In this document: in pieces, positions 1 through 64,000 of the stretch
How the letters are laid out: every line of letters begins with the position of its first letter
Numbering within the stretch: position 1 is the stretch's first letter
Origin: Candidatus Bathyarchaeota archaeon
Lineage (GTDB): Archaea; Thermoproteota; Bathyarchaeia; Bathyarchaeales; Bathycorpusculaceae
Length of the DNA stretch: 64,000 nt
Reading direction: 5' to 3'
Assembly: GCA_963733095.1 (NCBI GenBank)
Contig: CAVTBV010000001.1
Coordinates: 64,001 to 128,000, forward strand
Program-made: the position numbers and the translations under genes
Notes under the pieces: generated by a model
What the model was told of the DNA's origin: nothing
Database searches by the model: none
Seen by the model: the letters and a program-made list of their open reading frames with translations, nothing else

Positions 1-70
1 TCGACTGTTTTCATTGTTTTTTAGGATAGTTGTGTTCTAAAACCATTTTTTTGTAGTGTATCCTTTATCT

Positions 71-84
71 GTTCCACACGAAAT
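71..84 (+). promoter_or_regulatory. mini-ORB-like Orc1/Cdc6 binding box
   Basis: GTTCCACACGAAAT fits the YTNCANNNGAAAW mini-ORB pattern and ends about 40 bp upstream of cdc6. Confidence 0.5.
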
Positions 85-123
85 AACGGTATATCCTCTG
101 AAGAAAGAGGGATGGCAAGGTAA

Positions 124-1365
124 ATGGGGAATTCAAGCGTACTAGATGATGTATTCGAAAACTTCGTAAAAGGGGCAAAACTGTTCAAAGACCGAGAGGT
201 CCTAAGGCACGATTATCTTCCCGATAAACTGCCTCACCGAGAAGACCAGATTCGACTGTTAGGTTCAACTGTTGCTCCAGTTCTAAGAGATTCAAGATGT
301 TCTAACATTTTCATCTATGGCAAAACAGGTACAGGAAAAACAGCGGTAACAAAGTATGTTTTAAGTCACCTTGAGTCCAAAGCAAAGGAGTATGGTGCAA
401 AGGTAAAATTCTGCTACATAAATTGCCGAATGACCGGTTCAGAATACAGGGTTTTTGCAAGTCTAAGTCAAAGTGTTGGTTTATCGATTCCTTTTACTGG
501 TTTGTCGGTGGGAGAAGTTTTTGATAGATTCCGTTCAGGACTAGATTCTTCGAGAGTAATTTTCATAATTGTCTTAGACGAAGTGGACGCTTTGATTAAA
601 GAGCACGGCGACGCTTTTATGTATGAGTTAACCCGGATAAACGAAACATTAACCAGGAGTAAGGTTGCCCTAATCGGAATATCCAACGACCTGCGCCTCA
701 AGGAATTTTTAGATCCAAGAGTGTTCAGTTCCCTTAGCGAAGAAGAACTAGTCTTTAGGCCATACGACGCAGGAGAGTTGCGCAACATTCTGTTGGAGCG
801 TTCAAAATTATCCTTCCAAGATGGTGTTCTATCTGATTCTGCTTTGAGCATCTGCTCGGCTTTAGCAGCTGCGGAACATGGTGATGCTAGACGGGCTTTA
901 GACCTTCTACGCGTTGCTGGAGAGGTGGCTGAGCGCTCAGGGTCTAAAACGATTAATGAAGAACATGTGCGACAGGCTGAGAAGCATATAGAGCACAACC
1001 GTGTTGTAGACGCTCTCAACAACTTGACTTTGCATTCAAAATTGGTGTTGTTAAGCGTTTACCATCTAAACAAGTCAAGCGCTACAACCGGCGAAATTTA
1101 CGATATCTATAATGAGTTGTGCGGTGAAATGGGCGCGGGGCTCCTTACTCAGCGTCGTTTGGGTACGTTGGTTAATGAGCTTGATTCGATGGGTCTAGTG
1201 AACGCAAAAGTTGTAAGTATGGGACGGTACGGCAGAACCAAAAAGATTAGGTTGGAAATTTCACGCAGTTTGATTCGTGACGTGTTTGGCGGGGACAACC
1301 GTTTTAGCCGTTTGATTGAGTATTCACCCCAAGCTTCCCATAAGAGTTCAGGCGGCAGCGCCTAA
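124..1365 (+). CDS. cdc6: Orc1/Cdc6 replication initiator
   Basis: YLPDKLPHREDQI, Walker A GKTGTGKT, Walker B IVLDEVD, HGDARRALDLLR, C-terminal wH motif GRYGRTK. Confidence 0.97.
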   Translation: MGNSSVLDDVFENFVKGAKLFKDREVLRHDYLPDKLPHREDQIRLLGSTVAPVLRDSRCSNIFIYGKTGTGKTAVTKYVLSHLESKAKEYGAKVKFCYINCRMTGSEYRVFASLSQSVGLSIPFTGLSVGEVFDRFRSGLDSSRVIFIIVLDEVDALIKEHGDAFMYELTRINETLTRSKVALIGISNDLRLKEFLDPRVFSSLSEEELVFRPYDAGELRNILLERSKLSFQDGVLSDSALSICSALAAAEHGDARRALDLLRVAGEVAERSGSKTINEEHVRQAEKHIEHNRVVDALNNLTLHSKLVLLSVYHLNKSSATTGEIYDIYNELCGEMGAGLLTQRRLGTLVNELDSMGLVNAKVVSMGRYGRTKKIRLEISRSLIRDVFGGDNRFSRLIEYSPQASHKSSGGSA

Positions 1366-1366
1366 C

Positions 1367-2956
1367 TTAGATAAACGATAGAACGGTGGTATGCAGGGTT
1401 TGAAGGTTCACCACAGGAACTTTTCCCGGTGTAGGAACCAATCCTAATTTTTCCATGTAATCAGTTTGCTCCTGCCAACCGCCCGAATTAACTACCAACA
1501 CCCCGCGGTAATTGCAGTAACCGATAACATGTATGTGGCCCGCATGGAAAATATCGGGTACTTTGTCAACGACTAGGTAGTCTCTGTCTTCTGGGGACAG
1601 CATGGTTTTTCCGCCGTAGACCGGCGCTAAATGGCGGCTCTGCATGAGTAGTCGCATGGCTTTTTCTGGGTGCGCATGGTCCATTCCTGGAATCACAGAG
1701 ATTATGTCGTCAAGGCTTCGACCATGATACATAAGGATGTCGACGCCATGAAGGCTTAGGAGGCAGGGGCTGCCTACTGAATGGATATTCTTTTTACCCT
1801 TAATTGCCGTCAAGTAACCTTCCGGTATTGCAGGCTGAGGCAAGGATTTGCGTGAAGCATCGTGGTTGCCCGGCGAGAGGAAAATTTCGATGTAATCAGG
1901 AATTTTTTCAAGATACTTGGCTGCAAAGTTATACTGTTTGTGCACGTCGCGTATTGTAAGTTCGGTTTGTTGGTTGGGGTAGATTCCGACGCCGTCAACG
2001 ATGTCTCCCGCGACGAGGACGTACTTTACTCGGCTTGCAATTTCTTTCATCTCAGGCGTTCCATATTTTCCTTTGAGCCAGAGTATGAATCGTTTGAAGG
2101 CTTCTTTGTTGAATTTGGTGCTGCCAATATGTATATCGGAGGTTAAGACTGCGTAGACTGCTTCTTGAGCTCTCATTGGCTGCTTTCTGCCTACTTCGGG
2201 GAAGATTATGTCTTCCGCCATAAGCAGGTCCCCTTTTGTTTTGATAACGGCTGCACAGAATACTTGGTCAGGAAGAAGCATGAGTGCTTTCTTTTTGACT
2301 TCTTCAGGTGCCTTCTGCGGGATAAGTATGGTTGCACTTCCATTGAGGTCTTCAACCGAGAGTATGGTGTTGTTTTTTGAATCGCGCTTCTCGGTTAACA
2401 TGCAGATTATTTTTAGTTTGGTTTTGGGAGGTGACTTGAGGGCTTCTTGGATTGGAGTCGCAGCTTTTACATCCATCCTCTGCCTTAGTAAACGTTCGAT
2501 GCGTTTGAATCGATCTTGAAAGTACCGTAAATACTCTTCGAGGGTTCCATTCGAGGTTAGCTTTCCTGTTGCGTCATCGAGGATTTTGATGTCTGCAAGT
2601 ATCTCTTTGGCGTAAGGGTAGAATTCAAAGTCATCAAAATTATTCTCCGTTGCTGGTGGCTCTTCAATAATGGTTGGCGCTGTCTTCTGAACCTGTTGGG
2701 TCTCCTCCACAGGTACTTCTTGAACGGGAACTGTTGCCTGTGTAGGTTGCTGCATCAAAGCCTCCAAAAACTCTCTCTCGATAAACATCGGCTTGTCCTG
2801 CAGTGCTTCTATTCTTTGAAGTGCTAAATTCATCATGCCGACTGGGTCGTTTGTTTCAGCATTCTGGGTCAAGAACTCGAAAGCTTCGCTGTTAAGTTGG
2901 TAGCCTGCAGCTATTATTGCTTGAATTGCTATTTGGAGTCTTTCTTGTGTGCTCAT
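1367..2956 (-). CDS. polD1: DNA polymerase D small subunit DP1 (proofreading exonuclease)
   Basis: OB-fold region plus calcineurin-like motifs SDIHIGS, GDIVDG, GNHD, HGRS, HAGHIH, and C-terminal NSGGWQEQT. Confidence 0.95.
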   Translation of the reverse strand: MSTQERLQIAIQAIIAAGYQLNSEAFEFLTQNAETNDPVGMMNLALQRIEALQDKPMFIEREFLEALMQQPTQATVPVQEVPVEETQQVQKTAPTIIEEPPATENNFDDFEFYPYAKEILADIKILDDATGKLTSNGTLEEYLRYFQDRFKRIERLLRQRMDVKAATPIQEALKSPPKTKLKIICMLTEKRDSKNNTILSVEDLNGSATILIPQKAPEEVKKKALMLLPDQVFCAAVIKTKGDLLMAEDIIFPEVGRKQPMRAQEAVYAVLTSDIHIGSTKFNKEAFKRFILWLKGKYGTPEMKEIASRVKYVLVAGDIVDGVGIYPNQQTELTIRDVHKQYNFAAKYLEKIPDYIEIFLSPGNHDASRKSLPQPAIPEGYLTAIKGKKNIHSVGSPCLLSLHGVDILMYHGRSLDDIISVIPGMDHAHPEKAMRLLMQSRHLAPVYGGKTMLSPEDRDYLVVDKVPDIFHAGHIHVIGYCNYRGVLVVNSGGWQEQTDYMEKLGLVPTPGKVPVVNLQTLHTTVLSFI

Positions 2957-3190
2957 CGAGGTCTTGCCTGACCCATAGTCTGTGGCGGGTTTTATGTTAG
3001 GCAGTTATGTACTTGAGTTATTTACTGTTTTTTGTTTGCCGACCTTTTTCTGATTTTGAACTGTTAAGGAAAAATTTTATTGGATCATGGGCGGCTTGAT
3101 TGTATTTTTTAAATATAGTTATGAAGAATCAACTCAATTTAAATAACCAGACTGTAGTTTAGATATGTTGTATCTTTCGAGGGAAAGACA

Positions 3191-4165
3191 TTGGGTGAAT
3201 CACGTAAAATTCAGCAAACACCAACAGGAACATTCTTTGTTTGTTTACCAAGAGACTGGGCAAACGAATCTGGCCTAAAGAAGGGTGTTGAGGTAAACTT
3301 GGAAATCACCAACGACGGTAAACTTCTTATTGACCCGAAAAACGCAGGTGAACCCGATCCGAAAGTTGCAACATTAGGAGTTGGTCCCTATCTGGGGCGT
3401 GAAATCGTTGGCAGATACCTCTTGGGTTTTGACACTATTAACATTGAGGCAAAAGACCGCATCGATGCGAACGCTCGCAAAACAGTTAAGTCAACGGCGA
3501 GTTCTTTGGCCGGCTTGGAAATTGTTGAAGAGACCATCTGCAAAATTTCATTACAGAGCATTTCGCAGCAACCGTTCGGGTTTTTGCCACAAAAAATTCT
3601 GCAGCGTAATCATGGTCTTGTGGCAGGGATGATTCGGGACGTTTCGAACTCCTTCATCAACAGTGATATAGAGTTAGCTAAGAGCGTTGTTTCGCGCGAT
3701 AACGAAAGTAATAGACTTTATTTTTTGCTTGTAAGAACTCTTCGCACGATTATCCAAAATCCACGTTTAAGCGATAAACTGGGAATTACTCCGATAGAAT
3801 GTTTGGACTACCGTTTAGCCGCAAACCTAATCGAAGGTATCGGTGACTCCTGCGTTCAATTTGCTCCAAACACTATAGCGCTCAACGGAGTCAAATTGTC
3901 TGGGGAACTGAGAAAACTGCTGTTTGAACTACAATCCGTGTGTTCCGATGCTAATGAACAAGCTCTCAAATCTTTCTTAAAAAAGGACATCACGTTAGCA
4001 GAGAATGTTCGGAATCTAAGTGATAAAATCGAATCAATCTGCTTAAGCATTGAACGTATTGCGAAGGATTCGTCTGTGGATTTGATGCCGCAAACTTTGT
4101 CAGTGGTTGCATTTCTCAGACAGACATACGAACGTAGCGTAGACATGGCCGATTTAGTCGTCTAA
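3191..4165 (+). CDS. AbrB-PhoU family phosphate-uptake-type regulator
   Basis: N-terminal RKIQQTPTGTFFVCLPRDW (AbrB-like) followed by two helical PhoU-like repeats (RLYFLLVR, IEGIGD). Confidence 0.85.
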   Translation: MGESRKIQQTPTGTFFVCLPRDWANESGLKKGVEVNLEITNDGKLLIDPKNAGEPDPKVATLGVGPYLGREIVGRYLLGFDTINIEAKDRIDANARKTVKSTASSLAGLEIVEETICKISLQSISQQPFGFLPQKILQRNHGLVAGMIRDVSNSFINSDIELAKSVVSRDNESNRLYFLLVRTLRTIIQNPRLSDKLGITPIECLDYRLAANLIEGIGDSCVQFAPNTIALNGVKLSGELRKLLFELQSVCSDANEQALKSFLKKDITLAENVRNLSDKIESICLSIERIAKDSSVDLMPQTLSVVAFLRQTYERSVDMADLVV

Positions 4166-4245
4166 CCCTGTTTCCTCTATTTTTCAACATAGTATTGACT
4201 GCTGAAAACGTCAATATAGCCATACCCCCTTTTAGGGCTTTTGTA

Positions 4246-4299
4246 CCCTCTATCGTTTCTGCATAGAAGCACTATTTAGGATCCTAATAGGTTGGTAAA
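4246..4299 (+). repeat. dispersed intergenic repeat, copy A
   Basis: CCCTCTATCGTTTCTGCA identical to 60586-60603, followed by the palindromic core TTAGGATCCTAA. Confidence 0.85.
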
Positions 4300-4340
4300 G
4301 GGTTAAATTTCCAGTTCACATTTCACAACAGGGAAATCAA

Positions 4341-4964
4341 ATGTCAACTGTTACCGATAGAGTGGCTGATGCTCTTTACTTGTCTGGATGCTTGAAGTTT
4401 GGCAGTTTTAAAATCAAGTCGGGAGCAACAAGCCCCTATTACATTGACCTTGCGCGTGTGCTATCCGCTCCCCAGCAGTTGTGTACAATCGCTGAGGCTG
4501 CCTCCGAAAAAATCAAGCAAATAATGGATACTGACCAAATATCCAAGCTCGCTTCCATCGAGCTTAAAGGTGCATTGATTGTTCCAAGCATCGCATGCAA
4601 CCTAAACCTGCCCTGTGTTATTGTTCGAAAAGAAGACAAAGCCTACGGCGTCACTGGAAGAATCGCTGGTGCAAACGTAAGCAAAGGCGATAACATCCTT
4701 TTCTTTGACGACGTCATAAGTGAAGGTCTATCCAAAGTTGAAGGCATAAAACCCCTCCAAGAATTAGGAGCCAACGTTAAGCATTTACTCGTCGTTGTAA
4801 ACCGGGAACATGGCGGCAAAGAGAAACTAGAAAAACTCGGCTATCAAGTCCACGCTTTAGCAAAAATCTCAGATATTGTGAGTTCACTGTATATCGGAAA
4901 ACATGTTTCTAAGGAGCAGGCTGAAAATGTTTTGGATTACGTAAAACACTTTAAGCTTCCTTAG
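4341..4964 (+). CDS. pyrE: orotate phosphoribosyltransferase
   Basis: FGSFKIKSGATSPYYID, RKEDKAYG, PRPP-binding FFDDVISEG. Confidence 0.9.
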   Translation: MSTVTDRVADALYLSGCLKFGSFKIKSGATSPYYIDLARVLSAPQQLCTIAEAASEKIKQIMDTDQISKLASIELKGALIVPSIACNLNLPCVIVRKEDKAYGVTGRIAGANVSKGDNILFFDDVISEGLSKVEGIKPLQELGANVKHLLVVVNREHGGKEKLEKLGYQVHALAKISDIVSSLYIGKHVSKEQAENVLDYVKHFKLP

Positions 4965-5184
4965 TATAATGTGACACAATTTTTTCAGCTATATCACTAG
5001 AAATACCGCTGTTTAAGAGTGCCTTCCGTAGGTATTCGGGGTTATCTGTCTCCACTTTTATCACAAAATTTCTTCGGTCAGTCGCAAATGAAGTTAACCA
5101 AAACCCAAAATAGCCAAACCAACCATACCCCTATATTTATTGGCTGCCAATTCACAACAATATATTACCAAAGGAGATATCGGT

Positions 5185-6192
5185 ATGCAAGCTCAAAAGC
5201 AAGTGGTGGACGCGCTGCTCTCGTCAGATGCGTATCCGCAAGAGACAGGCAAAATTGAACTTATCCAAACTCACATATCCTTTGTTTTCTTAACTAAAAA
5301 TTATGTTTACAAGGTAAAAAAAGCCGTTAACTTCGGATTCTTAGATTTTTCCACTCTTGAAAAAAGGCATGTTTTCTGCGAAAAAGAGTTACAACTCAAT
5401 AGACGGCTCTGTCCAGAAATATACCTTGAAGTTGTTCCCATCAACAAATCAAACAGCATCAAGATAAATGGCGCCGGCGAAACCATCGAGTACGCCCTAA
5501 AAATGAAGAGGCTGCCCCAAGAAAGAATCATGACCCTGCTTCTCAAGGAAAATAAAGTTGACAAAAAAACAATCGACGATATAGCTGGGATAGTTGCTGA
5601 TTTCCACTCAAAGGCGCAGAATAGCCCCGAAATAAGCGAGTTCGGTTCTCTAAAAATAGTGAAGACCAACTGGGACGAAAACTTTGCCCAAACCACAAAA
5701 TACATCAACCAAACGATTTCCCAAACAGAATTTCAATTCATCCAAAATAAAATCGACACCTTCATGGAAAAAAACAAGTCACTTTTTGAACGCAGAATAA
5801 CCGATAAACGTATTCGAGACTGTCATGGTGACCTTCACTCGGGTAACATCTTCATTACCGGTAGAATCTGTATCTTCGATGCTATAGAATTTAACGACCG
5901 TTTCCGCTATTCCGATGTTGCAGCAGACGTTGCCTTCTTAGCCATGGATTTGGATTTCCAGCAGCGCTCCGACCTTGCCGACTACTTCATAGAACGATAT
6001 ATTGGATACTCTAAAGACCTACAACTGACTCAACTGCTTCCTTTCTACAAGTGCTACCGGGCATATGTGCGCGGCAAAGTCGTAAGCTTCAGACTTGACG
6101 ATCCAAACATAAAAACTGAAGAAAAAGAGTGTGCAACCAAAGAAGCCCAAGCCTACTTCAAAATAGCTGCCGAATACGCCAAAAACCTCTGA
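5185..6192 (+). CDS. aminoglycoside phosphotransferase-like kinase (COG2187-type)
   Basis: QTHISFVFL, YKVKKAVNFGFLDFS, CHGDLHSGNI, FDAIEFNDRFR; start moved to ATG 5185 after AAGGAG. Confidence 0.85.
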   Translation: MQAQKQVVDALLSSDAYPQETGKIELIQTHISFVFLTKNYVYKVKKAVNFGFLDFSTLEKRHVFCEKELQLNRRLCPEIYLEVVPINKSNSIKINGAGETIEYALKMKRLPQERIMTLLLKENKVDKKTIDDIAGIVADFHSKAQNSPEISEFGSLKIVKTNWDENFAQTTKYINQTISQTEFQFIQNKIDTFMEKNKSLFERRITDKRIRDCHGDLHSGNIFITGRICIFDAIEFNDRFRYSDVAADVAFLAMDLDFQQRSDLADYFIERYIGYSKDLQLTQLLPFYKCYRAYVRGKVVSFRLDDPNIKTEEKECATKEAQAYFKIAAEYAKNL

Positions 6193-6199
6193 CGGCTTT

Positions 6200-7066
6200 T
6201 TATTTGAATTGGTTAGGTACCCAATCGGGAATCTGGACAGTGCCCATAAGGACTGGTTTTTGATGGCAGTCACTTCCCCCAGTCATGATGAGTCCCTGCT
6301 GCTTTGCGAACGCCACATAATGGTCGGTGGTTTGTGGGGTACTTCTTGAATGCCAGCATTCTACGCCGTCGATGTAGGGCAGCATTTCCTCTTTGATGAT
6401 TTCTGTTTGCTCAGCCAGAACCTTAGTCAAGCTAACCAGCGATGTGCCGTGAGGGTCGTTTGGGTGAGCCAGAACCAGTTCTCCGCCTGCGTCTCGGATA
6501 AGCTTTGAGGCTTCTGGCAGGTAAAGAGGAAACTTGGGTACGTCGCATTTTACAAGGTACTTGTCGAAGGCTTCCTGACGCGTTTTCACGATGCCTTTTT
6601 TGATAAGGTAGTCTGCGATGTGTGGTCGACCAAGGCTGCCGTCGACGGATTCTTCAATCTGTCTCAAATCCTCCCTGGTTAAGGGGGCAATGTTTTCTTT
6701 TTGGAATTCCGTGTTGAGGTTGTCGAGGATTTTAGCGGCGCGTTGGGTGCGGTAGTTTGCCATTGTCTGCGACTTGTCCAGCAGTGTCTTGTTGTCTTGG
6801 TCGTATTGGTATCCTAAAAAATCTAGTGAAACTGCTTTCCCATTCAAGTATTTGGGGTTAGAAAAAGTTACGTTTAACTCAACTCCCGTAACGTATCTGA
6901 TGCCGACCGCCTTGGATTCTGCCAACGCCCAAGGTTGGCATTCTATTGAATCGTGGTCAGTAATTGCTAAAAAACTGATGTTTCTGTCTTTGGCTTCCCT
7001 AAAAATTTCGGGGATGGATAGTTTTCCGTCGGAGCTCTTCGAGTGGATGTGTAGATCAATCTTCAT
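6200..7066 (-). CDS. PHP-domain metal-dependent phosphoesterase
   Basis: DLHIHSKSSDG, ITDHD, GVE, GRPHIA, AHP, GGSDCH. Confidence 0.92.
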   Translation of the reverse strand: MKIDLHIHSKSSDGKLSIPEIFREAKDRNISFLAITDHDSIECQPWALAESKAVGIRYVTGVELNVTFSNPKYLNGKAVSLDFLGYQYDQDNKTLLDKSQTMANYRTQRAAKILDNLNTEFQKENIAPLTREDLRQIEESVDGSLGRPHIADYLIKKGIVKTRQEAFDKYLVKCDVPKFPLYLPEASKLIRDAGGELVLAHPNDPHGTSLVSLTKVLAEQTEIIKEEMLPYIDGVECWHSRSTPQTTDHYVAFAKQQGLIMTGGSDCHQKPVLMGTVQIPDWVPNQFK

Positions 7067-7076
7067 TTGGGCGTCG

Positions 7077-7748
7077 TTACCTTTTGTCCATTCCTACAAC
7101 AAACCAGAGGTCCTTTTCGTCGTGGCACGTATCGACCGTTAAATGGGTGACTTTTAACGTTGAATATTTCTTTTTGAGGTCGTCTAGGTCGATTGATTCA
7201 AACTTGTTCTTGTTGGCAAGATACGCTTCCTCGGTTAAAGCGTTTGACTCGTACTTTTCTTTGGTTCGCCTCTTAATCCTATTCAAGGAAACCTCTTGGG
7301 GACAGCTAGTCTGCATAATTACGAAAGTCATGTTGTTCTTTGCAGCTATCGCTGCGGCGCGACTGCGAAGCTCATGGGTAACAAAAGTAGCATCCAAAAT
7401 TAGACCACCTTTACCTTTGGCTGCCATTTCGTCAGCACGCCGGAACAATTCATCGTAGACTGATAGTCGCTTGTTCATGTTTCCAGCGATTTTTGCATCA
7501 AAAATATCTTCGTTCTTGAGGACTTCGAGCCTTATTATGTCGCTTCGGAGGATTGTGTATCCTTTGATTTTGGAGACTTCTTCTGAAGTTTCTGTTTTGT
7601 AGCTTGCAGGCAACCCGCATGTTATCAGCAAAGTTCTGGGTTCTAATTCTTTTTTGACAAACGAGGCAAAAGGTTCCTTCATTTTCATACTCTCACTTGT
7701 AGGTCTGGGTATTGGATAATTAAACTTTTTTGAACAAACATCTGACAC
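7077..7748 (-). CDS. P-loop kinase (AAA_33/COG0645-like) with degenerate Walker A
   Basis: GLPASYKTE, LRSDIIR, ILDATF; the true start may be further downstream (MKMKEP). Confidence 0.75.
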   Translation of the reverse strand: MSDVCSKKFNYPIPRPTSESMKMKEPFASFVKKELEPRTLLITCGLPASYKTETSEEVSKIKGYTILRSDIIRLEVLKNEDIFDAKIAGNMNKRLSVYDELFRRADEMAAKGKGGLILDATFVTHELRSRAAAIAAKNNMTFVIMQTSCPQEVSLNRIKRRTKEKYESNALTEEAYLANKNKFESIDLDDLKKKYSTLKVTHLTVDTCHDEKDLWFVVGMDKR

Positions 7749-7807
7749 TCAGATTTTCGAAGCAACTTCTAAATAGGTAGAATACACAATGTTCCTAAAA
7801 AGAAGGA

Positions 7808-9070
7808 ATGTTCATGGAAGACTTCCAAGTTAAAGATAAAAGTTTAGCACCTCAAGGTCATTTACAGATTGAATGGGCAGCAAAACACATGCCTGTCCTA
7901 AACATCATCAAAACCCGCTTCGAGAAGGAAAAACCACTCGAAGGACACACAATAGCCGCCTGCCTGCATGTAACCAAAGAAACTGCAGTACTCATCAAAG
8001 TACTCATTGCAGGAGGCGCCAAAGTCGCATTGTGCGGCTCAAACCCGCTCTCAACCCAAGATGATGTCGCTGCAGCCTTAGCCGACAGCGGTGTGCACGT
8101 TTTTGCCTGGAGAGGACAAAACACCGAGGACTACTACAAATGCATAGATAATGTCCTTGATTTCAAACCAACCATGACGATGGATGACGGCGCGGACGTT
8201 GTTGGTATGCTTCACAGTAAACGTCAAAATCAAATTAACGATGTCAAAGGTGGAACTGAAGAAACCTCTACCGGTGTTGTCCGCCTAAAAGCTATGGAAC
8301 AGGATGGTAGCCTCAAATACCCAATTATAGCCGTTAATGACGCATACACAAAGTATCTCTTTGACAACCGCTATGGAACGGGCCAAAGCACCATCGATGG
8401 TATTATGCGGGCAACCTCCGTTCTGCTTGCTGGCAAAAACTTTGTTGTCGGCGGATACGGTTGGTGCAGCAGAGGTATAGCTATGCGTGCACGAGGTTTA
8501 GGTGCCAATGTTATAGTGACAGAAGTTCAACCAATCCGTGCCCTGGAAGCAGTTATGGATGGTTACCGTGTCATGCCCATGGCTGAAGCAGCATCCATCG
8601 GTGATATTTTTGCCACAGCTACAGGTGACATAAGCGTTCTACGCAAAGAACACATGGAAAAGATGAAGGACGGCGCCATCATGTGCAACAGCGGTCACTT
8701 CAACGTAGAAATCAACATTCCCGACTTAGAATCACTCGCCAAAGCCAAACGTACGATGCGCCCAAACATGGAAGAATACACCTTGAAAGATGGTCGACAT
8801 CTTTACCTCCTCGCCGAAGGCAGACTAGTTAACCTTGCAGCTGCCGAAGGTCACCCGTCAGAAGTCATGGACATGTCTTTTGCTAACCAAGCCTTATGCT
8901 CAGAATACATTGCCAAGACAGCTAAGCTGCAAACTAAAGTCTACATTGTTCCAAAAGAAATAGATGAAAAAGTCGCTGAGCTGAAACTCAAGAGCATGGG
9001 TGTTGCCATCGATGAGCTTACCGCTGAACAGAAAAAGTACCTTTCAACTTGGGAAATGGGCACTACCTAA
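7808..9070 (+). CDS. ahcY: adenosylhomocysteinase
   Basis: [45 protein letters not shown]. Confidence 0.97.
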
Positions 9071-9148
9071 TCAATCGAGCGATTGGAATACATGACAAAC
9101 TTTAAATTGACAAACCGAATACATGGCTATAAAGTGGTGAATCACTAA

Positions 9149-9511
9149 ATGGTTAGCAAAGATCAATCAATAGGTGGAGCAATACTTGCAGTCTGCGTTA
9201 TCGTCGCAATAGGTTACATTGTTACACTCTTCTATCCCTCATGGCTTGGTTATGTCGGAATACACAGTGCCACCAAAGACGTTCAGTTTTGGGTAATAGC
9301 TTTGCCAGTTTTCGTAGCCTTCGTAGCAATAATGTTCATAGGCGCCTGGATTGGCTGGACAATGGCAACAACCCCGCCTCCAAAACCAATCGAAGAAATC
9401 ACAACTGAAATCGAAGACAAAAAAGAAGAGCCAAAAGTAGAAGAATCGCAACCCGCGGCACCAGAACCAGCAGCCACCGAAGAAAAAACTGCAGCAAAGA
9501 AAAAGAAGTAA
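9149..9511 (+). CDS. two-TM small membrane protein (DPM2/PIG-P-like by eye)
   Basis: two hydrophobic helices, WIGWTMATTPPPKPIE motif, acidic/lysine-rich tail. Confidence 0.75.
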   Translation: MVSKDQSIGGAILAVCVIVAIGYIVTLFYPSWLGYVGIHSATKDVQFWVIALPVFVAFVAIMFIGAWIGWTMATTPPPKPIEEITTEIEDKKEEPKVEESQPAAPEPAATEEKTAAKKKK

Positions 9512-9615
9512 ATAACTTCAATCTTTTCTTGTTTTATTCTCCTTTTAAATTTTTTAATTATAGTTTTGCATTAAGAAACTTCCGTGAAAAAAGTTTTTGG
9601 TTAAAAAGCGATGGA

Positions 9616-9975
9616 TTAATCTCGCATCTTTCTTAACATGCATTCAACAATGTCTTTGCAGACAAGGCATTCGTCAGGAATCTGCTCTTTCGAAGATCGC
9701 TCACTTAAGTAACCTGGATGATACTGGCAACCTGATGACTTATCGACGTTCTTGCTTTTCTCTTTGGTTTCAACCTGATTTTCCTCAGGCTGGATTTTTT
9801 CTACCTTGATTACTTCGGCTTTGTTGATGGTTTTCTGAGATTCTTCGTTTATTTTTATCTTGGTTAAACAAAAGGGGCAGGCAAAATAGGGTTCAGTTGG
9901 GTTTTCTTGAAGGTTTAGAGTTTTAAGGGGAGCTGTAAAGCTTTTTCTGCAAGAAGGGTTTTGGCATGTTAACAC
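9616..9975 (-). CDS. hypothetical protein with two Cys/His metal-binding clusters
   Basis: CQNPSC...CPFC and CQYHPGYL...PDECLVC...EC. Confidence 0.7.
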   Translation of the reverse strand: MLTCQNPSCRKSFTAPLKTLNLQENPTEPYFACPFCLTKIKINEESQKTINKAEVIKVEKIQPEENQVETKEKSKNVDKSSGCQYHPGYLSERSSKEQIPDECLVCKDIVECMLRKMRD

Positions 9976-10069
9976 TTTATTTTTCCCCCATGTTTCTAGA
10001 GTTGCCTGTCTATCTTACTATGAGTGTTACTGCCTTATAGTGTTGATGTATCTAAAATAAGGATTGGTG

Positions 10070-11287
10070 TTATTCGGCGGTGCATGTTTGGGTGGGAGAC
10101 GCAAGTTTCTTTATAGCATCTGCGCCTTCTGCATAACCCGAAGCTACCAACACGTCGCCGACAGCAATCTTTGAGTCTCCACGTGGACGCAAGCATTTTT
10201 CGCTGCGTTTTATAACTAGAACCCACATGCCAGTTTCCTCATGCACTCTTGCTTCTTTGAGTGTTTTGCCCACAAGAACAGAGTCCTCTGTGACACAAGC
10301 TTGAGCAACAGTCTCTTCGGCTTCCTTAATGGTTAGCGTTAGAATTGGGTGCGGTTCAATCCCTCTTAAAACAACCTCCGCCATATCTGCAGCCGCATCA
10401 GCAATCTTTTCCGTCGCAATCCCCAACCTGATTAAACCCAGAAAGCCTGAAGCCTCTTCTTCCTTAAAATCACTGGTTAAAGCGAGCAACTCAAAGCCTG
10501 TATGCAACTGATCCATCCATTCTTCAAGCCGCTCAACTTCCTCCGCTAACTCCTTGCTGTTTAGCATCAAAGAGGAGTACGCTAAATCAATCATTAACTC
10601 AGACGTATCTTTAAGCTCCACAAACCTTGAAACAATCTCTTCAAACTTCGCTCGCTTCTTAGTATCCAAAGTTGCAAGTGTGCCCTCTGCTAAGTCTTTG
10701 AATTCCTCAATACCTAATGACGCCCCACGAGTAATCAGAGTGTCACCTTGGAATACAGTTTCTGTTTCATCGGGGTCTAGTTTCCAATCATGATTTCTGC
10801 GGATGGCAATTATATCCACCCCCATTCGTGCTGCTAAATTAAGTTCTCCAATCGTTTTCCCGATAATTTCTGAATTAGGCTTCACTGTAACCTTCATCAA
10901 ACGCTCTTCTACTTTCTGGAAGATTTCCCCGATAATCGGGTGAATTCCAATGTTACGGGTGACGATGGCGGCTATGTCAGCAGCAGCGTCTGAAATCTTA
11001 TCTGTAGAAGACGCAACTATCGACACTCCAATAAGGGCCTCTGCATCCTTTGGATCTCTTGCAGCAACCATTATCTCCATATCTAAAAGGTACGATAGGT
11101 AATCCACTCTCTTTTCCAATGCAAGAACGTCTTCTGCAAGGTCTATGTCATTGTATAGTGCGGAGGAATAAGCCAAATCAATCATTAATTCAGAAAGATT
11201 TTTCATTTCAAGCAAAAGTTCCCTAACCGGGATAGGTTTATACTTTATTTTTTCATATTGGACCAATTTCTCTGGAGCGCTCCACAA
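10070..11287 (-). CDS. tandem PhoU-like/TrkA-C (RCK_C) protein
   Basis: two repeats of SELMIDLAYS...KI(S/A)DAAAD, each followed by a TrkA-C segment (GKTIGEL...DIIAIRR; GKTLKEA...VLVIKR). Confidence 0.85.
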   Translation of the reverse strand: MWSAPEKLVQYEKIKYKPIPVRELLLEMKNLSELMIDLAYSSALYNDIDLAEDVLALEKRVDYLSYLLDMEIMVAARDPKDAEALIGVSIVASSTDKISDAAADIAAIVTRNIGIHPIIGEIFQKVEERLMKVTVKPNSEIIGKTIGELNLAARMGVDIIAIRRNHDWKLDPDETETVFQGDTLITRGASLGIEEFKDLAEGTLATLDTKKRAKFEEIVSRFVELKDTSELMIDLAYSSLMLNSKELAEEVERLEEWMDQLHTGFELLALTSDFKEEEASGFLGLIRLGIATEKIADAAADMAEVVLRGIEPHPILTLTIKEAEETVAQACVTEDSVLVGKTLKEARVHEETGMWVLVIKRSEKCLRPRGDSKIAVGDVLVASGYAEGADAIKKLASPTQTCTAE

Positions 11288-11325
11288 TAAATAAGGGTCT
11301 ATGTTATTTTAATTTGCGCTTTAAT

Positions 11326-12489
11326 CTATATAATTACGAGTAGCGCTGCAAACAAGGCGATGGTTGTTATGGCGTCCGCTAAAGAACTTCCGAGGGGAAT
11401 GACAAAGTTGTCTGGGTCTAAGCCTCTTTTGAAAGTCAATATGGAAATCGCATAAGTTAAGATTGCAATTGCTGCGTAAGCGATTATGTTGGAAATTAAG
11501 AGTGTTAAAAGTAAGTTAGAAATTGCTTGCCAAGAAAATATACCGTTAATAGCTAATGCAATTAGACCCGTAACAACAAATAGCATAAGGGAAGCCGTCC
11601 AGGCGCTAAAAATGTTTCTGGCATGTTTCTTTATCGAGGAAAAAGAGGGTGTGAGAATGCCTAATGCAAGTTTCGTAGTTGCAGCTGAACCCACGACCAA
11701 TCCAATGTCACCCATCATATTAATCATGGCTGGGTATACTGTGAAGATTTCTCTTCGGCCAGCGGCAAGTGTGCTTATGCCTTTGAGAACTGTTCCCGTT
11801 ATGTTTACCATAAAGGCTACTAAAAGCATGGCTGGCAATGATTCCTTTATTATTTTGAGGAACTCAGCTTCACGCAGGCTGCGAGGCAGAATGGTCAAAA
11901 CTAAAACTACGTTGATGGCTCCAAAAACTATTATCGCCCATTTGCCGCCTATCCCAGAAAAGTAAAGGTTCAATACGATTATGTAAAAAAAAGTAATGAT
12001 GATTTGTGCTACCGTCGAAATCGCTGGAAATACGATCGTGTCTGGATCTAAACTGCTCTTGAAAGAAATGATCGTGAGTTTTGCAGTTATCAAAGTAGTA
12101 AGCAACCCCAACGAGAGGGTTCCAACCATAATCGTGAGGATAGCTGGAAAATCCGTGATTGTTATGCCCCAAAACAGGGTCCCGAAAACTATTGATATTA
12201 CACTAATCGTTGTGCTTGTTATCAAGGTCAAAACGACCATGGCTTCAATCAACCTGTAAAATGTCTTTGTGTTTCCAAAAAACTTGGGATCAACTGTTCC
12301 AAGATGAAGTGCTGTGCTCAGGCGACCAGTTAGTAAACCGGTGGTAGCGCCTTTTACACTGATTACAGCTGGGTAGAGCGCTATAGCCCAAGGTGAAAGC
12401 TGGAAAACCCCAAGCTGCAATGCAATCATAAAACCAGCAACTAAGCCGCCGATATCAAATATGCATGCTATTGCTGACTCTTTAAACAT
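11326..12489 (-). CDS. MgtE/SLC41-family divalent cation transporter (two membrane repeats)
   Basis: RLSTALHLG, LDPDTIVFP, GLDPDNFVIPLGSSLAD. Confidence 0.85.
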   Translation of the reverse strand: MFKESAIACIFDIGGLVAGFMIALQLGVFQLSPWAIALYPAVISVKGATTGLLTGRLSTALHLGTVDPKFFGNTKTFYRLIEAMVVLTLITSTTISVISIVFGTLFWGITITDFPAILTIMVGTLSLGLLTTLITAKLTIISFKSSLDPDTIVFPAISTVAQIIITFFYIIVLNLYFSGIGGKWAIIVFGAINVVLVLTILPRSLREAEFLKIIKESLPAMLLVAFMVNITGTVLKGISTLAAGRREIFTVYPAMINMMGDIGLVVGSAATTKLALGILTPSFSSIKKHARNIFSAWTASLMLFVVTGLIALAINGIFSWQAISNLLLTLLISNIIAYAAIAILTYAISILTFKRGLDPDNFVIPLGSSLADAITTIALFAALLVII

Positions 12490-12788
12490 TCCAAAGAAAC
12501 CTTTAGAGAAGCCAGCATGTGTGATCTTTGCTGCCCCCTAAGATTGTTCTTCTATTAAGTTGGAAAAAATGTAACTCGAAGGATTCTCTAGAAGGGTTTG
12601 GCGGCCGTTCGTTTTGTCAAGTGGAGTTGATGCTGTGACCGCTTTGGTCGAATTTGGAGAGGTGTGGACTCCATTCATGTTTACGCCTTCTAATTTGTTT
12701 GGCGGTCCACAGTCACTGAAGCGCCGTGTGTGCGGGCTGCCAAAGCCGCATTAACTGCCTGTTGAAGTTTTTGAAAGGCAACAAGCAC

Positions 12789-14936
12789 TTAAGAGGTTTT
12801 TGGTTGATATACGCACCACGGGTCCTCAGTTAAGTAATCATTCTTCAATTCTTCTGGTTCATGGAGGTCGCCGCAGTAATCGATGAAATCGCTTGAAAGA
12901 CCATACGCACGTGCTCGGCAACCACCGCAAAGTGAACGGTATTCGCAGGCGCCGCATCTGCCCTTCAAAGAGTTAGGGTCCCTTAGCGCTTTGAAGATGT
13001 CTGAGTTGAACCAAATTTCTTTGAAGCTTTTTTCTCTAACATTTCCAAGTTTAACTGGCAGGTAGGGGCAAGGTGTTACATCACCATTGGGGTAAATGCG
13101 GCAGTAGTACAAGCCTGCCATGCAACCTCGCACCCATTGTCTCATGTCTAAGCCCATACCTTTGGCAATCCGCATAAACTGCGGCGCACAAGAGGGTCTC
13201 ACGTTTAGCTTGTGCTTTGTGACTTTTGCAAAAGTGTTGGTAATCATATCTTCGTATTTTTGAGGCGAAATATCTGCTAGTTTGGCACCGCGACCTGTTG
13301 GAACAAGGAAGAACAGATGGAAGTTTTCGACACCGATTTCTTCCGCTAAACTCATGATTTCGTCGATTTGGTTGTAATTCTGTTGAGTCAGTGTGGTGTT
13401 TACCTGGACTAACACGTTGTTCTTTCGCAGGGCTTTGCATGCGTTGACTGCTTTTTCCCATGCGCCAGCTACGCCTCGGAATTCGTCGTGTTGCGCTGGA
13501 ATATGTGAGTCTATGCTTATGGAGACTGTTGCTATGCCAGCCGCTTTAAGTTTAGCCGCTACTTTGTCATCTATGAGGCTTCCGTTGCTTCCCAACCCCA
13601 TTTTCAATCCCTTAGATGCGCCATATTCGATTAGCTCGTAAATATCTGGCCGCAGAAGGGGTTCGCCGCCGCTGAGTATGAGTAGTGGCTTGCTAACTTT
13701 GCATATTTGGTCCATGAGGTTTTTGCCCTCTTGGGTTGACAGTTCATCGGATAGTTTCTTTTCTGTTGCGTTGATGTAGCAGTGGCTGCATTTCATGTTG
13801 CATTCGCGGGTAACGTTCCAAGACATTACAAGTGGAACATACTTTTCAGCTGTTTGCGCTTCTGGTGAATGTGCAAGTTTTAGGTAGAACTCGCAGTTGC
13901 CATGGGAAGCTATCAGTTTAGGCTGCCAGAGCGTGAATGGGAAAGGCAACACCGTGTCAAGCATGGCTTTTGCGTGAGCAAAACAGAAATGAGTACAGAA
14001 TAACCCCGAAACCTTGCTGTCAACACCATATTTTTCTGAAGCGTATTTGTGGCCTCCATAAATCGGGCAATTCAAAAACTCCATTTTTCCATCGAGGGTT
14101 TCGTTGCTCATAGCCATATTGATGAAGTGGTCGCTTAACATGACTGACTGCAGTTTCTCTCTGCGCATCCCAACCTTCAAGGTAACGTCAAGGGCTATGC
14201 TGACGGTTTCTTGACCAAACTTTTCCTGCACCCCTGCCATGGCTGCTTCGAGAGCGGGTAAACCGACGGTTTTGGTTAATTCAGCCGTAACCAGCAAACC
14301 CTTGATTGTTTCGTACTCTTGGGTAAGTCGCATCGCAATGACTTGTTTTGCCCAGTCAACAAATAGTTTCTCCATTGCCTCGGATGCTTTGGGGTTCTTG
14401 CTATATAGTAGGGCTTCGACTTTTTTGTTATCTTGCTTTAGCTTGGTGAATAATTTGATTTTATCCTCGCTTGTCGGTCTTGGACTTGTAGCTATTTCTT
14501 GTAGACCTACAGGAAGGGGTGTTACTGTTTGCGTAAGTTCTTTTGCGTCAGACTCAAAATCGCCGTAAATTTTGTTCAACTGCTCAGACACATTGGGCAA
14601 CTCGACATTTAGGGCTTTGAGAATCACTTGGGTTTCTGACTCCATCTTCGAAACCATAGCCATATGGTACAACAAGGAACCAGCCATCCCTGGGTCCCCT
14701 TGCTTGCCTCCCATAGCACCCTTGAAAATCTGGTTAAACAAACCTTTTGCAGAATCAAAATCCATTTTTTCTATGGCAACCTGAGCTTCGCTTAGTTTTT
14801 GTTTGCGGTTAAGTAAGAGTTGAGCCCACTTATGGCATTGTATAGCGTCAAAGTTTGTTAATGAGTCCACGCCCTTGAAGCTTAAGATTCCAACTTGGAA
14901 GTAATAAAGGCTAGCGATACGAAAACAGCTAAGCAA
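12789..14936 (-). CDS. radical SAM/SPASM enzyme (AhbD/NirJ-like) with long N-terminal extension
   Basis: CNMKCSHC, LSGGEPLLR, RPSCAPQ, SPASM cysteines CPY...CGACEYRSLCGGCRARAY...DPWC; start may be GTG at 14870. Confidence 0.85.
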   Translation of the reverse strand: MLSCFRIASLYYFQVGILSFKGVDSLTNFDAIQCHKWAQLLLNRKQKLSEAQVAIEKMDFDSAKGLFNQIFKGAMGGKQGDPGMAGSLLYHMAMVSKMESETQVILKALNVELPNVSEQLNKIYGDFESDAKELTQTVTPLPVGLQEIATSPRPTSEDKIKLFTKLKQDNKKVEALLYSKNPKASEAMEKLFVDWAKQVIAMRLTQEYETIKGLLVTAELTKTVGLPALEAAMAGVQEKFGQETVSIALDVTLKVGMRREKLQSVMLSDHFINMAMSNETLDGKMEFLNCPIYGGHKYASEKYGVDSKVSGLFCTHFCFAHAKAMLDTVLPFPFTLWQPKLIASHGNCEFYLKLAHSPEAQTAEKYVPLVMSWNVTRECNMKCSHCYINATEKKLSDELSTQEGKNLMDQICKVSKPLLILSGGEPLLRPDIYELIEYGASKGLKMGLGSNGSLIDDKVAAKLKAAGIATVSISIDSHIPAQHDEFRGVAGAWEKAVNACKALRKNNVLVQVNTTLTQQNYNQIDEIMSLAEEIGVENFHLFFLVPTGRGAKLADISPQKYEDMITNTFAKVTKHKLNVRPSCAPQFMRIAKGMGLDMRQWVRGCMAGLYYCRIYPNGDVTPCPYLPVKLGNVREKSFKEIWFNSDIFKALRDPNSLKGRCGACEYRSLCGGCRARAYGLSSDFIDYCGDLHEPEELKNDYLTEDPWCVYQPKTS

Positions 14937-15017
14937 TAGTGCATCTTCAAAGCAGGCGCGTATTCGATAAACTAATTAACCTCAAAATGGAACATAGCCA
15001 ACATAAATGGGTGAATC

Positions 15018-15314
15018 GTGATGTCTTTGGATTTCAATCTACTTTTCGCTTTAATCGGTTTCTTAATCATGCTGGGCATGCTCGGCGGTATAGGCATCAA
15101 TAAACCTCGCGGAATGAGCGTGAAAATGTGGTGTGTCGGCTACCTTGCGGTTGCGCTAGGTTTTGATGCGTTTGCCGTTGTTGGGTTAATAGGGGGCTAC
15201 AAATGGTTAACTTTCTTGCTTGTGGGTCTTTCTGCTGGAGCAGCAACGGGCTTAGCCCTACACGTTATGCATCACATCAATGAAGAAGATGCACACCCAA
15301 CATTCATGGGTTAA
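15018..15314 (+). CDS. small membrane protein
   Basis: three hydrophobic segments, GGTGA RBS upstream, T-rich tail. Confidence 0.65.
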   Translation: MMSLDFNLLFALIGFLIMLGMLGGIGINKPRGMSVKMWCVGYLAVALGFDAFAVVGLIGGYKWLTFLLVGLSAGAATGLALHVMHHINEEDAHPTFMG

Positions 15315-15512
15315 AAATCTTTTTTTATTCAAAATAACATAGGGAGCCAATGCTTTAGAGCGTCGCAATGATTGCTGCAATTATGCTGCTTAGGAAAACG
15401 CATTCAAATGCTTTTGGAAACGGTGCAGATTAGTTTTTTTGGGAATGTGTACCTCTTCGAGGTGTGGGTTGTATATCGGAAACGAGGGTTTTTTATTCTT
15501 TCCTAAAATTAG

Positions 15513-16487
15513 TTAGAACGTTGATATGAATTCTCTTTGAAGAGGCCAAACGGTGAATAACCTATCTACTCCTACTTCCATTTTAGTTAATCCCGGCAAA
15601 CTTGCAATTTGTTCTTGGATATCTACTAACTGATTGATGTCTTTTATCATCAAGCTGAATGTATAGTCGTGGTTGCTGCTTGATTTAGTTATGAAATTTA
15701 TGTCTTGAATTCTTGATAGACTTTCAGTGTTACGTTCCAACGTTTCGGTAGAAAACGACACATAAAAAATTGCGAAGGCGAAATAGCCGATCTTTGTGGG
15801 GTTTATCTGAACTACAACCTTAAGGTCTCCATTTTCTTTTAGTCTTTCATACCTTCTAACAACGGTATCAGTAGAAACATCTAACGACTTCGCAATTTTT
15901 TCAAAGGATATTCGGCCATCTACTGCTAATTTTTCTATAATGCTTGTGTCAATGCTGTCAATCTTTATCTCTGCCTTTTTTTCAGGTAAACTTGCATTTC
16001 TGAAGAATTGTTTTGATTTTGATTCTTCCGTGTCAAGAACTGAAAGGTTTTCTGGAGTTGTTCTTATGCCTATCCAAACTCTAACATCTACTCCGAGAAT
16101 ATAGGGCAATCGTTTTATTGCGTGTTTAACCTGCTCAAGTTCTTCAATACTCTTCAAGATTGCTTCCGCAGCAATTGTTTGATTTATAACCCGTGAGTAG
16201 ACATGAAAGACATGCGGTGTCTTTCTGACGGATTCAATAGCGCCGTCCAATTTGCCATGCTGAACATTAATGAGGATAGTTGAAACGAATTTGCCCGAGT
16301 AACAAGTGTGACTATTTTGAATTGTTGCTCCAACGATTATGCCTTTGTTTTCCATTTGTTTATAGCGTTTGGAAATAACATCTTTTGATGTGTTGCATTC
16401 TTTAGCAATTTCTGCAAATTTTTTCCTTCCGTCCATTAGTAGTTCTTTTAGAATTTTTTTGTCGATTGTGTCAATTACGGACTTCAT
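15513..16487 (-). CDS. tandem Lrp/AsnC transcriptional regulator
   Basis: two Lrp HTH units (IDTIDKKILKELLMDGR; IDSIDTSIIEKLAVDGRISF), each with a RAM-like domain. Confidence 0.88.
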   Translation of the reverse strand: MKSVIDTIDKKILKELLMDGRKKFAEIAKECNTSKDVISKRYKQMENKGIIVGATIQNSHTCYSGKFVSTILINVQHGKLDGAIESVRKTPHVFHVYSRVINQTIAAEAILKSIEELEQVKHAIKRLPYILGVDVRVWIGIRTTPENLSVLDTEESKSKQFFRNASLPEKKAEIKIDSIDTSIIEKLAVDGRISFEKIAKSLDVSTDTVVRRYERLKENGDLKVVVQINPTKIGYFAFAIFYVSFSTETLERNTESLSRIQDINFITKSSSNHDYTFSLMIKDINQLVDIQEQIASLPGLTKMEVGVDRLFTVWPLQREFISTF

Positions 16488-16688
16488 ATATGCTTTTAAC
16501 TTTTTAACTGCCTAATTAATCTATTCTAAATCAACGGATAGAAGCTGGAAAATCCATATTAGTCTATTTTATTGTTAATGATTTTCCACTTTTTGCATTT
16601 TAATGCTTGTATATCAAAAAAATAGGAAAAGTCTAAATAGCCTGTCAGCTTAGGTTTTTTAAACAAACATATAAGGAAGGAAAAAAAC

Positions 16689-19346
16689 TTGACATACAAT
16701 AAAAATGCAGCAATCGCGATTGCGATATTATTGACAATTTCAATGGGAGCTTCAATGATTCTAGTGCCAAGCGCTAGTGCACATGATCCAGGCTGGAATA
16801 TTCCAACCTTTGCTCTAATTAATGCAGCACCCAATCCAGTAGGTGTCGGTCAACAAGCATATGTCATCATGTGGCTTACCGATACTTATGATCCCGCCAG
16901 TGCATTATCAAACAATTACAGATTCCACAACTACAAACTCACAATCACAGCACCCGACGGCACTGTAACAACTCAAACTTTTGAGACAGTAACCGACCCA
17001 ACATCAAACCAACCCTATGCCTTCACACCCGACCAAGTCGGAACATATACTCTGAACTTCACTTTCCCAGGACAAGACATAACAGTAAACAATGATAGTC
17101 CCACCTCACAATACATTAACGATACTTACCTACCAAGTTCTGCACAAACAACTCTTAATGTTCAGCAAGAGGCAATATCCACATTACCAACTGTCCCTCT
17201 ACCAACCCAATACTGGTCACGCCCAATCTACGGAACAAACCCAAACTGGTACACAATTTCCTCCAACTGGCTAGGTTCAGGTGCACCCGGCTACTCTGGC
17301 TTCTCTTTTGGTGGATCAGCCCAATCGAGTTACCCAGGTGATGCAGTAGGCCCCCTAACAGGCCACATTATGTGGACTAAGCCAATTCAAAGCGGCGGAG
17401 TCGTCGGAGGAGACAACTTTGCTATTAAAGGAGACACATTCTTCGAAGGTTCAGCATACCAGCAAAGATTCACTAACCCAATAATAATCGACGGAAAACT
17501 CTACTTTAAAGAACCAGTATCTTTCTCAGGTCCGAGCAACGGTCCAACTGACTGCGTTGACTTGCAAACGGGACAACTTATCTGGTCTCGTGACGACGTA
17601 CCAGCGCTATCATTTGGCTACATTTATGACGTTCAAGACCCCAATCAACACGGAGTTTACCCACCAATACTTTTCTCTGGAGGCGGTGGATTATTCTCAT
17701 TCGGTCCAATCACATGGAGAGCTTTTGATGCATACACAGGAAACCCGCTGTTCAACGTGACTAACGTTCCCTCCGGAACAACATTGCTCGGCGTAAACGG
17801 CGAACACTTGATATTAACATTGACAAACAAAGGCACACCAGCAAGTCCGAATTACTATTTGACACAATGGAATTCATCTAATCTGTGGACAGGTCAATAC
17901 TCAGGTGCCTCAACCTCACCATCAGTAATTCCACCAATCACTAACGGAGCAGACCCACGAATGTACGACTGGAACATCTCAATTCCATCGCTAAACACAA
18001 TGTCTGGAAACCCTACAATCGCTGATGCTTTCTTTAACAACATGTTAATCGTTGAATTCGGAACTCTTCCTTCAGCAGCAACCATCGCTTTCCGTACAAT
18101 AAGCAGTACTCCATACACATACGCAGGTATCGACATCAAATTGACCTCGATTGCTAGTGACATTTCCAACGGCAACACGTCATCAGTGATGTGGACAAAT
18201 ACAGTTAATCCACCAGCGGGCAACGTCACTGTCCTACTAGGTCCAGCTGACCCAGTAGCCGGCGTTTTCACTGAAGGATACGCAGAAACTACCCAGTGGG
18301 TAGGCTACAGCATGTCAACAGGCGAAAAAATCTGGGGTCCAACTGCAAGTCAAACAGCTTTTGACTACTACGGCAACCCAGCCACACCAAACGTTCAAGG
18401 TGTTGCAGCTAACGGCATTCTCTACAGTAGCGGCTTCGGAGGAATATGCTTCGCATACGACATGCAACATGGAGACCTACTTTGGACATACGGTAACGGC
18501 GGCACAGGCAACTCAACATATGCAGGCCTTGAGACTCCATTCGGCGAATATCCAACATTCATACAGGCAATCGGCAACGGAGTAGTCTACTTAGTGACAA
18601 CAGAACACACCATCGAAACACCAATCTTCAAAGGAGCCTTAACACGCGCAATTAACGCAACCACCGGCGCAGAAATCTGGACACTCTCAGACTACACTGG
18701 AGAGTTCGCAGCCATGAGCTATGCCATCGCAGACGGCTATGCAACATTCTTCAACGGCTATGACAACCAAGTTTACAGCGTAGGCAGGGGACCAAGCGCT
18801 TTAACCGTTTTAGCACCAAACATCGGAGTAGCTTCTGAATCATCCGTGGTACTTAGAGGTACCGTAACAGACGTTTCAGCAGGCACAAAACAAACAACAG
18901 TCGCAGCCAACTTCCCAGCAGGCGTTCCAGTCTCCTCTGATGCAAGCATGAGCGAATGGATGGGCTACGTCTACCAGCAACAAGCAATGCCAAACAACTT
19001 CACCGGCGTTACAGTAACAATCAGCGTCATCGACTCAAACAACAATCTACGAACCATCGGCACCGCAACCACTGACGAAACAGGAATGTACAGCTTAGCA
19101 TGGACACCCGACATCTCTGGCAGTTACACGGTCATCGCATCTTTCGACGGCACAAACGGCTACTACCCATCGTACGCTAAAACAAGCTTCACAGTCGACC
19201 AACCACACCCAACCATAGCACCAACCTCAGCACCAGCCCAATCAGTAGCTGACCAATACTTCGTTCCCGCAATCGCAGGCTTGTTCGTCCTAATCATCAT
19301 CGTATTAGCATTGCTAGTACTCATGATGATGAGAAAACGACAATAA
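16689..19346 (+). CDS. secreted, C-terminally anchored PQQ-like beta-propeller protein
   Basis: signal peptide, repeated xDxxTGxxxW motifs, Ig-like C-terminal region, TM helix plus RKRQ tail. Confidence 0.85.
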   Translation: MTYNKNAAIAIAILLTISMGASMILVPSASAHDPGWNIPTFALINAAPNPVGVGQQAYVIMWLTDTYDPASALSNNYRFHNYKLTITAPDGTVTTQTFETVTDPTSNQPYAFTPDQVGTYTLNFTFPGQDITVNNDSPTSQYINDTYLPSSAQTTLNVQQEAISTLPTVPLPTQYWSRPIYGTNPNWYTISSNWLGSGAPGYSGFSFGGSAQSSYPGDAVGPLTGHIMWTKPIQSGGVVGGDNFAIKGDTFFEGSAYQQRFTNPIIIDGKLYFKEPVSFSGPSNGPTDCVDLQTGQLIWSRDDVPALSFGYIYDVQDPNQHGVYPPILFSGGGGLFSFGPITWRAFDAYTGNPLFNVTNVPSGTTLLGVNGEHLILTLTNKGTPASPNYYLTQWNSSNLWTGQYSGASTSPSVIPPITNGADPRMYDWNISIPSLNTMSGNPTIADAFFNNMLIVEFGTLPSAATIAFRTISSTPYTYAGIDIKLTSIASDISNGNTSSVMWTNTVNPPAGNVTVLLGPADPVAGVFTEGYAETTQWVGYSMSTGEKIWGPTASQTAFDYYGNPATPNVQGVAANGILYSSGFGGICFAYDMQHGDLLWTYGNGGTGNSTYAGLETPFGEYPTFIQAIGNGVVYLVTTEHTIETPIFKGALTRAINATTGAEIWTLSDYTGEFAAMSYAIADGYATFFNGYDNQVYSVGRGPSALTVLAPNIGVASESSVVLRGTVTDVSAGTKQTTVAANFPAGVPVSSDASMSEWMGYVYQQQAMPNNFTGVTVTISVIDSNNNLRTIGTATTDETGMYSLAWTPDISGSYTVIASFDGTNGYYPSYAKTSFTVDQPHPTIAPTSAPAQSVADQYFVPAIAGLFVLIIIVLALLVLMMMRKRQ

Positions 19347-19635
19347 AACAAACCATCAAACAACACTCCCTTTCCCTTTTTTAGTCAAAAAATTTGATAG
19401 CAAATAGGGGCTGAGAAGGCTTAAGACAAATCACGATTCATAGCCATAGTTTCGTGAAAGGGCGTTTTTGCATTTCGCTCTTTTCTCCTAAATATGTCTG
19501 GAGCCTCAGCAAACCCAACTATAAGTTACCAAACCATTGTATTAACTTATTGCAAATAAACTGATCCCCTGTTCTTTGCAGGGAGAAAGCTTCTTATGAG
19601 ACGGATTTGGGAAAAATTACACTTTGTTTTTTCAA

Positions 19636-20225
19636 CTATTTTGTGTTTAATTTTCGCCACTTTTGGGCTGCTCGGAGACATTTTTCGAATCCGACAAGGG
19701 AAGTAAACAATTGGTCGGCTGGTGCTTCCTCAACCACTAAGCCTTGTGTACTTGCGTTTATGCAACCGTCCAGCATCAGGTTATCGGTTAAACCCACTTC
19801 TTCAATAAACATGCCCTGAGAATCTCTTAATTTTCTATCGCTGCCTCGGTTAACTTTAAAATTAAGAGCTTTAATTGTGCGCTCAGTAAACGGCACAGCG
19901 ATATTGGTGTAAGCAAACACATTCTTGCCCAACGCATGAGCAAAACCCATCTCATACGCTGTTCCCACATCCGCACTTGGGCCTTCTAAAAGGAGTAATA
20001 TTTGCAATAACAAAATCGCAGCTTCTAATCAAGTTCTCGTTTACTTCGCTGATGCAGAAACCAACCTCTCTTGGGGTCTTATCCTTCACTTGTACTTCAT
20101 TGTCCAAAGGAAAAACACCTTCAAAGCAGTATTTTCTACAGAGGGCTTTCTTGTTGTCGCCAATTTCTTTGGCGTTGCGGAGGAAGACTTCTGGACCTGC
20201 AAGGTAAACACGTTGGGGCACCATT
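19636..20225 (-). pseudogene. nucleoside 2-deoxyribosyltransferase, frameshifted
   Basis: VYLAGPEVF...NITPFR in one frame, GPSADVGTAYEMGFA...DNLML in another; one extra A near 19985. Confidence 0.8.
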
Positions 20226-20441
20226 ACCGTTCTCCACAAATTAGTAGACGGCTTGGCTAAATAAGCAGTTATCAAAATTTTCCTTTCAAAACGAGCAGAA
20301 TTTTTTAGTCAAGAAACTTTGACTACGTTTAGTCAAATATCCTTTACGAGAACGCTTTTACATCATCAAAAGTAGTGGGTTTTTAGGAAGACTGGATGGA
20401 TTTCTTCCAGTTTTGGATTAGCTGCATAGGAGCGTAAAAAA

Positions 20442-21407
20442 ATGGTCAGTGTAATGTCAACCATTCAAAAAACTCAAAACGGCGCCTTCCTTTCAGGAGT
20501 GTTAAAATCGCTCGACACAAAATGCCTAACCTGCGCACCCATAACGCCCTTTGAATGCATAACAAGATGCAAAGTCTACAAGTTAAAAAACGAGTTGTGG
20601 CATCTCCGGGAAAGCATGATGAATAACCCTGACTACCTAAAAGAGCTTTTTAACGTCCTCAAGAATGAAACTCGACTCCAAATTCTTCAAGCAATCGTCG
20701 CCGACAAACACTCATTGAAGGATATTCAGCAAGAAATAAAAAGATCCGGATACAGCCAAAGCCAAAACGCAATCCTTGAAGAATACCTGCATCCTCTTAT
20801 GACATTAGGAATTGTTAGCGAATTACGCGACCAATATTCTTTAACCTCATTTGGCGGACGCCTAACTAAACTGCTCGGATGTTTCCCCACCTATGCCATA
20901 AAACTACCAACTCACTCGGAATGCTATGAAGAAAACCTCCTACAATATCTGCTCTCAGGTCCAAAAACCTTTGAAGAAATCGAAGCAGTCGTTTCACCAA
21001 AAAACCTTTCACGAACCCTCAGACGTCTCCATTCTGCGCAACTAATTCAAACACCAACCCAACGTGATTACATCTTTTTCTTTAAGACAATAAGAAACCC
21101 TGACAAAGAAACTTTGAGGGTTACTGAACGACAAATCTACGATGCGATTGCCGCTGAAGATGGCGTTTCAGCTGGAAAGCTATCGGACTGTACTGGCTTT
21201 TCTAAGCGGGTAATCTACCGGTGCATGAGACGTTTGAGGGGCAAAAAACTTGTGTTCGAAAGAAGAACCCCCAAACGCTATGACTTGACCTGTACAGGTA
21301 AAAAGTTGGCTTATGCACTCCGTGAGCTCCAGCAGGAGGTTGAAGACACATGGTTTTCTTTCCAGCAATCTTCCTCAGACAATACCGCAACAGGTGGGAT
21401 TAGGTGA
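20442..21407 (+). CDS. multi-winged-helix regulator with N-terminal Cys cluster
   Basis: CLTC-x7-C-x3-C, ArsR-like LKNETRLQIL, further wHTH units ending YSLTSFG and YDLTCTG. Confidence 0.7.
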   Translation: MVSVMSTIQKTQNGAFLSGVLKSLDTKCLTCAPITPFECITRCKVYKLKNELWHLRESMMNNPDYLKELFNVLKNETRLQILQAIVADKHSLKDIQQEIKRSGYSQSQNAILEEYLHPLMTLGIVSELRDQYSLTSFGGRLTKLLGCFPTYAIKLPTHSECYEENLLQYLLSGPKTFEEIEAVVSPKNLSRTLRRLHSAQLIQTPTQRDYIFFFKTIRNPDKETLRVTERQIYDAIAAEDGVSAGKLSDCTGFSKRVIYRCMRRLRGKKLVFERRTPKRYDLTCTGKKLAYALRELQQEVEDTWFSFQQSSSDNTATGGIR

Positions 21408-22714
21408 CCTGCATGACCTTGCCCCCTGTGGCTAAACCTGTTGACATAGTAAACGTAAGGATCACTCATAAGACAGCGCGTGTGCCGCTCTTAGAGGTTG
21501 TTTCTTTTAAGAATAAAACAAATGCCTACGCAGAAATCGCCTCGCTTGATGGGGTGCAGGAATCGGTGCTTATTCAAACTTGTAATCGCATAGAACTCTA
21601 TCTTGTAAGCGAGCATGGAGATAGAACAGTTAACTCGGCTGTGAATTTTTTAGAGACCCGTACATCTGCAGACCCCGCTGAAGCAAGTAAAGCCGTCGAA
21701 TATGCCGTTAGCGAGGATGCGCTTAACCATCTGTTGCGGGTTACTTCCGGGTTAGAATCCATGGTTGTGGGCGAGGACCAAATTATAAACCAAGTCTGGA
21801 ATGCTTACCTTGAAGCTGAAAAGGCAAAAGCGTCAGGTCCAGTTCTTAATCTTCTTTTTAATCGGGCAGTAAATGTGGGCAGACGCGTAAGACGAGAAAC
21901 CAAAATCAGCAAAGGCGCTGTCTCGGTTGGCTCAGCGGCAGTGGAGCTTGCTGAAAATCTCTTGGGAAGTCTTAATGGAAAGAGAATCCTCGTGATGGGC
22001 GCAGGCGAAACGGGCACCCTCATAGCTAAAGCCATGGCAAGGCGCTGCCTAAACCCAATATTTGTCGCGAACCGAACCTATGAACGGGCGTTTCGATTGG
22101 CTGAGGAATTAGGTGGAAAAGCCGTGATGTTTGACAAGTTTGGCGTAGTCCTTGTAGATGCTGACGTCGTGTTTTGTTCAACTTCCGCACCACACTACCT
22201 GTTAACGAAGAATATGGTTTCTTTGCTCCTCTCAGAGCGACAAAACAAAAAAGACCTCATCGTAATCGATGTCTCCAACCCACGAAACGTAGAGGAAGCC
22301 ATAAAAGAACTTCCATACGTCAAAGTCTACAACATAGATGACTTAACATCGATTGCTGAACACAACAAGACTGAACGGCAAAAAAGTGTGAAACAAGCCC
22401 ACAAAATCATCGACGAAGAACTCAAATCCATAGAACTGGCAGTTAAGGCAGATTCTATTCGCGAAACTGTTTCAACGTTGCTCTCACAGGTTGAAGGAAG
22501 CCGCCAAATAGAACTCAAAAAAGCCCTATCTATGATGGGCAAGTTGGATAAGCGTCAGAAAAAAATTGTAAACGACTTAACCAGTATTCTGCTAAAACGG
22601 ACTTTTCTGCCTGTTGTTGAGAACCTTCGCTTAGCCGTCCAAAACAATGAGATCGAAGTTGTCGATGTTGCAACAAAGCTATTTGATTTTCATGGCGGCA
22701 CCATTGGAAATTAA
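21404..22714 (+). CDS. hemA: glutamyl-tRNA reductase
   Basis: QTCNRIELY, SGLESMVVGEDQI, GAGETG, ANRT, DVSNPRNV. Confidence 0.95.
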   Translation: MTCMTLPPVAKPVDIVNVRITHKTARVPLLEVVSFKNKTNAYAEIASLDGVQESVLIQTCNRIELYLVSEHGDRTVNSAVNFLETRTSADPAEASKAVEYAVSEDALNHLLRVTSGLESMVVGEDQIINQVWNAYLEAEKAKASGPVLNLLFNRAVNVGRRVRRETKISKGAVSVGSAAVELAENLLGSLNGKRILVMGAGETGTLIAKAMARRCLNPIFVANRTYERAFRLAEELGGKAVMFDKFGVVLVDADVVFCSTSAPHYLLTKNMVSLLLSERQNKKDLIVIDVSNPRNVEEAIKELPYVKVYNIDDLTSIAEHNKTERQKSVKQAHKIIDEELKSIELAVKADSIRETVSTLLSQVEGSRQIELKKALSMMGKLDKRQKKIVNDLTSILLKRTFLPVVENLRLAVQNNEIEVVDVATKLFDFHGGTIGN

Positions 22715-23388
22715 ATGACTTAAATTTAAAGTGTTGCTTCTGAAAAGGATTTGAACTCAATTCAATAATAAACGCCACATGTGTGATGTCGGCTCTTTGG
22801 CAAAGCTTGTCTGTTCGCCATTAGTCCCGAATTTGATGTAGCAATAATTCTGTCAATTATATTGGGTGTTTAGTTATCAATTGAGCAGTTATTCACAATT
22901 TTTATGAACAATTCTTAACTATATTTATATTTAGCTAAACAAAAGTATGTTTATCGAACAGAAGGAGTTTAAACAAAAATGAAAAAAGAAGCGAGCTACA
23001 AAATTCGAGCAAATGTGAAAAAAACAGGAATCCAGATAGCAGCAGCACTGGAAGAGATTGAAAAGTCGGTACTGCTGACTGCCTTAAACATAATTTCCTT
23101 GTGCACCTCCTTCGCTTTCAATAGGTTTTCCCAAAACAGCCACGCCGTAAATAATGGCTTCAATTAGAACCCAACTTTTTTCAAAACACTCCAAAAATGA
23201 CCTGTTTGTTTAGGTTGCTATTAAGGTAGAGACCTAATATTTATTATCAGTGTCTCATCTTGAAAACGCCAATAAAGAAATCCAGTTTCTGAAGAAATAA
23301 AAGCAAACTAGAACTCAAATTGAAACTTGAAACACTACAGTAAGCGCACGATAGATAAAAAGCCTAAATCGGCACCGCGAATGCTATG

Positions 23389-24615
23389 TTACACCGCGCC
23401 GTACTTGGAAAAAGCTTTTTCTGCCACTGCTTTGCCAAGTTGCCTTGCCTTTTCAAGATCTTCTTCTGTGGGGCTACCGAAGAATGAAAGCGGCTGTTCC
23501 AGCTCGAAACCCAATGCAGCTAGCTCACTTGATATTTTTCGTGTCGCTTCTCCGCTCCAGCCGAAGCTTCCGAAGACACCGGCGCACCTGTTTGAAAACT
23601 TTTTAGTTTTAAGCAGATTCAGGAAATCCACTACTCTTGGAAATACTTCATGTTCATATGTAGATGAACCAACGATTAATGCTGGAGCTTCCACCAAGCC
23701 AGTTAATGCATCAACGGCCGTGTCTTCAGAAAGGTTGAAGCTTAGAACTGAGCCTCCCGCTTCTCTTACTCCTTCAACGATTGCGCCTAAGCACTTTGCA
23801 GTCATTCCATACATGGTACCGTATGGCACGACAACAGTTTTCGTGTAGGTACCTTTGCTCCAAGAAGCCCATTTACTTATGGTCTGCTTGGCGCTGTCGG
23901 TGTAGACTGGACCGTGGCTTGGCGCCAAAACTTTAATTTCGAGGTTAATTTTGTCAAATTTTTCTATGGCTTTCAAAATCCATTCGCGTTGTCCGTTGAA
24001 GACTGAGGCAAAATACTTTTGTGAGCATCCGCAGATATTCTGCTTGACTATATCCATGTCGGATTCTAATATTGCGCCGTCCGGAAGTTTTTTGAAGGAC
24101 CCAAATGCGTCGCAACAGAACAAAATTCTGTCTTCCACAAGGTAGGTGCTCATGGTTTCTGGCCAATGAAGCCAAGGCGTTTGAATGAATTTCAACGTTT
24201 TGTTTCCTAAGGAAATCTCCGCGTCTTCACTTTTTACGATGACTGCTGCAGGGTCTAACCCGTAGAACTTTTTAAAAATCATTTGGGCAATGGGTGTGAA
24301 AACGACTTTTGCGTTGGGTGCTTTCTTAAGAAGCGCGGGAACAGCACTTGTGTGGTCAGGTTCCATATGGTTAATGACCAGATAGTCTAAGTTTGAGAGG
24401 TCTATTAGTTTGCTAATTTTGTCAAAGTGCTCGAGCGCGTTCTTCTCGTGCACAGAATCAATCAGTGCAGTTTTTTCTGAGCCTACGATTAAGTAAGAGT
24501 TGTAGGAAACGCCCTCGGGGATGCGCCAGAGTCCTTCGAAAAGTGGGGTTTCTGTGTCATTGACTCCTACCCAATTGACGTTCGAGGATATTAGAAGAGG
24601 CTGGTTATTTGTCAT
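23389..24615 (-). CDS. fprA: flavodiiron protein (FprA, A-type flavoprotein)
   Basis: GVSYNSYLI, NHMEPDH, HWPETM, DAFG, PSHGP, flavodoxin TMYGMT and FGSFGWSG. Confidence 0.93.
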   Translation of the reverse strand: MTNNQPLLISSNVNWVGVNDTETPLFEGLWRIPEGVSYNSYLIVGSEKTALIDSVHEKNALEHFDKISKLIDLSNLDYLVINHMEPDHTSAVPALLKKAPNAKVVFTPIAQMIFKKFYGLDPAAVIVKSEDAEISLGNKTLKFIQTPWLHWPETMSTYLVEDRILFCCDAFGSFKKLPDGAILESDMDIVKQNICGCSQKYFASVFNGQREWILKAIEKFDKINLEIKVLAPSHGPVYTDSAKQTISKWASWSKGTYTKTVVVPYGTMYGMTAKCLGAIVEGVREAGGSVLSFNLSEDTAVDALTGLVEAPALIVGSSTYEHEVFPRVVDFLNLLKTKKFSNRCAGVFGSFGWSGEATRKISSELAALGFELEQPLSFFGSPTEEDLEKARQLGKAVAEKAFSKYGAV

Positions 24616-25068
24616 TGAGTAACCTCAAGAAACTAAAGGCATTAAGCCACATAAATGATTTAACCTTTTCGCGGGACTGGTTTCAACTATGCTAGGGCGT
24701 CGCAAGTACAGCGGAAAATAATTAAGGAGGCGAAAAAGGAAAAGCTGTAGCCTAAAATATGTCAAAGTGTAGCAAGCATGTTGCTAAATTAGCTTGTTTA
24801 TGTGTTTTTGCCAATTAAGATGCGTCCTGCGGAGACAAAAACGTGTCGTTTTCTGAAAAAACGTTGCCAGATTACTTGAGACTTGAGCTCCTTTTGTTCA
24901 AAACCCACCGGTCCACCCGCTAACATTGAGTTTTTTCTTGTTTTACGAATAGCTTTATAACTTTACCAGAAAAAGTCCGAAAACAAGATTAAAATCGTTT
25001 TCGGCGTAACTACATAGAAGCCATAGACAAGTTTATTTTGCAAAAATAAGCCTAAGACCTTTAAAAAG

Positions 25069-25089
25069 TGGCGCCGGGGAAGGGATTCG
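25069..25089 (-). repeat. att-like duplication of the tRNA-Ser 3' end
   Basis: TGGCGCCGGGGAAGGGATTCG is identical to 38369-38389. Confidence 0.9.
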
Positions 25090-25309
25090 GACACCAGAGA
25101 ATGTGGGGATATTACCCCTCGTTTTTCTCCGCAGCAACTTTCCCTTTTTTATTGCAATACCGAGGTTTAAGCCCCATCAAATCGTTTCTGTCCTCAGGAA
25201 TTAATACTGAATTCTGTCCAACCTTTTCTTTTTTAAGTATTTACTGGCACAACTTTTGGCTGTGGGTAGAACTTGGCTCGTCTTCAGGGCGTTAATTGTT
25301 CAAGTCTAT

Positions 25310-25353
25310 TTAATCAACCTGACATTAACTTTAGTTAAACCAAAATTTATTAA
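25310..25353 (+). promoter_or_regulatory. phased operator plus TATA upstream of the island regulator
   Basis: TCAAC/TTAAC/TAAAC at 11-bp spacing, then AAAATTTATTA; close copy at 26323-26365. Confidence 0.7.
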
Positions 25354-25406
25354 CTTAAAACCCCCTCCACAAACACGGGGTAAGTAAATGGGGGTTGAAT
25401 GGATAA

Positions 25407-26267
25407 TTGGCAAAACAGCAACACATTTTACTCAGAGATAAGGCAGAATTCACAAGATTCCAAATCCTGTTTGAAGTTTTGCGCAACCAACCTCACTTAA
25501 GACAAAAAGACATAAGTGATAAGCTCGGATTAACAATCCAAGCTATATCAAAATACCTCAAAAGGCTCTCCCAAGACGGCTATCTAGAGGTAGGTTCTGA
25601 GAGAGCAGATTATCGGTTAACATCCAAAGGAATCGCTAAGCTCCATGAAAACGTAAGAAACATGGAAAGCTACTTTGAAGCGGTCAAGCAAGAGCTAAAA
25701 GTCGACCATGCATGGATAGCATTGGCAACGTACACGGTAAAAGCAGGCGAACAAGTCGGATTAATCACAAAAGAAGGACTCTTTTACACTGTACCCTTAA
25801 ATGATCCCAACTTAGAAGCTGTGGGAATAGCTATCGCTGATGCTAACCCTGGAGAAGATTTGGGATTAAAGAACCTAAATGGAAAAGTCAAACTAAAACA
25901 GGGCAAAATCCTAATCGTTAAACTGCCCAGCATACGCAAAGGAGGCTCAAGGGCAGCAGACATAGCAAAAATCAAAGTATACTATGACGAGTTCAAACCA
26001 GACCGCATAGGCGTAATGGGAGCCGTGGGAAGAGCAGTCCTGAACAAACTTGGACTCAAAGCGGACTTCGAATTCGGCATAAGCCACTCAGCTGCAGTAG
26101 CTGCTTCAAGGGGACTAAACGTTTTCATTCTCGTTGTTGGCAGAATGGTTAATCGCGTGATACTGGAAATCGATTCTCAAAACCTCCGATTTGCTGGAGA
26201 CATAATATATGAAGTAAAAGACTCACAGTTCCCCCGTCTAGTCGCTGAAAGTCAGTTATCAAGTTAA
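25407..26267 (+). CDS. MarR-like wHTH transcriptional regulator (COG1497-like)
   Basis: QPHLRQKDISDKLGLTIQAISKYLK...YRLTSKG, C-terminal GGSR and AASRGLNV. Confidence 0.8.
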   Translation: MAKQQHILLRDKAEFTRFQILFEVLRNQPHLRQKDISDKLGLTIQAISKYLKRLSQDGYLEVGSERADYRLTSKGIAKLHENVRNMESYFEAVKQELKVDHAWIALATYTVKAGEQVGLITKEGLFYTVPLNDPNLEAVGIAIADANPGEDLGLKNLNGKVKLKQGKILIVKLPSIRKGGSRAADIAKIKVYYDEFKPDRIGVMGAVGRAVLNKLGLKADFEFGISHSAAVAASRGLNVFILVVGRMVNRVILEIDSQNLRFAGDIIYEVKDSQFPRLVAESQLSS

Positions 26268-26322
26268 TCATTAATTGAATGCCCTGTTTTTTGATGCGTG
26301 TTTTTTTGAAATTCAATTAGAG

Positions 26323-26365
26323 TTAATCAACTTAAGTTTAACTTAAATTAAACCAAAGTTTATTA
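26323..26365 (+). promoter_or_regulatory. phased operator plus TATA upstream of the chelatase operon
   Basis: TTAATCAAC...TTAAC...TTAAACCAAAGTTTATTA, same layout as 25310-25353. Confidence 0.7.
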
Positions 26366-26401
26366 GAATAGTTGGCTAATCCAACCAGCGAGGAAGCGAA
26401 C

Positions 26402-28408
26402 ATGCAAAACAAGATGGTTTACCCGTTTAGCGCTCTCGTTGGTCAAGAAAAGATGAAACTGGCATTGATTCTTAACATAATTAACCCAAAAATTGGCGGA
26501 GTCCTCCTCCGAGGAGAAAAAGGAACTGGCAAATCAATGGCTGTTCGTGCATTAGCAAATCTTTTACCAGAAATGGATGCGGTAGTGGATTGTCCTTTTC
26601 ATTGTGACCCTGCTCGCCCAAAAGACATGTGTGACGCCTGCAGCGCCAAAATGGCAAAAGGCGAAAAACTCTCAATAGTTAAGCGTCCAATATCCGTGGT
26701 AGAGCTGCCAGTTGGAGCTACAGAAGACAGACTCGTAGGAACCATTGATATAGAAAAAGCAATCAAAAAAGGCGAAAAACATTTCGACCAGGGAATTCTT
26801 GCAGAGGCAAATCGAAATATCTTATATATTGATGAGGTTAACCTGTTAGATGACCACCTAGTTGATGTTCTGCTTGATGCCGCCGCCATGGGCGTAAATT
26901 TTGTAGAGCGTGAAGGGATTTCCTTTTGCCATCCAGCACAGTTCGTCCTAGTTGGCACTATGAATCCTGAGGAAGGTGAACTTCGTCCTCAACTGTTGGA
27001 TCGCTTCGCCCTTTCAGTTGAGATTAAGGGTATTCCGTATCGGGAAGCACGAGCAGAGATAGTGAGAAGGCGCATCGCTTTTGAAAATGACCCTGCATCA
27101 TTTATCGAAAGTCAGAATGACTCTCAAAAGCAGCTTCGCCAAAAGATGGTGGAAGCCAGTCATCTTTTGCCTAAGGTAAAATTGAATGATGAAATGCTTG
27201 ATCTAATCACTCAAGTTTGCATAGACTTTGCCGTTGACGGTCACCGCGCTGATATAACAATGTACAAGACTGCTTGCACTATTGCTGCTTTCAAGGGGCA
27301 GACTGAAGTTGTCAAAGACGACGTTAAAGAGGCTGCTGAGTTGGTGCTTCCTCATCGTCGTCGCCGTAAACCATTTGAAGAGCCAAAGCTGGAAGAGCAA
27401 CAGATTCAAGAAAGCCTACAGAAGTGGGATAAAAACAAAGAAAAAGAACAACCTCAATCACCTCAGCCCCAAAACAATAACCCAGAGAATAAGAATCAAG
27501 AGCAGCCGTCCAAAGACGAAGAGGCCCCTGAGCAGGTTTTTGAAGCTGATTCTCCATATACCGTTAAGCCTCTTGCTACGCCTGTTCTAGACGAAGTTCA
27601 GCGTAACAGTGGAGGTAGGAGGTCCAAAAGCATCAGCAATTCTAAGACAGGTCGATATGTAGACAGTGTCATTCCTAAAGGCGAAGTATCGGATTTGGCT
27701 TTTGATGCTACCTTGAGGGTAGCTGCACCTTTCCAGCTTCAGCGCAAAGAGGATTCTGGCAGTCCGAATGGCTTTCTCATTGAGAAGACTGATCTTCGGG
27801 AGAAAGTTCGAGAAAGGAAAGTTGGCAATTTGATCATGTTTGTCGTTGATGCAAGCGGTTCAATGGCTGCTGAAGAGCGCATGACCGCTACCAAAGGCGC
27901 GGTTCTCTCGTTGTTGCTTGATGCTTATCAGCGTCGAGACCGTGTGGGCATGGTTGTCTTTAGAAGGAATAATGCTGAGCTTGTGCTTCCTCCAACTAAT
28001 AGTGTCGAGCTAGCCCAAAGGTTCTTGTCGATACTGCCTACAGGCGGGCGTACTCCGATGGCTCACGGATTGACACTTGGGCTAGAAACTATACAAGATT
28101 ACGTGAGGCGAGACAAGGAAGCCATACCGCTTCTAGCTCTAATCTCTGATGGGCGAGCCAATGTCCCTGTTAACGGCGGCGACCCTGTAGAAGAAGCAAA
28201 GCTGGTTGCCCGTGAAATAGGCTCTTCAGGCGTAAAAGCGATTGCTATCGACACTGAACGGGGCTTCATCACGTTTGGGCTCGTGAAGCAGATTTGTGAT
28301 GAGATGAAGGGGCGCTACTTGCGGTTGGAGGAGTTGAGCGCTGTGCCTATTGCTTCAGCTGTCCGTGACAACTTAATTCATGGTCCAGAATTAACTTGGA
28401 ACGATTAG
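26402..28408 (+). CDS. ChlD-type (AAA+ plus vWA) cobalto/magnesium chelatase subunit
   Basis: [47 protein letters not shown] linker, MIDAS motif VVDASGSM. Confidence 0.92.
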
Positions 28409-28425
28409 CTTTGGAGGTGAAATGG

Positions 28426-29484
28426 ATGAAAAAAACTACTGTTACTTCGATTGCCATTGTACTCGTATTGATCATAGCTGGATCTTCTTATGGAGTCTAT
28501 TTACTAAATGTTCCCTCTAAAGACATTTATCAAAATGGAAACGTGATTTCTGTCGTAGATCCAAACGGAAATACAGTTAATGTAACTCAACCAGTAAAGA
28601 CTGTTGTTTGTATTGATTCTATTGCAACCGAGATTGTCTGTGCATTAGGGTGCGAGAATAGAATTGTAGGGATAGACACAAGTTCTGCTTTTCCGCCCTC
28701 AGTTACGGAAATTCCTAACGTAGGCGAATCCTACAGCCCAAGTGTAGAGCAGATATTAGAATTGAAACCTGACTTGGTCCTTGCTGGTGCACCGATAAAC
28801 TACTTCAATAATCAGACGTCGAATCAGATTGAAGCTGCTGGAATACCGGTATTTATCTGCGAGGCAATTAACCCTCCGTTAAACTCGGACGAGTCTATGA
28901 TAGATAATACTTGCACATTGGTGAATCGATTAGGATTGATCTTAAATGAACAGTCCAATGCTACTAAACTAGTCAACTACATGCAGAATTACCAAAGCCT
29001 CGTCAACGAGCGTTTCGCAAACCTGGCAGCAAGTGAGAAACCATTAGTCTACTATGAATGGTACACGGATTGGCAAACTGAACTTGTCCCATCCATAACT
29101 CAGGCTGGCGGAATAAATATCGCTGAAAATGAATCACAATACGCACCTATAGTAAGCCCTGAATTTGTAACACAGGCGAATCCTGACGTAATAATTAGAA
29201 TGATAAGCAGCCCAAACCACGACATGACAGACTTTACAACTGCACTGAGTGAAATAACAAGCAGACCTGCATTACAAGATACGACTGCAATCAAAGAGGG
29301 CAATGTCTACATTTGTGACTATGCAATCACGGGCGGAATAGAATCTGTGGTTGGGTGTCTACAATGGGCAAAGTGGCTTCACCCCAGCCTTTTTGAGGAC
29401 ATAGACCCAGCCGCTATACATCAACAGATGATCACAGAATTCTTCGGTAACGTTACGTTAGAAGGAGTCTACGCGTACCCATGA
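28426..29484 (+). CDS. ABC substrate-binding protein (BtuF/iron-siderophore family)
   Basis: N-terminal TM anchor, PSVEQILELKPDLV, NPDVII, AKWLHP. Confidence 0.88.
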   Translation: MKKTTVTSIAIVLVLIIAGSSYGVYLLNVPSKDIYQNGNVISVVDPNGNTVNVTQPVKTVVCIDSIATEIVCALGCENRIVGIDTSSAFPPSVTEIPNVGESYSPSVEQILELKPDLVLAGAPINYFNNQTSNQIEAAGIPVFICEAINPPLNSDESMIDNTCTLVNRLGLILNEQSNATKLVNYMQNYQSLVNERFANLAASEKPLVYYEWYTDWQTELVPSITQAGGINIAENESQYAPIVSPEFVTQANPDVIIRMISSPNHDMTDFTTALSEITSRPALQDTTAIKEGNVYICDYAITGGIESVVGCLQWAKWLHPSLFEDIDPAAIHQQMITEFFGNVTLEGVYAYP

Positions 29485-30557
29485 GCACAGCTGCAGAACT
29501 AAAAAGACTCTACAACAAAGGCAAGAAACGAAAAACCCTTGTCCTTCTTTCCCTTTTTATTGCGCTACTTGCAAGCATAGTTGTTTCCATAAGCTTAGGT
29601 GCTGCCTCGCCTGGACTTATTGAAGCAATGCAAGCTATCTGCTCTAAGCTTTTTCCTTTCCTCAATATTAATCCTGTATCCCAGATAACTCAGATAATAG
29701 TTTTGAATTTACGACTTCCCCGTATCATTCTAGCAATACTCGCCGGTGCAGGTCTCGCTGCGGCTGGAGCGGCAATGCAGGGAACCCTGCGTAACCCTCT
29801 CGTCTCCTCCTACGTTTTGGGCATCTCCTCAGCCGCAGGATTCGGCGCAGCGTTAGCAATAGTTTTTGGAGTGGGTATTTTATCGATATTTGGCGGATAC
29901 CTTGTAATCGTAAACGCTTTTCTCTTTAGCGTGCTCGCCATGGTGATAGTGTACGGTATCGCCCGTGTCCGAGGCATGAGTTCTGAAACAGTAATTTTGG
30001 TAGGCGTAGCTGTTGGTTTTCTGTTTTCCGCTTTGCTATCCTTAATTCAATACGTTGCTCCTCAGTACCAAGCGGTAAGTGCTGTAGTTTTCTGGCTGAT
30101 GGGTAGTTTAACTTCTGCAACTTGGCAAAGCATACTGATTGTTCTCCCCATCGTCGCGCTCACCATAGTGCTGATGACGCAGCAGTCTTGGAACATTAAC
30201 GTGATGAGTATGGGCGAGGATGTAGCTACAAGTTTAGGAGTTAACTCCAAGCGGGTACTCGCGACAAATATGGTGTTAGAGACACTGGCAACTGCAAGCA
30301 TAATAGCTTTCACTGGCGTAATCGGCTTCGTAGATTTGATTTCACCCCACATCGCTAGGATGCTGATTGGAAACGACCACCGTTTCCTCATACCCTGCAG
30401 TGCTCTTGTTGGGGCTCTTTTGCTACTGTGTTCCGACACAGTCGCGCGAATAGTGCTTGCACCGACAGAACTTCCAGTTGGCATTGTAACGTCCATGCTC
30501 GGTGTTCCATTCTTCATTTACATTTTGGTAAATAAAAGGAGGCAAAGTTGGCGTTGA
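29481..30557 (+). CDS. ABC permease (BtuC/FecCD family)
   Basis: LRLPRIIL, RNPL, FWLMGSL, GVIGFVDLISPHIAR, ELPVGIVT. Confidence 0.92.
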   Translation: MSTAAELKRLYNKGKKRKTLVLLSLFIALLASIVVSISLGAASPGLIEAMQAICSKLFPFLNINPVSQITQIIVLNLRLPRIILAILAGAGLAAAGAAMQGTLRNPLVSSYVLGISSAAGFGAALAIVFGVGILSIFGGYLVIVNAFLFSVLAMVIVYGIARVRGMSSETVILVGVAVGFLFSALLSLIQYVAPQYQAVSAVVFWLMGSLTSATWQSILIVLPIVALTIVLMTQQSWNINVMSMGEDVATSLGVNSKRVLATNMVLETLATASIIAFTGVIGFVDLISPHIARMLIGNDHRFLIPCSALVGALLLLCSDTVARIVLAPTELPVGIVTSMLGVPFFIYILVNKRRQSWR

Positions 30558-31378
30558 AACTCACAATCAACAAACTCTCGTTCAACTACACTGGAATTCA
30601 AGTCCTCAAAGATGTGGAAATGGAAGTAGGACTAGGTGAAATATTGAGCATAGTTGGCCCAAACGGTTCAGGCAAGAGCACGCTGTTAAAATGTATCAAT
30701 CGAATCTTGAAAACTAAACAGAATACTGTGCTGATCGACGGTAAAGACACCAGTAAGCTCAACCTCAAAGAGTTATCGAAAGTCATGGGGTATGTTCCTC
30801 AAAGCTCCACAAGCACTTTCCCTTTTACCGTTTTTGACGTCGTTTTGATGGGAAGAAAACCCTACATTCATTGGAATCTGAGCGAGCGAGATAACGAAAT
30901 CGTCGCAGAAATGCTAGACTTTCTCGGAATCGGCGAACTAGCCCTGCGCTACTTCAACGAACTCAGCGGTGGCGAGCAGCAAAAAGTCATCGTGGCGCGT
31001 GCTTTGGCTCAGCAGCCTCAGATTTTGCTTCTTGATGAGCCAACGAGTTCGCTTGATATTAAGCACCAACTGGAGATACTGTGCATGCTTAGGAGTTTGA
31101 CTCAAGGCAAAGAACGTTCTGTTATAGTGACAATGCATGACTTGAACTTGGCAAGCCGCTTTTCGGACAGGATGATTATGCTTAAGCAGGGCAAAATTTT
31201 CGCCAGCGGCACTCCCGAGTCGGTGTTAACTGAGGAGAACATCGAGAAGGTTTATGATATCAACTGTGAGGTGACAGATTCAATCTTAGGCAAACCCCAA
31301 GTGGTGCCTATGATATCTGAAACACACGAAGTTAGGCACTTGAAAATGTCCCAAGAAATCGCAACAGAATACACATAA
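30548..31378 (+). CDS. ABC ATPase (BtuD/FepC family)
   Basis: GPNGSGKST, LSGGEQQ, LLDEPT, MHDLNLA. Confidence 0.92.
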   Translation: MALKLTINKLSFNYTGIQVLKDVEMEVGLGEILSIVGPNGSGKSTLLKCINRILKTKQNTVLIDGKDTSKLNLKELSKVMGYVPQSSTSTFPFTVFDVVLMGRKPYIHWNLSERDNEIVAEMLDFLGIGELALRYFNELSGGEQQKVIVARALAQQPQILLLDEPTSSLDIKHQLEILCMLRSLTQGKERSVIVTMHDLNLASRFSDRMIMLKQGKIFASGTPESVLTEENIEKVYDINCEVTDSILGKPQVVPMISETHEVRHLKMSQEIATEYT

Positions 31379-31391
31379 AGGAAAATAAAAC

Positions 31392-34300
31392 ATGAAACAA
31401 CTCAAAGTAGCCTTCATAACAACAATCCCTACAGACACAATACCTTTCATCTCAGCCCTTAAAACGATAAACGAGCGTTTTGGTGAAATGGTACAGGCGC
31501 GTCTTTGGACGGGTGGAGACTTTAGGGATTTTGGCAGCATAGACGAGTTTATCCAGTTCGCCCAACAATCCCACATAGCCCTTGTACATTTGATGGGTAA
31601 CCTGCCTGAGTTTGATAGGCTCATAGCTTGCCTGAAAAGCACGGGCGTTCCAGTTTTGGTTGCTGCCTCTTTTTTTGGGCAAAAAGATTATCGGAGCCTT
31701 TCCACGGTGGATCAAGAGGACTACCCAAACATCTTTGGTTACCTTAATTATGGCGGGAAAAAGAACTTCGAGAATCTCATTTTGTACTTGGAAAACCGTT
31801 TCATGGGCGCTGCTTACGAGGTTAGTGCTCCTGTGCAGTCGCAATGGGAAGGAATCTATCATCCTGACTTTGATTACGTCCCTACCTTGGAGGAGTATCA
31901 GGAAAAGAAGGTTCAGCATGGCCGACTTACCGTCGGCGTGTGGTTCCATCAAAGTTCCTGGCAAGGCGGCAACACAAGCTTCATTGATAGCTTGGTCAAA
32001 GAAATTGAGTGCCAAGGTGCAAACGCCCTTCCAGTGTTCTTTAGCGGCTCAAAAAATGCCAACTTGGGAATGAACGGGTTAGAATGGGTAATTGAGCACT
32101 ATTTTATGAAAGAAGGCAAGCCAACTGTTGATGTGGTTATAAGTGCCCTGTCTTTTTCTTTAACAACATCTTTATCTGGCGCTGACTCGGTAGCTGCCCT
32201 CAAGAAACTAGGCGTTCCGATCATAAAGGCAATTACGACTTGTAACACGTTTGAAGAATGGCGCGATACGCTTCAAGGACTAAGCACTCTGGATATTCCT
32301 GCAAACATAGTTATGCCTGAGTTCGACGGAGCCTTGATTACTGTGCCTATTGCCGCGATGGATTTTTCCCAGACAAATTCTTCGACAGGAACCCGAATAA
32401 TCAAATATGAGCCTATCCCTGAAAGGGTTGCTAAACTGGTTCGTTTGAGCTTGAACTGGGGAAAGCTAAGGCGCCTTTCAAATAGTGAAAAGAAAGTTGC
32501 CATAATTTTCCACAATTATCCGCCCAGAAACGACACCATCGGTCACGCATTTGGCCTCGATTCCTCAGCCTCGGTCATGAATATTCTGCGAGATTTGAAG
32601 GAACAAGGCTACGTGTTAAATTGCATGCCTGAAAGCAGCCAGAAATTAATGGAAACCATAACTAATGGTTTGACAAATGACCGCAGGTGGGCAAGCTCAG
32701 AAGAACTTGCAGAACGATCTGTAGCCAAAATCTCAGTTGAACAATATGCGAAATGGTTCAGCGAATTGCCAACTGATGTAAGAGGCAAGATGGAGAAGGC
32801 TTGGGGGAAGCCGCCTGGCAAGCTTTTCAGCTACAACTGCAAGTTGCTGGTCGCTGGAATAATCAACGGCAATGTCTTCATTGGTCTGCAACCTCCTCGT
32901 GGTTACTTAGACAGTCCCTCATCTATCTATCACAGCCCAGACCTTCCAATTCCGCACCATTACTATGCGTATTACCACTGGATTCGGGATGTATTCAAAG
33001 CTAACGTAATCATGCATATTGGCACACATGGCACGTTGGAGTGGCTGCCTGGTAAAACTGCGGGTCTCTCAGCCTCCTGCTTTCCCGATATAGCCATCTC
33101 CGATTTACCCAATATTTATCCTTACATAATAACCAATCCAGGAGAAGGCACTCAAGCAAAGAGGCGAAGTTACTGCTGCATAATCGAACATATGGTTCCG
33201 ATCATGCACAACGCTGACACATATGAAGAGTTAGCTAAGGTTGAGGTTCAGTTGCAGGAGTATTATCATGCAAAAAATATTGACAAAGGAAAACTGCCTG
33301 TTTTGCAAAAGCTAATCTGGGAACAAGTGGTTCAAGCAAAGCTCGACCACGACCTTGAAGCCACTCAAGAATCTGCTTTCGTTGATTTTGACAACTTCTT
33401 AGAACGGTTACATGCGTACATAAATGAGCTGTCGGATGCGCAGATTCGGGATGGCCTACACATTCTAGGTGAGCCCCCAACTGATTTGCCTCTAGAAGAG
33501 TTCTTAGTAACTTTGACTAGATTGAGTAACGGCTCTGTGCCTTCCCTAAGACAGTCAATCGCTGAACTGAAGGGTTACGACTATGAGTCTTTGCTTGCGA
33601 ACAGAGGCAAATTGAACAGTGACGGCAAAACTAACGGCGACATAATCAAAGAATTGAACAACCTGTCCATGGAAATGATTAAGAAGTTTAATGCCGCTGG
33701 TTTCAGAGAGCCAAGCATCGACACAATAGCTATTAACGTGCTCGGAGCGAGTAGCCCTAAGATACGGCGTTGTCTTTACTACGTTGGGACTTTTCTTGCT
33801 CCTGCTTTGGCTGCCACTACTGATGAGTTAACCAATACCCTGTCCGCTTGTAAAGGGGGTTATGTTCCTTCAGGACCTTCAGGTTCCATGACAAGAGGCA
33901 TGGCTGATATTTTGCCTACAGGAAGGAATTTCTATTCTGTCGATCCACGGTCTGTTCCCTCGACTGCTTCTTGGCAGGTCGGTGTTGCTTTAGCTGATGC
34001 TTTGTTGGAGCGATATCTGAAAGAGGAAGGGCAGTATCCTGAGAGCGTTGGCATCATTATCTGGGCTACTGATACAATTAAAACTAAGGGCGATGATATC
34101 GCTGAGATTCTTTATTTGATGGGTGTGAAGCCCGTGTGGGAGGAGTCTAGTGGTCGTGTCGTTGGGGTTGAAGCTATTCCCCTTGAGACTTTAAAGCGTC
34201 CCCGTGTAGATGTCACCTTACGCATCAGTGGAATGTTCAGAGACGCATTTCCAAATGTGGTTCACCTAATAGATGAAGCGGTGGCATTGGTTGCTGGGCT

Positions 34301-35135
34301 TAAGGAGTCTTCGGAGCAGAACTATGTTGCTAAACATGTGGAAACTGAAGTAAAAGAGCGCACTGTCCAAGGAGTTGATGCGGAGAAAGCACGAGAGGAG
34401 GCACATTACAGGATTTTTGGTGACCGCCCTGGCGCTTACGGCGATGGGGTCAGTGATGCAATAGATTCTAAGAACTGGAAGGACCAAAAGGACCTAAGCG
34501 ATATCTACGTCACTTGGGGAAGCTATGCCTACACCCGTAAAACCTATGGGCGCCAAGTACCTGAGCAGTTCAAACTGCGACTAAGCAAGATTAACCTAAC
34601 AGTGAAGAATCAGGATTCACGTGAATTCGACATACTAGACGGCGACGACTGGTATAGTGCTCACGGCGGAATGATCACTGCTGTCAAGACGTTAGGGGGG
34701 AAAGCTCCTCGGTCTTACTGTGGAGATAGTTCTGACCCCGACCGCGTGAAAGTTAGGAGTACCAAGGAGGAGACTAATCATGTTTTTCGCTCGCGTCTTC
34801 TTAACCCTAAGTGGATTCAAAGTATGAAACGGCATGGCTACCAAGGTGCCGCTGACCTTTCTAGAACACTTGATACCGTTTTCGGCTGGGATGCTACAGT
34901 GGAGGCTGTTGAGGACTGGATGTATGAGGATTTGGCTAAGAAGTATGTGCTGAACGCAGAGATGCAGCAGTGGCTAAAGGAAGTAAATCCTTATGCTCTT
35001 CAAAACATGGTCGAGCGGCTTTTGGAAGCTGTTGAACGAAAAATGTGGCAGGCATCGGAGGACATGCAGAAGCAGTTACAGCAGCTTTACTTGAGCGTTG
35101 AAGGGTTGCTGGAAGGCGCGGCTGAAAAGAAGTAA
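31392..35135 (+). CDS. cobN: cobaltochelatase large subunit
   Basis: 1247 aa; NYPPR, QPPRG, HIGTHGTLEWLPGK, LPTGRNFY, RPRVDV, RLLNPKWI. Confidence 0.93.
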   Translation: MKQLKVAFITTIPTDTIPFISALKTINERFGEMVQARLWTGGDFRDFGSIDEFIQFAQQSHIALVHLMGNLPEFDRLIACLKSTGVPVLVAASFFGQKDYRSLSTVDQEDYPNIFGYLNYGGKKNFENLILYLENRFMGAAYEVSAPVQSQWEGIYHPDFDYVPTLEEYQEKKVQHGRLTVGVWFHQSSWQGGNTSFIDSLVKEIECQGANALPVFFSGSKNANLGMNGLEWVIEHYFMKEGKPTVDVVISALSFSLTTSLSGADSVAALKKLGVPIIKAITTCNTFEEWRDTLQGLSTLDIPANIVMPEFDGALITVPIAAMDFSQTNSSTGTRIIKYEPIPERVAKLVRLSLNWGKLRRLSNSEKKVAIIFHNYPPRNDTIGHAFGLDSSASVMNILRDLKEQGYVLNCMPESSQKLMETITNGLTNDRRWASSEELAERSVAKISVEQYAKWFSELPTDVRGKMEKAWGKPPGKLFSYNCKLLVAGIINGNVFIGLQPPRGYLDSPSSIYHSPDLPIPHHYYAYYHWIRDVFKANVIMHIGTHGTLEWLPGKTAGLSASCFPDIAISDLPNIYPYIITNPGEGTQAKRRSYCCIIEHMVPIMHNADTYEELAKVEVQLQEYYHAKNIDKGKLPVLQKLIWEQVVQAKLDHDLEATQESAFVDFDNFLERLHAYINELSDAQIRDGLHILGEPPTDLPLEEFLVTLTRLSNGSVPSLRQSIAELKGYDYESLLANRGKLNSDGKTNGDIIKELNNLSMEMIKKFNAAGFREPSIDTIAINVLGASSPKIRRCLYYVGTFLAPALAATTDELTNTLSACKGGYVPSGPSGSMTRGMADILPTGRNFYSVDPRSVPSTASWQVGVALADALLERYLKEEGQYPESVGIIIWATDTIKTKGDDIAEILYLMGVKPVWEESSGRVVGVEAIPLETLKRPRVDVTLRISGMFRDAFPNVVHLIDEAVALVAGLKESSEQNYVAKHVETEVKERTVQGVDAEKAREEAHYRIFGDRPGAYGDGVSDAIDSKNWKDQKDLSDIYVTWGSYAYTRKTYGRQVPEQFKLRLSKINLTVKNQDSREFDILDGDDWYSAHGGMITAVKTLGGKAPRSYCGDSSDPDRVKVRSTKEETNHVFRSRLLNPKWIQSMKRHGYQGAADLSRTLDTVFGWDATVEAVEDWMYEDLAKKYVLNAEMQQWLKEVNPYALQNMVERLLEAVERKMWQASEDMQKQLQQLYLSVEGLLEGAAEKK

Positions 35136-35155
35136 AAAAATAAGGCGGAATATGA

Positions 35156-35908
35156 ATGAAAGAAATCAATGAAAAATTAAGTGAAAAGAAAATCAACATC
35201 TCGCTGGATGAAGTAGATGCCAAGGTAATTTACCACATCTATGAGGGTTTTAAGCTTAACACGTTACTCGTCTCTTTTGGAGAAAAGCGCCGAGTTCTCT
35301 CAACTCTGGACGGCTACAAAGAGGTACTTTATGTTGCTAACACTTACACGCCTCTTCAATTATCCCAGCGCACAATGAAAAACTATCAAGAATTTAAGCG
35401 AAATTTTCCTCTGGCACTAGGAATTGATCCAATGACAATTGCTTTTTTGAGCACTGGCGTTGACATGGACCAATTAGCTATCTGCGAGAAGTCTTACGAA
35501 GAATTCAAGGTTTGCTGTTTGGCTACAGCTGGGGCGAAAGGCAACGCTTTACGGACAGGTGTGGAAACTGCAAGTTATGTAGAGCGACCTGGGCACTTCG
35601 TGAGTACAATTGGTACTATTAACGTGATTCTTTTGACTAACGCTACTTTAAGTGAAGGCGCCATTGCTAGAGCCATTATCACGGTTACAGAGGCAAAGAC
35701 TGCTGCGCTCCAAGATTTAGATGTGAGAAGCACCTTTTCGCCTCAGTATCAAGCGACTGGTACAGGAACTGATAACATGATTGTTGTTTCTGGAAAAATG
35801 GGTAAGCCACTACTGTTAACCAGTGGTCACACCAAGATTGGTGAGTTGATTGGCAATTCAACTAAGATTGCGGTTACCGAGGCGTTAAAAAAACATGATG
35901 GTCTATGA
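35156..35908 (+). CDS. cbiZ: adenosylcobinamide amidohydrolase
   Basis: ATAGAKGNA, GTINVIL, TEAKTAAL, ATGTGTD. Confidence 0.85.
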   Translation: MKEINEKLSEKKINISLDEVDAKVIYHIYEGFKLNTLLVSFGEKRRVLSTLDGYKEVLYVANTYTPLQLSQRTMKNYQEFKRNFPLALGIDPMTIAFLSTGVDMDQLAICEKSYEEFKVCCLATAGAKGNALRTGVETASYVERPGHFVSTIGTINVILLTNATLSEGAIARAIITVTEAKTAALQDLDVRSTFSPQYQATGTGTDNMIVVSGKMGKPLLLTSGHTKIGELIGNSTKIAVTEALKKHDGL

Positions 35909-35966
35909 CGAGGCTGAAATGATGTATGCAACAATTGAAACAAAGAATCCATGGAGGTATTGAGGG

Positions 35967-36827
35967 TTGAAAGAATTTATTGTAACCGAAAAATTCACCA
36001 AAAACTATGGTAAAGTAAAAGCCGTTGAAAACTTGAACTTAACCGTTTATCAGGGGGAAATTTTTGGTTTCTTGGGACCTAACGGCGCTGGCAAGACTAC
36101 AACTATCCGCGTAATGACTACTTTAACGAAACCAACTTCAGGTTGTGTACGGATAAACGGTTTTGACGTAGTGAAAGAAGCGGAGAAAGTAAAGGAAGTT
36201 ATTGGCGTGGTGCAGCAGCATTTGACATTAGATCAAGATTTAACGCTACGGGAGAATATGGAGTTTCACGCGCGCCTGCATCACATTAATTCCGCTGAGC
36301 GTAAACGACGTATCAACGAGTTACTTGAATATGTTGAACTCACTGAGTATGCTGACCGTATGGTTAATACTCTTTCAGGTGGCATGAAAAAGCGTGCCGC
36401 AATTGTCAGTTCTTTGTTGCATGAACCTAAGGTTTTGTTTTTGGATGAGCCGACTGTTGGGTTGGATGCTCAGGGACGGCGCCGTTTGTGGGATCTGGTG
36501 CGCCGTTTGAACTTGGATGGCACCACGATTTTTCTTACTACGCATTATATTGAGGAGGCCGAGGCTTTGTGTGGGCGTGTGGGTGTTATGCATCATGGGC
36601 GGTTGATTGCTTTGGATACGCCTTTGGCGTTGCGTGAGAAGGTGGGGTCGGTTGTTGTGGAGTCTCTTGTGGATAAAGAGACACACTATAGGATTTTTGC
36701 TAATAGGGCGGCGGCGAATAGTTATGCGCAGACGTTACCGTCTGATGCTAGAACGGTTACTATTCGTGATTCAAATTTGGAGGATGTTTTTGTGGAGTTA
36801 ACTGGTCAAAAGGTTGGTGACGTCTAA
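35967..36827 (+). CDS. ABC-2 exporter ATPase (DrrA/NodI-like)
   Basis: GPNGAGKTT, LSGGMKKR, LDEPTVGLD, LEDVFVELTG. Confidence 0.9.
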   Translation: MKEFIVTEKFTKNYGKVKAVENLNLTVYQGEIFGFLGPNGAGKTTTIRVMTTLTKPTSGCVRINGFDVVKEAEKVKEVIGVVQQHLTLDQDLTLRENMEFHARLHHINSAERKRRINELLEYVELTEYADRMVNTLSGGMKKRAAIVSSLLHEPKVLFLDEPTVGLDAQGRRRLWDLVRRLNLDGTTIFLTTHYIEEAEALCGRVGVMHHGRLIALDTPLALREKVGSVVVESLVDKETHYRIFANRAAANSYAQTLPSDARTVTIRDSNLEDVFVELTGQKVGDV

Positions 36828-37576
36828 TGCTAAATGCGTTGAGTGATATTTCTTCTGTTTTGTATGCGGATTTACGGAATTTGAGACGCCACTTGCGCTC
36901 GCTGGTCGCCACAAGTCTTATTCAGCCTCTTCTGTATTTGGTAGCGTTTGGTTATGGTTTAGGTCAAGGCGTCAATATTGGCGGTGTTAGCTACTTAGCG
37001 TTTGTTATTCCGGGTATTATTGCATTGACCGCGTTTTCGACTAGTTTCTCCGGGGCTTCGGCGAAGCTGCAAGTGGACCGCTTATTTTACAAGACCTTTG
37101 ATGAATATTTGATGGCGCCTGTGAGCCTCTATTCGATTGTTGTAGGTAAGGCTTTGGTCGGTGTAGTGCGCAGCTTGATTACCTCTGTTGCTATACTGGT
37201 AGTTGGCCTCGTTCTTTCGCCTTTGCTGATAGTTAGTCCGTTGTTTGTGCTGGTTTTGTTTGTGTCGTGTTTTGTGTTTTCGTTATTCGGGGTGCTTGTT
37301 GCGTTTTTGATAAACTCCCATCAGAACATGAGCGCTTTTAGCAACCTAGTCATCTTGCCTATGACCTTTTTATGCGGCACTTTTTTTTCTTTTAGTGGGT
37401 TGCCTGTTGCGGCGCAGGGGGTGTTGTATGTTTTGCCTCTTACGCATGCGAGTCTGTGTTTGCGTGCAGCGGCTTTGGGGCAAGCGTTTCCATGGTTTTC
37501 TTTTGCAGTTCTTCTTGGCTTCGGAATGGCTTTCTTCTTAGGCTCCATGGTTGCCCTGAAAAAGAATAGTGTATGA
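36827..37576 (+). CDS. ABC-2 exporter permease
   Basis: QPLLYLVAFG, YLAFVIPG, PMTFLCGTFF, LPLTHA. Confidence 0.88.
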   Translation: MLNALSDISSVLYADLRNLRRHLRSLVATSLIQPLLYLVAFGYGLGQGVNIGGVSYLAFVIPGIIALTAFSTSFSGASAKLQVDRLFYKTFDEYLMAPVSLYSIVVGKALVGVVRSLITSVAILVVGLVLSPLLIVSPLFVLVLFVSCFVFSLFGVLVAFLINSHQNMSAFSNLVILPMTFLCGTFFSFSGLPVAAQGVLYVLPLTHASLCLRAAALGQAFPWFSFAVLLGFGMAFFLGSMVALKKNSV

Positions 37577-37605
37577 GGGATCAATTGATGATAGCGGATA
37601 AAACT

Positions 37606-37635
37606 ATGAAACAACTCAAAATGGCTTGTGTAATA
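37606..37635 (+). pseudogene. fragment homologous to the cobN 5' end
   Basis: ATGAAACAACTCAAA identical to 31392-31406; MKQLKMACVI vs MKQLKVAFIT. Confidence 0.5.
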
Positions 37636-37666
37636 CGCTTGCTAAGTGAAATTGGAGTGGTGTAGT

Positions 37667-38191
37667 ATGAAACCAGTGTTGCTTGTGATTGATGCTCAAA
37701 ACGGGTGGCTGGGGATGTCTGAGGGGTTGAAAAGGTCGGTGGATGAACACGTCGGCAACATGTGCAAGGCAATCTCAATATTTCGCAAAGCTGGTGCACC
37801 CATAATTTTTACTTATCACTCCTGCAGCGCTAAAGAAATCATGCCTGGAACCAAAGAGTTTGAACTTTTCCCCAACATAGGTTTCGAGGCTATAGATGGA
37901 ATACTGGTGAAGACCTATGCCAACGCTTTTAATAAGACACAACTGGAAACTATGATTCGAGACAGAAAATGCGATACAGTTTTCCTTATTGGGCTTAGTG
38001 CCATGCATTGCGTTTTTGCTACTTATCACGGTGCGTATGATCATGACTTGATTCCCTATTTAGTAAGAGGTGCAGTGGCTGGGCCAGACGCGGAATCTAT
38101 TCAGACGGCGGAGAGGATCTGTGACACGCTGAGTTTGCGAGCGATATCGCAGATTTTGGAACAGGACCCGCAAGTTACAAGTATGGGCTAA
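37667..38191 (+). CDS. isochorismatase-family cysteine hydrolase
   Basis: LLVIDAQN, KTYANAF, GLSAMHCV. Confidence 0.85.
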   Translation: MKPVLLVIDAQNGWLGMSEGLKRSVDEHVGNMCKAISIFRKAGAPIIFTYHSCSAKEIMPGTKEFELFPNIGFEAIDGILVKTYANAFNKTQLETMIRDRKCDTVFLIGLSAMHCVFATYHGAYDHDLIPYLVRGAVAGPDAESIQTAERICDTLSLRAISQILEQDPQVTSMG

Positions 38192-38194
38192 GGG

Positions 38195-38301
38195 CTAGGG
38201 GTAATGGGAGCCGTTGGGCGAGTAGTCCTAAATAAACTTGGGTTTAAAGCAGATTTTGAATTCGGCATAAGACCTCAATGTAATTAATCCAAAAATTGGC
38301 G
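38195..38301 (+). pseudogene. fused fragments of a paralogous regulator and chelatase
   Basis: LGVMGAVGRVVLNKLGFKADFEFGI matches 26007-26083; LNVINPKIG matches 26471-26498. Confidence 0.85.
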
Positions 38302-38368
38302 AATAACTATGCGTGTTGCTGGTTTCTTGCATTTGAATCCTTTGTTATTTTATCCAAAAGTATGTTGT

Positions 38369-38491
38369 TGGCGCCGGGGAAGGGATTCGAACCCCTGCGA
38401 GCACGAAGCCCACCAGCTATCTTGCCTTTTGGCTAGCCCTCTTTTGTGTTTGATCTCGAGGCTGGCGCGATAACCACTCCGCCACCCCGGC
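38369..38491 (-). tRNA. tRNA-Ser(CGA) with 36-nt intron at 37/38 (38419-38454), CCA encoded
   Basis: GCCGGGG/CCCCGGC acceptor, CCAGC-CTCGAG^A-GCTGG anticodon arm, long variable arm, GGTTCGAATCC. Confidence 0.92.
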
Positions 38492-39063
38492 TCCAGCCTA
38501 AACATTTGCATTGTGGCTAAAAGAGTTTTCAGTAGAAAACAAATATGCCTGTTCTTCTCCCGATTTCATCTGATTCCTCAGCAAACTTGAACAAATAAGA
38601 AGTATGGCTTTCAACATACCCATAACACCACAAACAACCAAAACTAACATGCCTCTCTTAACGATAGTAAAAACAATCTTCTCCTCAACGCTATGTAGTT
38701 GTAAATTTGCTTTCAAATCTGCCACAATAACGTCGAACTGCCAAGGTTGATGGCCAGAAGGAAGGACGGCGTGGACGGGAGGAAGTTGTTGTTGTTGCTG
38801 CTGCTGCAACTGCATTCTGCACACCAGTTGCAACAACAACCAAAGAAGGCTACATTTACGCCTAAAGACTTGACCGATAAAGTATGACAACAACTGAACC
38901 CAAAGAAGATACAACCACTGCTGCAACAACAGAATTTTGCACAAAGACTGTTGAATCTTTCAAGACTAACCTCAAATCAATCAGTTTAACCGTGCGTCTT
39001 GAAGATTTTTGATCAAACCAACTCACAACCGCAAAAAACGAAAATTTATTTTGGGAGCAGAAA

Positions 39064-39100
39064 TCTTTATCCTTTGCAACGGAAGTTTACTATTAGGAAC
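39064..39100 (+). repeat. degenerate copy of the dispersed repeat
   Basis: TCTTTATCCTTTGCAAC...ACTATTAGGA; the last 10 nt are identical to 60611-60620. Confidence 0.4.
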
Positions 39101-39227
39101 TTTGACGTCACCTGCAACCTGAGGCTGGTTAATTTCTTTTCCACTGGATGCGCTCTACTTTTGAGTTCTTAACGGCAACATTTATAACCCCTTTTACTAT
39201 TTGCTAAAGGCGCGAAGCGGAAGTACT

Positions 39228-40241
39228 ATGGGACATCGTAAAACTCATGCTCCAAAACATGGTTCATTAGCCTATTTGCCTAGGCACCGTGCAAAGAAAC
39301 CAACTGCACGAATCAGATACTGGCCAGAAACAACGTCAGATTCTCCTAAACTTTTAGGTTTCACATCCTACAAAGCAGGCATGACTTATATCTTCACCAT
39401 CGAAGACCATAAACGTTCTCCACACTTTGGAAAAGAAGTCATGCGGGCAGTAACCATTCTTGAAACTCCACCGATAATTATCTGTGGTATTAGAACTTAC
39501 ACTAAAACACCCTACGGGCTCCAAAACATCACTGAAGCCTGGATGAAAGATCCACCAGCAATCCTTGACAGATTGATGGTTTTACCGGATAACTTTGACA
39601 CTGAAGCAATGCTTCAGAAAATCCAAGAAAACCTCGAACACACAGACGTAGTTCGAGTCATAACCGCTACACAACCCAGTCAAACAAGCCTTTCAAAGAA
39701 GAAGCCTGAATCCTGCGAAATCCAAATCGGCGGCGGAACAATCCAGCAACAATTCGAATACGCCAAACAACTCTTGGGCAAAACAGTAACGCCCGAAGAA
39801 GTCTTCAAAGACGGCCAATACATCGACGTAGCCGGAATCACAGTCGGCAAGGGCTATCAGGGTCCAGTTAAACGCTGGGGAGTAACCTGCCTGCAGCATA
39901 AGGGCAGAAAAACCAAACGAGGCATCGCAACATTAGGTCCATGGAACCCCCACCACCTCATGTACAGCATCCCACGAGCAGGCCAGATGGGCTATCACCA
40001 ACGCATCGAATTCAACAAACGCATATTAAAAATCGGCAAAAACGGCAAAGAAGTCACCGTTAAAGGCGGATACATCCGTTACGGCGAAGTAAACGGACCC
40101 TACGTCCTAATCGAAGGAAGCGTACCCGGAACAGAAAAACGCCAAATCCGCCTAAGAGCTCCAGCACGTCCACCCACCGAAACACCCGAAGCAGCACCAC
40201 AAGTCACATATATCTCGCTGGAGTCCCCACAAGGAAAATAG
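39228..40241 (+). CDS. rpl3: 50S ribosomal protein uL3
   Basis: PKHGSLAYLPR, YKAGMT, GKGYQGPVKRWG, PRAGQMGYHQR. Confidence 0.97.
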   Translation: MGHRKTHAPKHGSLAYLPRHRAKKPTARIRYWPETTSDSPKLLGFTSYKAGMTYIFTIEDHKRSPHFGKEVMRAVTILETPPIIICGIRTYTKTPYGLQNITEAWMKDPPAILDRLMVLPDNFDTEAMLQKIQENLEHTDVVRVITATQPSQTSLSKKKPESCEIQIGGGTIQQQFEYAKQLLGKTVTPEEVFKDGQYIDVAGITVGKGYQGPVKRWGVTCLQHKGRKTKRGIATLGPWNPHHLMYSIPRAGQMGYHQRIEFNKRILKIGKNGKEVTVKGGYIRYGEVNGPYVLIEGSVPGTEKRQIRLRAPARPPTETPEAAPQVTYISLESPQGK

Positions 40242-40253
40242 GAGAAATAAGCC

Positions 40254-41039
40254 ATGGCACAAAAAACAGCAGAAATCTTCGACTTACAGGGTAAAGCAAC
40301 AGGTAAAATTACACTTCCAAGCGTTTTCTCTACACCCCTAAGACCCGACGTTATAAAACGCGCCGTCTTAGCAATACAATCCAACCGAAGACAGCCACAA
40401 GGCAGAGACCCCATGGCTGGAAAGAAAACCACCGCAGAATCACGCGGAACCGGAAGTGCAACCGCAAGAGTTCCACGAATAAAAAGCGGCAGTGGAAGAG
40501 CAGCTTTTGCCCCAAGCACAGTTAAAGGAAGACAACCCCACCCGCCAAGAGCAGAAAAGAAAATACTGCGTGCCATTCCAAAGAAGGAAGCAAAACTCGC
40601 ATTAACTTCCGCAATCGCAGCAACTGCACAAAAAGAAACCGTAACTTCCAGAGGACACAAAATCGGAAATGCTCCAGCGTTTCCGTTGATAGTTGAAGAT
40701 GCCCTTGAAGGCTTAACCAAAGCAAAAGAAGTCGAAGACGCATTTACAAGCATAGGCATAAGCGAAGATCTAGTTAGAGTCCGTGACAGCCGCAACATCC
40801 GCGCTGGCAAAGGTAAACGACGAGGCAGAAAAATGAAGCAAGCCGTTGGACCACTCATCGTAGTTGTTGACGGTAAAACCTTAGTTAATGCCGCAAACAA
40901 CCTTCCAGGCGTAGAAGTAACCACAGTAGCTAACCTTAACACTGAAATGCTCGCACCCGGAACTCATGCAGGACGATTAACTGTTTGGACTAATGGCGCT
41001 ATCGAAAAATTAACCACTCTTTATGGAGAACAAATTTAA
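40254..41039 (+). CDS. rpl4: 50S ribosomal protein uL4
   Basis: RPDVIKRAV, QPQGRDPMAG, RAGKGKRRGR, LAPGTHAGRLT. Confidence 0.97.
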   Translation: MAQKTAEIFDLQGKATGKITLPSVFSTPLRPDVIKRAVLAIQSNRRQPQGRDPMAGKKTTAESRGTGSATARVPRIKSGSGRAAFAPSTVKGRQPHPPRAEKKILRAIPKKEAKLALTSAIAATAQKETVTSRGHKIGNAPAFPLIVEDALEGLTKAKEVEDAFTSIGISEDLVRVRDSRNIRAGKGKRRGRKMKQAVGPLIVVVDGKTLVNAANNLPGVEVTTVANLNTEMLAPGTHAGRLTVWTNGAIEKLTTLYGEQI

Positions 41040-41299
41040 TGGACATTAATGATATAATTTCTTTTCCGTTGATGACCGAATCCGCCAGCGTTATGGTTGA
41101 ACGAGACAACAAACTAATCTTCGTAGTTAACCTCAAAGCAGGCAAAACTGACGTTAAACGCGCCGTCGAGACACTCTACGAAGTAAAGGTTAGCAAGATA
41201 AACATGCTTATAACTCCTCAAGGCGTAAAGAAAGCGTTCGTGAAGCTAAAACCAGAATTTAGAGCTTCAGACGTTGCAATTAAACTTGGAATACTCTAA
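41039..41299 (+). CDS. rpl23: 50S ribosomal protein uL23
   Basis: PLMTESA, NKLIFVV, GVKKAFVKL, AIKLGIL. Confidence 0.95.
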   Translation: MDINDIISFPLMTESASVMVERDNKLIFVVNLKAGKTDVKRAVETLYEVKVSKINMLITPQGVKKAFVKLKPEFRASDVAIKLGIL

Positions 41300-41318
41300 T
41301 TTAATGAAGGCATGACTT

Positions 41319-42059
41319 ATGGGAAAACGAATTCGTGTTCAAAGACGTGGTCGCGGTGGACGAAACTTCCGCGCCAACACTCACAAACGGGTTGCTCCAG
41401 CAAAGTATCCACCGATAGCACCAAAACAGTCTTTTGAAGCTTCAATAATGGGCACCATTACAGAACTTGTACATGACCCAGGTCGGGGTGCACCATTGTC
41501 GCTTGTTAAATTCGAGAACGGTTTATCAATCTATACTGTTGTCCCTGAAGGTGTTTTCACCGGGCAACAAATCTGTTATGGCGGGAAAGCTCCGGCTGAA
41601 ATAGGAAACATTATTCCTCTGGGAAGAGTTCCTGAAGGAACTATTGTTTGTGATCTTGAGCTTCGTCCAGGTGATGGAGGAAAGATGGCAAAGTCTTCAG
41701 GCGCTTATGCTACCGTTGTCGGTCACACTCCGCAGGGTACCATGGTCCGATTGCCTTCTGGGCGAACTCGATACGTTAACGATTACTGTTTATCTACTGT
41801 CGGCGTAATTTCCGCTTCTGGACGCATCGAGAAACCGTTCCTTAAGGCAGGCGAAAAATTCCACCAAATGAAAGCTAAAGGACATACCTATCCAAGAACT
41901 AGCGGTCGCAAAATGGTTCCAGCTGTTCACCCATTCGGAAGCAGCAAACGTAGCTCTCGCAGATGCACAACAACATCGCATGGCGCTCCACCAGGACAGA
42001 AAGTCGGATTAATCGCTGCTAGAGGTCCAGGACAGAAGAAGAAACGGGCAATACGCTAA
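41319..42059 (+). CDS. rpl2: 50S ribosomal protein uL2
   Basis: MGKRIRVQRRGRG, HDPGRGAP, RPGDGGK, LPSG, APPGQKVG. Confidence 0.96.
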   Translation: MGKRIRVQRRGRGGRNFRANTHKRVAPAKYPPIAPKQSFEASIMGTITELVHDPGRGAPLSLVKFENGLSIYTVVPEGVFTGQQICYGGKAPAEIGNIIPLGRVPEGTIVCDLELRPGDGGKMAKSSGAYATVVGHTPQGTMVRLPSGRTRYVNDYCLSTVGVISASGRIEKPFLKAGEKFHQMKAKGHTYPRTSGRKMVPAVHPFGSSKRSSRRCTTTSHGAPPGQKVGLIAARGPGQKKKRAIR

Positions 42060-42104
42060 GGAAACTATAATAGAGGATAAAATTAAGTTTAGGAAAGATG
42101 AAAG

Positions 42105-42509
42105 ATGCCGAAAGAATTTAGCTACCGTGGACAAAGTCTTGCCAGTTTAACAGGCATGTCCATGGATGAATTCATCAACATGCTTCCCTCCCGTCAACGC
42201 AGAAGCCTACAACGAGGGCTAACACCAGAACAACGCATACTGCTTGAAAAACTGCGCGAAGCAAAAGAAGCCCAAAAACAAGGCAAAGACGTCAACATCA
42301 AAACACACGTCCGCGACCTAATCATTCTGCCAGAAATGGTTGGCGCAAAAATCGCCGTTCACAACGGCAAAGATTTTGTCGCCATGGAAATTAGGCCAGA
42401 AATGATCGGTCATTACCTTGGAGAATTCGCCATAACTAACAAGCCTGTTAGGCATGGAACTCCAGGTATCGGTGCGTCGCGTTCGTCAATGTATGTGCCG
42501 CTAAAATAA
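42105..42509 (+). CDS. rps19: 30S ribosomal protein uS19
   Basis: [38 protein letters not shown]. Confidence 0.97.
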
Positions 42510-42618
42510 CCTGTTTCTTTTCTTTATTTTCTTTGTTTTGTTGATGCTTTCACACACGGGAAACTTTGCCTACTTATTTCAACATTTTAATAGCATTGAA
42601 GGGATCAATATGCTCTGT

Positions 42619-42741
42619 CCTCTTAGAGATTTCTTGACCCCTCTCTTGTTTCTGCAATGAGTTTTAATATTTTTCAAATAGGCGCCTTGCCCTCTATGGT
42701 TTGAACATAGAACCTCTATTAAGTCCTAATAGGTTCGTAAA
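42619..42741 (+). repeat. dispersed repeat, two tandem degenerate copies (B1 42638-42659, B2 42690-42741)
   Basis: CCCCTCTCTTGTTTCTGCAATG and CCCTCTATGGTTTGAACATAGAACCTCTATTAAGTCCTAATAGGTTCGTAAA. Confidence 0.75.
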
Positions 42742-42933
42742 AGCCTCCCATCTATGGGTGAGGTGAATAGATTGAAGATAGGATGCGAATAGAATATTGC
42801 AAGCTTTAACTGGATGCTCCGTTGGTGGTTTTGCCAATTTAGATAAACGTTAATAGTGCATCCAGTTAGTTTCTAGTGAGGCTTTTGGGCATGTTTAGTT
42901 TTCAGTCACGCGTATCGCGTTTTTGCAACTGTA

Positions 42934-43685
42934 GTGTCCAAAAGGACGTTTTGCTCGTTTTTCCCGGAAAATTCAAAGCACCCGACCCTCAAGTTCCCCT
43001 CGCCTTTTTACATATTGCAGCCTTAAGCGGGAAGGTTTTAGCACTCGAATTCTCGACATGCGCCTCGAAGACTACCGTCAAGTTCAGGTGGACAATCCAG
43101 TTTTGTGGACATAAGTTGCATGAGCGGTTTGCAAATCAAGTATGCCTTAGAATTTGCCAAATGTGCGAAATCAGAATCCTTCTTGCCCACTTGTTTGGGG
43201 CGGCGTTCACCCACCATTTGCTGCCCGAGCAGACAGCGATTAACGATTTTGTCGACATTATTGTGCGAGGCGAGGCGGTGATTATTTAGCAGAAACTTTC
43301 GATTTAATGGATAAGTTGCGCGAGGTAAACCCTAAAACACAGCATTACGGCATTTTCGTATATACACCATTCCCAAGCACAGTTATGCAGTATTTGCCAT
43401 CAGAGTTTATGCTTCCCCAATCGCTTGAAGAATGGGGCAGCGTACAAGTTTTCCATTTCAACCCAACATGGAATAGCAAAGAACAAAGCGAAAAATTGCA
43501 CGCCATCTCCGCAGTCTCCCGGCTAGCCTTTTATCCGGAGTCAAGAATCAAAGAACGTTATTTAGCATTTCAAGTTCGCTTGCGGTATAATGAATAGGCT
43601 TGAAAAATACCGTTGGCAACACAGAAACTTATGATTTTCCAGTTGAATTGAAAATGGCTGAGGCCATGGCAAGTTTAAGGGTTTT
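42934..43685 (+). pseudogene. B12-binding radical SAM enzyme, decayed
   Basis: KDVLLVFP, RILDMR, SCMSGLQI, VWGGVHP and PEQTA...DIIVRGE in shifting frames; the CxxxCxxC core is missing; C-terminal YTPFPST. Confidence 0.8.
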
Positions 43686-43687
43686 CT

Positions 43688-44116
43688 TTAGGCGCTGTAG
43701 TCTCGTCCTTCAGGTTTTGTGCTTACGGGTTTTCCAGCTTCAGGAATCTGCGGCAGTGGAATAGGTGGCGGAATATTTAGTGTTCTTGAAATAAGCACCG
43801 ACTCGATGAATACAACGTTAGATACTGACTGGATTATTATCTGCGCTGGAGGCTTTTTCTGCTCGTAATCTTTTAGGACTTTGTCCACTTCATTTTTTTC
43901 GCCGTTTACATAGGCAATCCCCTTGATGCTCATTTGTGCAATTGAGGGGTTGTAGACGATAGACAAAACAAATGGCACCTCTAAGGATTCATCCTGCTTT
44001 TTTTCCATGCCAACAACATTAATATTAGTGTTAATCTGAATGGGCGGAATTGGTTTTCTGATGTCCCAGAAGCGTTCAGCAGAAACGCTAGTTATAACTA
44101 CGTTCACTCTAAGCAT
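43688..44116 (-). CDS. conserved archaeal hypothetical protein
   Basis: co-oriented downstream of rps27ae; beta-rich N-half, helix, PPPIPLP tail. Confidence 0.8.
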   Translation of the reverse strand: MLRVNVVITSVSAERFWDIRKPIPPIQINTNINVVGMEKKQDESLEVPFVLSIVYNPSIAQMSIKGIAYVNGEKNEVDKVLKDYEQKKPPAQIIIQSVSNVVFIESVLISRTLNIPPPIPLPQIPEAGKPVSTKPEGRDYSA

Positions 44117-44167
44117 GACGGGTCAAAAAGAATAATTGCAGTTGGAAGATTTAAAACTGCTTACTGT

Positions 44168-44389
44168 TTACTTCTGCTTGTAGCGTGTAAAGCCACAGTG
44201 ACCGCAAGTGTACCTGTCATGGTGATCTCCCATGAAGTATCCTGGTCCACAACGCTCGCAAGTCGGGCGTGCCCGCGAGACTTTATCTCCTTCAGCCTTG
44301 TACATTACGCTAACACCTTTTTTGCCTTTGGGTTTTTTCTCACTTTTCTTCTCTGGCTTTGCTTCTTCTTTCTTTTGAGCAGCTGACAT
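44168..44389 (-). CDS. rps27ae: 30S ribosomal protein eS31 (S27ae)
   Basis: CERCGPGYFMGDHHDRYTCGHCG. Confidence 0.95.
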   Translation of the reverse strand: MSAAQKKEEAKPEKKSEKKPKGKKGVSVMYKAEGDKVSRARPTCERCGPGYFMGDHHDRYTCGHCGFTRYKQK

Positions 44390-44697
44390 TATGCGGTCGC
44401 CTCTTCCTTGGGTTTAGGTGGACTGTTACGTTTCCTGATGTATTCAGGTTCAACTATTTTTGCTTGATTAACGGATTGGTAAACGTTAGCAACTCCAACA
44501 GTTATGCTGGTTCCTGTTTTGGTGCGCATTCTTTTAATGAACACGACATCGTCGCCAAGTTTCATTTCGATAGCTACGGCTTTCTTTACCTCTAGCCTTG
44601 GAGGAGTTTTCTCTTTTGGACCCGAAACTATGGTGAAGCCGACTTCTTTCCGCTTCAGAAGCGGGTTATCCTTGGTTGAATCTATTTTGACTTGCAT
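44389..44697 (-). CDS. rps24e: 30S ribosomal protein eS24
   Basis: NPLLKRKEV, TPPRLEV, EPEYIRKRN. Confidence 0.93.
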   Translation of the reverse strand: MQVKIDSTKDNPLLKRKEVGFTIVSGPKEKTPPRLEVKKAVAIEMKLGDDVVFIKRMRTKTGTSITVGVANVYQSVNQAKIVEPEYIRKRNSPPKPKEEATA

Positions 44698-44740
44698 TAA
44701 TGTTCACTTAAGGCGTAGATTCATACAATAAGCTTCTTAT

Positions 44741-45283
44741 TTAGCTTTTCGAAGATTTCATGGCGTTTAAGAGCTCTTGAGCCCGAGCTTTCCTCTCAGA
44801 TGTTACTTTAACGACCACAATACCACAATGTGGCTGTCCGTAGACAACAAAAGCGGTTTCTGGCGCGTACAAAACAGCTATGAGAGTTAACAAGTCTTCT
44901 TCGCCCTCAACCACTATATGAGTGTGTTCATCTCTTTCTAAAGCTTCTTTGACAGCAAAGATTGCTTCTTGAGTTATCGTTCCCTGGGGATTACTCACTC
45001 GCACCGTTTTCTCAACAGGCTCTTCTTTGGGTACAGGCTGGGTTCTTAGTGAAATGTTGTCGATGATTGTTAACTGAGGATTGATGTTGTGTTTGTGGAG
45101 GTTACTGGAGACGATGTCGCCGACAGAAATTATCTTTGGCGGCCTTTCTTTTTCAACCATTTCCTTCATTTTAGCCATGGTTTCTTCAACAGTGCCCTGA
45201 ATTAAGCTGCCAAAGGGGGCTTTTAGTTTCATGCGCAGTTCAGGCGTTAGGATGTACGCTACTATCATCGTTTGAACCTGCAA
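44741..45283 (-). CDS. GTP-dependent dephospho-CoA kinase (DUF359)
   Basis: LKAPFG, SVGDIVS, NPQGTIT, GEEDLL, YGQP. Confidence 0.9.
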   Translation of the reverse strand: MQVQTMIVAYILTPELRMKLKAPFGSLIQGTVEETMAKMKEMVEKERPPKIISVGDIVSSNLHKHNINPQLTIIDNISLRTQPVPKEEPVEKTVRVSNPQGTITQEAIFAVKEALERDEHTHIVVEGEEDLLTLIAVLYAPETAFVVYGQPHCGIVVVKVTSERKARAQELLNAMKSSKS

Positions 45284-45328
45284 AATAGAAAATGCCCGGT
45301 AGGTTATGAAGCTACCGCGAACCAGGAA

Positions 45329-45514
45329 TTAACGAACTTTTAAGGCGTACCGGCCTTTTTCTTTGATGTTCATCGCTTTTGCAATGGCTGAAGTTTCTGG
45401 GTCAAACATAACTACTAAGCCACTGAAATCTTCACTAAAATTGGTTGATTTGCATCTTGAGCAAACGTTGTCTTTACCTATGTAATGGCAGTTTGTGCAT
45501 GCTTTTTCGCTCAT
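45329..45514 (-). CDS. spt4: transcription elongation factor Spt4
   Basis: ACTNC...CSRC, FSGLVVMFDPETSAIAK, GRYALKVR. Confidence 0.93.
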   Translation of the reverse strand: MSEKACTNCHYIGKDNVCSRCKSTNFSEDFSGLVVMFDPETSAIAKAMNIKEKGRYALKVR

Positions 45515-45528
45515 TCAAATCAATCCTC

Positions 45529-46119
45529 TTATGCAGCCTTTTCTGGGGTTTCCGCTACTTTCTTATCAGATGCATTCTTGGTTTGGTCAATCTTTAACCA
45601 GTCTAATTTGCCTAGGAATGGTTGCCTTGCGGTGACGCCGATTTTGCCTGAGCTTCCAATTCTGCCCAAAGACACTGCCGTAATCCTGACGCGCACTTGG
45701 TCGCCTGTTGTTAGTTTACGTTTGCTTTCTTTTCCCAAAAGGACGCCTTGTTTTTCGTCGTAGGAGATGTAGTCATCCATGAGTTGTGAAACGTGTAGCA
45801 ATGCGTCGACTGGTCCGATGCGTACAAAAGCGCCAAAATCTGCTATTTCAACCACATCGCCTTCCACGATTTCCTGAATTATAGGATAGAAGGCTAATAA
45901 AGAAAAGGTTACTTTGTGGAATGTTGCGCCGTCGCCAGGTATGATTTTGCCTATAGGGCTAACTTGTATACCTGTAACTGCTATGACGTATCCTAGTTCT
46001 TCATCCACGATTCCTTCATACTTCTGTTTGACCTGTTCGCGGCCAACTTTTTCAAGTGGCTTGCCGAAGGTTTCGGGTGGAATGCGGATAGTGTCTTGAA
46101 GAGTAATTAGTTTGAACAT
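45529..46119 (-). CDS. rpo7: RNA polymerase subunit Rpo7 (E')
   Basis: IRIPP, GKIIPGDGA, FGAFVRIGPVDALLHVSQ, RQPFLGK. Confidence 0.95.
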   Translation of the reverse strand: MFKLITLQDTIRIPPETFGKPLEKVGREQVKQKYEGIVDEELGYVIAVTGIQVSPIGKIIPGDGATFHKVTFSLLAFYPIIQEIVEGDVVEIADFGAFVRIGPVDALLHVSQLMDDYISYDEKQGVLLGKESKRKLTTGDQVRVRITAVSLGRIGSSGKIGVTARQPFLGKLDWLKIDQTKNASDKKVAETPEKAA

Positions 46120-46548
46120 CTACGATATCATCCCGTCAATGTATAGACGCGATTTTTGTCTCACATAAATCACTGGCACACTTATATCTCTTAGCTTCTT
46201 CTTTAATTGTATATCGTTTGTAAACACAGTAGAATTCCAGTTTTTAGCAACCTTAACGATAGCATCGTCTGTAGTTAACTTTTCATCGTTTTCGACTGGC
46301 ACGTACTTGCATTTTTCAGCCAGCTTCAATGCAAAAGATGCTTCCCTGCGAATCTTCGGTGAATCCTTAGCTGCAAGAATTTCGAGTTCACGCTTAACAG
46401 TCGAGAGCAAAACAAACTCTACATTTCGATTCAAGAGCCTCCGAAGTTCTTCGAAAATGTCAATCTTAAACTCCAAAGGAACAAACAGGGCGTTGGAATC
46501 TAAAATTACCTTAAGTGGCTGGTTTTTTTTAGGCTGTGAAGCCGACAC
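46120..46548 (-). CDS. PIN-domain protein (Fcf1/Utp24-like)
   Basis: VILDSNAL, TDDAI, TNDIQLKKKL, VIYVRQK. Confidence 0.88.
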   Translation of the reverse strand: MSASQPKKNQPLKVILDSNALFVPLEFKIDIFEELRRLLNRNVEFVLLSTVKRELEILAAKDSPKIRREASFALKLAEKCKYVPVENDEKLTTDDAIVKVAKNWNSTVFTNDIQLKKKLRDISVPVIYVRQKSRLYIDGMIS

Positions 46549-46666
46549 TTGACAGGGCTCCTGGCTTGTAACGTTAATTTTGGAAGCTTAAAACATTTTG
46601 CGTTGCGGTTTAGGCTCAAGTTGCTTTAACTTTAAATAACCGAATAAACGAATTGAGAACAGCTAG

Positions 46667-47107
46667 GTGAATTTAGTGATTCGCGAGAAATCATGTGGTG
46701 CCGTCGTATTCCTCAAAAAAGAAGATCAGACAAAGTATCTTCTCCTCAATTATGCCGCAGGACATTGGGATTTTGTTAAAGGCAATGTTGAACCGGGAGA
46801 AACTGAAAAAGAAACAGTGCTCCGTGAACTTCAAGAGGAAACCGGAATAACAGACGCCACCTTCATAGATGACTTCAAAGAAACCATCGTTTACTTCTAC
46901 CGACGACAAGGTTTAACAGTTCACAAAGAAGTCGTGTTCTTCATAATCGAAACCCATACAGAAAAGGTAGAGTTGTCTTTCGAGCATGTGGGTTTTATTT
47001 GGCTTGATTATAACCGAGCAATGGAAATACTGAATTTCAAAAATGCTAAGGATGTGCTGAAGAAAGCATATGATTTCCTAAAGAAACAGGGCGCAATAAA
47101 AGACTAA
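46667..47107 (+). CDS. NUDIX hydrolase (Ap4A hydrolase-like)
   Basis: SCGAVVF, HWDFVKG, Nudix box GNVEPGETEKETVLRELQEETG, LSFEH. Confidence 0.9.
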   Translation: MNLVIREKSCGAVVFLKKEDQTKYLLLNYAAGHWDFVKGNVEPGETEKETVLRELQEETGITDATFIDDFKETIVYFYRRQGLTVHKEVVFFIIETHTEKVELSFEHVGFIWLDYNRAMEILNFKNAKDVLKKAYDFLKKQGAIKD

Positions 47108-47111
47108 GCCC

Positions 47112-48359
47112 TTATTTTACGAGTCCGTACCCGATGAGTCTCCATCGTGCAGTTATCTTTCTGCTGATGGCAACTCTTGAGCCTGGCAAGGCACAGATGG
47201 GTCTTGTCAACTTTACTTTTATTACGTTCTGCTTGATTGAGATAACTTTGCCAACGTTCACGGCGGAACCAACATGGAGCAATAGCGTTTCGTCTGGGTT
47301 GATTTTTTCAACCTTCAGGAGTTCTTTGGTTCCAACGGCACGTTCCAAAACATGGGTTTCCAACGTGAGCTCTGTTAATGTTGGGGGAAGTTGGCCTGTT
47401 TTTCCTGCGATGCTTCCCGTTAACCCGTCTGCTTTTGAGTAGGATGGGTCAAGGCATGTTCCAACACCGACCAATCCTCCGCATGTGGCTTCTTGGACAT
47501 CGTCATTGCCAGCTTGGAGGCTAACAATTTCGCTGATTAAAGGGTCGTAGACTGTTTTACCTTCTCGTTCAGCCATAACGCCCGGGCGGATTTCTATTTC
47601 TTCTCCAACCTCAAATTTTCCTTGTGCTATAGTTCCACCGATGATGCCGCCTTCCAACCCCTCAATAGTTGTTCCAGGTTTGTTAACATCAAAAGAGCGT
47701 ATGATGAACATCATTGGCGGTTTGGTTTCGTCCCGCTTTGGAGTGGGAATTATAGTTTGTATGGCGTTTAGAAGTACATCTATGTTTATTCCTCTTTGCG
47801 CTGAGATTGGAATAATTGGAGCGTTTTCAGCTACCGTGCCCTTGACGAACGCTTTTATTTCTTTGTAGCTCTCTATCGCTCTTTTCTCGTCTACGATGTC
47901 AATTTTGTTCTGGACTATAATTAGGTTTTTTATGCCGCTGACTTCTGCAGCCGCAAGGTGTTCTCGTGTCTGCGGTTGAGGACATGGTTCGTCGGCTGCT
48001 ATTACTAAGATTGCGCCGTCCATTATTGCTGCGCCAGAAAGCATCGTAGCCATCAAGGCCTCGTGACCTGGTGCGTCAACAAAGCTTATGGCCCGGACAA
48101 ATTCTGCTTCTGAATTGCAGTTTTCGCAGAAAGGTTTGATAGTAAAGTTTTTTGGTGGTTCACACTTGGGGCACTTGTAGATTGGCATGTCGGCGTAGCC
48201 GAGTTTTATGGTGATGCCCCTTTTGAGTTCTTCACTGTGTCGTGATGCCCAAGTTCCAGTTAACGATTGAACCAAAGTTGTTTTTCCATGGTCTACATGT
48301 CCGATGGTGCCAATGTTTACTTCTGGCTGTTTAGGCAAGGCTTTACTAGTGTTACTCAT
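47112..48359 (-). CDS. eif2g: translation initiation factor aIF2 gamma
   Basis: GHVDHGKTT, RGITIKLGY, DAPGHE, QNKID, WRLIGYG. Confidence 0.97.
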   Translation of the reverse strand: MSNTSKALPKQPEVNIGTIGHVDHGKTTLVQSLTGTWASRHSEELKRGITIKLGYADMPIYKCPKCEPPKNFTIKPFCENCNSEAEFVRAISFVDAPGHEALMATMLSGAAIMDGAILVIAADEPCPQPQTREHLAAAEVSGIKNLIIVQNKIDIVDEKRAIESYKEIKAFVKGTVAENAPIIPISAQRGINIDVLLNAIQTIIPTPKRDETKPPMMFIIRSFDVNKPGTTIEGLEGGIIGGTIAQGKFEVGEEIEIRPGVMAEREGKTVYDPLISEIVSLQAGNDDVQEATCGGLVGVGTCLDPSYSKADGLTGSIAGKTGQLPPTLTELTLETHVLERAVGTKELLKVEKINPDETLLLHVGSAVNVGKVISIKQNVIKVKLTRPICALPGSRVAISRKITARWRLIGYGLVK

Positions 48360-48455
48360 AGGATTCTTCTTCTTTCCAATAAATACTGACGAATAAAGGA
48401 TGAATTAATTATAGACGTTTATAAGGTTTAAGCATGCCCTCATGTAAAACCGCGT

Positions 48456-48845
48456 TTATTTTGTAGCTTGCTCTGGCTTGGCTTCTGCGGGCTTTGCTGG
48501 TCTTTCAACAATTTTCATGTTGATTTGAGCTATCTCATCGGTAATGATGTTTCCTCGTACAGTTTTGCGTCTTCTTTCGCCCTTTTTCTCTGCTTTAAAA
48601 CCTGCTCCGCCGCTTAACACAACTCTTCGTCGTACGCCGCCATGGACATTTCCCCTCATGGGAACACCGTCTTTGTCGGAACCGCCTAAGATTTGGACTG
48701 TGTGTGCTGGTAAATCTACTGCTGAGCCATCTAGTGTTTCGCCTAATCGTCTTCCTATGAAGGGTGCTGCGCGTGCTTCTTCAAGCTCTACTACTTTGGA
48801 TGTTCCAGCTTCGGGATCGGAAACTATTACCTTAAACTTTGCCAT
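48456..48845 (-). CDS. rps6e: 30S ribosomal protein eS6
   Basis: GGSDKDGVPM, GERRRKTVRG, QINMKI. Confidence 0.95.
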   Translation of the reverse strand: MAKFKVIVSDPEAGTSKVVELEEARAAPFIGRRLGETLDGSAVDLPAHTVQILGGSDKDGVPMRGNVHGGVRRRVVLSGGAGFKAEKKGERRRKTVRGNIITDEIAQINMKIVERPAKPAEAKPEQATK

Positions 48846-49227
48846 GATTATCTCTCCAGCGGAGTATGAAATTGGGTGCTCTCTCTATTAAGGATTTATG
48901 CAGAGTTATTTTATTTAGAGAGATGTATTTAGTCCCTTGGTTGTTTTAGTTTGCGGTAAAGTTGTAGTTGTATTCGGTTATTTTTACTTCATTGTATTTT
49001 ACTCATCACGCCTTGTTTACTGCGGCTAAGTTCCAAGAGTATTTAATTGGATAACTTAGCTTGAAACTTGTTATAATCCCATAAACATAGTTTGTAGCTG
49101 CTGTATATGTGGTAATATTTTAAGTTATGTTGGAACATGTATGAAGCCAACATACGTTTTTATTACCTTTCCGAAGAGGTGTATGACTTATACACACTTC
49201 TGTGTATAAAAAAGGAGAAAAGAACAA

Positions 49228-51979
49228 ATGCTAAATCTAAAAAGTAAAAAAATGGCCATTTTCATTACAGCGATTTTAATCATTTCTATGGGAGCTTCAA
49301 TGGCACTAATACCAAACACTAACGGGCACACTCCACCATATCAGATTCAGCTGTTTGCATTCGTTAATGTTGCACCTAACCCTGCTGGGCTGGGTCAGAC
49401 TGTTACTGTTGGCTTTTGGCTAAACGCACCGCCAATGACTGCAGGCACTATCTATGGTGACAGGTATGGTCCATTCACCGTACATGTCATAAAGCCTGAT
49501 GGAACAAACGAGACATCTGGGTCCATTCACTTCTGACGATACTGGTGGAACAAGCACACACTATACACCTGACCAATTGGGCGAATACCAATTCCAGATG
49601 ACCTATCCAGGACAAACACTAAACGGTGGCCAATACGGCTTAACTGGCATTAGCAACCCAAACTACATCAACGACACTATTTTACCAGCTATAAGCGATG
49701 TTGCAACCTTAACTGTACAGCAAGAACCAGTATCCTCTATTCCGGGCACTCCGCTTCCAACTAGTTACTGGCAGACTCCGATCAACGCGATGAACGTTAA
49801 CAACTGGTACACTATCGGCGGTCCTTATCTTGGCCTCTACATCGGCTACAGCGCAGGTAAAGGCGCCTCCAACTACAACACAACCACAAACTTCAATCCC
49901 TACTCTACTGCGCCGCTTACATCTCACATCATTTGGACAAGGCCCATTACTTTTGGCGGTGTCATCGGCGGTGATGCAGGCGGAACGACGACTTACGGCA
50001 ACTATTATTCGACTGCTCAGTACGAACGGAAGTATAATCCGATTGTCATCAACGGCTACCTTTACTACACTCAAATCCCAGGCAGCTCAGCTAACCCTAC
50101 TGCCAACGTCTGCGTTGACTTATACACTGGACAAACAATATGGGTCGACGACTCAACCAACTTAGGCGGTGGTAGTCCAGCGCAAACTGCTCTAACATCA
50201 GCAGGCTTAGTTACTCCCCTAGTGAGCGGTCAAGTGCTAGATTACGTGTCACCCAACCAATACGGCGGAATTGCATACCTATGGACGAGCGGAACCCTTG
50301 ACGGAATATACACGCGGCCTGGAACGACTTGTTTGAACATGTTTGATGCTATGACTGGTAAGTATATTCTTAGCATTGTTAACGGTACGGGCTTTTCGTA
50401 TGGACACACTGTGGATGCATCAGGCGACTTCATTGATTACTACACTAACACTACTGTTGGGACACAAACAATCTACGGACAAATTCAGCCAGTCATTGGA
50501 CCAGAACCCACAAAAGTTACTAACACTGCGGGCAACGGGTTGCTTGAGGTTTGGAATTCAACACAGTGCATTATGCTAGGCGCAGGCTGGGCATCTTCAT
50601 CGGGTTCAGGATGGAATTGGAAACCTAACCAGAATCTTGTCATCGACTATTCAAAAGGCATAATGGCTGCGTATCAGCTACCTACGGGTCAACCGACAAG
50701 TTGGACAATTATGGGCGTTAACAGCGGTGTCGCAATTCTTTACTCGCTAAATAACGCAGGGCTTACAAACTACTTCCAAACAGGTTCTGACTGGTTTACT
50801 GGCTTTGACATGAACACTGGACAACAGCTATTCGTTAAGGAGATCGCTTTTACGCCTTACACTGCAGTTAACTTAGACAACTATGGCAACGTTGCCGATG
50901 GAGTTTTCACAACCATCATCAAAGAGACTGGCGAGGTATCTGCTTTCAGTGTCACTACAGGCAATCTAGTTTGGACGACGACTCTTAAGGGCGATAATGG
51001 TGCGGATATAAATGCTTATGATACTGTGGGCGGCATTAAGGGCAACATCTACGGTGGGAACTTCTATATCTTTGGCTTTGGCGGCGACATCTGGTCTTTG
51101 TCGATGGCGGATGGCTCTGTTAACTGGTACACGAACACTACAAAGATTACTGGTGAAGCTGGCGGTAATACACCGTATGGTGTTTGGCCTATTTGGGTGC
51201 AGACTGGCATCGGCGGTGGTGGTGGATTGATGTTCCTTGGTGAGGGACATGAGTATTCGCCTCCTCTGTTCATCGGTTCTCAGCAATTGGCGATTAACTG
51301 TACGACTGGTGATCTTGTGTGGGCGATTGATTCGTTTAATGTCAACAGCAATCCGGAGCTTGCGTATGGTATTATGACGAATTTGAATGCTTATGACAAC
51401 CAGATCTACGCTTATGGGCAGGGTCCGAGTGCTACTACTGTTAGTGCTCCTCAGGTAGGCGTTTCTACTGCTACTCCGATTACTATTACGGGTACTGTGA
51501 CGGATGTTTCTGCGGGTGCAAGGCAAGAAGCGGTTGCAGCGAACTATCCCAATGGGTTGCCGGTGGTTTCTGATGCTAGTATGAGCGCGTTTATGGAGAC
51601 GGTGTATATGCAGCAGCCGGATCCGCACAACGAGGTCGGTGTTTCTGTTACTCTTAGTGTTGTTGACTCTAATGGTAACTATCGATCTATTGGTTCTACT
51701 ACTACTGATGCTTCGGGTGCGTACGGTTTTACTTGGACTCCTGATATTGCGGGTGATTATACTTTGATTGCGACGTTTGCTGGTTCAGGTGGCTACTATG
51801 GTTCTTCGGCTCAGACTCATTTCTATGCTAGTGACGTGGTGGCTTCGACTTCGGCTCCTACATCATCGACAGGCAACTATGCTACGACTACTGACTTTGC
51901 GATCGGTATTGCAGCGATTATCGTTGTGCTGGTTATAATCGGCGCATTGATTATGATGATGCTAAGAAAACGACCATAA
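49228..51979 (+). pseudogene. PQQ-like beta-propeller surface protein with one frameshift (pseudogene or assembly error)
   Basis: signal-peptide ORF 49228-49536 joins 49499-51979 if one base near 49516 is removed (KPDGTNET-LGPFTSD); paralog of 16689-19346. Confidence 0.8.
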
Positions 51980-52148
51980 ACGTTCCAGATAGGGAAAATC
52001 AAACTCCCCTTTTATTTTTTTTAATTTAAAATTAGCAGTTCTAATTTTTTAAATTTAAAAAGAATTTTATTATAAATGATGACTGTTATTACTCCAGTTT
52101 TAAGTAAGTTACGATTAAACAGGTAAAAGTTTTAATTCAACCTCTGAA

Positions 52149-53396
52149 GTGGTTTTGGCTATGTGGCGGCTAGGGTTCTTCTTTCATGAGATTGCGTTTG
52201 GATTACTTAGCGTTTTCATACCGCTCTACCTAGTAGCTTTCAAAGACACAAGTATTCTTGGCGGCCCACTGGTTGCTTTGGGTGTCATGACGTCAATCGC
52301 TATTTTCTGCTCTATCCCAGCCTCTTTCCTTTGGGGTTACCTCTGCGATGTCACACGCCACTACAAAGTGTTCATTCTTCTCTCGTTCATTTCCTCAGCC
52401 ATAATTCTCTTCTTGATGGCACTTCCCTTTGCACAAAACATCATCATGTTCGTTGTTTTGTACGTGGTTATGCAGGTGCTCCACATCTCACACGAGGCTC
52501 CAAAAAACGTTCTAATTGCCGAACACTACAGCCGCAACGAATGGGAACGATCATACGGCTTCTACGAGGGACTCACCGAAATCGGTTTTATAATTGGTTT
52601 AGCAGTTGGATTAGTGCTGAGTATTGGGTTATTCGCGTTTACGGCTTCCCTAAGTTCAGCTGTTTTGGCAACTTATACGTTGTACGTGTGTAGCGCTTTG
52701 AGTTTAGTTGCGTTCATCCTTTCCGTGGCTTTAATTGCTGATCCGCTGATGATTTTTGAGCGGCGTTTGGTAGGCATGGAGAGAACACTTGATTTCACCT
52801 CTCGCGGCGTTGAAGCATACAGTTTGGGGTGGAAAGGTTCACTTAAAAAAGAAAGCTTCCCCGGATTCGCCTTTGCAATAGTGATATTCTCTTTGGCAAC
52901 AAGCCTCTTCTTTACGCCCTTACCCATTTACCTCAAGACGATTTTCAATGGACAAACAAGCATGGTTTATGTTGCATATATCCTGAATTCGATTGGAGCA
53001 ACAATAGGTTACTTCTTGATTCGTAATCGTGCAAGGTCGCTGGATTTAAGAAAACAAATGCCTCGCTTCGTGCTTCTTCGCGGACTCCTCATATTCCTGT
53101 TGGTTGGGGTTATACAATTTGCTTTTTCACCAACCATAATGACTGGAGTAATGCTCGTTTTCATAGGCTTCGCATATGCCATGTACTATATAATGATGAT
53201 TTCCTTATCAATGGAACTTATCCCTGAAGGGAAATCAGGCTTTTTTGATGGGCTCGTTGGTTTAGGTGCAGCGGTTGGATCTTTTCTAGGACCCTTTTTA
53301 GCTGAGAAATTAAATTATGAGCCTACTTTTTTGATTGCGGCAGTAGCTTTTCTTTGTGCTTATTTAATACTGAAAATCGTTGCGATTAAAAAATAG
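52149..53396 (+). CDS. MFS transporter
   Basis: about 12 TM helices, motif-A-like WGYLCD, GAAVGSFLGP. Confidence 0.88.
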   Translation: MVLAMWRLGFFFHEIAFGLLSVFIPLYLVAFKDTSILGGPLVALGVMTSIAIFCSIPASFLWGYLCDVTRHYKVFILLSFISSAIILFLMALPFAQNIIMFVVLYVVMQVLHISHEAPKNVLIAEHYSRNEWERSYGFYEGLTEIGFIIGLAVGLVLSIGLFAFTASLSSAVLATYTLYVCSALSLVAFILSVALIADPLMIFERRLVGMERTLDFTSRGVEAYSLGWKGSLKKESFPGFAFAIVIFSLATSLFFTPLPIYLKTIFNGQTSMVYVAYILNSIGATIGYFLIRNRARSLDLRKQMPRFVLLRGLLIFLLVGVIQFAFSPTIMTGVMLVFIGFAYAMYYIMMISLSMELIPEGKSGFFDGLVGLGAAVGSFLGPFLAEKLNYEPTFLIAAVAFLCAYLILKIVAIKK

Positions 53397-53440
53397 AATA
53401 AAAAGAAAAGAGGTTTAGCGAGTTCTCGCTCGGGTTTTGT

Positions 53441-54880
53441 TTATTCTGTGTGGACTCTATATAAGTCTACGTCTTCGCGCATGCTGGGTGTCAGTTCTAA
53501 GAAGTCTCGTACTGATCGTTCGATGTCTTTAGATTGTGTAACGTATCTGCCGACGATGAGTATATCTGCGCCTTGATCTAATGCTTCTTTTGCTGTTTCT
53601 GGGACGATTCCGCCCGCGACTGCAATCAGCAACTTTTTGCCTGGGAAGGCTTGGCGTATCATCTTTATTCGTTCTAGTCCGCAGCTTCTACCGCTTTCTT
53701 GGTCGATTCCCCTGTGTAGGATGACGATGTCTGGAAATTCTTTGATTGATTTCAATTTGCCAAGGACATCTTCAACGTTTAGCATGTCGATGACTGCGTA
53801 GATTCCTAGACGTTTGGCTTCCTGTACCGTTGCATCTAACGTCTCTGGTGGTGCTAGGCCGGCTGCAACAACTGCATCTGCGGTGTCTTCGTATGCTATG
53901 TCTACTTCAACTTTGCCAACGTCAAGGGTTTTTAGGTCGGCTATGATGAATTTGTCTTTGGCTATTTTGCGTAGTTCGTTGATGCCTCTTGTGCCGTAGC
54001 GTTTGATTAGTGGGGTGCCGACTTCAAGGATGATTCTGTCGCTTCCTGGCAGTGCCTCGATGACTTTCTTTGCTCCTTCAAGTGAGGGTGCATCAAGTGC
54101 AATTTGGAGGTATGGTGGTCTCCATAGGCGTGGAACTTTGAAGCCCATGATTGGGTGCTTTGAGCGGTCTTTCTCGTAGATTATCTTTTCCAGCGTTGGA
54201 TATTGCTTTAGTGCACGTTTTAGAGCCATTTTTGTTGCGCCATAGTTGTACTGGTATATCTTGCGAAAATCGGCTGCTTTCGGATGGATGAAAACGCTAC
54301 AGATGATAACCCATTCGTCTAGTTTGTTTGCTGGAATGATTCCTTCTTCGGCTGAGTCAGCGATGGCTTTTGCAACTGCGGCTTGTGCTGGACCGAAAAT
54401 TTTGCCTGTGTCCTCCATGTTTTTGATGGTCACTTTTGGCACGATTAGTGTGTGGGGTTTTGGAGGCAAGTTAGGTCTGATTACTGCAAGGACTGGTGTG
54501 TGGCCGGCTGATAGTTGTGTCATGCCGTTTGCGAATGCTTGTCCGATGGGTCCGTTTTTGTCGCCTATCATGAGGTCAATGTGTGCAACTTCGTTTCCTT
54601 CTCCAAGAAGCGATTCACCGATTAGGTAGGTGGGTCCTGAATCTTCCTCTACATCGTCAGCTATTGTCGGCATATGGTCAGCAATCTCTTTGAAATCGAC
54701 ATTGAACTCCTTTAACCAGGAATAAAGTGTGTCTCTGTGAATATCCATTTCTTTCGCGGTTCCGATGACTGTCGGTTTTGTCGGCTTTCCTTTAGAGCCA
54801 ACCTCTTTTTTTGCGGCTTCTGTTAGCATTTTTATAAATATTTCACGTGTTTCTGGCTTTTTGATGTCTGTTCCCGACAT
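53441..54880 (-). CDS. fae-hps: bifunctional formaldehyde-activating enzyme / 3-hexulose-6-phosphate synthase with extra N-terminal HTH
   Basis: GEGNEVAHIDL, HTPVLAVIRPN, GPAQAAVAKA (Fae); PYLQIALD, EVGTPLIK, ADLKTLD, HRGID (Hps). Confidence 0.93.
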   Translation of the reverse strand: MSGTDIKKPETREIFIKMLTEAAKKEVGSKGKPTKPTVIGTAKEMDIHRDTLYSWLKEFNVDFKEIADHMPTIADDVEEDSGPTYLIGESLLGEGNEVAHIDLMIGDKNGPIGQAFANGMTQLSAGHTPVLAVIRPNLPPKPHTLIVPKVTIKNMEDTGKIFGPAQAAVAKAIADSAEEGIIPANKLDEWVIICSVFIHPKAADFRKIYQYNYGATKMALKRALKQYPTLEKIIYEKDRSKHPIMGFKVPRLWRPPYLQIALDAPSLEGAKKVIEALPGSDRIILEVGTPLIKRYGTRGINELRKIAKDKFIIADLKTLDVGKVEVDIAYEDTADAVVAAGLAPPETLDATVQEAKRLGIYAVIDMLNVEDVLGKLKSIKEFPDIVILHRGIDQESGRSCGLERIKMIRQAFPGKKLLIAVAGGIVPETAKEALDQGADILIVGRYVTQSKDIERSVRDFLELTPSMREDVDLYRVHTE

Positions 54881-55085
54881 TGTATTTTCCTCGGTCGCTC
54901 TTTGAGGGGTATGTTATATATAAAAATGTCGGATACACTGTAAAATATTTAGGCTGGCTAAGAATGTTTTAGCGGAGGTTGCTGTTACGTGTTTGTTTTT
55001 GTGTGGCGATGACTTTTGCCGCATTTTCTTTTTCTAAATCTTTATATCTCAACATTGGTATTGAAGCCCTATTTAACGAGGAAAA

Positions 55086-55271
55086 TTGATGTCTTGGACT
55101 GACTGGACATTACTATGCTCATTATTGGTTGGTTTTTTGTTGTTCCTAGTTGGCGCCAACATATACAATGCAATCGTCGGGTACAGTGGCATATACCTGT
55201 CCATTGGTTCAATCGCAGCCTACCTTATCATCTACATCTACAAAGAACTAACAAAGAAACAGCCCGCTTAA
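55086..55271 (+). CDS. small two-TM membrane protein
   Basis: GAGG RBS, hydrophobic hairpin, basic tail. Confidence 0.6.
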   Translation: MMSWTDWTLLCSLLVGFLLFLVGANIYNAIVGYSGIYLSIGSIAAYLIIYIYKELTKKQPA

Positions 55272-56818
55272 AACCCGTAGAGGCAGCTATATTTTTCGTT
55301 TAGGTAACGCAAGTATGGTTCTGAATCGAGGGTTTTGCCAGTTGCTAGCCTGATAAGTTCTTGAGGGTCATAGAGGTCGCCTTTGCTATGGATGTTAGTT
55401 TTTAACCAACCGTTGACATCATCGAGTTTTCCTTCTGCAAGCGCTTTGCGCCAGTCGGGCAAGTCTTTGATAAGGGCGGCAGTTATTTGTCCACTGTAGA
55501 TGTTACCCAACGCGTAGCTTGGGAAGTAACCGTAAAGTCCGCTTGCCCAATGTGTATCCTGCATAACACCCTCCGAATCATTCTCTGCTTTCACGCCAAG
55601 ATAATCCGAGTATTTCTGGTTCCAAGCCTCCGGCAACTCGTCGACTGCGATTTTGTCAGCGAAGAGGTCTCTTTCAAGCTCAAAGCGAATGATGATATGG
55701 AGGCTGTAAGTTACTTCGTCCGCTTCGATTCTTATTTTTGACCTTTCAACTTTGTTTATGGCTTGGACGAAGGGATCTAACTGGAGGCTATCTAAACTTG
55801 GGGCTGCATGTTTGATTTTGGGCAGAAAACCTGTCCAGAACTCTTTTGAGCGTCCCACGATGTTTTCGTAGAACCGCGACTGAGATTCGTGAATGCCGTA
55901 TGAGCAAGTTGAGCCTACGGGTTGATAGTACCAGTCTGGATCGAGGTTTTGCTCATATATCGCGTGCCCGCTTTCATGGAGTACTGAGAAGATTGAGCTG
56001 GCAAAATTGTCTGGGTAATAATGTGTTGTTATGCGCACGTCATCGTAGTAGCCCGTGGTGAATGGGTGTTCTGTCTCGTCAACTCTTCCCCCCGCATGCG
56101 GGGAAACCGTGTCGTAACCGAGGGTTTCCGTTATTAGTTGCGTGATTTTGCGTTGGTTCTCCACTGGCACTACTTGTTTGAGGATTTGCATGGGTGATTT
56201 AACTTGGCTGTCTTCAATTTTTGCGATTAGCGGCTTTAGACCTGCGAGTAACTGGTTGAATGTGGCTGTTATGGCATATGAAGGCATTTTTGGCTCAAAG
56301 CTATCAAGCAACGCATCGTAGGGAGTCTTGGTTTCTTTGACTTTCATTAGGATTTCGGCCGCTTGTTTGCTGAGATCCAAGAGTTTTTGCAAGTCACCTT
56401 TGAATATGGTATAGTCTTTTTTTGCCTTGGCTTTTTTCCAGGTGTTGACTGTTATAGCTTCTTGCCTAGCAAGGTCGGAGACGAGTTTTTCAGGAAGAGC
56501 ATTTTGTTCTTGGTAGGTTTTGTTGATTAGGTATACGTTACGTTTTGCTACTTGCTCCAGCGCTTGGTATTCTGCGCTTGTTTGGATGCTGGTTAAGAGT
56601 TTTCCTATTTCAGGATCTGTTCCCAGTTTATGGTGGATCCGGGTTAAGAGTGCCAGTTGTTGACTGCGCTGCTCTACAGCTTTTGGCGGCATGTAGATCT
56701 CCATGTCCCAGTGAATGATGCCTTCAGCGGTGGAGAGCACGACCAAGTCTTTGGTTTTAGATAAAAGTTCTTTATAAGCAGAATCCAGGTTTATTGTCAA
56801 AGATGCTTCTTCCTTCAT
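55268..56818 (-). CDS. carboxypeptidase, family M32
   Basis: HPF, DVRITT, HESGH, HESQSRF, IRIEAD, QDTHW, GYFPSY. Confidence 0.95.
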   Translation of the reverse strand: MKEEASLTINLDSAYKELLSKTKDLVVLSTAEGIIHWDMEIYMPPKAVEQRSQQLALLTRIHHKLGTDPEIGKLLTSIQTSAEYQALEQVAKRNVYLINKTYQEQNALPEKLVSDLARQEAITVNTWKKAKAKKDYTIFKGDLQKLLDLSKQAAEILMKVKETKTPYDALLDSFEPKMPSYAITATFNQLLAGLKPLIAKIEDSQVKSPMQILKQVVPVENQRKITQLITETLGYDTVSPHAGGRVDETEHPFTTGYYDDVRITTHYYPDNFASSIFSVLHESGHAIYEQNLDPDWYYQPVGSTCSYGIHESQSRFYENIVGRSKEFWTGFLPKIKHAAPSLDSLQLDPFVQAINKVERSKIRIEADEVTYSLHIIIRFELERDLFADKIAVDELPEAWNQKYSDYLGVKAENDSEGVMQDTHWASGLYGYFPSYALGNIYSGQITAALIKDLPDWRKALAEGKLDDVNGWLKTNIHSKGDLYDPQELIRLATGKTLDSEPYLRYLNEKYSCLYGF

Positions 56819-56967
56819 GTTTCAATGTTAGCGTCCTTTTTTACTGTTAGGTTAAAGGTTTCTTCATGTGAGGAATCCCTGTTGATATTAAGTGAGTAAG
56901 CGGTAGTCTGATTGCAAAAGTTTTTATCTGCCGATCATACAGAGATGAGGTTTTGAGGTAACAAAAA

Positions 56968-57618
56968 ATGAGTAGCTTAGAATCTAGCAAGAACTTAGCA
57001 GGCATTGGCGCAATATTGCTCTTGTTCCCCTTCGTCAGCATTATCGGCATAATACTTGTTTTCGTAGGCATGAAAGGCTTAGCAGAATACTATAGAGATG
57101 ACAGCATCTACCGTGATGCTCTTAGAGGGCTTGTCTTTCTAATCATTGCAGTAGTCGCCATCGCAATCGCAGTACCCCTATTCGTAATCGGCGGCATGTT
57201 CAGCGCCTTTACCATAGGAGCCTTTGGGATTGGATTAGGATTAATATCTTTGATTTTGCTAGCAGTGATTGTTTTTGTTTTCTACGTGCTAGCCGCTATG
57301 AACCTAAGAAAAGCCTTCAATACTCTCGCACAGAAGTCAGGCGAACATATGTTTGAAGCAGCCGGGGCCGTCCTATTCGTAGGCGCCATACTCACGATAT
57401 TCTTCTTCATCGGCTTGCTGCTGATATTTGTTGCATGGATAATCGCAACAATCGCATTCTTCTCCATCAAAGTTCCCCCACAACCCTGCGCTTATGCACC
57501 ACCCCCAACAGCAGCCCCTTCTATGCAACCAACCCGTTTCTGTCCTAACTGCGGCGCACCCATCGAAGCAAACGCAACTTTCTGTCCCCACTGCGGAAGA
57601 CAACTTCCTCCACCCTAA
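56968..57618 (+). CDS. DUF996 membrane protein with C-terminal zinc ribbon
   Basis: LAGIGAIL, LAQKSGEHMF, IAFFSI; CPNC...CPHC. Confidence 0.85.
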   Translation: MSSLESSKNLAGIGAILLLFPFVSIIGIILVFVGMKGLAEYYRDDSIYRDALRGLVFLIIAVVAIAIAVPLFVIGGMFSAFTIGAFGIGLGLISLILLAVIVFVFYVLAAMNLRKAFNTLAQKSGEHMFEAAGAVLFVGAILTIFFFIGLLLIFVAWIIATIAFFSIKVPPQPCAYAPPPTAAPSMQPTRFCPNCGAPIEANATFCPHCGRQLPPP

Positions 57619-57787
57619 ACTTCTTTATTTTTATCTTGTTTTTGTCGGTCAAGCATGGCGGAAAGGTTACATTCCAAAAGGTTGGAACTTGCCTGAATGC
57701 TTCCTCAGACGGTACCATTCTATAACGGAGCAACTAAACTGAGTTATCTTAAAGCCAGAAAGCGTTGTCTGAAAATGATGTATAAGT

Positions 57788-57865
57788 TGGTGCTCCGGCC
57801 GGGATTTGGACCCGGGTCGCCGACTCGAAAGGCCAGTATACTTGACCGGACTATACTACCGGAGC
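57788..57865 (-). tRNA. tRNA-Glu(TTC), CCA encoded, atypical T-loop
   Basis: GCTCCGG/CCGGAGC acceptor, CTGGC-CTTTCGA-GTCGG anticodon arm, T-loop TCCAAAT. Confidence 0.85.
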
Positions 57866-57934
57866 GCTTTATGATAAAGCATCAAGCAGAATGCATTTTC
57901 CCTCGAATAAACCTTACCCTTCCAGAACCACAGT

Positions 57935-58453
57935 TTAGCTAACTGGCTTTCTTGCTTTAGATTTTTTTGGTGTAAACAAAAATGCAGTGATTTGTTCGAT
58001 AAGCTTGGTTTGGTTTGCGGCGGTTTTTTCTAGGTCTTGGATTCTTTTTTCAAGGTCGTTTGAGATGATTTTGCCTTCAATGCGGTTGGCGGAGCGGAAC
58101 ATGAGGAGCATCTTGAACACTTCATCAATCGCTCTCAGTTTTTCCTCGTTTGAAGCTGGCTTTGTTCCGGCGATAACTGATAGAAGGTCAACGTAGTGTT
58201 CTTTGATTTTTAGTTCGGCGTTGACTGAGGGGTCAGTTGGGAACGCTATGCTGAGCGGGGTTTTCTTCGCCAGTTCGGCGGCAGTTGGGAAACGGATGAT
58301 TATGTCGCCTCTTATCCATGAAGAAACAAATTCTGTAACGAAGCGGCGAATATCCTTTTCCGAATAGAGCAAAGTTGACGTTGGCTTTGGCTCAGGTTTT
58401 CTCTTGATTCGTACGCTGATAATTTTCTTGTCTTCTGCATTATCTTTCGACAT
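57935..58453 (-). CDS. hypothetical protein with C-terminal coiled coil
   Basis: 172-aa ORF filling the gap, GAAGG RBS; no family recognised. Confidence 0.65.
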   Translation of the reverse strand: MSKDNAEDKKIISVRIKRKPEPKPTSTLLYSEKDIRRFVTEFVSSWIRGDIIIRFPTAAELAKKTPLSIAFPTDPSVNAELKIKEHYVDLLSVIAGTKPASNEEKLRAIDEVFKMLLMFRSANRIEGKIISNDLEKRIQDLEKTAANQTKLIEQITAFLFTPKKSKARKPVS

Positions 58454-58535
58454 TTAATTTCCTTCTATGCGCCTCTAAGCGTTCTTCGCGTTATTTTCTT
58501 AAGTACACCTAGTATTTAAGAAAAACATCTTTCTT

Positions 58536-59816
58536 TTAAAAAGAAATCTTTGCTGCCGAAGGAATCTTTCCCAGAATCTTCGCAGTTGCCTTCTCCACCT
58601 TCGCCCGGTCAGCCTCATCTGTGTAGACCCGAAGAATGTTCATGAAGCCCTTGAGGGTTTCAAAAATCTTGGAGCTCTCACTTAACCTCTGGAGCTTCTT
58701 TTCTCCCCCTGGACTTCTTGTAAAGACCGGAATCTCGGTTGATTCCATGAGCACCGCATGGTGATAGGGGACTGATGGGACCGTTGGCACATCGATTATA
58801 ACAGAGCCTAATTCAACTCCTGCCTCATTCGCAATTTCACTCTGTACTTGTTGTCGATAGGTCTCGCGACCGAACAGGTTAGAAATCATAGCGTCCTTTT
58901 CATAGAATGTCCGTTCGTAAGCGCATTTGAGCATGCGCCGATTTTCCAAGTTGCTGATGATTTCGTTGGATGCTTTGCATTTCCTGAGAGCAGCCCAAAC
59001 GGTGTAATCGTCCAACGCCATGTATTCTTCAGGGGTTTTAAACGCTGTTAAACCCAGTTCTTGGTTGGCTTTGTCCATGGCGGTAGCCAGCATAATCTGC
59101 GCGGCTCGTCCGACACGGTGGAAATAGATGCTCTTGAAAGACTCTATACGGGCAATAACAAACGCCTCCAAAGCTGACAACGCGCCTAATTCGACGGCTA
59201 AGTTTTCGCCGAAAACGTCGAGTGCATGTATTAAGCGGTAAACGTCTATGAAGCCGTATTCTGCACCTGTGTGGTAAGTGTCTCGCACAATGAAGTCTTG
59301 CTTGTCTACGTCGACGGCGCTACTAATTATCTGATTGAGAAACGCCCTGTCCTTTTTGTGTAGCTTTCCCACAGCTAATCCTGCGACCTCTTTTGGGTTG
59401 AAGCCCAGTTTGGATAATTTGTCGCTGAGTTCGCTTTCCTCTATAATCCATGAGGTAATGTCTTCATGGGTTTTCTCAAGGTCCTTGATTAGCAGGTGCT
59501 CAAAGACATGCGAGAAAGGTCCATGTCCGCAGTCATGGAGTAGTGCTGAAATGCGGCACATGTCCACCTCTTCGTCGTTGACGACACGTGAAATATTGGG
59601 GTTTTCCAAAACGTGGCCCGCGAGGTACATAACTCCTAGGCTGTGTTCGAAACGTGTGTGGTTAGCGCCTGGATAAACATATTCGGAGCCCGCCAGCTGC
59701 CTTAGTCTGCGTAGTCGCTGCATTGGGTAGGTGTCGATAACGTTCTTTTCAGCTTCAGTAATGTACACATATCCGTGTACTGGATCTTTGATTTCTCCCC
59801 AGTAAGCTTTAGGCAC
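58536..59816 (-). CDS. HD-domain phosphohydrolase (SAMHD1/dNTPase-like)
   Basis: IKDPVHG, QRLRRLRQL, HTRFEHSLG, LLHDCGHGPFSH, DVDKQDFIVRD, YFH. Confidence 0.92.
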   Translation of the reverse strand: MPKAYWGEIKDPVHGYVYITEAEKNVIDTYPMQRLRRLRQLAGSEYVYPGANHTRFEHSLGVMYLAGHVLENPNISRVVNDEEVDMCRISALLHDCGHGPFSHVFEHLLIKDLEKTHEDITSWIIEESELSDKLSKLGFNPKEVAGLAVGKLHKKDRAFLNQIISSAVDVDKQDFIVRDTYHTGAEYGFIDVYRLIHALDVFGENLAVELGALSALEAFVIARIESFKSIYFHRVGRAAQIMLATAMDKANQELGLTAFKTPEEYMALDDYTVWAALRKCKASNEIISNLENRRMLKCAYERTFYEKDAMISNLFGRETYRQQVQSEIANEAGVELGSVIIDVPTVPSVPYHHAVLMESTEIPVFTRSPGGEKKLQRLSESSKIFETLKGFMNILRVYTDEADRAKVEKATAKILGKIPSAAKISF

Positions 59817-59885
59817 AAGCGCAACCTCACAGTTGTAAGCTATATTTAGGTAACTTCCATTAATGTGTAACGCATACCAGCCGAG

Positions 59886-60506
59886 GTGACAAACATGGGC
59901 AAAAAAGGCATCTTCATCATTATAGAAGGCTTAGACGGAAGCGGCAAAACCACCCAGGCAACTTTGCTCGCACAAAAACTCTCTAAAAGCTTCAATGTTG
60001 TGTTGACCGCTGAGCCTAGCCGAGGCAAAATCGGCACTTTCATCCGCGAAGGCTGCCTATACGAAGACAAACGTTTGCCCACGGAAGCCGAAGCCCTGCT
60101 TTTCGCCGCCGACCGCATCGAACATATGTACAGCGAGGTAAAGCCGGCTTTAGATGAGGGCAAACTGGTAATATGTGACCGCTACATCTACTCGTCCTTA
60201 GCCTATCAGGGAAGCGCAGGCCTGAGTTTAGAGTGGATAAAAACCATCAATGCTCGCGCATTTCAGCCGGATTTCAGCATTTTCATCGATGTTGCGCCTG
60301 AGCGGGTGATTGAGCGTTTGCAGAGAAAGAAGTCTGTTATGGAGACTTTGGAGACGCAGCAGAAGGTTAGGCAGGTTTACATCAAGTATGTGGAGAAGGG
60401 TGAACTCGTCAGAATTAACGGTGACAGAGCCAAGGAAATTGTGGCTGACGATCTACATGTCAAGGTTTTGGGTTTGCTTAAGAAATGTCAGGATTTTGCT
60501 GTTTAA
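59886..60506 (+). CDS. tmk: thymidylate kinase
   Basis: EGLDGSGKTT, EALLFAADR, CDRYIYSSLAYQG. Confidence 0.95.
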   Translation: MTNMGKKGIFIIIEGLDGSGKTTQATLLAQKLSKSFNVVLTAEPSRGKIGTFIREGCLYEDKRLPTEAEALLFAADRIEHMYSEVKPALDEGKLVICDRYIYSSLAYQGSAGLSLEWIKTINARAFQPDFSIFIDVAPERVIERLQRKKSVMETLETQQKVRQVYIKYVEKGELVRINGDRAKEIVADDLHVKVLGLLKKCQDFAV

Positions 60507-60552
60507 CTGCTAGTTTTTAACATGCTAATGGCTTCGGAAGCCGCCAATACTG

Positions 60553-60628
60553 ACCTCCCCCTTAGAGAAAACGGTGGCACCTCCCCCCTCTATCGTTTCT
60601 GCAATGTACCACTATTAGGATCCTAATA
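60553..60628 (+). repeat. dispersed intergenic repeat, copy C (best conserved)
   Basis: CCCCCTTAGAG...CCCCCCTCTATCGTTTCTGCAATGTACCAC followed by the perfect 16-bp palindrome TATTAGGATCCTAATA (60613-60628). Confidence 0.85.
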
Positions 60629-60672
60629 TGAATAAAAAAATTAGATTAAAAAATAAAGAAAGCGTTGAGTGG

Positions 60673-61803
60673 TTAGTCTTCTCTCCACTTGAACAGTTTC
60701 ACTGCCAAGACGAAGATAACCAATGTTATAATCCCCAGGACGGCAATGTCGACTATTATACCGCCTATGTTTCCGTAGACCATGGCGTTGTTTAAGCCTT
60801 CTGTAACGTAGAATAGCGGCAGGACATGAGCAAATGTCTGGAGGTATTGTGGCATGCTGCTTATGGGGAAGAAGGTGCCTGCGAGGAACATCATGGGGAA
60901 CGTTACGATGTTGCCTATGACTCCTGCGGTCTCAGGGTTCTTTGTTACTGTGCCAACCAGCATACCGAGCGATGCAAACAGCATTGGACCTAAGACTAGG
61001 AAGGGTATTAGCCAAGGCGTTATCGCCACGTGTGCGCCAAAAGCGAAGACTCCAACTCCAACCATCAGTAGAAAGCCAGCGATGGTTAAGACAATGTACC
61101 AAATCATCTTAGAGATTAGCCACTCCATCTTTGTCAGCGGTGTAAGTGAGAGTTGTTTGAACAGCTTTGTTTTCTTGTACTCGGAGGAAATGTTGACTAG
61201 TGAGAACATTGGGCTGGTAAGTATTGAGAAGCCGATTAAGCCTGGAATCAAGAAGTCAATGTACTTTGTTTGTTGAGTATTCACGGTCGCAGAGGTTATA
61301 CCTATGATTGCTGGAGTGGTGTCATTGTATTTTGTTTGGAAGTAGTTTAGATTAAAGTAGTTAGCGTACCCACCCACTGTTCCACCAACGATGCCGCTGG
61401 TGCTTGAGGTTGGATTACCGTAGACTGTCAAGTTTAATTGATGACCTGTAATATAGTTTACAGTGAAATTAGAGGGAATTATAATTCCATCTGAAGCTGA
61501 ATGATCTGCCAAGTACTTTGTGAAGTTCTTTGAAGGATCCACCGTTATTACTGTGATTGTGCTGGATTGGTTGAGTGCTATAAGGAAGCCTGTGCCGAGG
61601 TCTTGCCCAGTTGGGAATGGTCCGGTGTCTAGGTTTTGAGCGTAGACATTTACTTTTCCTGCGCTTCCTCCTGCAAAGATTGCGCCGAAAATCAAAATCA
61701 AGATTACTGGAAAGACTAATCCGAAGAATAATCCGAACTTGTTTCTGAGGTATCCGCGGCTGAAGACTTTGAAGTCGGAGTATATGCGTTTTCCACTGAT
61801 CAA
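60673..61803 (-). CDS. ABC-2 exporter permease
   Basis: YIDFLIPG, FPMMFLAGTFFP, LPLFY, FKW. Confidence 0.9.
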   Translation of the reverse strand: MISGKRIYSDFKVFSRGYLRNKFGLFFGLVFPVILILIFGAIFAGGSAGKVNVYAQNLDTGPFPTGQDLGTGFLIALNQSSTITVITVDPSKNFTKYLADHSASDGIIIPSNFTVNYITGHQLNLTVYGNPTSSTSGIVGGTVGGYANYFNLNYFQTKYNDTTPAIIGITSATVNTQQTKYIDFLIPGLIGFSILTSPMFSLVNISSEYKKTKLFKQLSLTPLTKMEWLISKMIWYIVLTIAGFLLMVGVGVFAFGAHVAITPWLIPFLVLGPMLFASLGMLVGTVTKNPETAGVIGNIVTFPMMFLAGTFFPISSMPQYLQTFAHVLPLFYVTEGLNNAMVYGNIGGIIVDIAVLGIITLVIFVLAVKLFKWRED

Positions 61804-61805
61804 AC

Positions 61806-62771
61806 TTAGCCGCTCCGATTTTTGCCAGCTTTTCCTTCCACCGCTGCTTCTCCTTGCTCGCCGATGGGTTCGTTGACTAGCTTAACAAACACGTCATCTA
61901 AACTATCTTGGCGTGTCTGAATGTCGCCCCAATCCATTCCTGATTGCTCAGCTGCCGCAAGTGCTGCGAGAGCATCAATTTTCTTTTTCAGCGGTATGGT
62001 GATTTCGCCTTTAACTTTGTCATAGTCAACTTGCAATTCAGTATTTGATTTGATGTAATCGGCGAGTTTTTCGCTTCCGTGAATATCCAGTCGTTCGCCT
62101 GAGCCATGTTGTTGGATGATTTCTTCGGTAGTTCCCATGGCAACTATTTTTCCATGGTCCATGATGGCTACTCTGTCCGAGAGTTGCTGTGCCTCGTCGA
62201 GGTAATGGGTGGTTAAGATGATTGTTTTGCCCTTGGCTTTTAAGCTGCGTATGACTTCCCAGATGGCGCGTCTTGCGTTGGGGTCTAAACCTGTGGTTGG
62301 TTCGTCTAAGAAGAGTAGTTCAGGCGAGTTAACTAATGAAAGAGCAAGCCCTGTCTTCTGTTTCTGTCCGCCTGAAAGGCTGTCGAAGTTTACTTTGGCG
62401 GATTCCTCTAGCAGAACTTCTTTTAGGATATCGTCTGGGTTAACTTTTATGTCGAATAGGTCAGCGTAGTAAATGATGGCTTCTCTTGGGGTGGTTTTTT
62501 CAAAGAACGTGAATTCCTGTGGGATAACTCCGATTTTTTTGTGGAGTTCATACCCTTTTTTCCATGGGTCAAAGCCGAGAACTTTTACGTCGCCTCCGTC
62601 TCGCTCACGCAAGCCCTCCATGATTTCAATGGTGGTGGTTTTGCCTGCGCCGTTAGGCCCCAGAAGTCCAAAGACTTCACCCTCGTTTACTGTAAAGGAG
62701 ATTCCGTCCACGGCTTTTAAATCTCCATAGTGCTTTTTTAAGCCTGAAACTTCAATCGGTAACATACTCAA
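61806..62771 (-). CDS. ABC exporter ATPase
   Basis: GPNGAGKTT, LSGGQKQ, LDEPTTGLD, TTHYLDEA. Confidence 0.92.
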   Translation of the reverse strand: MSMLPIEVSGLKKHYGDLKAVDGISFTVNEGEVFGLLGPNGAGKTTTIEIMEGLRERDGGDVKVLGFDPWKKGYELHKKIGVIPQEFTFFEKTTPREAIIYYADLFDIKVNPDDILKEVLLEESAKVNFDSLSGGQKQKTGLALSLVNSPELLFLDEPTTGLDPNARRAIWEVIRSLKAKGKTIILTTHYLDEAQQLSDRVAIMDHGKIVAMGTTEEIIQQHGSGERLDIHGSEKLADYIKSNTELQVDYDKVKGEITIPLKKKIDALAALAAAEQSGMDWGDIQTRQDSLDDVFVKLVNEPIGEQGEAAVEGKAGKNRSG

Positions 62772-62881
62772 TTAGCTCCTTTGAAGATGTAAATTACTGC
62801 CCTTCCAATGTTAGAGTATGCCCAAAATATAACTTTCGGATATACTTTATCGATAAAATCAGCTTTGTTGAACTTTGGAAA

Positions 62882-63397
62882 CTAAATGCTTGCTTTCCTG
62901 AGAATTTTCCTGCTCCCACTCGAAGACTCATTTACCTTAGTGAAAATAACTGTTGTCAACTCTTCAGGTGAAATGTATCGTGGCCCTCGTTCATGGAACA
63001 TTTGAACCTCAAGCATATCCTTACTAAAGACGGTTCTAAGCATGTAATAATCAAACTTTAAAGCCGTTCTATTTTCGCCTGTGCCCTTGTAGTAGCGTAT
63101 GGAACAGAAAAAATCCATCGAAATCAACCGCTCCTTTGCCAGAAGACTTGTTGCTTTGTTGAGTTCCTCTTTATCGATAAAGTTAAAACCGTCAGCTTCT
63201 GCCAAGCCAAACTCAAAAATCACCCTCCCCTGTGGCACAGTGGGGTTGGTGACTTCTTCAAAACTAAATTCCTTGTAGTTCAAGTCATAGAACACTTTGA
63301 GGAGTTTTTGCTGGAGTTGCTTGATTGAAACCGAAGAATTGAAACTATCGATTCTATGGATGTTTGTGGGGAAATTTTCGTAAAGGCCCAGAGTCAA
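62882..63397 (-). CDS. conserved hypothetical protein
   Basis: co-oriented with neighbours; FEFGLAE, LKFDYY, HERGP. Confidence 0.7.
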   Translation of the reverse strand: MTLGLYENFPTNIHRIDSFNSSVSIKQLQQKLLKVFYDLNYKEFSFEEVTNPTVPQGRVIFEFGLAEADGFNFIDKEELNKATSLLAKERLISMDFFCSIRYYKGTGENRTALKFDYYMLRTVFSKDMLEVQMFHERGPRYISPEELTTVIFTKVNESSSGSRKILRKASI

Positions 63398-63408
63398 GTT
63401 GGCTCGGC

Positions 63409-63786
63409 TCAGGGCTTCATTTTTTTAATTTTTTCAACACTGTTCAGCAGTTGGTCGAGTGCAATGGTCAGTTTCTGCAGCTCATCCATGTCCTCGGTTT
63501 TTTCAATCTTGCCTTGAATTTCCTGTATCTTCGCCATCAATGTAGCTTCAAGCTTGTCATAGGCTGTGGTGGGTGCTGCAGCTTGTTTGGGTGGTTCTTC
63601 GCCTTCCTTTAAGACTATCACTTTTTTTTCGTCTTTGGCGCACCAGAGTGTTCCGTCTTTTAATCTGAAGAGTGGAGATGAGCAAACTGGGCATGAGAGG
63701 TCAGTTAAGGTGGCGCCTTGTAGTAGTAGGTTGGCTCCTCGTTTAACAAGTGTGTTATCTGTTCTTGGTTGCATGTAGAACCCCAA
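63409..63786 (-). CDS. UPF0148 / autoantigen p27-like Zn-ribbon protein
   Basis: LLLQGATLTDLSCPVCSSPLF...WC. Confidence 0.85.
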   Translation of the reverse strand: MGFYMQPRTDNTLVKRGANLLLQGATLTDLSCPVCSSPLFRLKDGTLWCAKDEKKVIVLKEGEEPPKQAAAPTTAYDKLEATLMAKIQEIQGKIEKTEDMDELQKLTIALDQLLNSVEKIKKMKP

Positions 63787-63851
63787 AGTAAATACGTGTC
63801 AATACTTATATAACTTGGTCACTGCCATGGTGCATTAAAGGGGAACTGTTT

Positions 63852-64000
63852 ATGGTGCGGAAGAAAAAATCTGAAGAATACGAAGCCAAGATTCAGCAAG
63901 CATTAGTTGTGCTCGGCGAAGTCTCCGAAGACAGCACAACGCCAAGAAACATCCGTCGTTCTGCAAAAGATGCCATGAGTGCCCTGCAAAGTGCCGAATA
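63852..64000 (+). CDS. UPF0147 family protein (partial, runs off the window)
   Basis: MVRKKKSEEY...EDSTTPRNIRRSAKDA. Confidence 0.85.
   Translation, partial: MVRKKKSEEYEAKIQQALVVLGEVSEDSTTPRNIRRSAKDAMSALQSAE

Follow-up and report, generated by a model that had tools for sequence, protein, structure and literature searches.

A modular intergenic repeat of Bathyarchaeia whose conserved boxes may be docking sites for a protein

A stretch of 64,000 nucleotides from a Candidatus Bathyarchaeota genome (the window) adjoins a replication origin, with cdc6 at 124-1365 and three ORB-type repeats within the 0.5 kb before its start, and carries between its genes a short bipartite sequence that recurs in one orientation. 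A preliminary description, made from the letters of the window, read this sequence as either a polar, origin-proximal binding site for a chromosomal protein or an undescribed non-autonomous repeat. Which of these is it, and why are parts of it conserved? A 17-nt box lies without mismatch at 4247-4263 and 60587-60603, bearing out the copies reported at 4246-4299 and 60586-60628, and with two mismatches at 42640-42656. Three matches were found in none of 100 dinucleotide shuffles (mean 0.18); chance does not come close to explaining the three main loci, which are real. Scanning the window with a profile made from 23 genome copies returned four units, all on the + strand (Table 1), two of which are the degenerate tandem copies described near 42638-42741. 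The weaker copies suspected at 39064-39100 and 23218-23240 gave no profile match with filters off, and the one near 25172-25190 appeared under the same setting as 25159-25190, at an E value of 4.9 only.

The element is longer than was originally thought, its true start lying about 65-70 nt further upstream, right after a stop codon. In copy A, unit L starts 15 nt past the TAA stop (4163-4165) of a PhoU-domain gene (3191-4165), and the final bases of unit R overlap the conserved promoter-like stretch (4294-4310) of the gene at 4341-4964. In copy B, unit L starts 8 nt past the TAA stop (60504-60506) of tmk (59886-60506), and to its right lies an ABC-2 permease gene (60673-61803) in convergent orientation. 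The convergent pair remarked on earlier is that of the 60.5-kb locus; the 42.6-kb locus instead follows rps19 (42105-42509), with unit L 68 nt 3' of that gene.

Table 1. Units and modules of the repeat in the window, and ORBs of the source genome
Feature	Position	Strand	E value	Description
Profile unit	60508-60631	+	7.7e-26	
Profile unit	4175-4297	+	3.2e-23	
Profile unit	42573-42685	+	8.7e-19	
Profile unit	42689-42739	+	3.7e-07	Tandem second unit
Copy A, unit L	4180-4219	+		T-run, TTTCAACAT box, imperfect inverted pair flanking a variable loop
Copy A, module M	4220-4245	+		Optional; the CCCCTTTTAGGG box first noticed upstream
Copy A, unit R	4246-4296	+		18-nt box, 9-nt spacer, near-palindrome
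42.6-kb copy, unit L	42577-42612	+		
42.6-kb copy, module M	42613-42637	+		
42.6-kb copy, first R unit	42638-42686	+		Palindrome degenerate
42.6-kb copy, second R unit	42690-42739	+		In tandem
42.6-kb copy, third unit	42744-42766			Start only, R'-type
Copy B, unit L	60514-60550	+		
Copy B, module M	60551-60584	+		Long form
Copy B, unit R	60585-60630	+		Perfect 16-nt palindrome, 60613-60628
Doubtful member	38605-38688	+	0.021	Marginal L-only match, model positions 6-79
Source genome's own ORBs	L091 5507-5530, 5950-5973; 5767-5788			Last on the reverse strand

The repeat is about 125 bases long and is built from a unit L, an optional module M, a unit R and, at times, extra R units; alignments show the L, M and R boxes and the R units in tandem. 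Unit L comprises a T-run, a TTTCAACATG box and two AT-rich half-sites separated by a variable loop, and is followed, where it is present, by the approximately 21-nt module M. One to three R units per copy, each of about 50-60 nt, contain in order a C-run, a GTTTCTGCAATGA-type box, a 4-nt variable spacer and an AT-rich box centred on TAGGATCC. L and R are diverged forms of a single unit, and each copy of the repeat is thus a short head-to-tail array. Among the 65 copies that span both flanking anchors, M occurs in 33 and is discrete, the anchors lying 6-10 nt from each other in 29 copies but 23-64 nt from each other in 33; the CCYCTT(T)AG box noted previously is real and is this module. The GTTTC-to-TAGG distance is 21 nt in 31 of 43 copies, and distances from L box to R box cluster at 48-54 and 68-74 nt. 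Spacer and box variants are linked, GTTC spacers standing after CAAYGA-type boxes (5/5) and ACCN spacers after CATARA-type boxes (6/10). The left border is fixed, with a short conserved left flank in which a TAA-like triplet precedes the L box by about 9-12 nt; neither terminal inverted repeats nor target duplications were seen when copy ends were aligned. The 16-nt palindrome, exact in copy B and with two mismatches in copy A (4274-4289), does not extend to the family as such: only 3 of 67 copies have it in perfect form, the bases at one pair position match in just 19 of the 67, and none of these copies has compensating changes.

The window loci are three of about 86-90 copies in the 2.84-Mb source genome. 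Three rounds of nhmmer yielded 73, 83 and 86 matches, and an independent, sequence-only covariance model yielded 90 in the same places. Nearly all of the nhmmer matches (84 of 86) are intergenic. Copies occur on 15 of 16 contigs, with both orientations on most of them, and the uniform direction first described holds for the four window units rather than for the genome. The repeat is free to face either way with respect to its neighbours: 47 upstream genes are co-oriented with it and 36 opposed, and for downstream genes the figures are 51 and 34. A weak tendency to share the strand of the neighbouring genes is present (r 0.29, p 0.007), with tandem gene pairs showing 29 co-oriented versus 15 opposed copies, and among the 27 copies that follow a co-oriented gene, L starts 6-10 nt past the stop codon in 7. 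A role at the RNA level or at gene 3' ends would also fit these two features.

A search of 61 genomes within the genus found the family in 30, counts ranging from 0 to 169 matches per genome and reaching at least 150 in some; beyond the genus, it occurs within the GTDB family in 9 of 20 genomes, and elsewhere in the order in 5 of 80. Copies from other species score as high on the model built from the source genome as do that genome's own, and every public match, among the matches listed, is a Bathyarchaeia MAG. The repeat is missing from 31 of the 61 genus genomes, one-contig assemblies among them, and any host function is therefore dispensable.

This distribution, together with orientation, largely refutes the proposal that the element is an oriented, ORB-like or parS-like site for Cdc6/Orc1 or a segregation protein that marks replication direction or the origin region, a reading to which we now assign very little probability. 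In its favour are the neighbouring origin, the + strand position of four out of four window units, and the 11 of 86 matches on contig C1, against about 6.7 expected pro rata by hand arithmetic. The likeness to ORBs is loose: both are oriented boxes of about 20-25 nt, and GAAAC with a following GGGGT run, read on the reverse strand of the R box, is also a feature of the ORBs of the same genome. However, the gap from GAAAC to the G-run is 6 nt in the element and 3 nt in ORBs, the element lacks a TCCAGTAG-type half, and its roughly 90 dispersed copies are unclustered at the origin. Copies lie all along two large chromosomes. In a relative assembled as one 3.0-Mb contig (G064), there are 5-13 loci per 200 kb along the entire length, among the matches listed, and orientation does not flip at cdc6 or anywhere else (runs test, p 0.34); + strand copies outnumber those on the - strand both before and after the cdc6 orthologue (2.148 Mb), +/- counts in 200-kb bins from 1.8 to 2.6 Mb being 6/4, 6/1, 8/5 and 8/0. 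On a second large chromosome (G069:C1), copies again lie throughout, 52 on the + and 41 on the - strand (runs p 0.24). Orientation in the source genome is uncorrelated with GC skew (r -0.08), and at least two Cdc6 paralogues are found in 56 of 61 genomes, whether the repeat is present or not. We therefore read the repeat as neither part of an origin nor a signal of replication polarity.

Comparison of orthologous sites bears on how the copies arose and what has been kept of them. Of 30 loci orthologous to site A, 9 carry the element and 21 lack it; in the empty ones 5-26 nt separate the stop codon from the conserved promoter-like stretch. At site B, 4 of 30 carry it. The occurrence of filled and empty sites among relatives indicates that the element spread by copying and, with the copy number, the intergenic placement and the presence across the genus, supports the part of the preliminary description that proposed an undescribed non-autonomous repeat. 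Mean pairwise identity among 59 near-full copies is 0.585 and, one assembly duplicate excepted, no nearest neighbour exceeds 0.79, so there is no sign of recent activity. Degenerate copies at site A in G001 and G012 and at site B in G011 show that boxes do decay in some lineages. Conservation is limited to the boxes, among paralogues and at orthologous sites. Identity at orthologous sites across species is 0.70-0.76 in box columns and 0.38-0.44 in non-box columns (site B of the source genome and G010: 49/56 and 8/23 positions), and unrelated paralogue pairs give 0.76 and 0.31, figures that carry a detection bias, since copies that have lost their boxes escape the search. At sites that appear orthologous, box conservation could also result from gene conversion or from the element inserting again and again at favoured spots. 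Spacing along the two large chromosomes is more even than chance: the coefficient of variation of gaps, among the matches listed, is 0.751 in G064 (null 0.931, sd 0.085, p 0.004) and 0.700 in G069:C1 (null 0.918, sd 0.091, p 0.002). The corresponding value in the source genome, 0.865 against a null of 1.010, is not significant (p 0.08).

The main rival to a role of the boxes as docking sites is a purely selfish, non-autonomous element, MITE-like in the wide sense and moved in trans, whose boxes would be recognised by the enzyme and serve no host role; the transposase or recombinase would be rare, lost, unassembled or of an unrecognised family. We consider this unlikely, though it is the strongest of the alternatives. 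The filled and empty sites, the patchy presence within one genus, the subfamily-like linkage of spacers and boxes and the decay in low-copy relatives all agree with it. In one 17-kb stretch two of three copies sit where blocks that are collinear with five relatives end, and the fixed left border with its TAA-like flank recalls elements that insert beside a fixed short target. Random orientation and polymorphic presence, which would suit a MITE, are both observed, but neither the terminal inverted repeats nor the target-site duplications of such elements were seen. Neither an ORF-bearing longer copy nor a multi-copy IS exists in the source genome, whose large repeats are paralogous surface-protein and ABC genes, and neighbouring element pairs have no protein in common. 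Nor did a search for enzyme families turn up a matching transposase: Y1 transposase (PF01797) is absent from the source genome and five repeat-rich genomes, the TnpB marker PF07282 is absent from the source genome, IS110 (PF01548) occurs in 24 of 61 genomes yet in none of the seven richest, IS4/5 (PF01609) and IS630 (PF13358) occur in three and none, respectively, of five rich genomes, and reverse transcriptase (PF00078) is in no repeat-rich genome. A viral contig collection gave zero matches. The lack of recent activity likewise speaks against a selfish element, and conservation of the boxes only, over all copies and at orthologous sites, is unlike the neutral decay of dead copies.

A role in RNA appears improbable to us, whether the repeat serves the upstream gene as 3'-UTR, terminator or processing signal or represents a large family of small unstructured RNAs with conserved protein-binding boxes. 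All three window loci lie 3' of a + strand gene, and the stop-codon proximity and tandem-pair bias given above would accord with such a role, as would the T-run with which the repeat opens; oligo-T tracts are archaeal termination signals. Against this, the upstream gene is on the other strand for 36 of 83 copies, 15 copies run antisense to a co-oriented pair of flanking genes and 19 have divergent genes on their two sides. RNAalifold on 23 copies gave a consensus structure of 0 pairs, and fold stability on both strands did not exceed that of shuffles (z-scores -1.31 to +0.67). No Rfam family came at or near threshold, the 70 nt upstream of copies contain no conserved promoter-like box, and a C/D-box layout, sought by eye, was not seen, the variable stretches being just about 4 and 10 nt. 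The absence of consensus pairs, the unremarkable folding and the free orientation with respect to genes together argue for a role of duplex DNA rather than RNA.

Among known repeats, the BOX elements have the layout boxA-boxB-boxC. In Streptococcus pneumoniae they are thought to be mobilised by a named IS and are transcribed, with predicted RNA structures, according to the account in PMC3184786. The Bathyarchaeia repeat resembles them as a modular non-coding element with a left module, a variable number of middle or right modules, optional parts and about a hundred intergenic copies devoid of coding capacity, but has no sequence relationship to them and belongs to another domain of life. Archaeal MITEs, such as SM1-SM4 of Sulfolobus with 25-44 copies each (PMC10969869), are defined by their terminal inverted repeats, by target duplications and by a partner IS that shares their ends. 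None of these three was found for the present repeat, although it too is small, non-coding, multi-copy and variably present between genomes, and no Bathyarchaeia element is among the MITEs in the portion of that review drawn on here (PMC10969869). REP/BIME sequences are extragenic, number tens to hundreds of copies as single units or mosaic clusters of related units and short motifs, are associated with recombination points and lack MITE signatures, as described in PMC3184786. The Bathyarchaeia repeat resembles them in these respects; however, REP units are G+C-rich stem-loops tied to the RAYT (Y1) transposase (PMC3184786) and alternate in orientation, whereas the units here are A+T-rich, fold no better than chance, do not conserve the palindrome, run head to tail and occur in six repeat-rich genomes that lack a Y1 transposase. 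In E. coli, IHF, DNA polymerase I and gyrase bind to BIME/REP sequences (PMC3184786), and the working model for the present repeat is taken from there.

The reading we favour, at about even odds in our judgement, is that of an old, lineage-wide, modular intergenic repeat of Bathyarchaeia with boxes retained as sites on duplex DNA where a candidate protein docks. The copies would once have been dispersed through a copying process by a putative enzyme, and selection would since have held the boxes at each locus because they form a predicted phased platform on duplex DNA to which a sequence-specific protein docks. Whole helical turns would fit the distances between boxes, which are about 21, 52 and 73 nt and spread by a few bases. 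By analogy with enterobacterial BIMEs, the docking protein may be architectural or topological. Conservation of the boxes only and even spacing lend some support to the repeat as a candidate binding site for a chromosome protein in these archaea.

Searching the window with R1, a sequence-only covariance model built from 23 copies of the repeat in the source genome, recovered with filters off four repeat units on the forward strand and one marginal next-best match (Table). The 17-nt box reported in the preliminary description matches exactly at 4247-4263 and 60587-60603 and with two mismatches at 42640-42656; three or more box matches arose in none of 100 dinucleotide shuffles of the window. 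The 16-nt palindrome reported beside it matches exactly at 60613-60628, and its copy at 4274-4289 differs at two positions. The weak copies suggested at 39064 and 23218 are absent from the unfiltered R1 output and were discarded, as was the one near 25172, where 25159-25190 scores E 4.9. The element is longer than had been described. At 4.2 kb (site A) and 60.5 kb (site B) it begins directly behind the TAA stop codon of the upstream gene (4163-4165 and 60504-60506, respectively). Site A is flanked by a PhoU-domain gene and a phosphoribosyltransferase-like gene, the copy at 42.6 kb has rps19, last in the L4-L23-L2-S19 gene row, as its neighbour, and site B lies between tmk and a convergent ABC-2 permease gene. 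Two other features of the window were noted. A 120-nt Rfam tRNA match (47.6 bits) that received no ARAGORN call is probably an intron-bearing tRNA gene, and a 2.8-kb segment duplicated at 94.5% identity on another contig codes for a protein of 826 aa that weakly matches PQQ_2/beta-propeller; large paralogues like this protein are duplicated between contigs C9/C14 and C13/C16.

Features located in the window, in the source genome (G000) and in excised stretches (L numbers); C numbers are contigs
Feature	Location	Strand	Remark
Repeat unit	window 4175-4297	+	R1 search; site A
Repeat unit	window 42573-42685	+	R1 search
Tandem repeat unit	window 42689-42739	+	R1 search
Repeat unit	window 60508-60631	+	R1 search; site B
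Next-best, marginal match	window 38605-38688		R1 search of the window, E 0.021
cdc6	window 124-1365		
ORB-type repeat	L091 5507-5530		
ORB-type repeat	L091 5767-5788	-	
ORB-type repeat	L091 5950-5973		
Origin ORB stretch	L091 5507-5978		G000:C1 ~63.5-64.0 kb
Probable intron-bearing tRNA gene	window 38372-38491	-	
Duplicated segment	window 49211-51979		second copy at G000:C12 355903-358665
Repeat copy	L092 2441-2559		L092 = G000:C3 96000-113000
Repeat copy	L092 10321-10390		
Repeat copy	L092 15559-15692		
5.1-kb block	L092 10404-15514		between two repeat copies in G000
16S rRNA gene with flanking repeat copies	G000:C11 36728-39359		gene start near 37630
CRISPR array	G000:C1 190709-192917		outside the window
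1,050-bp IS copy	L226 1415-2464		copies 99.6-99.8% identical
1,050-bp IS copy	L227 1121-2170	reverse	
1,050-bp IS copy	L228 1545-2594		

The 2.84-Mb source genome (16 contigs), in which the window spans positions 64001-128000 of contig C1, contains 57 occurrences of the 17-mer with up to three mismatches. An nhmmer profile started from 30 copies (E ≤ 1e-3) converged over 73 and 83 to 86 matches, and R1 independently gave 90, agreeing in places and strands. Because contig ends overlap by 5-10 kb at 96.5-99.9% identity (C2/C8, C4/C13, C10/C11, C10/C12 and C14/C15), probably as unresolved strain variants or unjoined ends, one copy, C4 81696 = C13 7239, is an assembly duplicate counted twice. By a crude longest-ORF caller, 84 of the 86 nhmmer matches lie between ORFs.

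Alignment of the copies revealed a modular anatomy. In unit L, a T-run and a TTTCAACATG box are accompanied by a pair of AT-rich half-sites that flank a variable loop of ~10 nt. Unit R combines a C-run with a GTTTCTGCAATGA-type box, which a variable spacer of 4 nt separates from an AT-rich box centred on TAGGATCC; an additional R or R' unit often follows the first R. Since L and R, which are related directly rather than inversely, are diverged versions of one unit, each copy is a short head-to-tail array. Between them lies the optional and discrete module M, to which the upstream 'CCYCTTAG' box of the preliminary description corresponds: the anchor-to-anchor distance is 6-10 nt in 29 of 65 copies, and 23-64 nt (mode 29-31) in the 33 of 65 in which M is present. 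The left border is sharp, with conservation ending ~12 nt before the L box, and the right border lies ~8 nt past the AT-rich box. In 31 of 43 copies GTTTC and TAGG lie 21 nt apart, and the L-to-R box distance falls at 48-54 or 68-74 nt, M adding ~21 nt; these distances suggest that the boxes are set whole helical turns apart.

Within the genus, R1 detected the repeat in 30 of 61 genomes, eight of the 61 having at least 57 repeat candidates matched; the other 31 genomes, one-contig assemblies included, gave no match. In a sample of the order it was found in 15 of 101 genomes: nine of 20 in the same GTDB family, in four further genera, and five of 80 elsewhere in the order, with few matches each. 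Copies from other species fit the model built from the source genome as well as its own copies do. When one genome of each prokaryote species was scanned for a strict two-box pattern, at least 117 stretches matched, and among the matches listed all 80 titles refer to Bathyarchaeia or Bathyarchaeota, except that of one MAG, which gives Thermoproteota; a viral contig collection yielded zero two-box matches. We regard it as secure that the copies form a large intergenic repeat family of Bathyarchaeia that is both old and modular.

Comparison of orthologous loci showed individual copies to be present in some relatives and absent from others. Site A, upstream of gene 4341, carries the element in nine of 30 loci, full in G000 and the relatives G002, G005, G011, G035, G042 (as two units) and G046, with degenerate copies in G001 and G012; at the 21 empty loci the stop codon is followed by 5-26 unrelated bases and then an invariant promoter-like stretch, which in G000 abuts the R end. 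Site B, after tmk, is occupied in four of 30 loci (G000, G010 and G035, with a degenerate copy in G011); G001 has, by eye, an apparent L remnant and the remaining loci a short A-rich spacer. Such polymorphic presence had been named in the preliminary description, together with random orientation and target-site duplications, as a sign of a MITE. Additionally, of three copies within a 17-kb stretch of contig C3, two lie exactly where blocks collinear with five relatives end. The filled and empty sites, together with the copies at block ends, indicate that the element was inserted and that it marks rearrangement joints. At the DNA level the nearest relatives are only 77-83% identical, so that exact borders cannot be fixed, and at this identity neither comparison of sites A and B with empty loci nor the flank profiles disclosed a target duplication. 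The 5.1-kb block between two copies in the C3 stretch adjoins its left neighbour only in G000, G001 and G012 and lies elsewhere in G002, G010 and G035. At site A, G003 and G038 (stretches L040/L037) have, in place of the repeat, another small insert that contains an inverted repeat of 8 nt enclosing a short loop; the site may be prone to small inserts of several kinds.

The sequence divergence of the copies points to great age, and its distribution suggests selection on their boxes. Among 59 near-full copies, mean pairwise identity is 0.585 and, the assembly duplicate aside, the nearest neighbour of any copy is at most 0.79 identical; there are no young copies in this genome. Conservation is concentrated in ~59 columns (≥0.9 bit), and ~25 columns have almost none. 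In comparisons of species with 79-87% identity in the flanking proteins, the box columns of sites A and B are 0.70 and 0.76 identical and the non-box columns 0.44 and 0.38; for unrelated paralogues the corresponding values are 0.76 and 0.31. The variable parts at orthologous sites are thus near the paralogue baseline and the boxes are not. This pattern is the one expected under per-locus selection on the boxes and not under neutral decay of dead copies, with the limit that box-bearing copies alone are detectable, decay being seen in G001 and G012. The 80 public loci contained five orthologous pairs with alignable flanks, too few for a wider selection test.

On two large chromosomes, copies are also placed more evenly than expected by chance. 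Against a hard-core random model, the coefficient of variation (CV) of spacing in G064, a relative assembled as a single 3.0-Mb contig, was 0.751 for 118 loci drawn from 150 of its 169 R1 matches (null 0.931, sd 0.085; p 0.004), and that in G069:C1, a 2.1-Mb contig of a second relative, was 0.700 for 92 loci among the matches listed (null 0.918, sd 0.091; p 0.002). The 67 gaps in the source genome, compared with an intergenic null, gave 0.865 (null 1.010, sd 0.115; p 0.08).

The preliminary description had proposed a polar, origin-proximal site resembling an origin recognition box (ORB), the sequence bound by Orc1/Cdc6, combined with a parS-like palindrome. ORB-type repeats are indeed present upstream of cdc6, two direct and one inverted, in the last 0.5 kb before the window. 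The R box shares with them GAAAC and a GGGGT run on its reverse strand; the TCCAGTAG-type half, which in the genome's ORBs is the dyad half next to GAAAC, is absent from the repeat, and the distance from GAAAC to the G-run is 3 nt in those ORBs and 6 nt in the element. Proximity to the origin was not upheld, as copies occur on 15 of the 16 contigs. The origin-bearing contig C1 holds 11 of 86 matches, more than the ~6.7 expected pro rata by hand arithmetic. In G064, 150 of the 169 matches merge to 123 loci that are spread chromosome-wide at 5-13 per 200 kb; the cdc6 orthologue lies at 2.148 Mb. The predicted flip of orientation at origin or terminus does not occur, since the + strand leads on both sides of the G064 cdc6 and opposite it. 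The loci from those 150 matches number 82 on the + and 41 on the - strand (runs test p 0.34), and those of G069:C1, among the matches listed, 52 and 41 (runs p 0.24). The ~2:1 strand excess along the G064 chromosome, which switches nowhere, is thus absent from G069:C1; the same search reproduced the nhmmer strands on G000, and the excess is therefore no search artefact. Copy orientation in G000 has no link with GC skew (r -0.08), and at least two Cdc6 paralogues are present in 56 of 61 genomes, repeat-bearing or not. Nor is the palindrome a conserved feature: all nine pairs are formed in three of 67 copies (modal value six of nine), the pair at positions 6/13 in 19 of 67, and no compensating changes occur among the 67; sites A and B are among the most symmetric copies by chance. 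Whereas parS comprises few sites near the origin, the repeat has 86-169 evenly spread matches per genome. It is secure that the family is neither origin-linked nor polar.

The classical kinds of mobile element tested fail to account for the repeat as it stands. The aligned left and right ends contain no terminal inverted repeats, and the source genome has no multi-copy IS, its large repeats being paralogous beta-propeller surface-protein and ABC genes. A classical MITE would fit the presence/absence polymorphism and was rejected for want of inverted ends and a partner IS; a casposon-derived MITE was set aside because neither inverted ends nor long duplications were seen. A composite or autonomous element was dismissed because the gene sets between eight neighbouring copy pairs share no protein. 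The Y1 transposase (PF01797) has no match in G000 (95% complete), G064, G042, G053, G069 or G072, in a search whose controls were positive in six of 14 genomes; with the TnpB marker absent from G000 and no stable hairpins, an IS200/IS605-derived PATE was rejected as well. Presence of the tested transposase families does not track the repeat. IS110 occurs in 24 of 61 genomes and in none of the seven repeat-richest, and IS4/5 in three of five repeat-rich genomes; IS630 was found in none of five, IS91-type transposase (PF04986) in none of five genomes, the control genomes being equally without match, and reverse transcriptase in no repeat-rich genome. An attC-like reading, first considered because the ends resemble core sites and the element directly follows ORFs, was dropped, since the element as a whole lacks inverted symmetry and its copies are found next to housekeeping genes, not within cassette arrays. 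A link to CRISPR was excluded, the only array, of ~30 repeats of 37 nt, having an unrelated repeat. The repeat resembles REP/BIME elements in forming extragenic, high-copy, mosaic clusters of units. REP units, however, are stable imperfect palindromes, whereas RNAalifold on 23 copies gave no consensus pairs and single-copy folds on both strands had no extra stability over shuffles (z -1.31 to +0.67), and RAYT, their Y1 transposase, was not found in the six repeat-rich genomes. In G069:C1 we also observed, near 1.025, 1.489 and 1.977 Mb, three copies of a 1,050-bp IS with a DDE_Tnp_1 (PF01609) ORF. All three are inserted centrally in the R-unit AT-rich box, with the six central bases GGATCC (GGACCC in a variant target) duplicated on both sides, and this IS appears to use the repeat as a preferred target; the IS elements of enterobacteria that target REP sequences offer an analogy.

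The mechanism we favour, at about even odds, is that the repeat formerly dispersed through copying and that its boxes would now be retained as a phased docking platform on duplex DNA for a candidate sequence-specific protein. A functional parallel for such a role is offered by the BIMEs of Escherichia coli, which are described in PMC3184786 as binding IHF, gyrase and DNA polymerase I. The main rival, a purely selfish element moved by an unrecognised mobilising enzyme, agrees with the filled and empty sites and is rather less probable in our judgement, box-restricted conservation at orthologous sites being the observation that neutral decay of dead copies does not predict.

A role at the RNA level or at gene 3' ends could explain why the L box lies 6-10 nt past the stop codon in seven of the 27 cases with a co-oriented upstream gene, as well as the weak correlation of copy orientation with local gene-strand bias in G000 (r 0.29, p 0.007). 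Between tandem genes 29 copies are co-oriented and 15 antisense, and 19 and 17 copies lie between divergent and convergent genes, respectively. The repeat is neither a catalogued nor a structured RNA, nothing reaching gathering score in Rfam and the best permissive-mode E-values being noise (3.4 and 7.2). A hairpin built from the palindrome plus the flanking spacer proved unsupported on inspection by eye. Seven sequencing runs, one of them RNA, were matched (shares of at most 0.28); contigs from four of the seven belong to related organisms, and none covers 42578-42720 of the window. We judge this role improbable, and the original ORB/parS reading, given the spread and orientation of the copies, very improbable indeed. 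In G000 we also observed a 16S rRNA gene flanked by oppositely oriented repeat copies.

To our knowledge, dispersed intergenic repeats are well studied in bacteria and hardly at all in archaea. A full-text literature search found no description of such an element in Bathyarchaeia, an archaeal class that is uncultured and abundant worldwide. In its main text, PMC11697101 makes no mention of repeats, transposons, insertion sequences, mobile elements, intergenic elements or a replication origin, and the MITE review PMC10969869, in its archaeal part, names Sulfolobus, Halobacterium, Haloquadratum and Desulfurococcus only. The repeat is unusual for its kind, in that no hairpin, inverted ends, partner transposase or young copies were found and that, despite this, its consensus is stable across genera, its conservation is restricted to boxes and its placement is more even than chance. 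Breaks in contigs and in synteny in these MAGs are explained by the repeat, which needs masking before origins, promoters or sRNAs are called from motif recurrence. If the boxes are protein sites, a DNA bait of ~50 nt would provide a handle on chromosome architecture or topology. More speculatively, and in our view unlikely, the R-unit arrays may be docking sites for a conserved architectural protein that divides the chromosome into units of ~20-25 kb. This would account for the greater-than-chance evenness of gaps on two large chromosomes, for a conservation confined to the phased boxes at orthologous sites, and for the irrelevance of orientation to genes and replication. If true, this would constitute a sequence-defined archaeal chromosome-domain system, carried by an originally selfish repeat.
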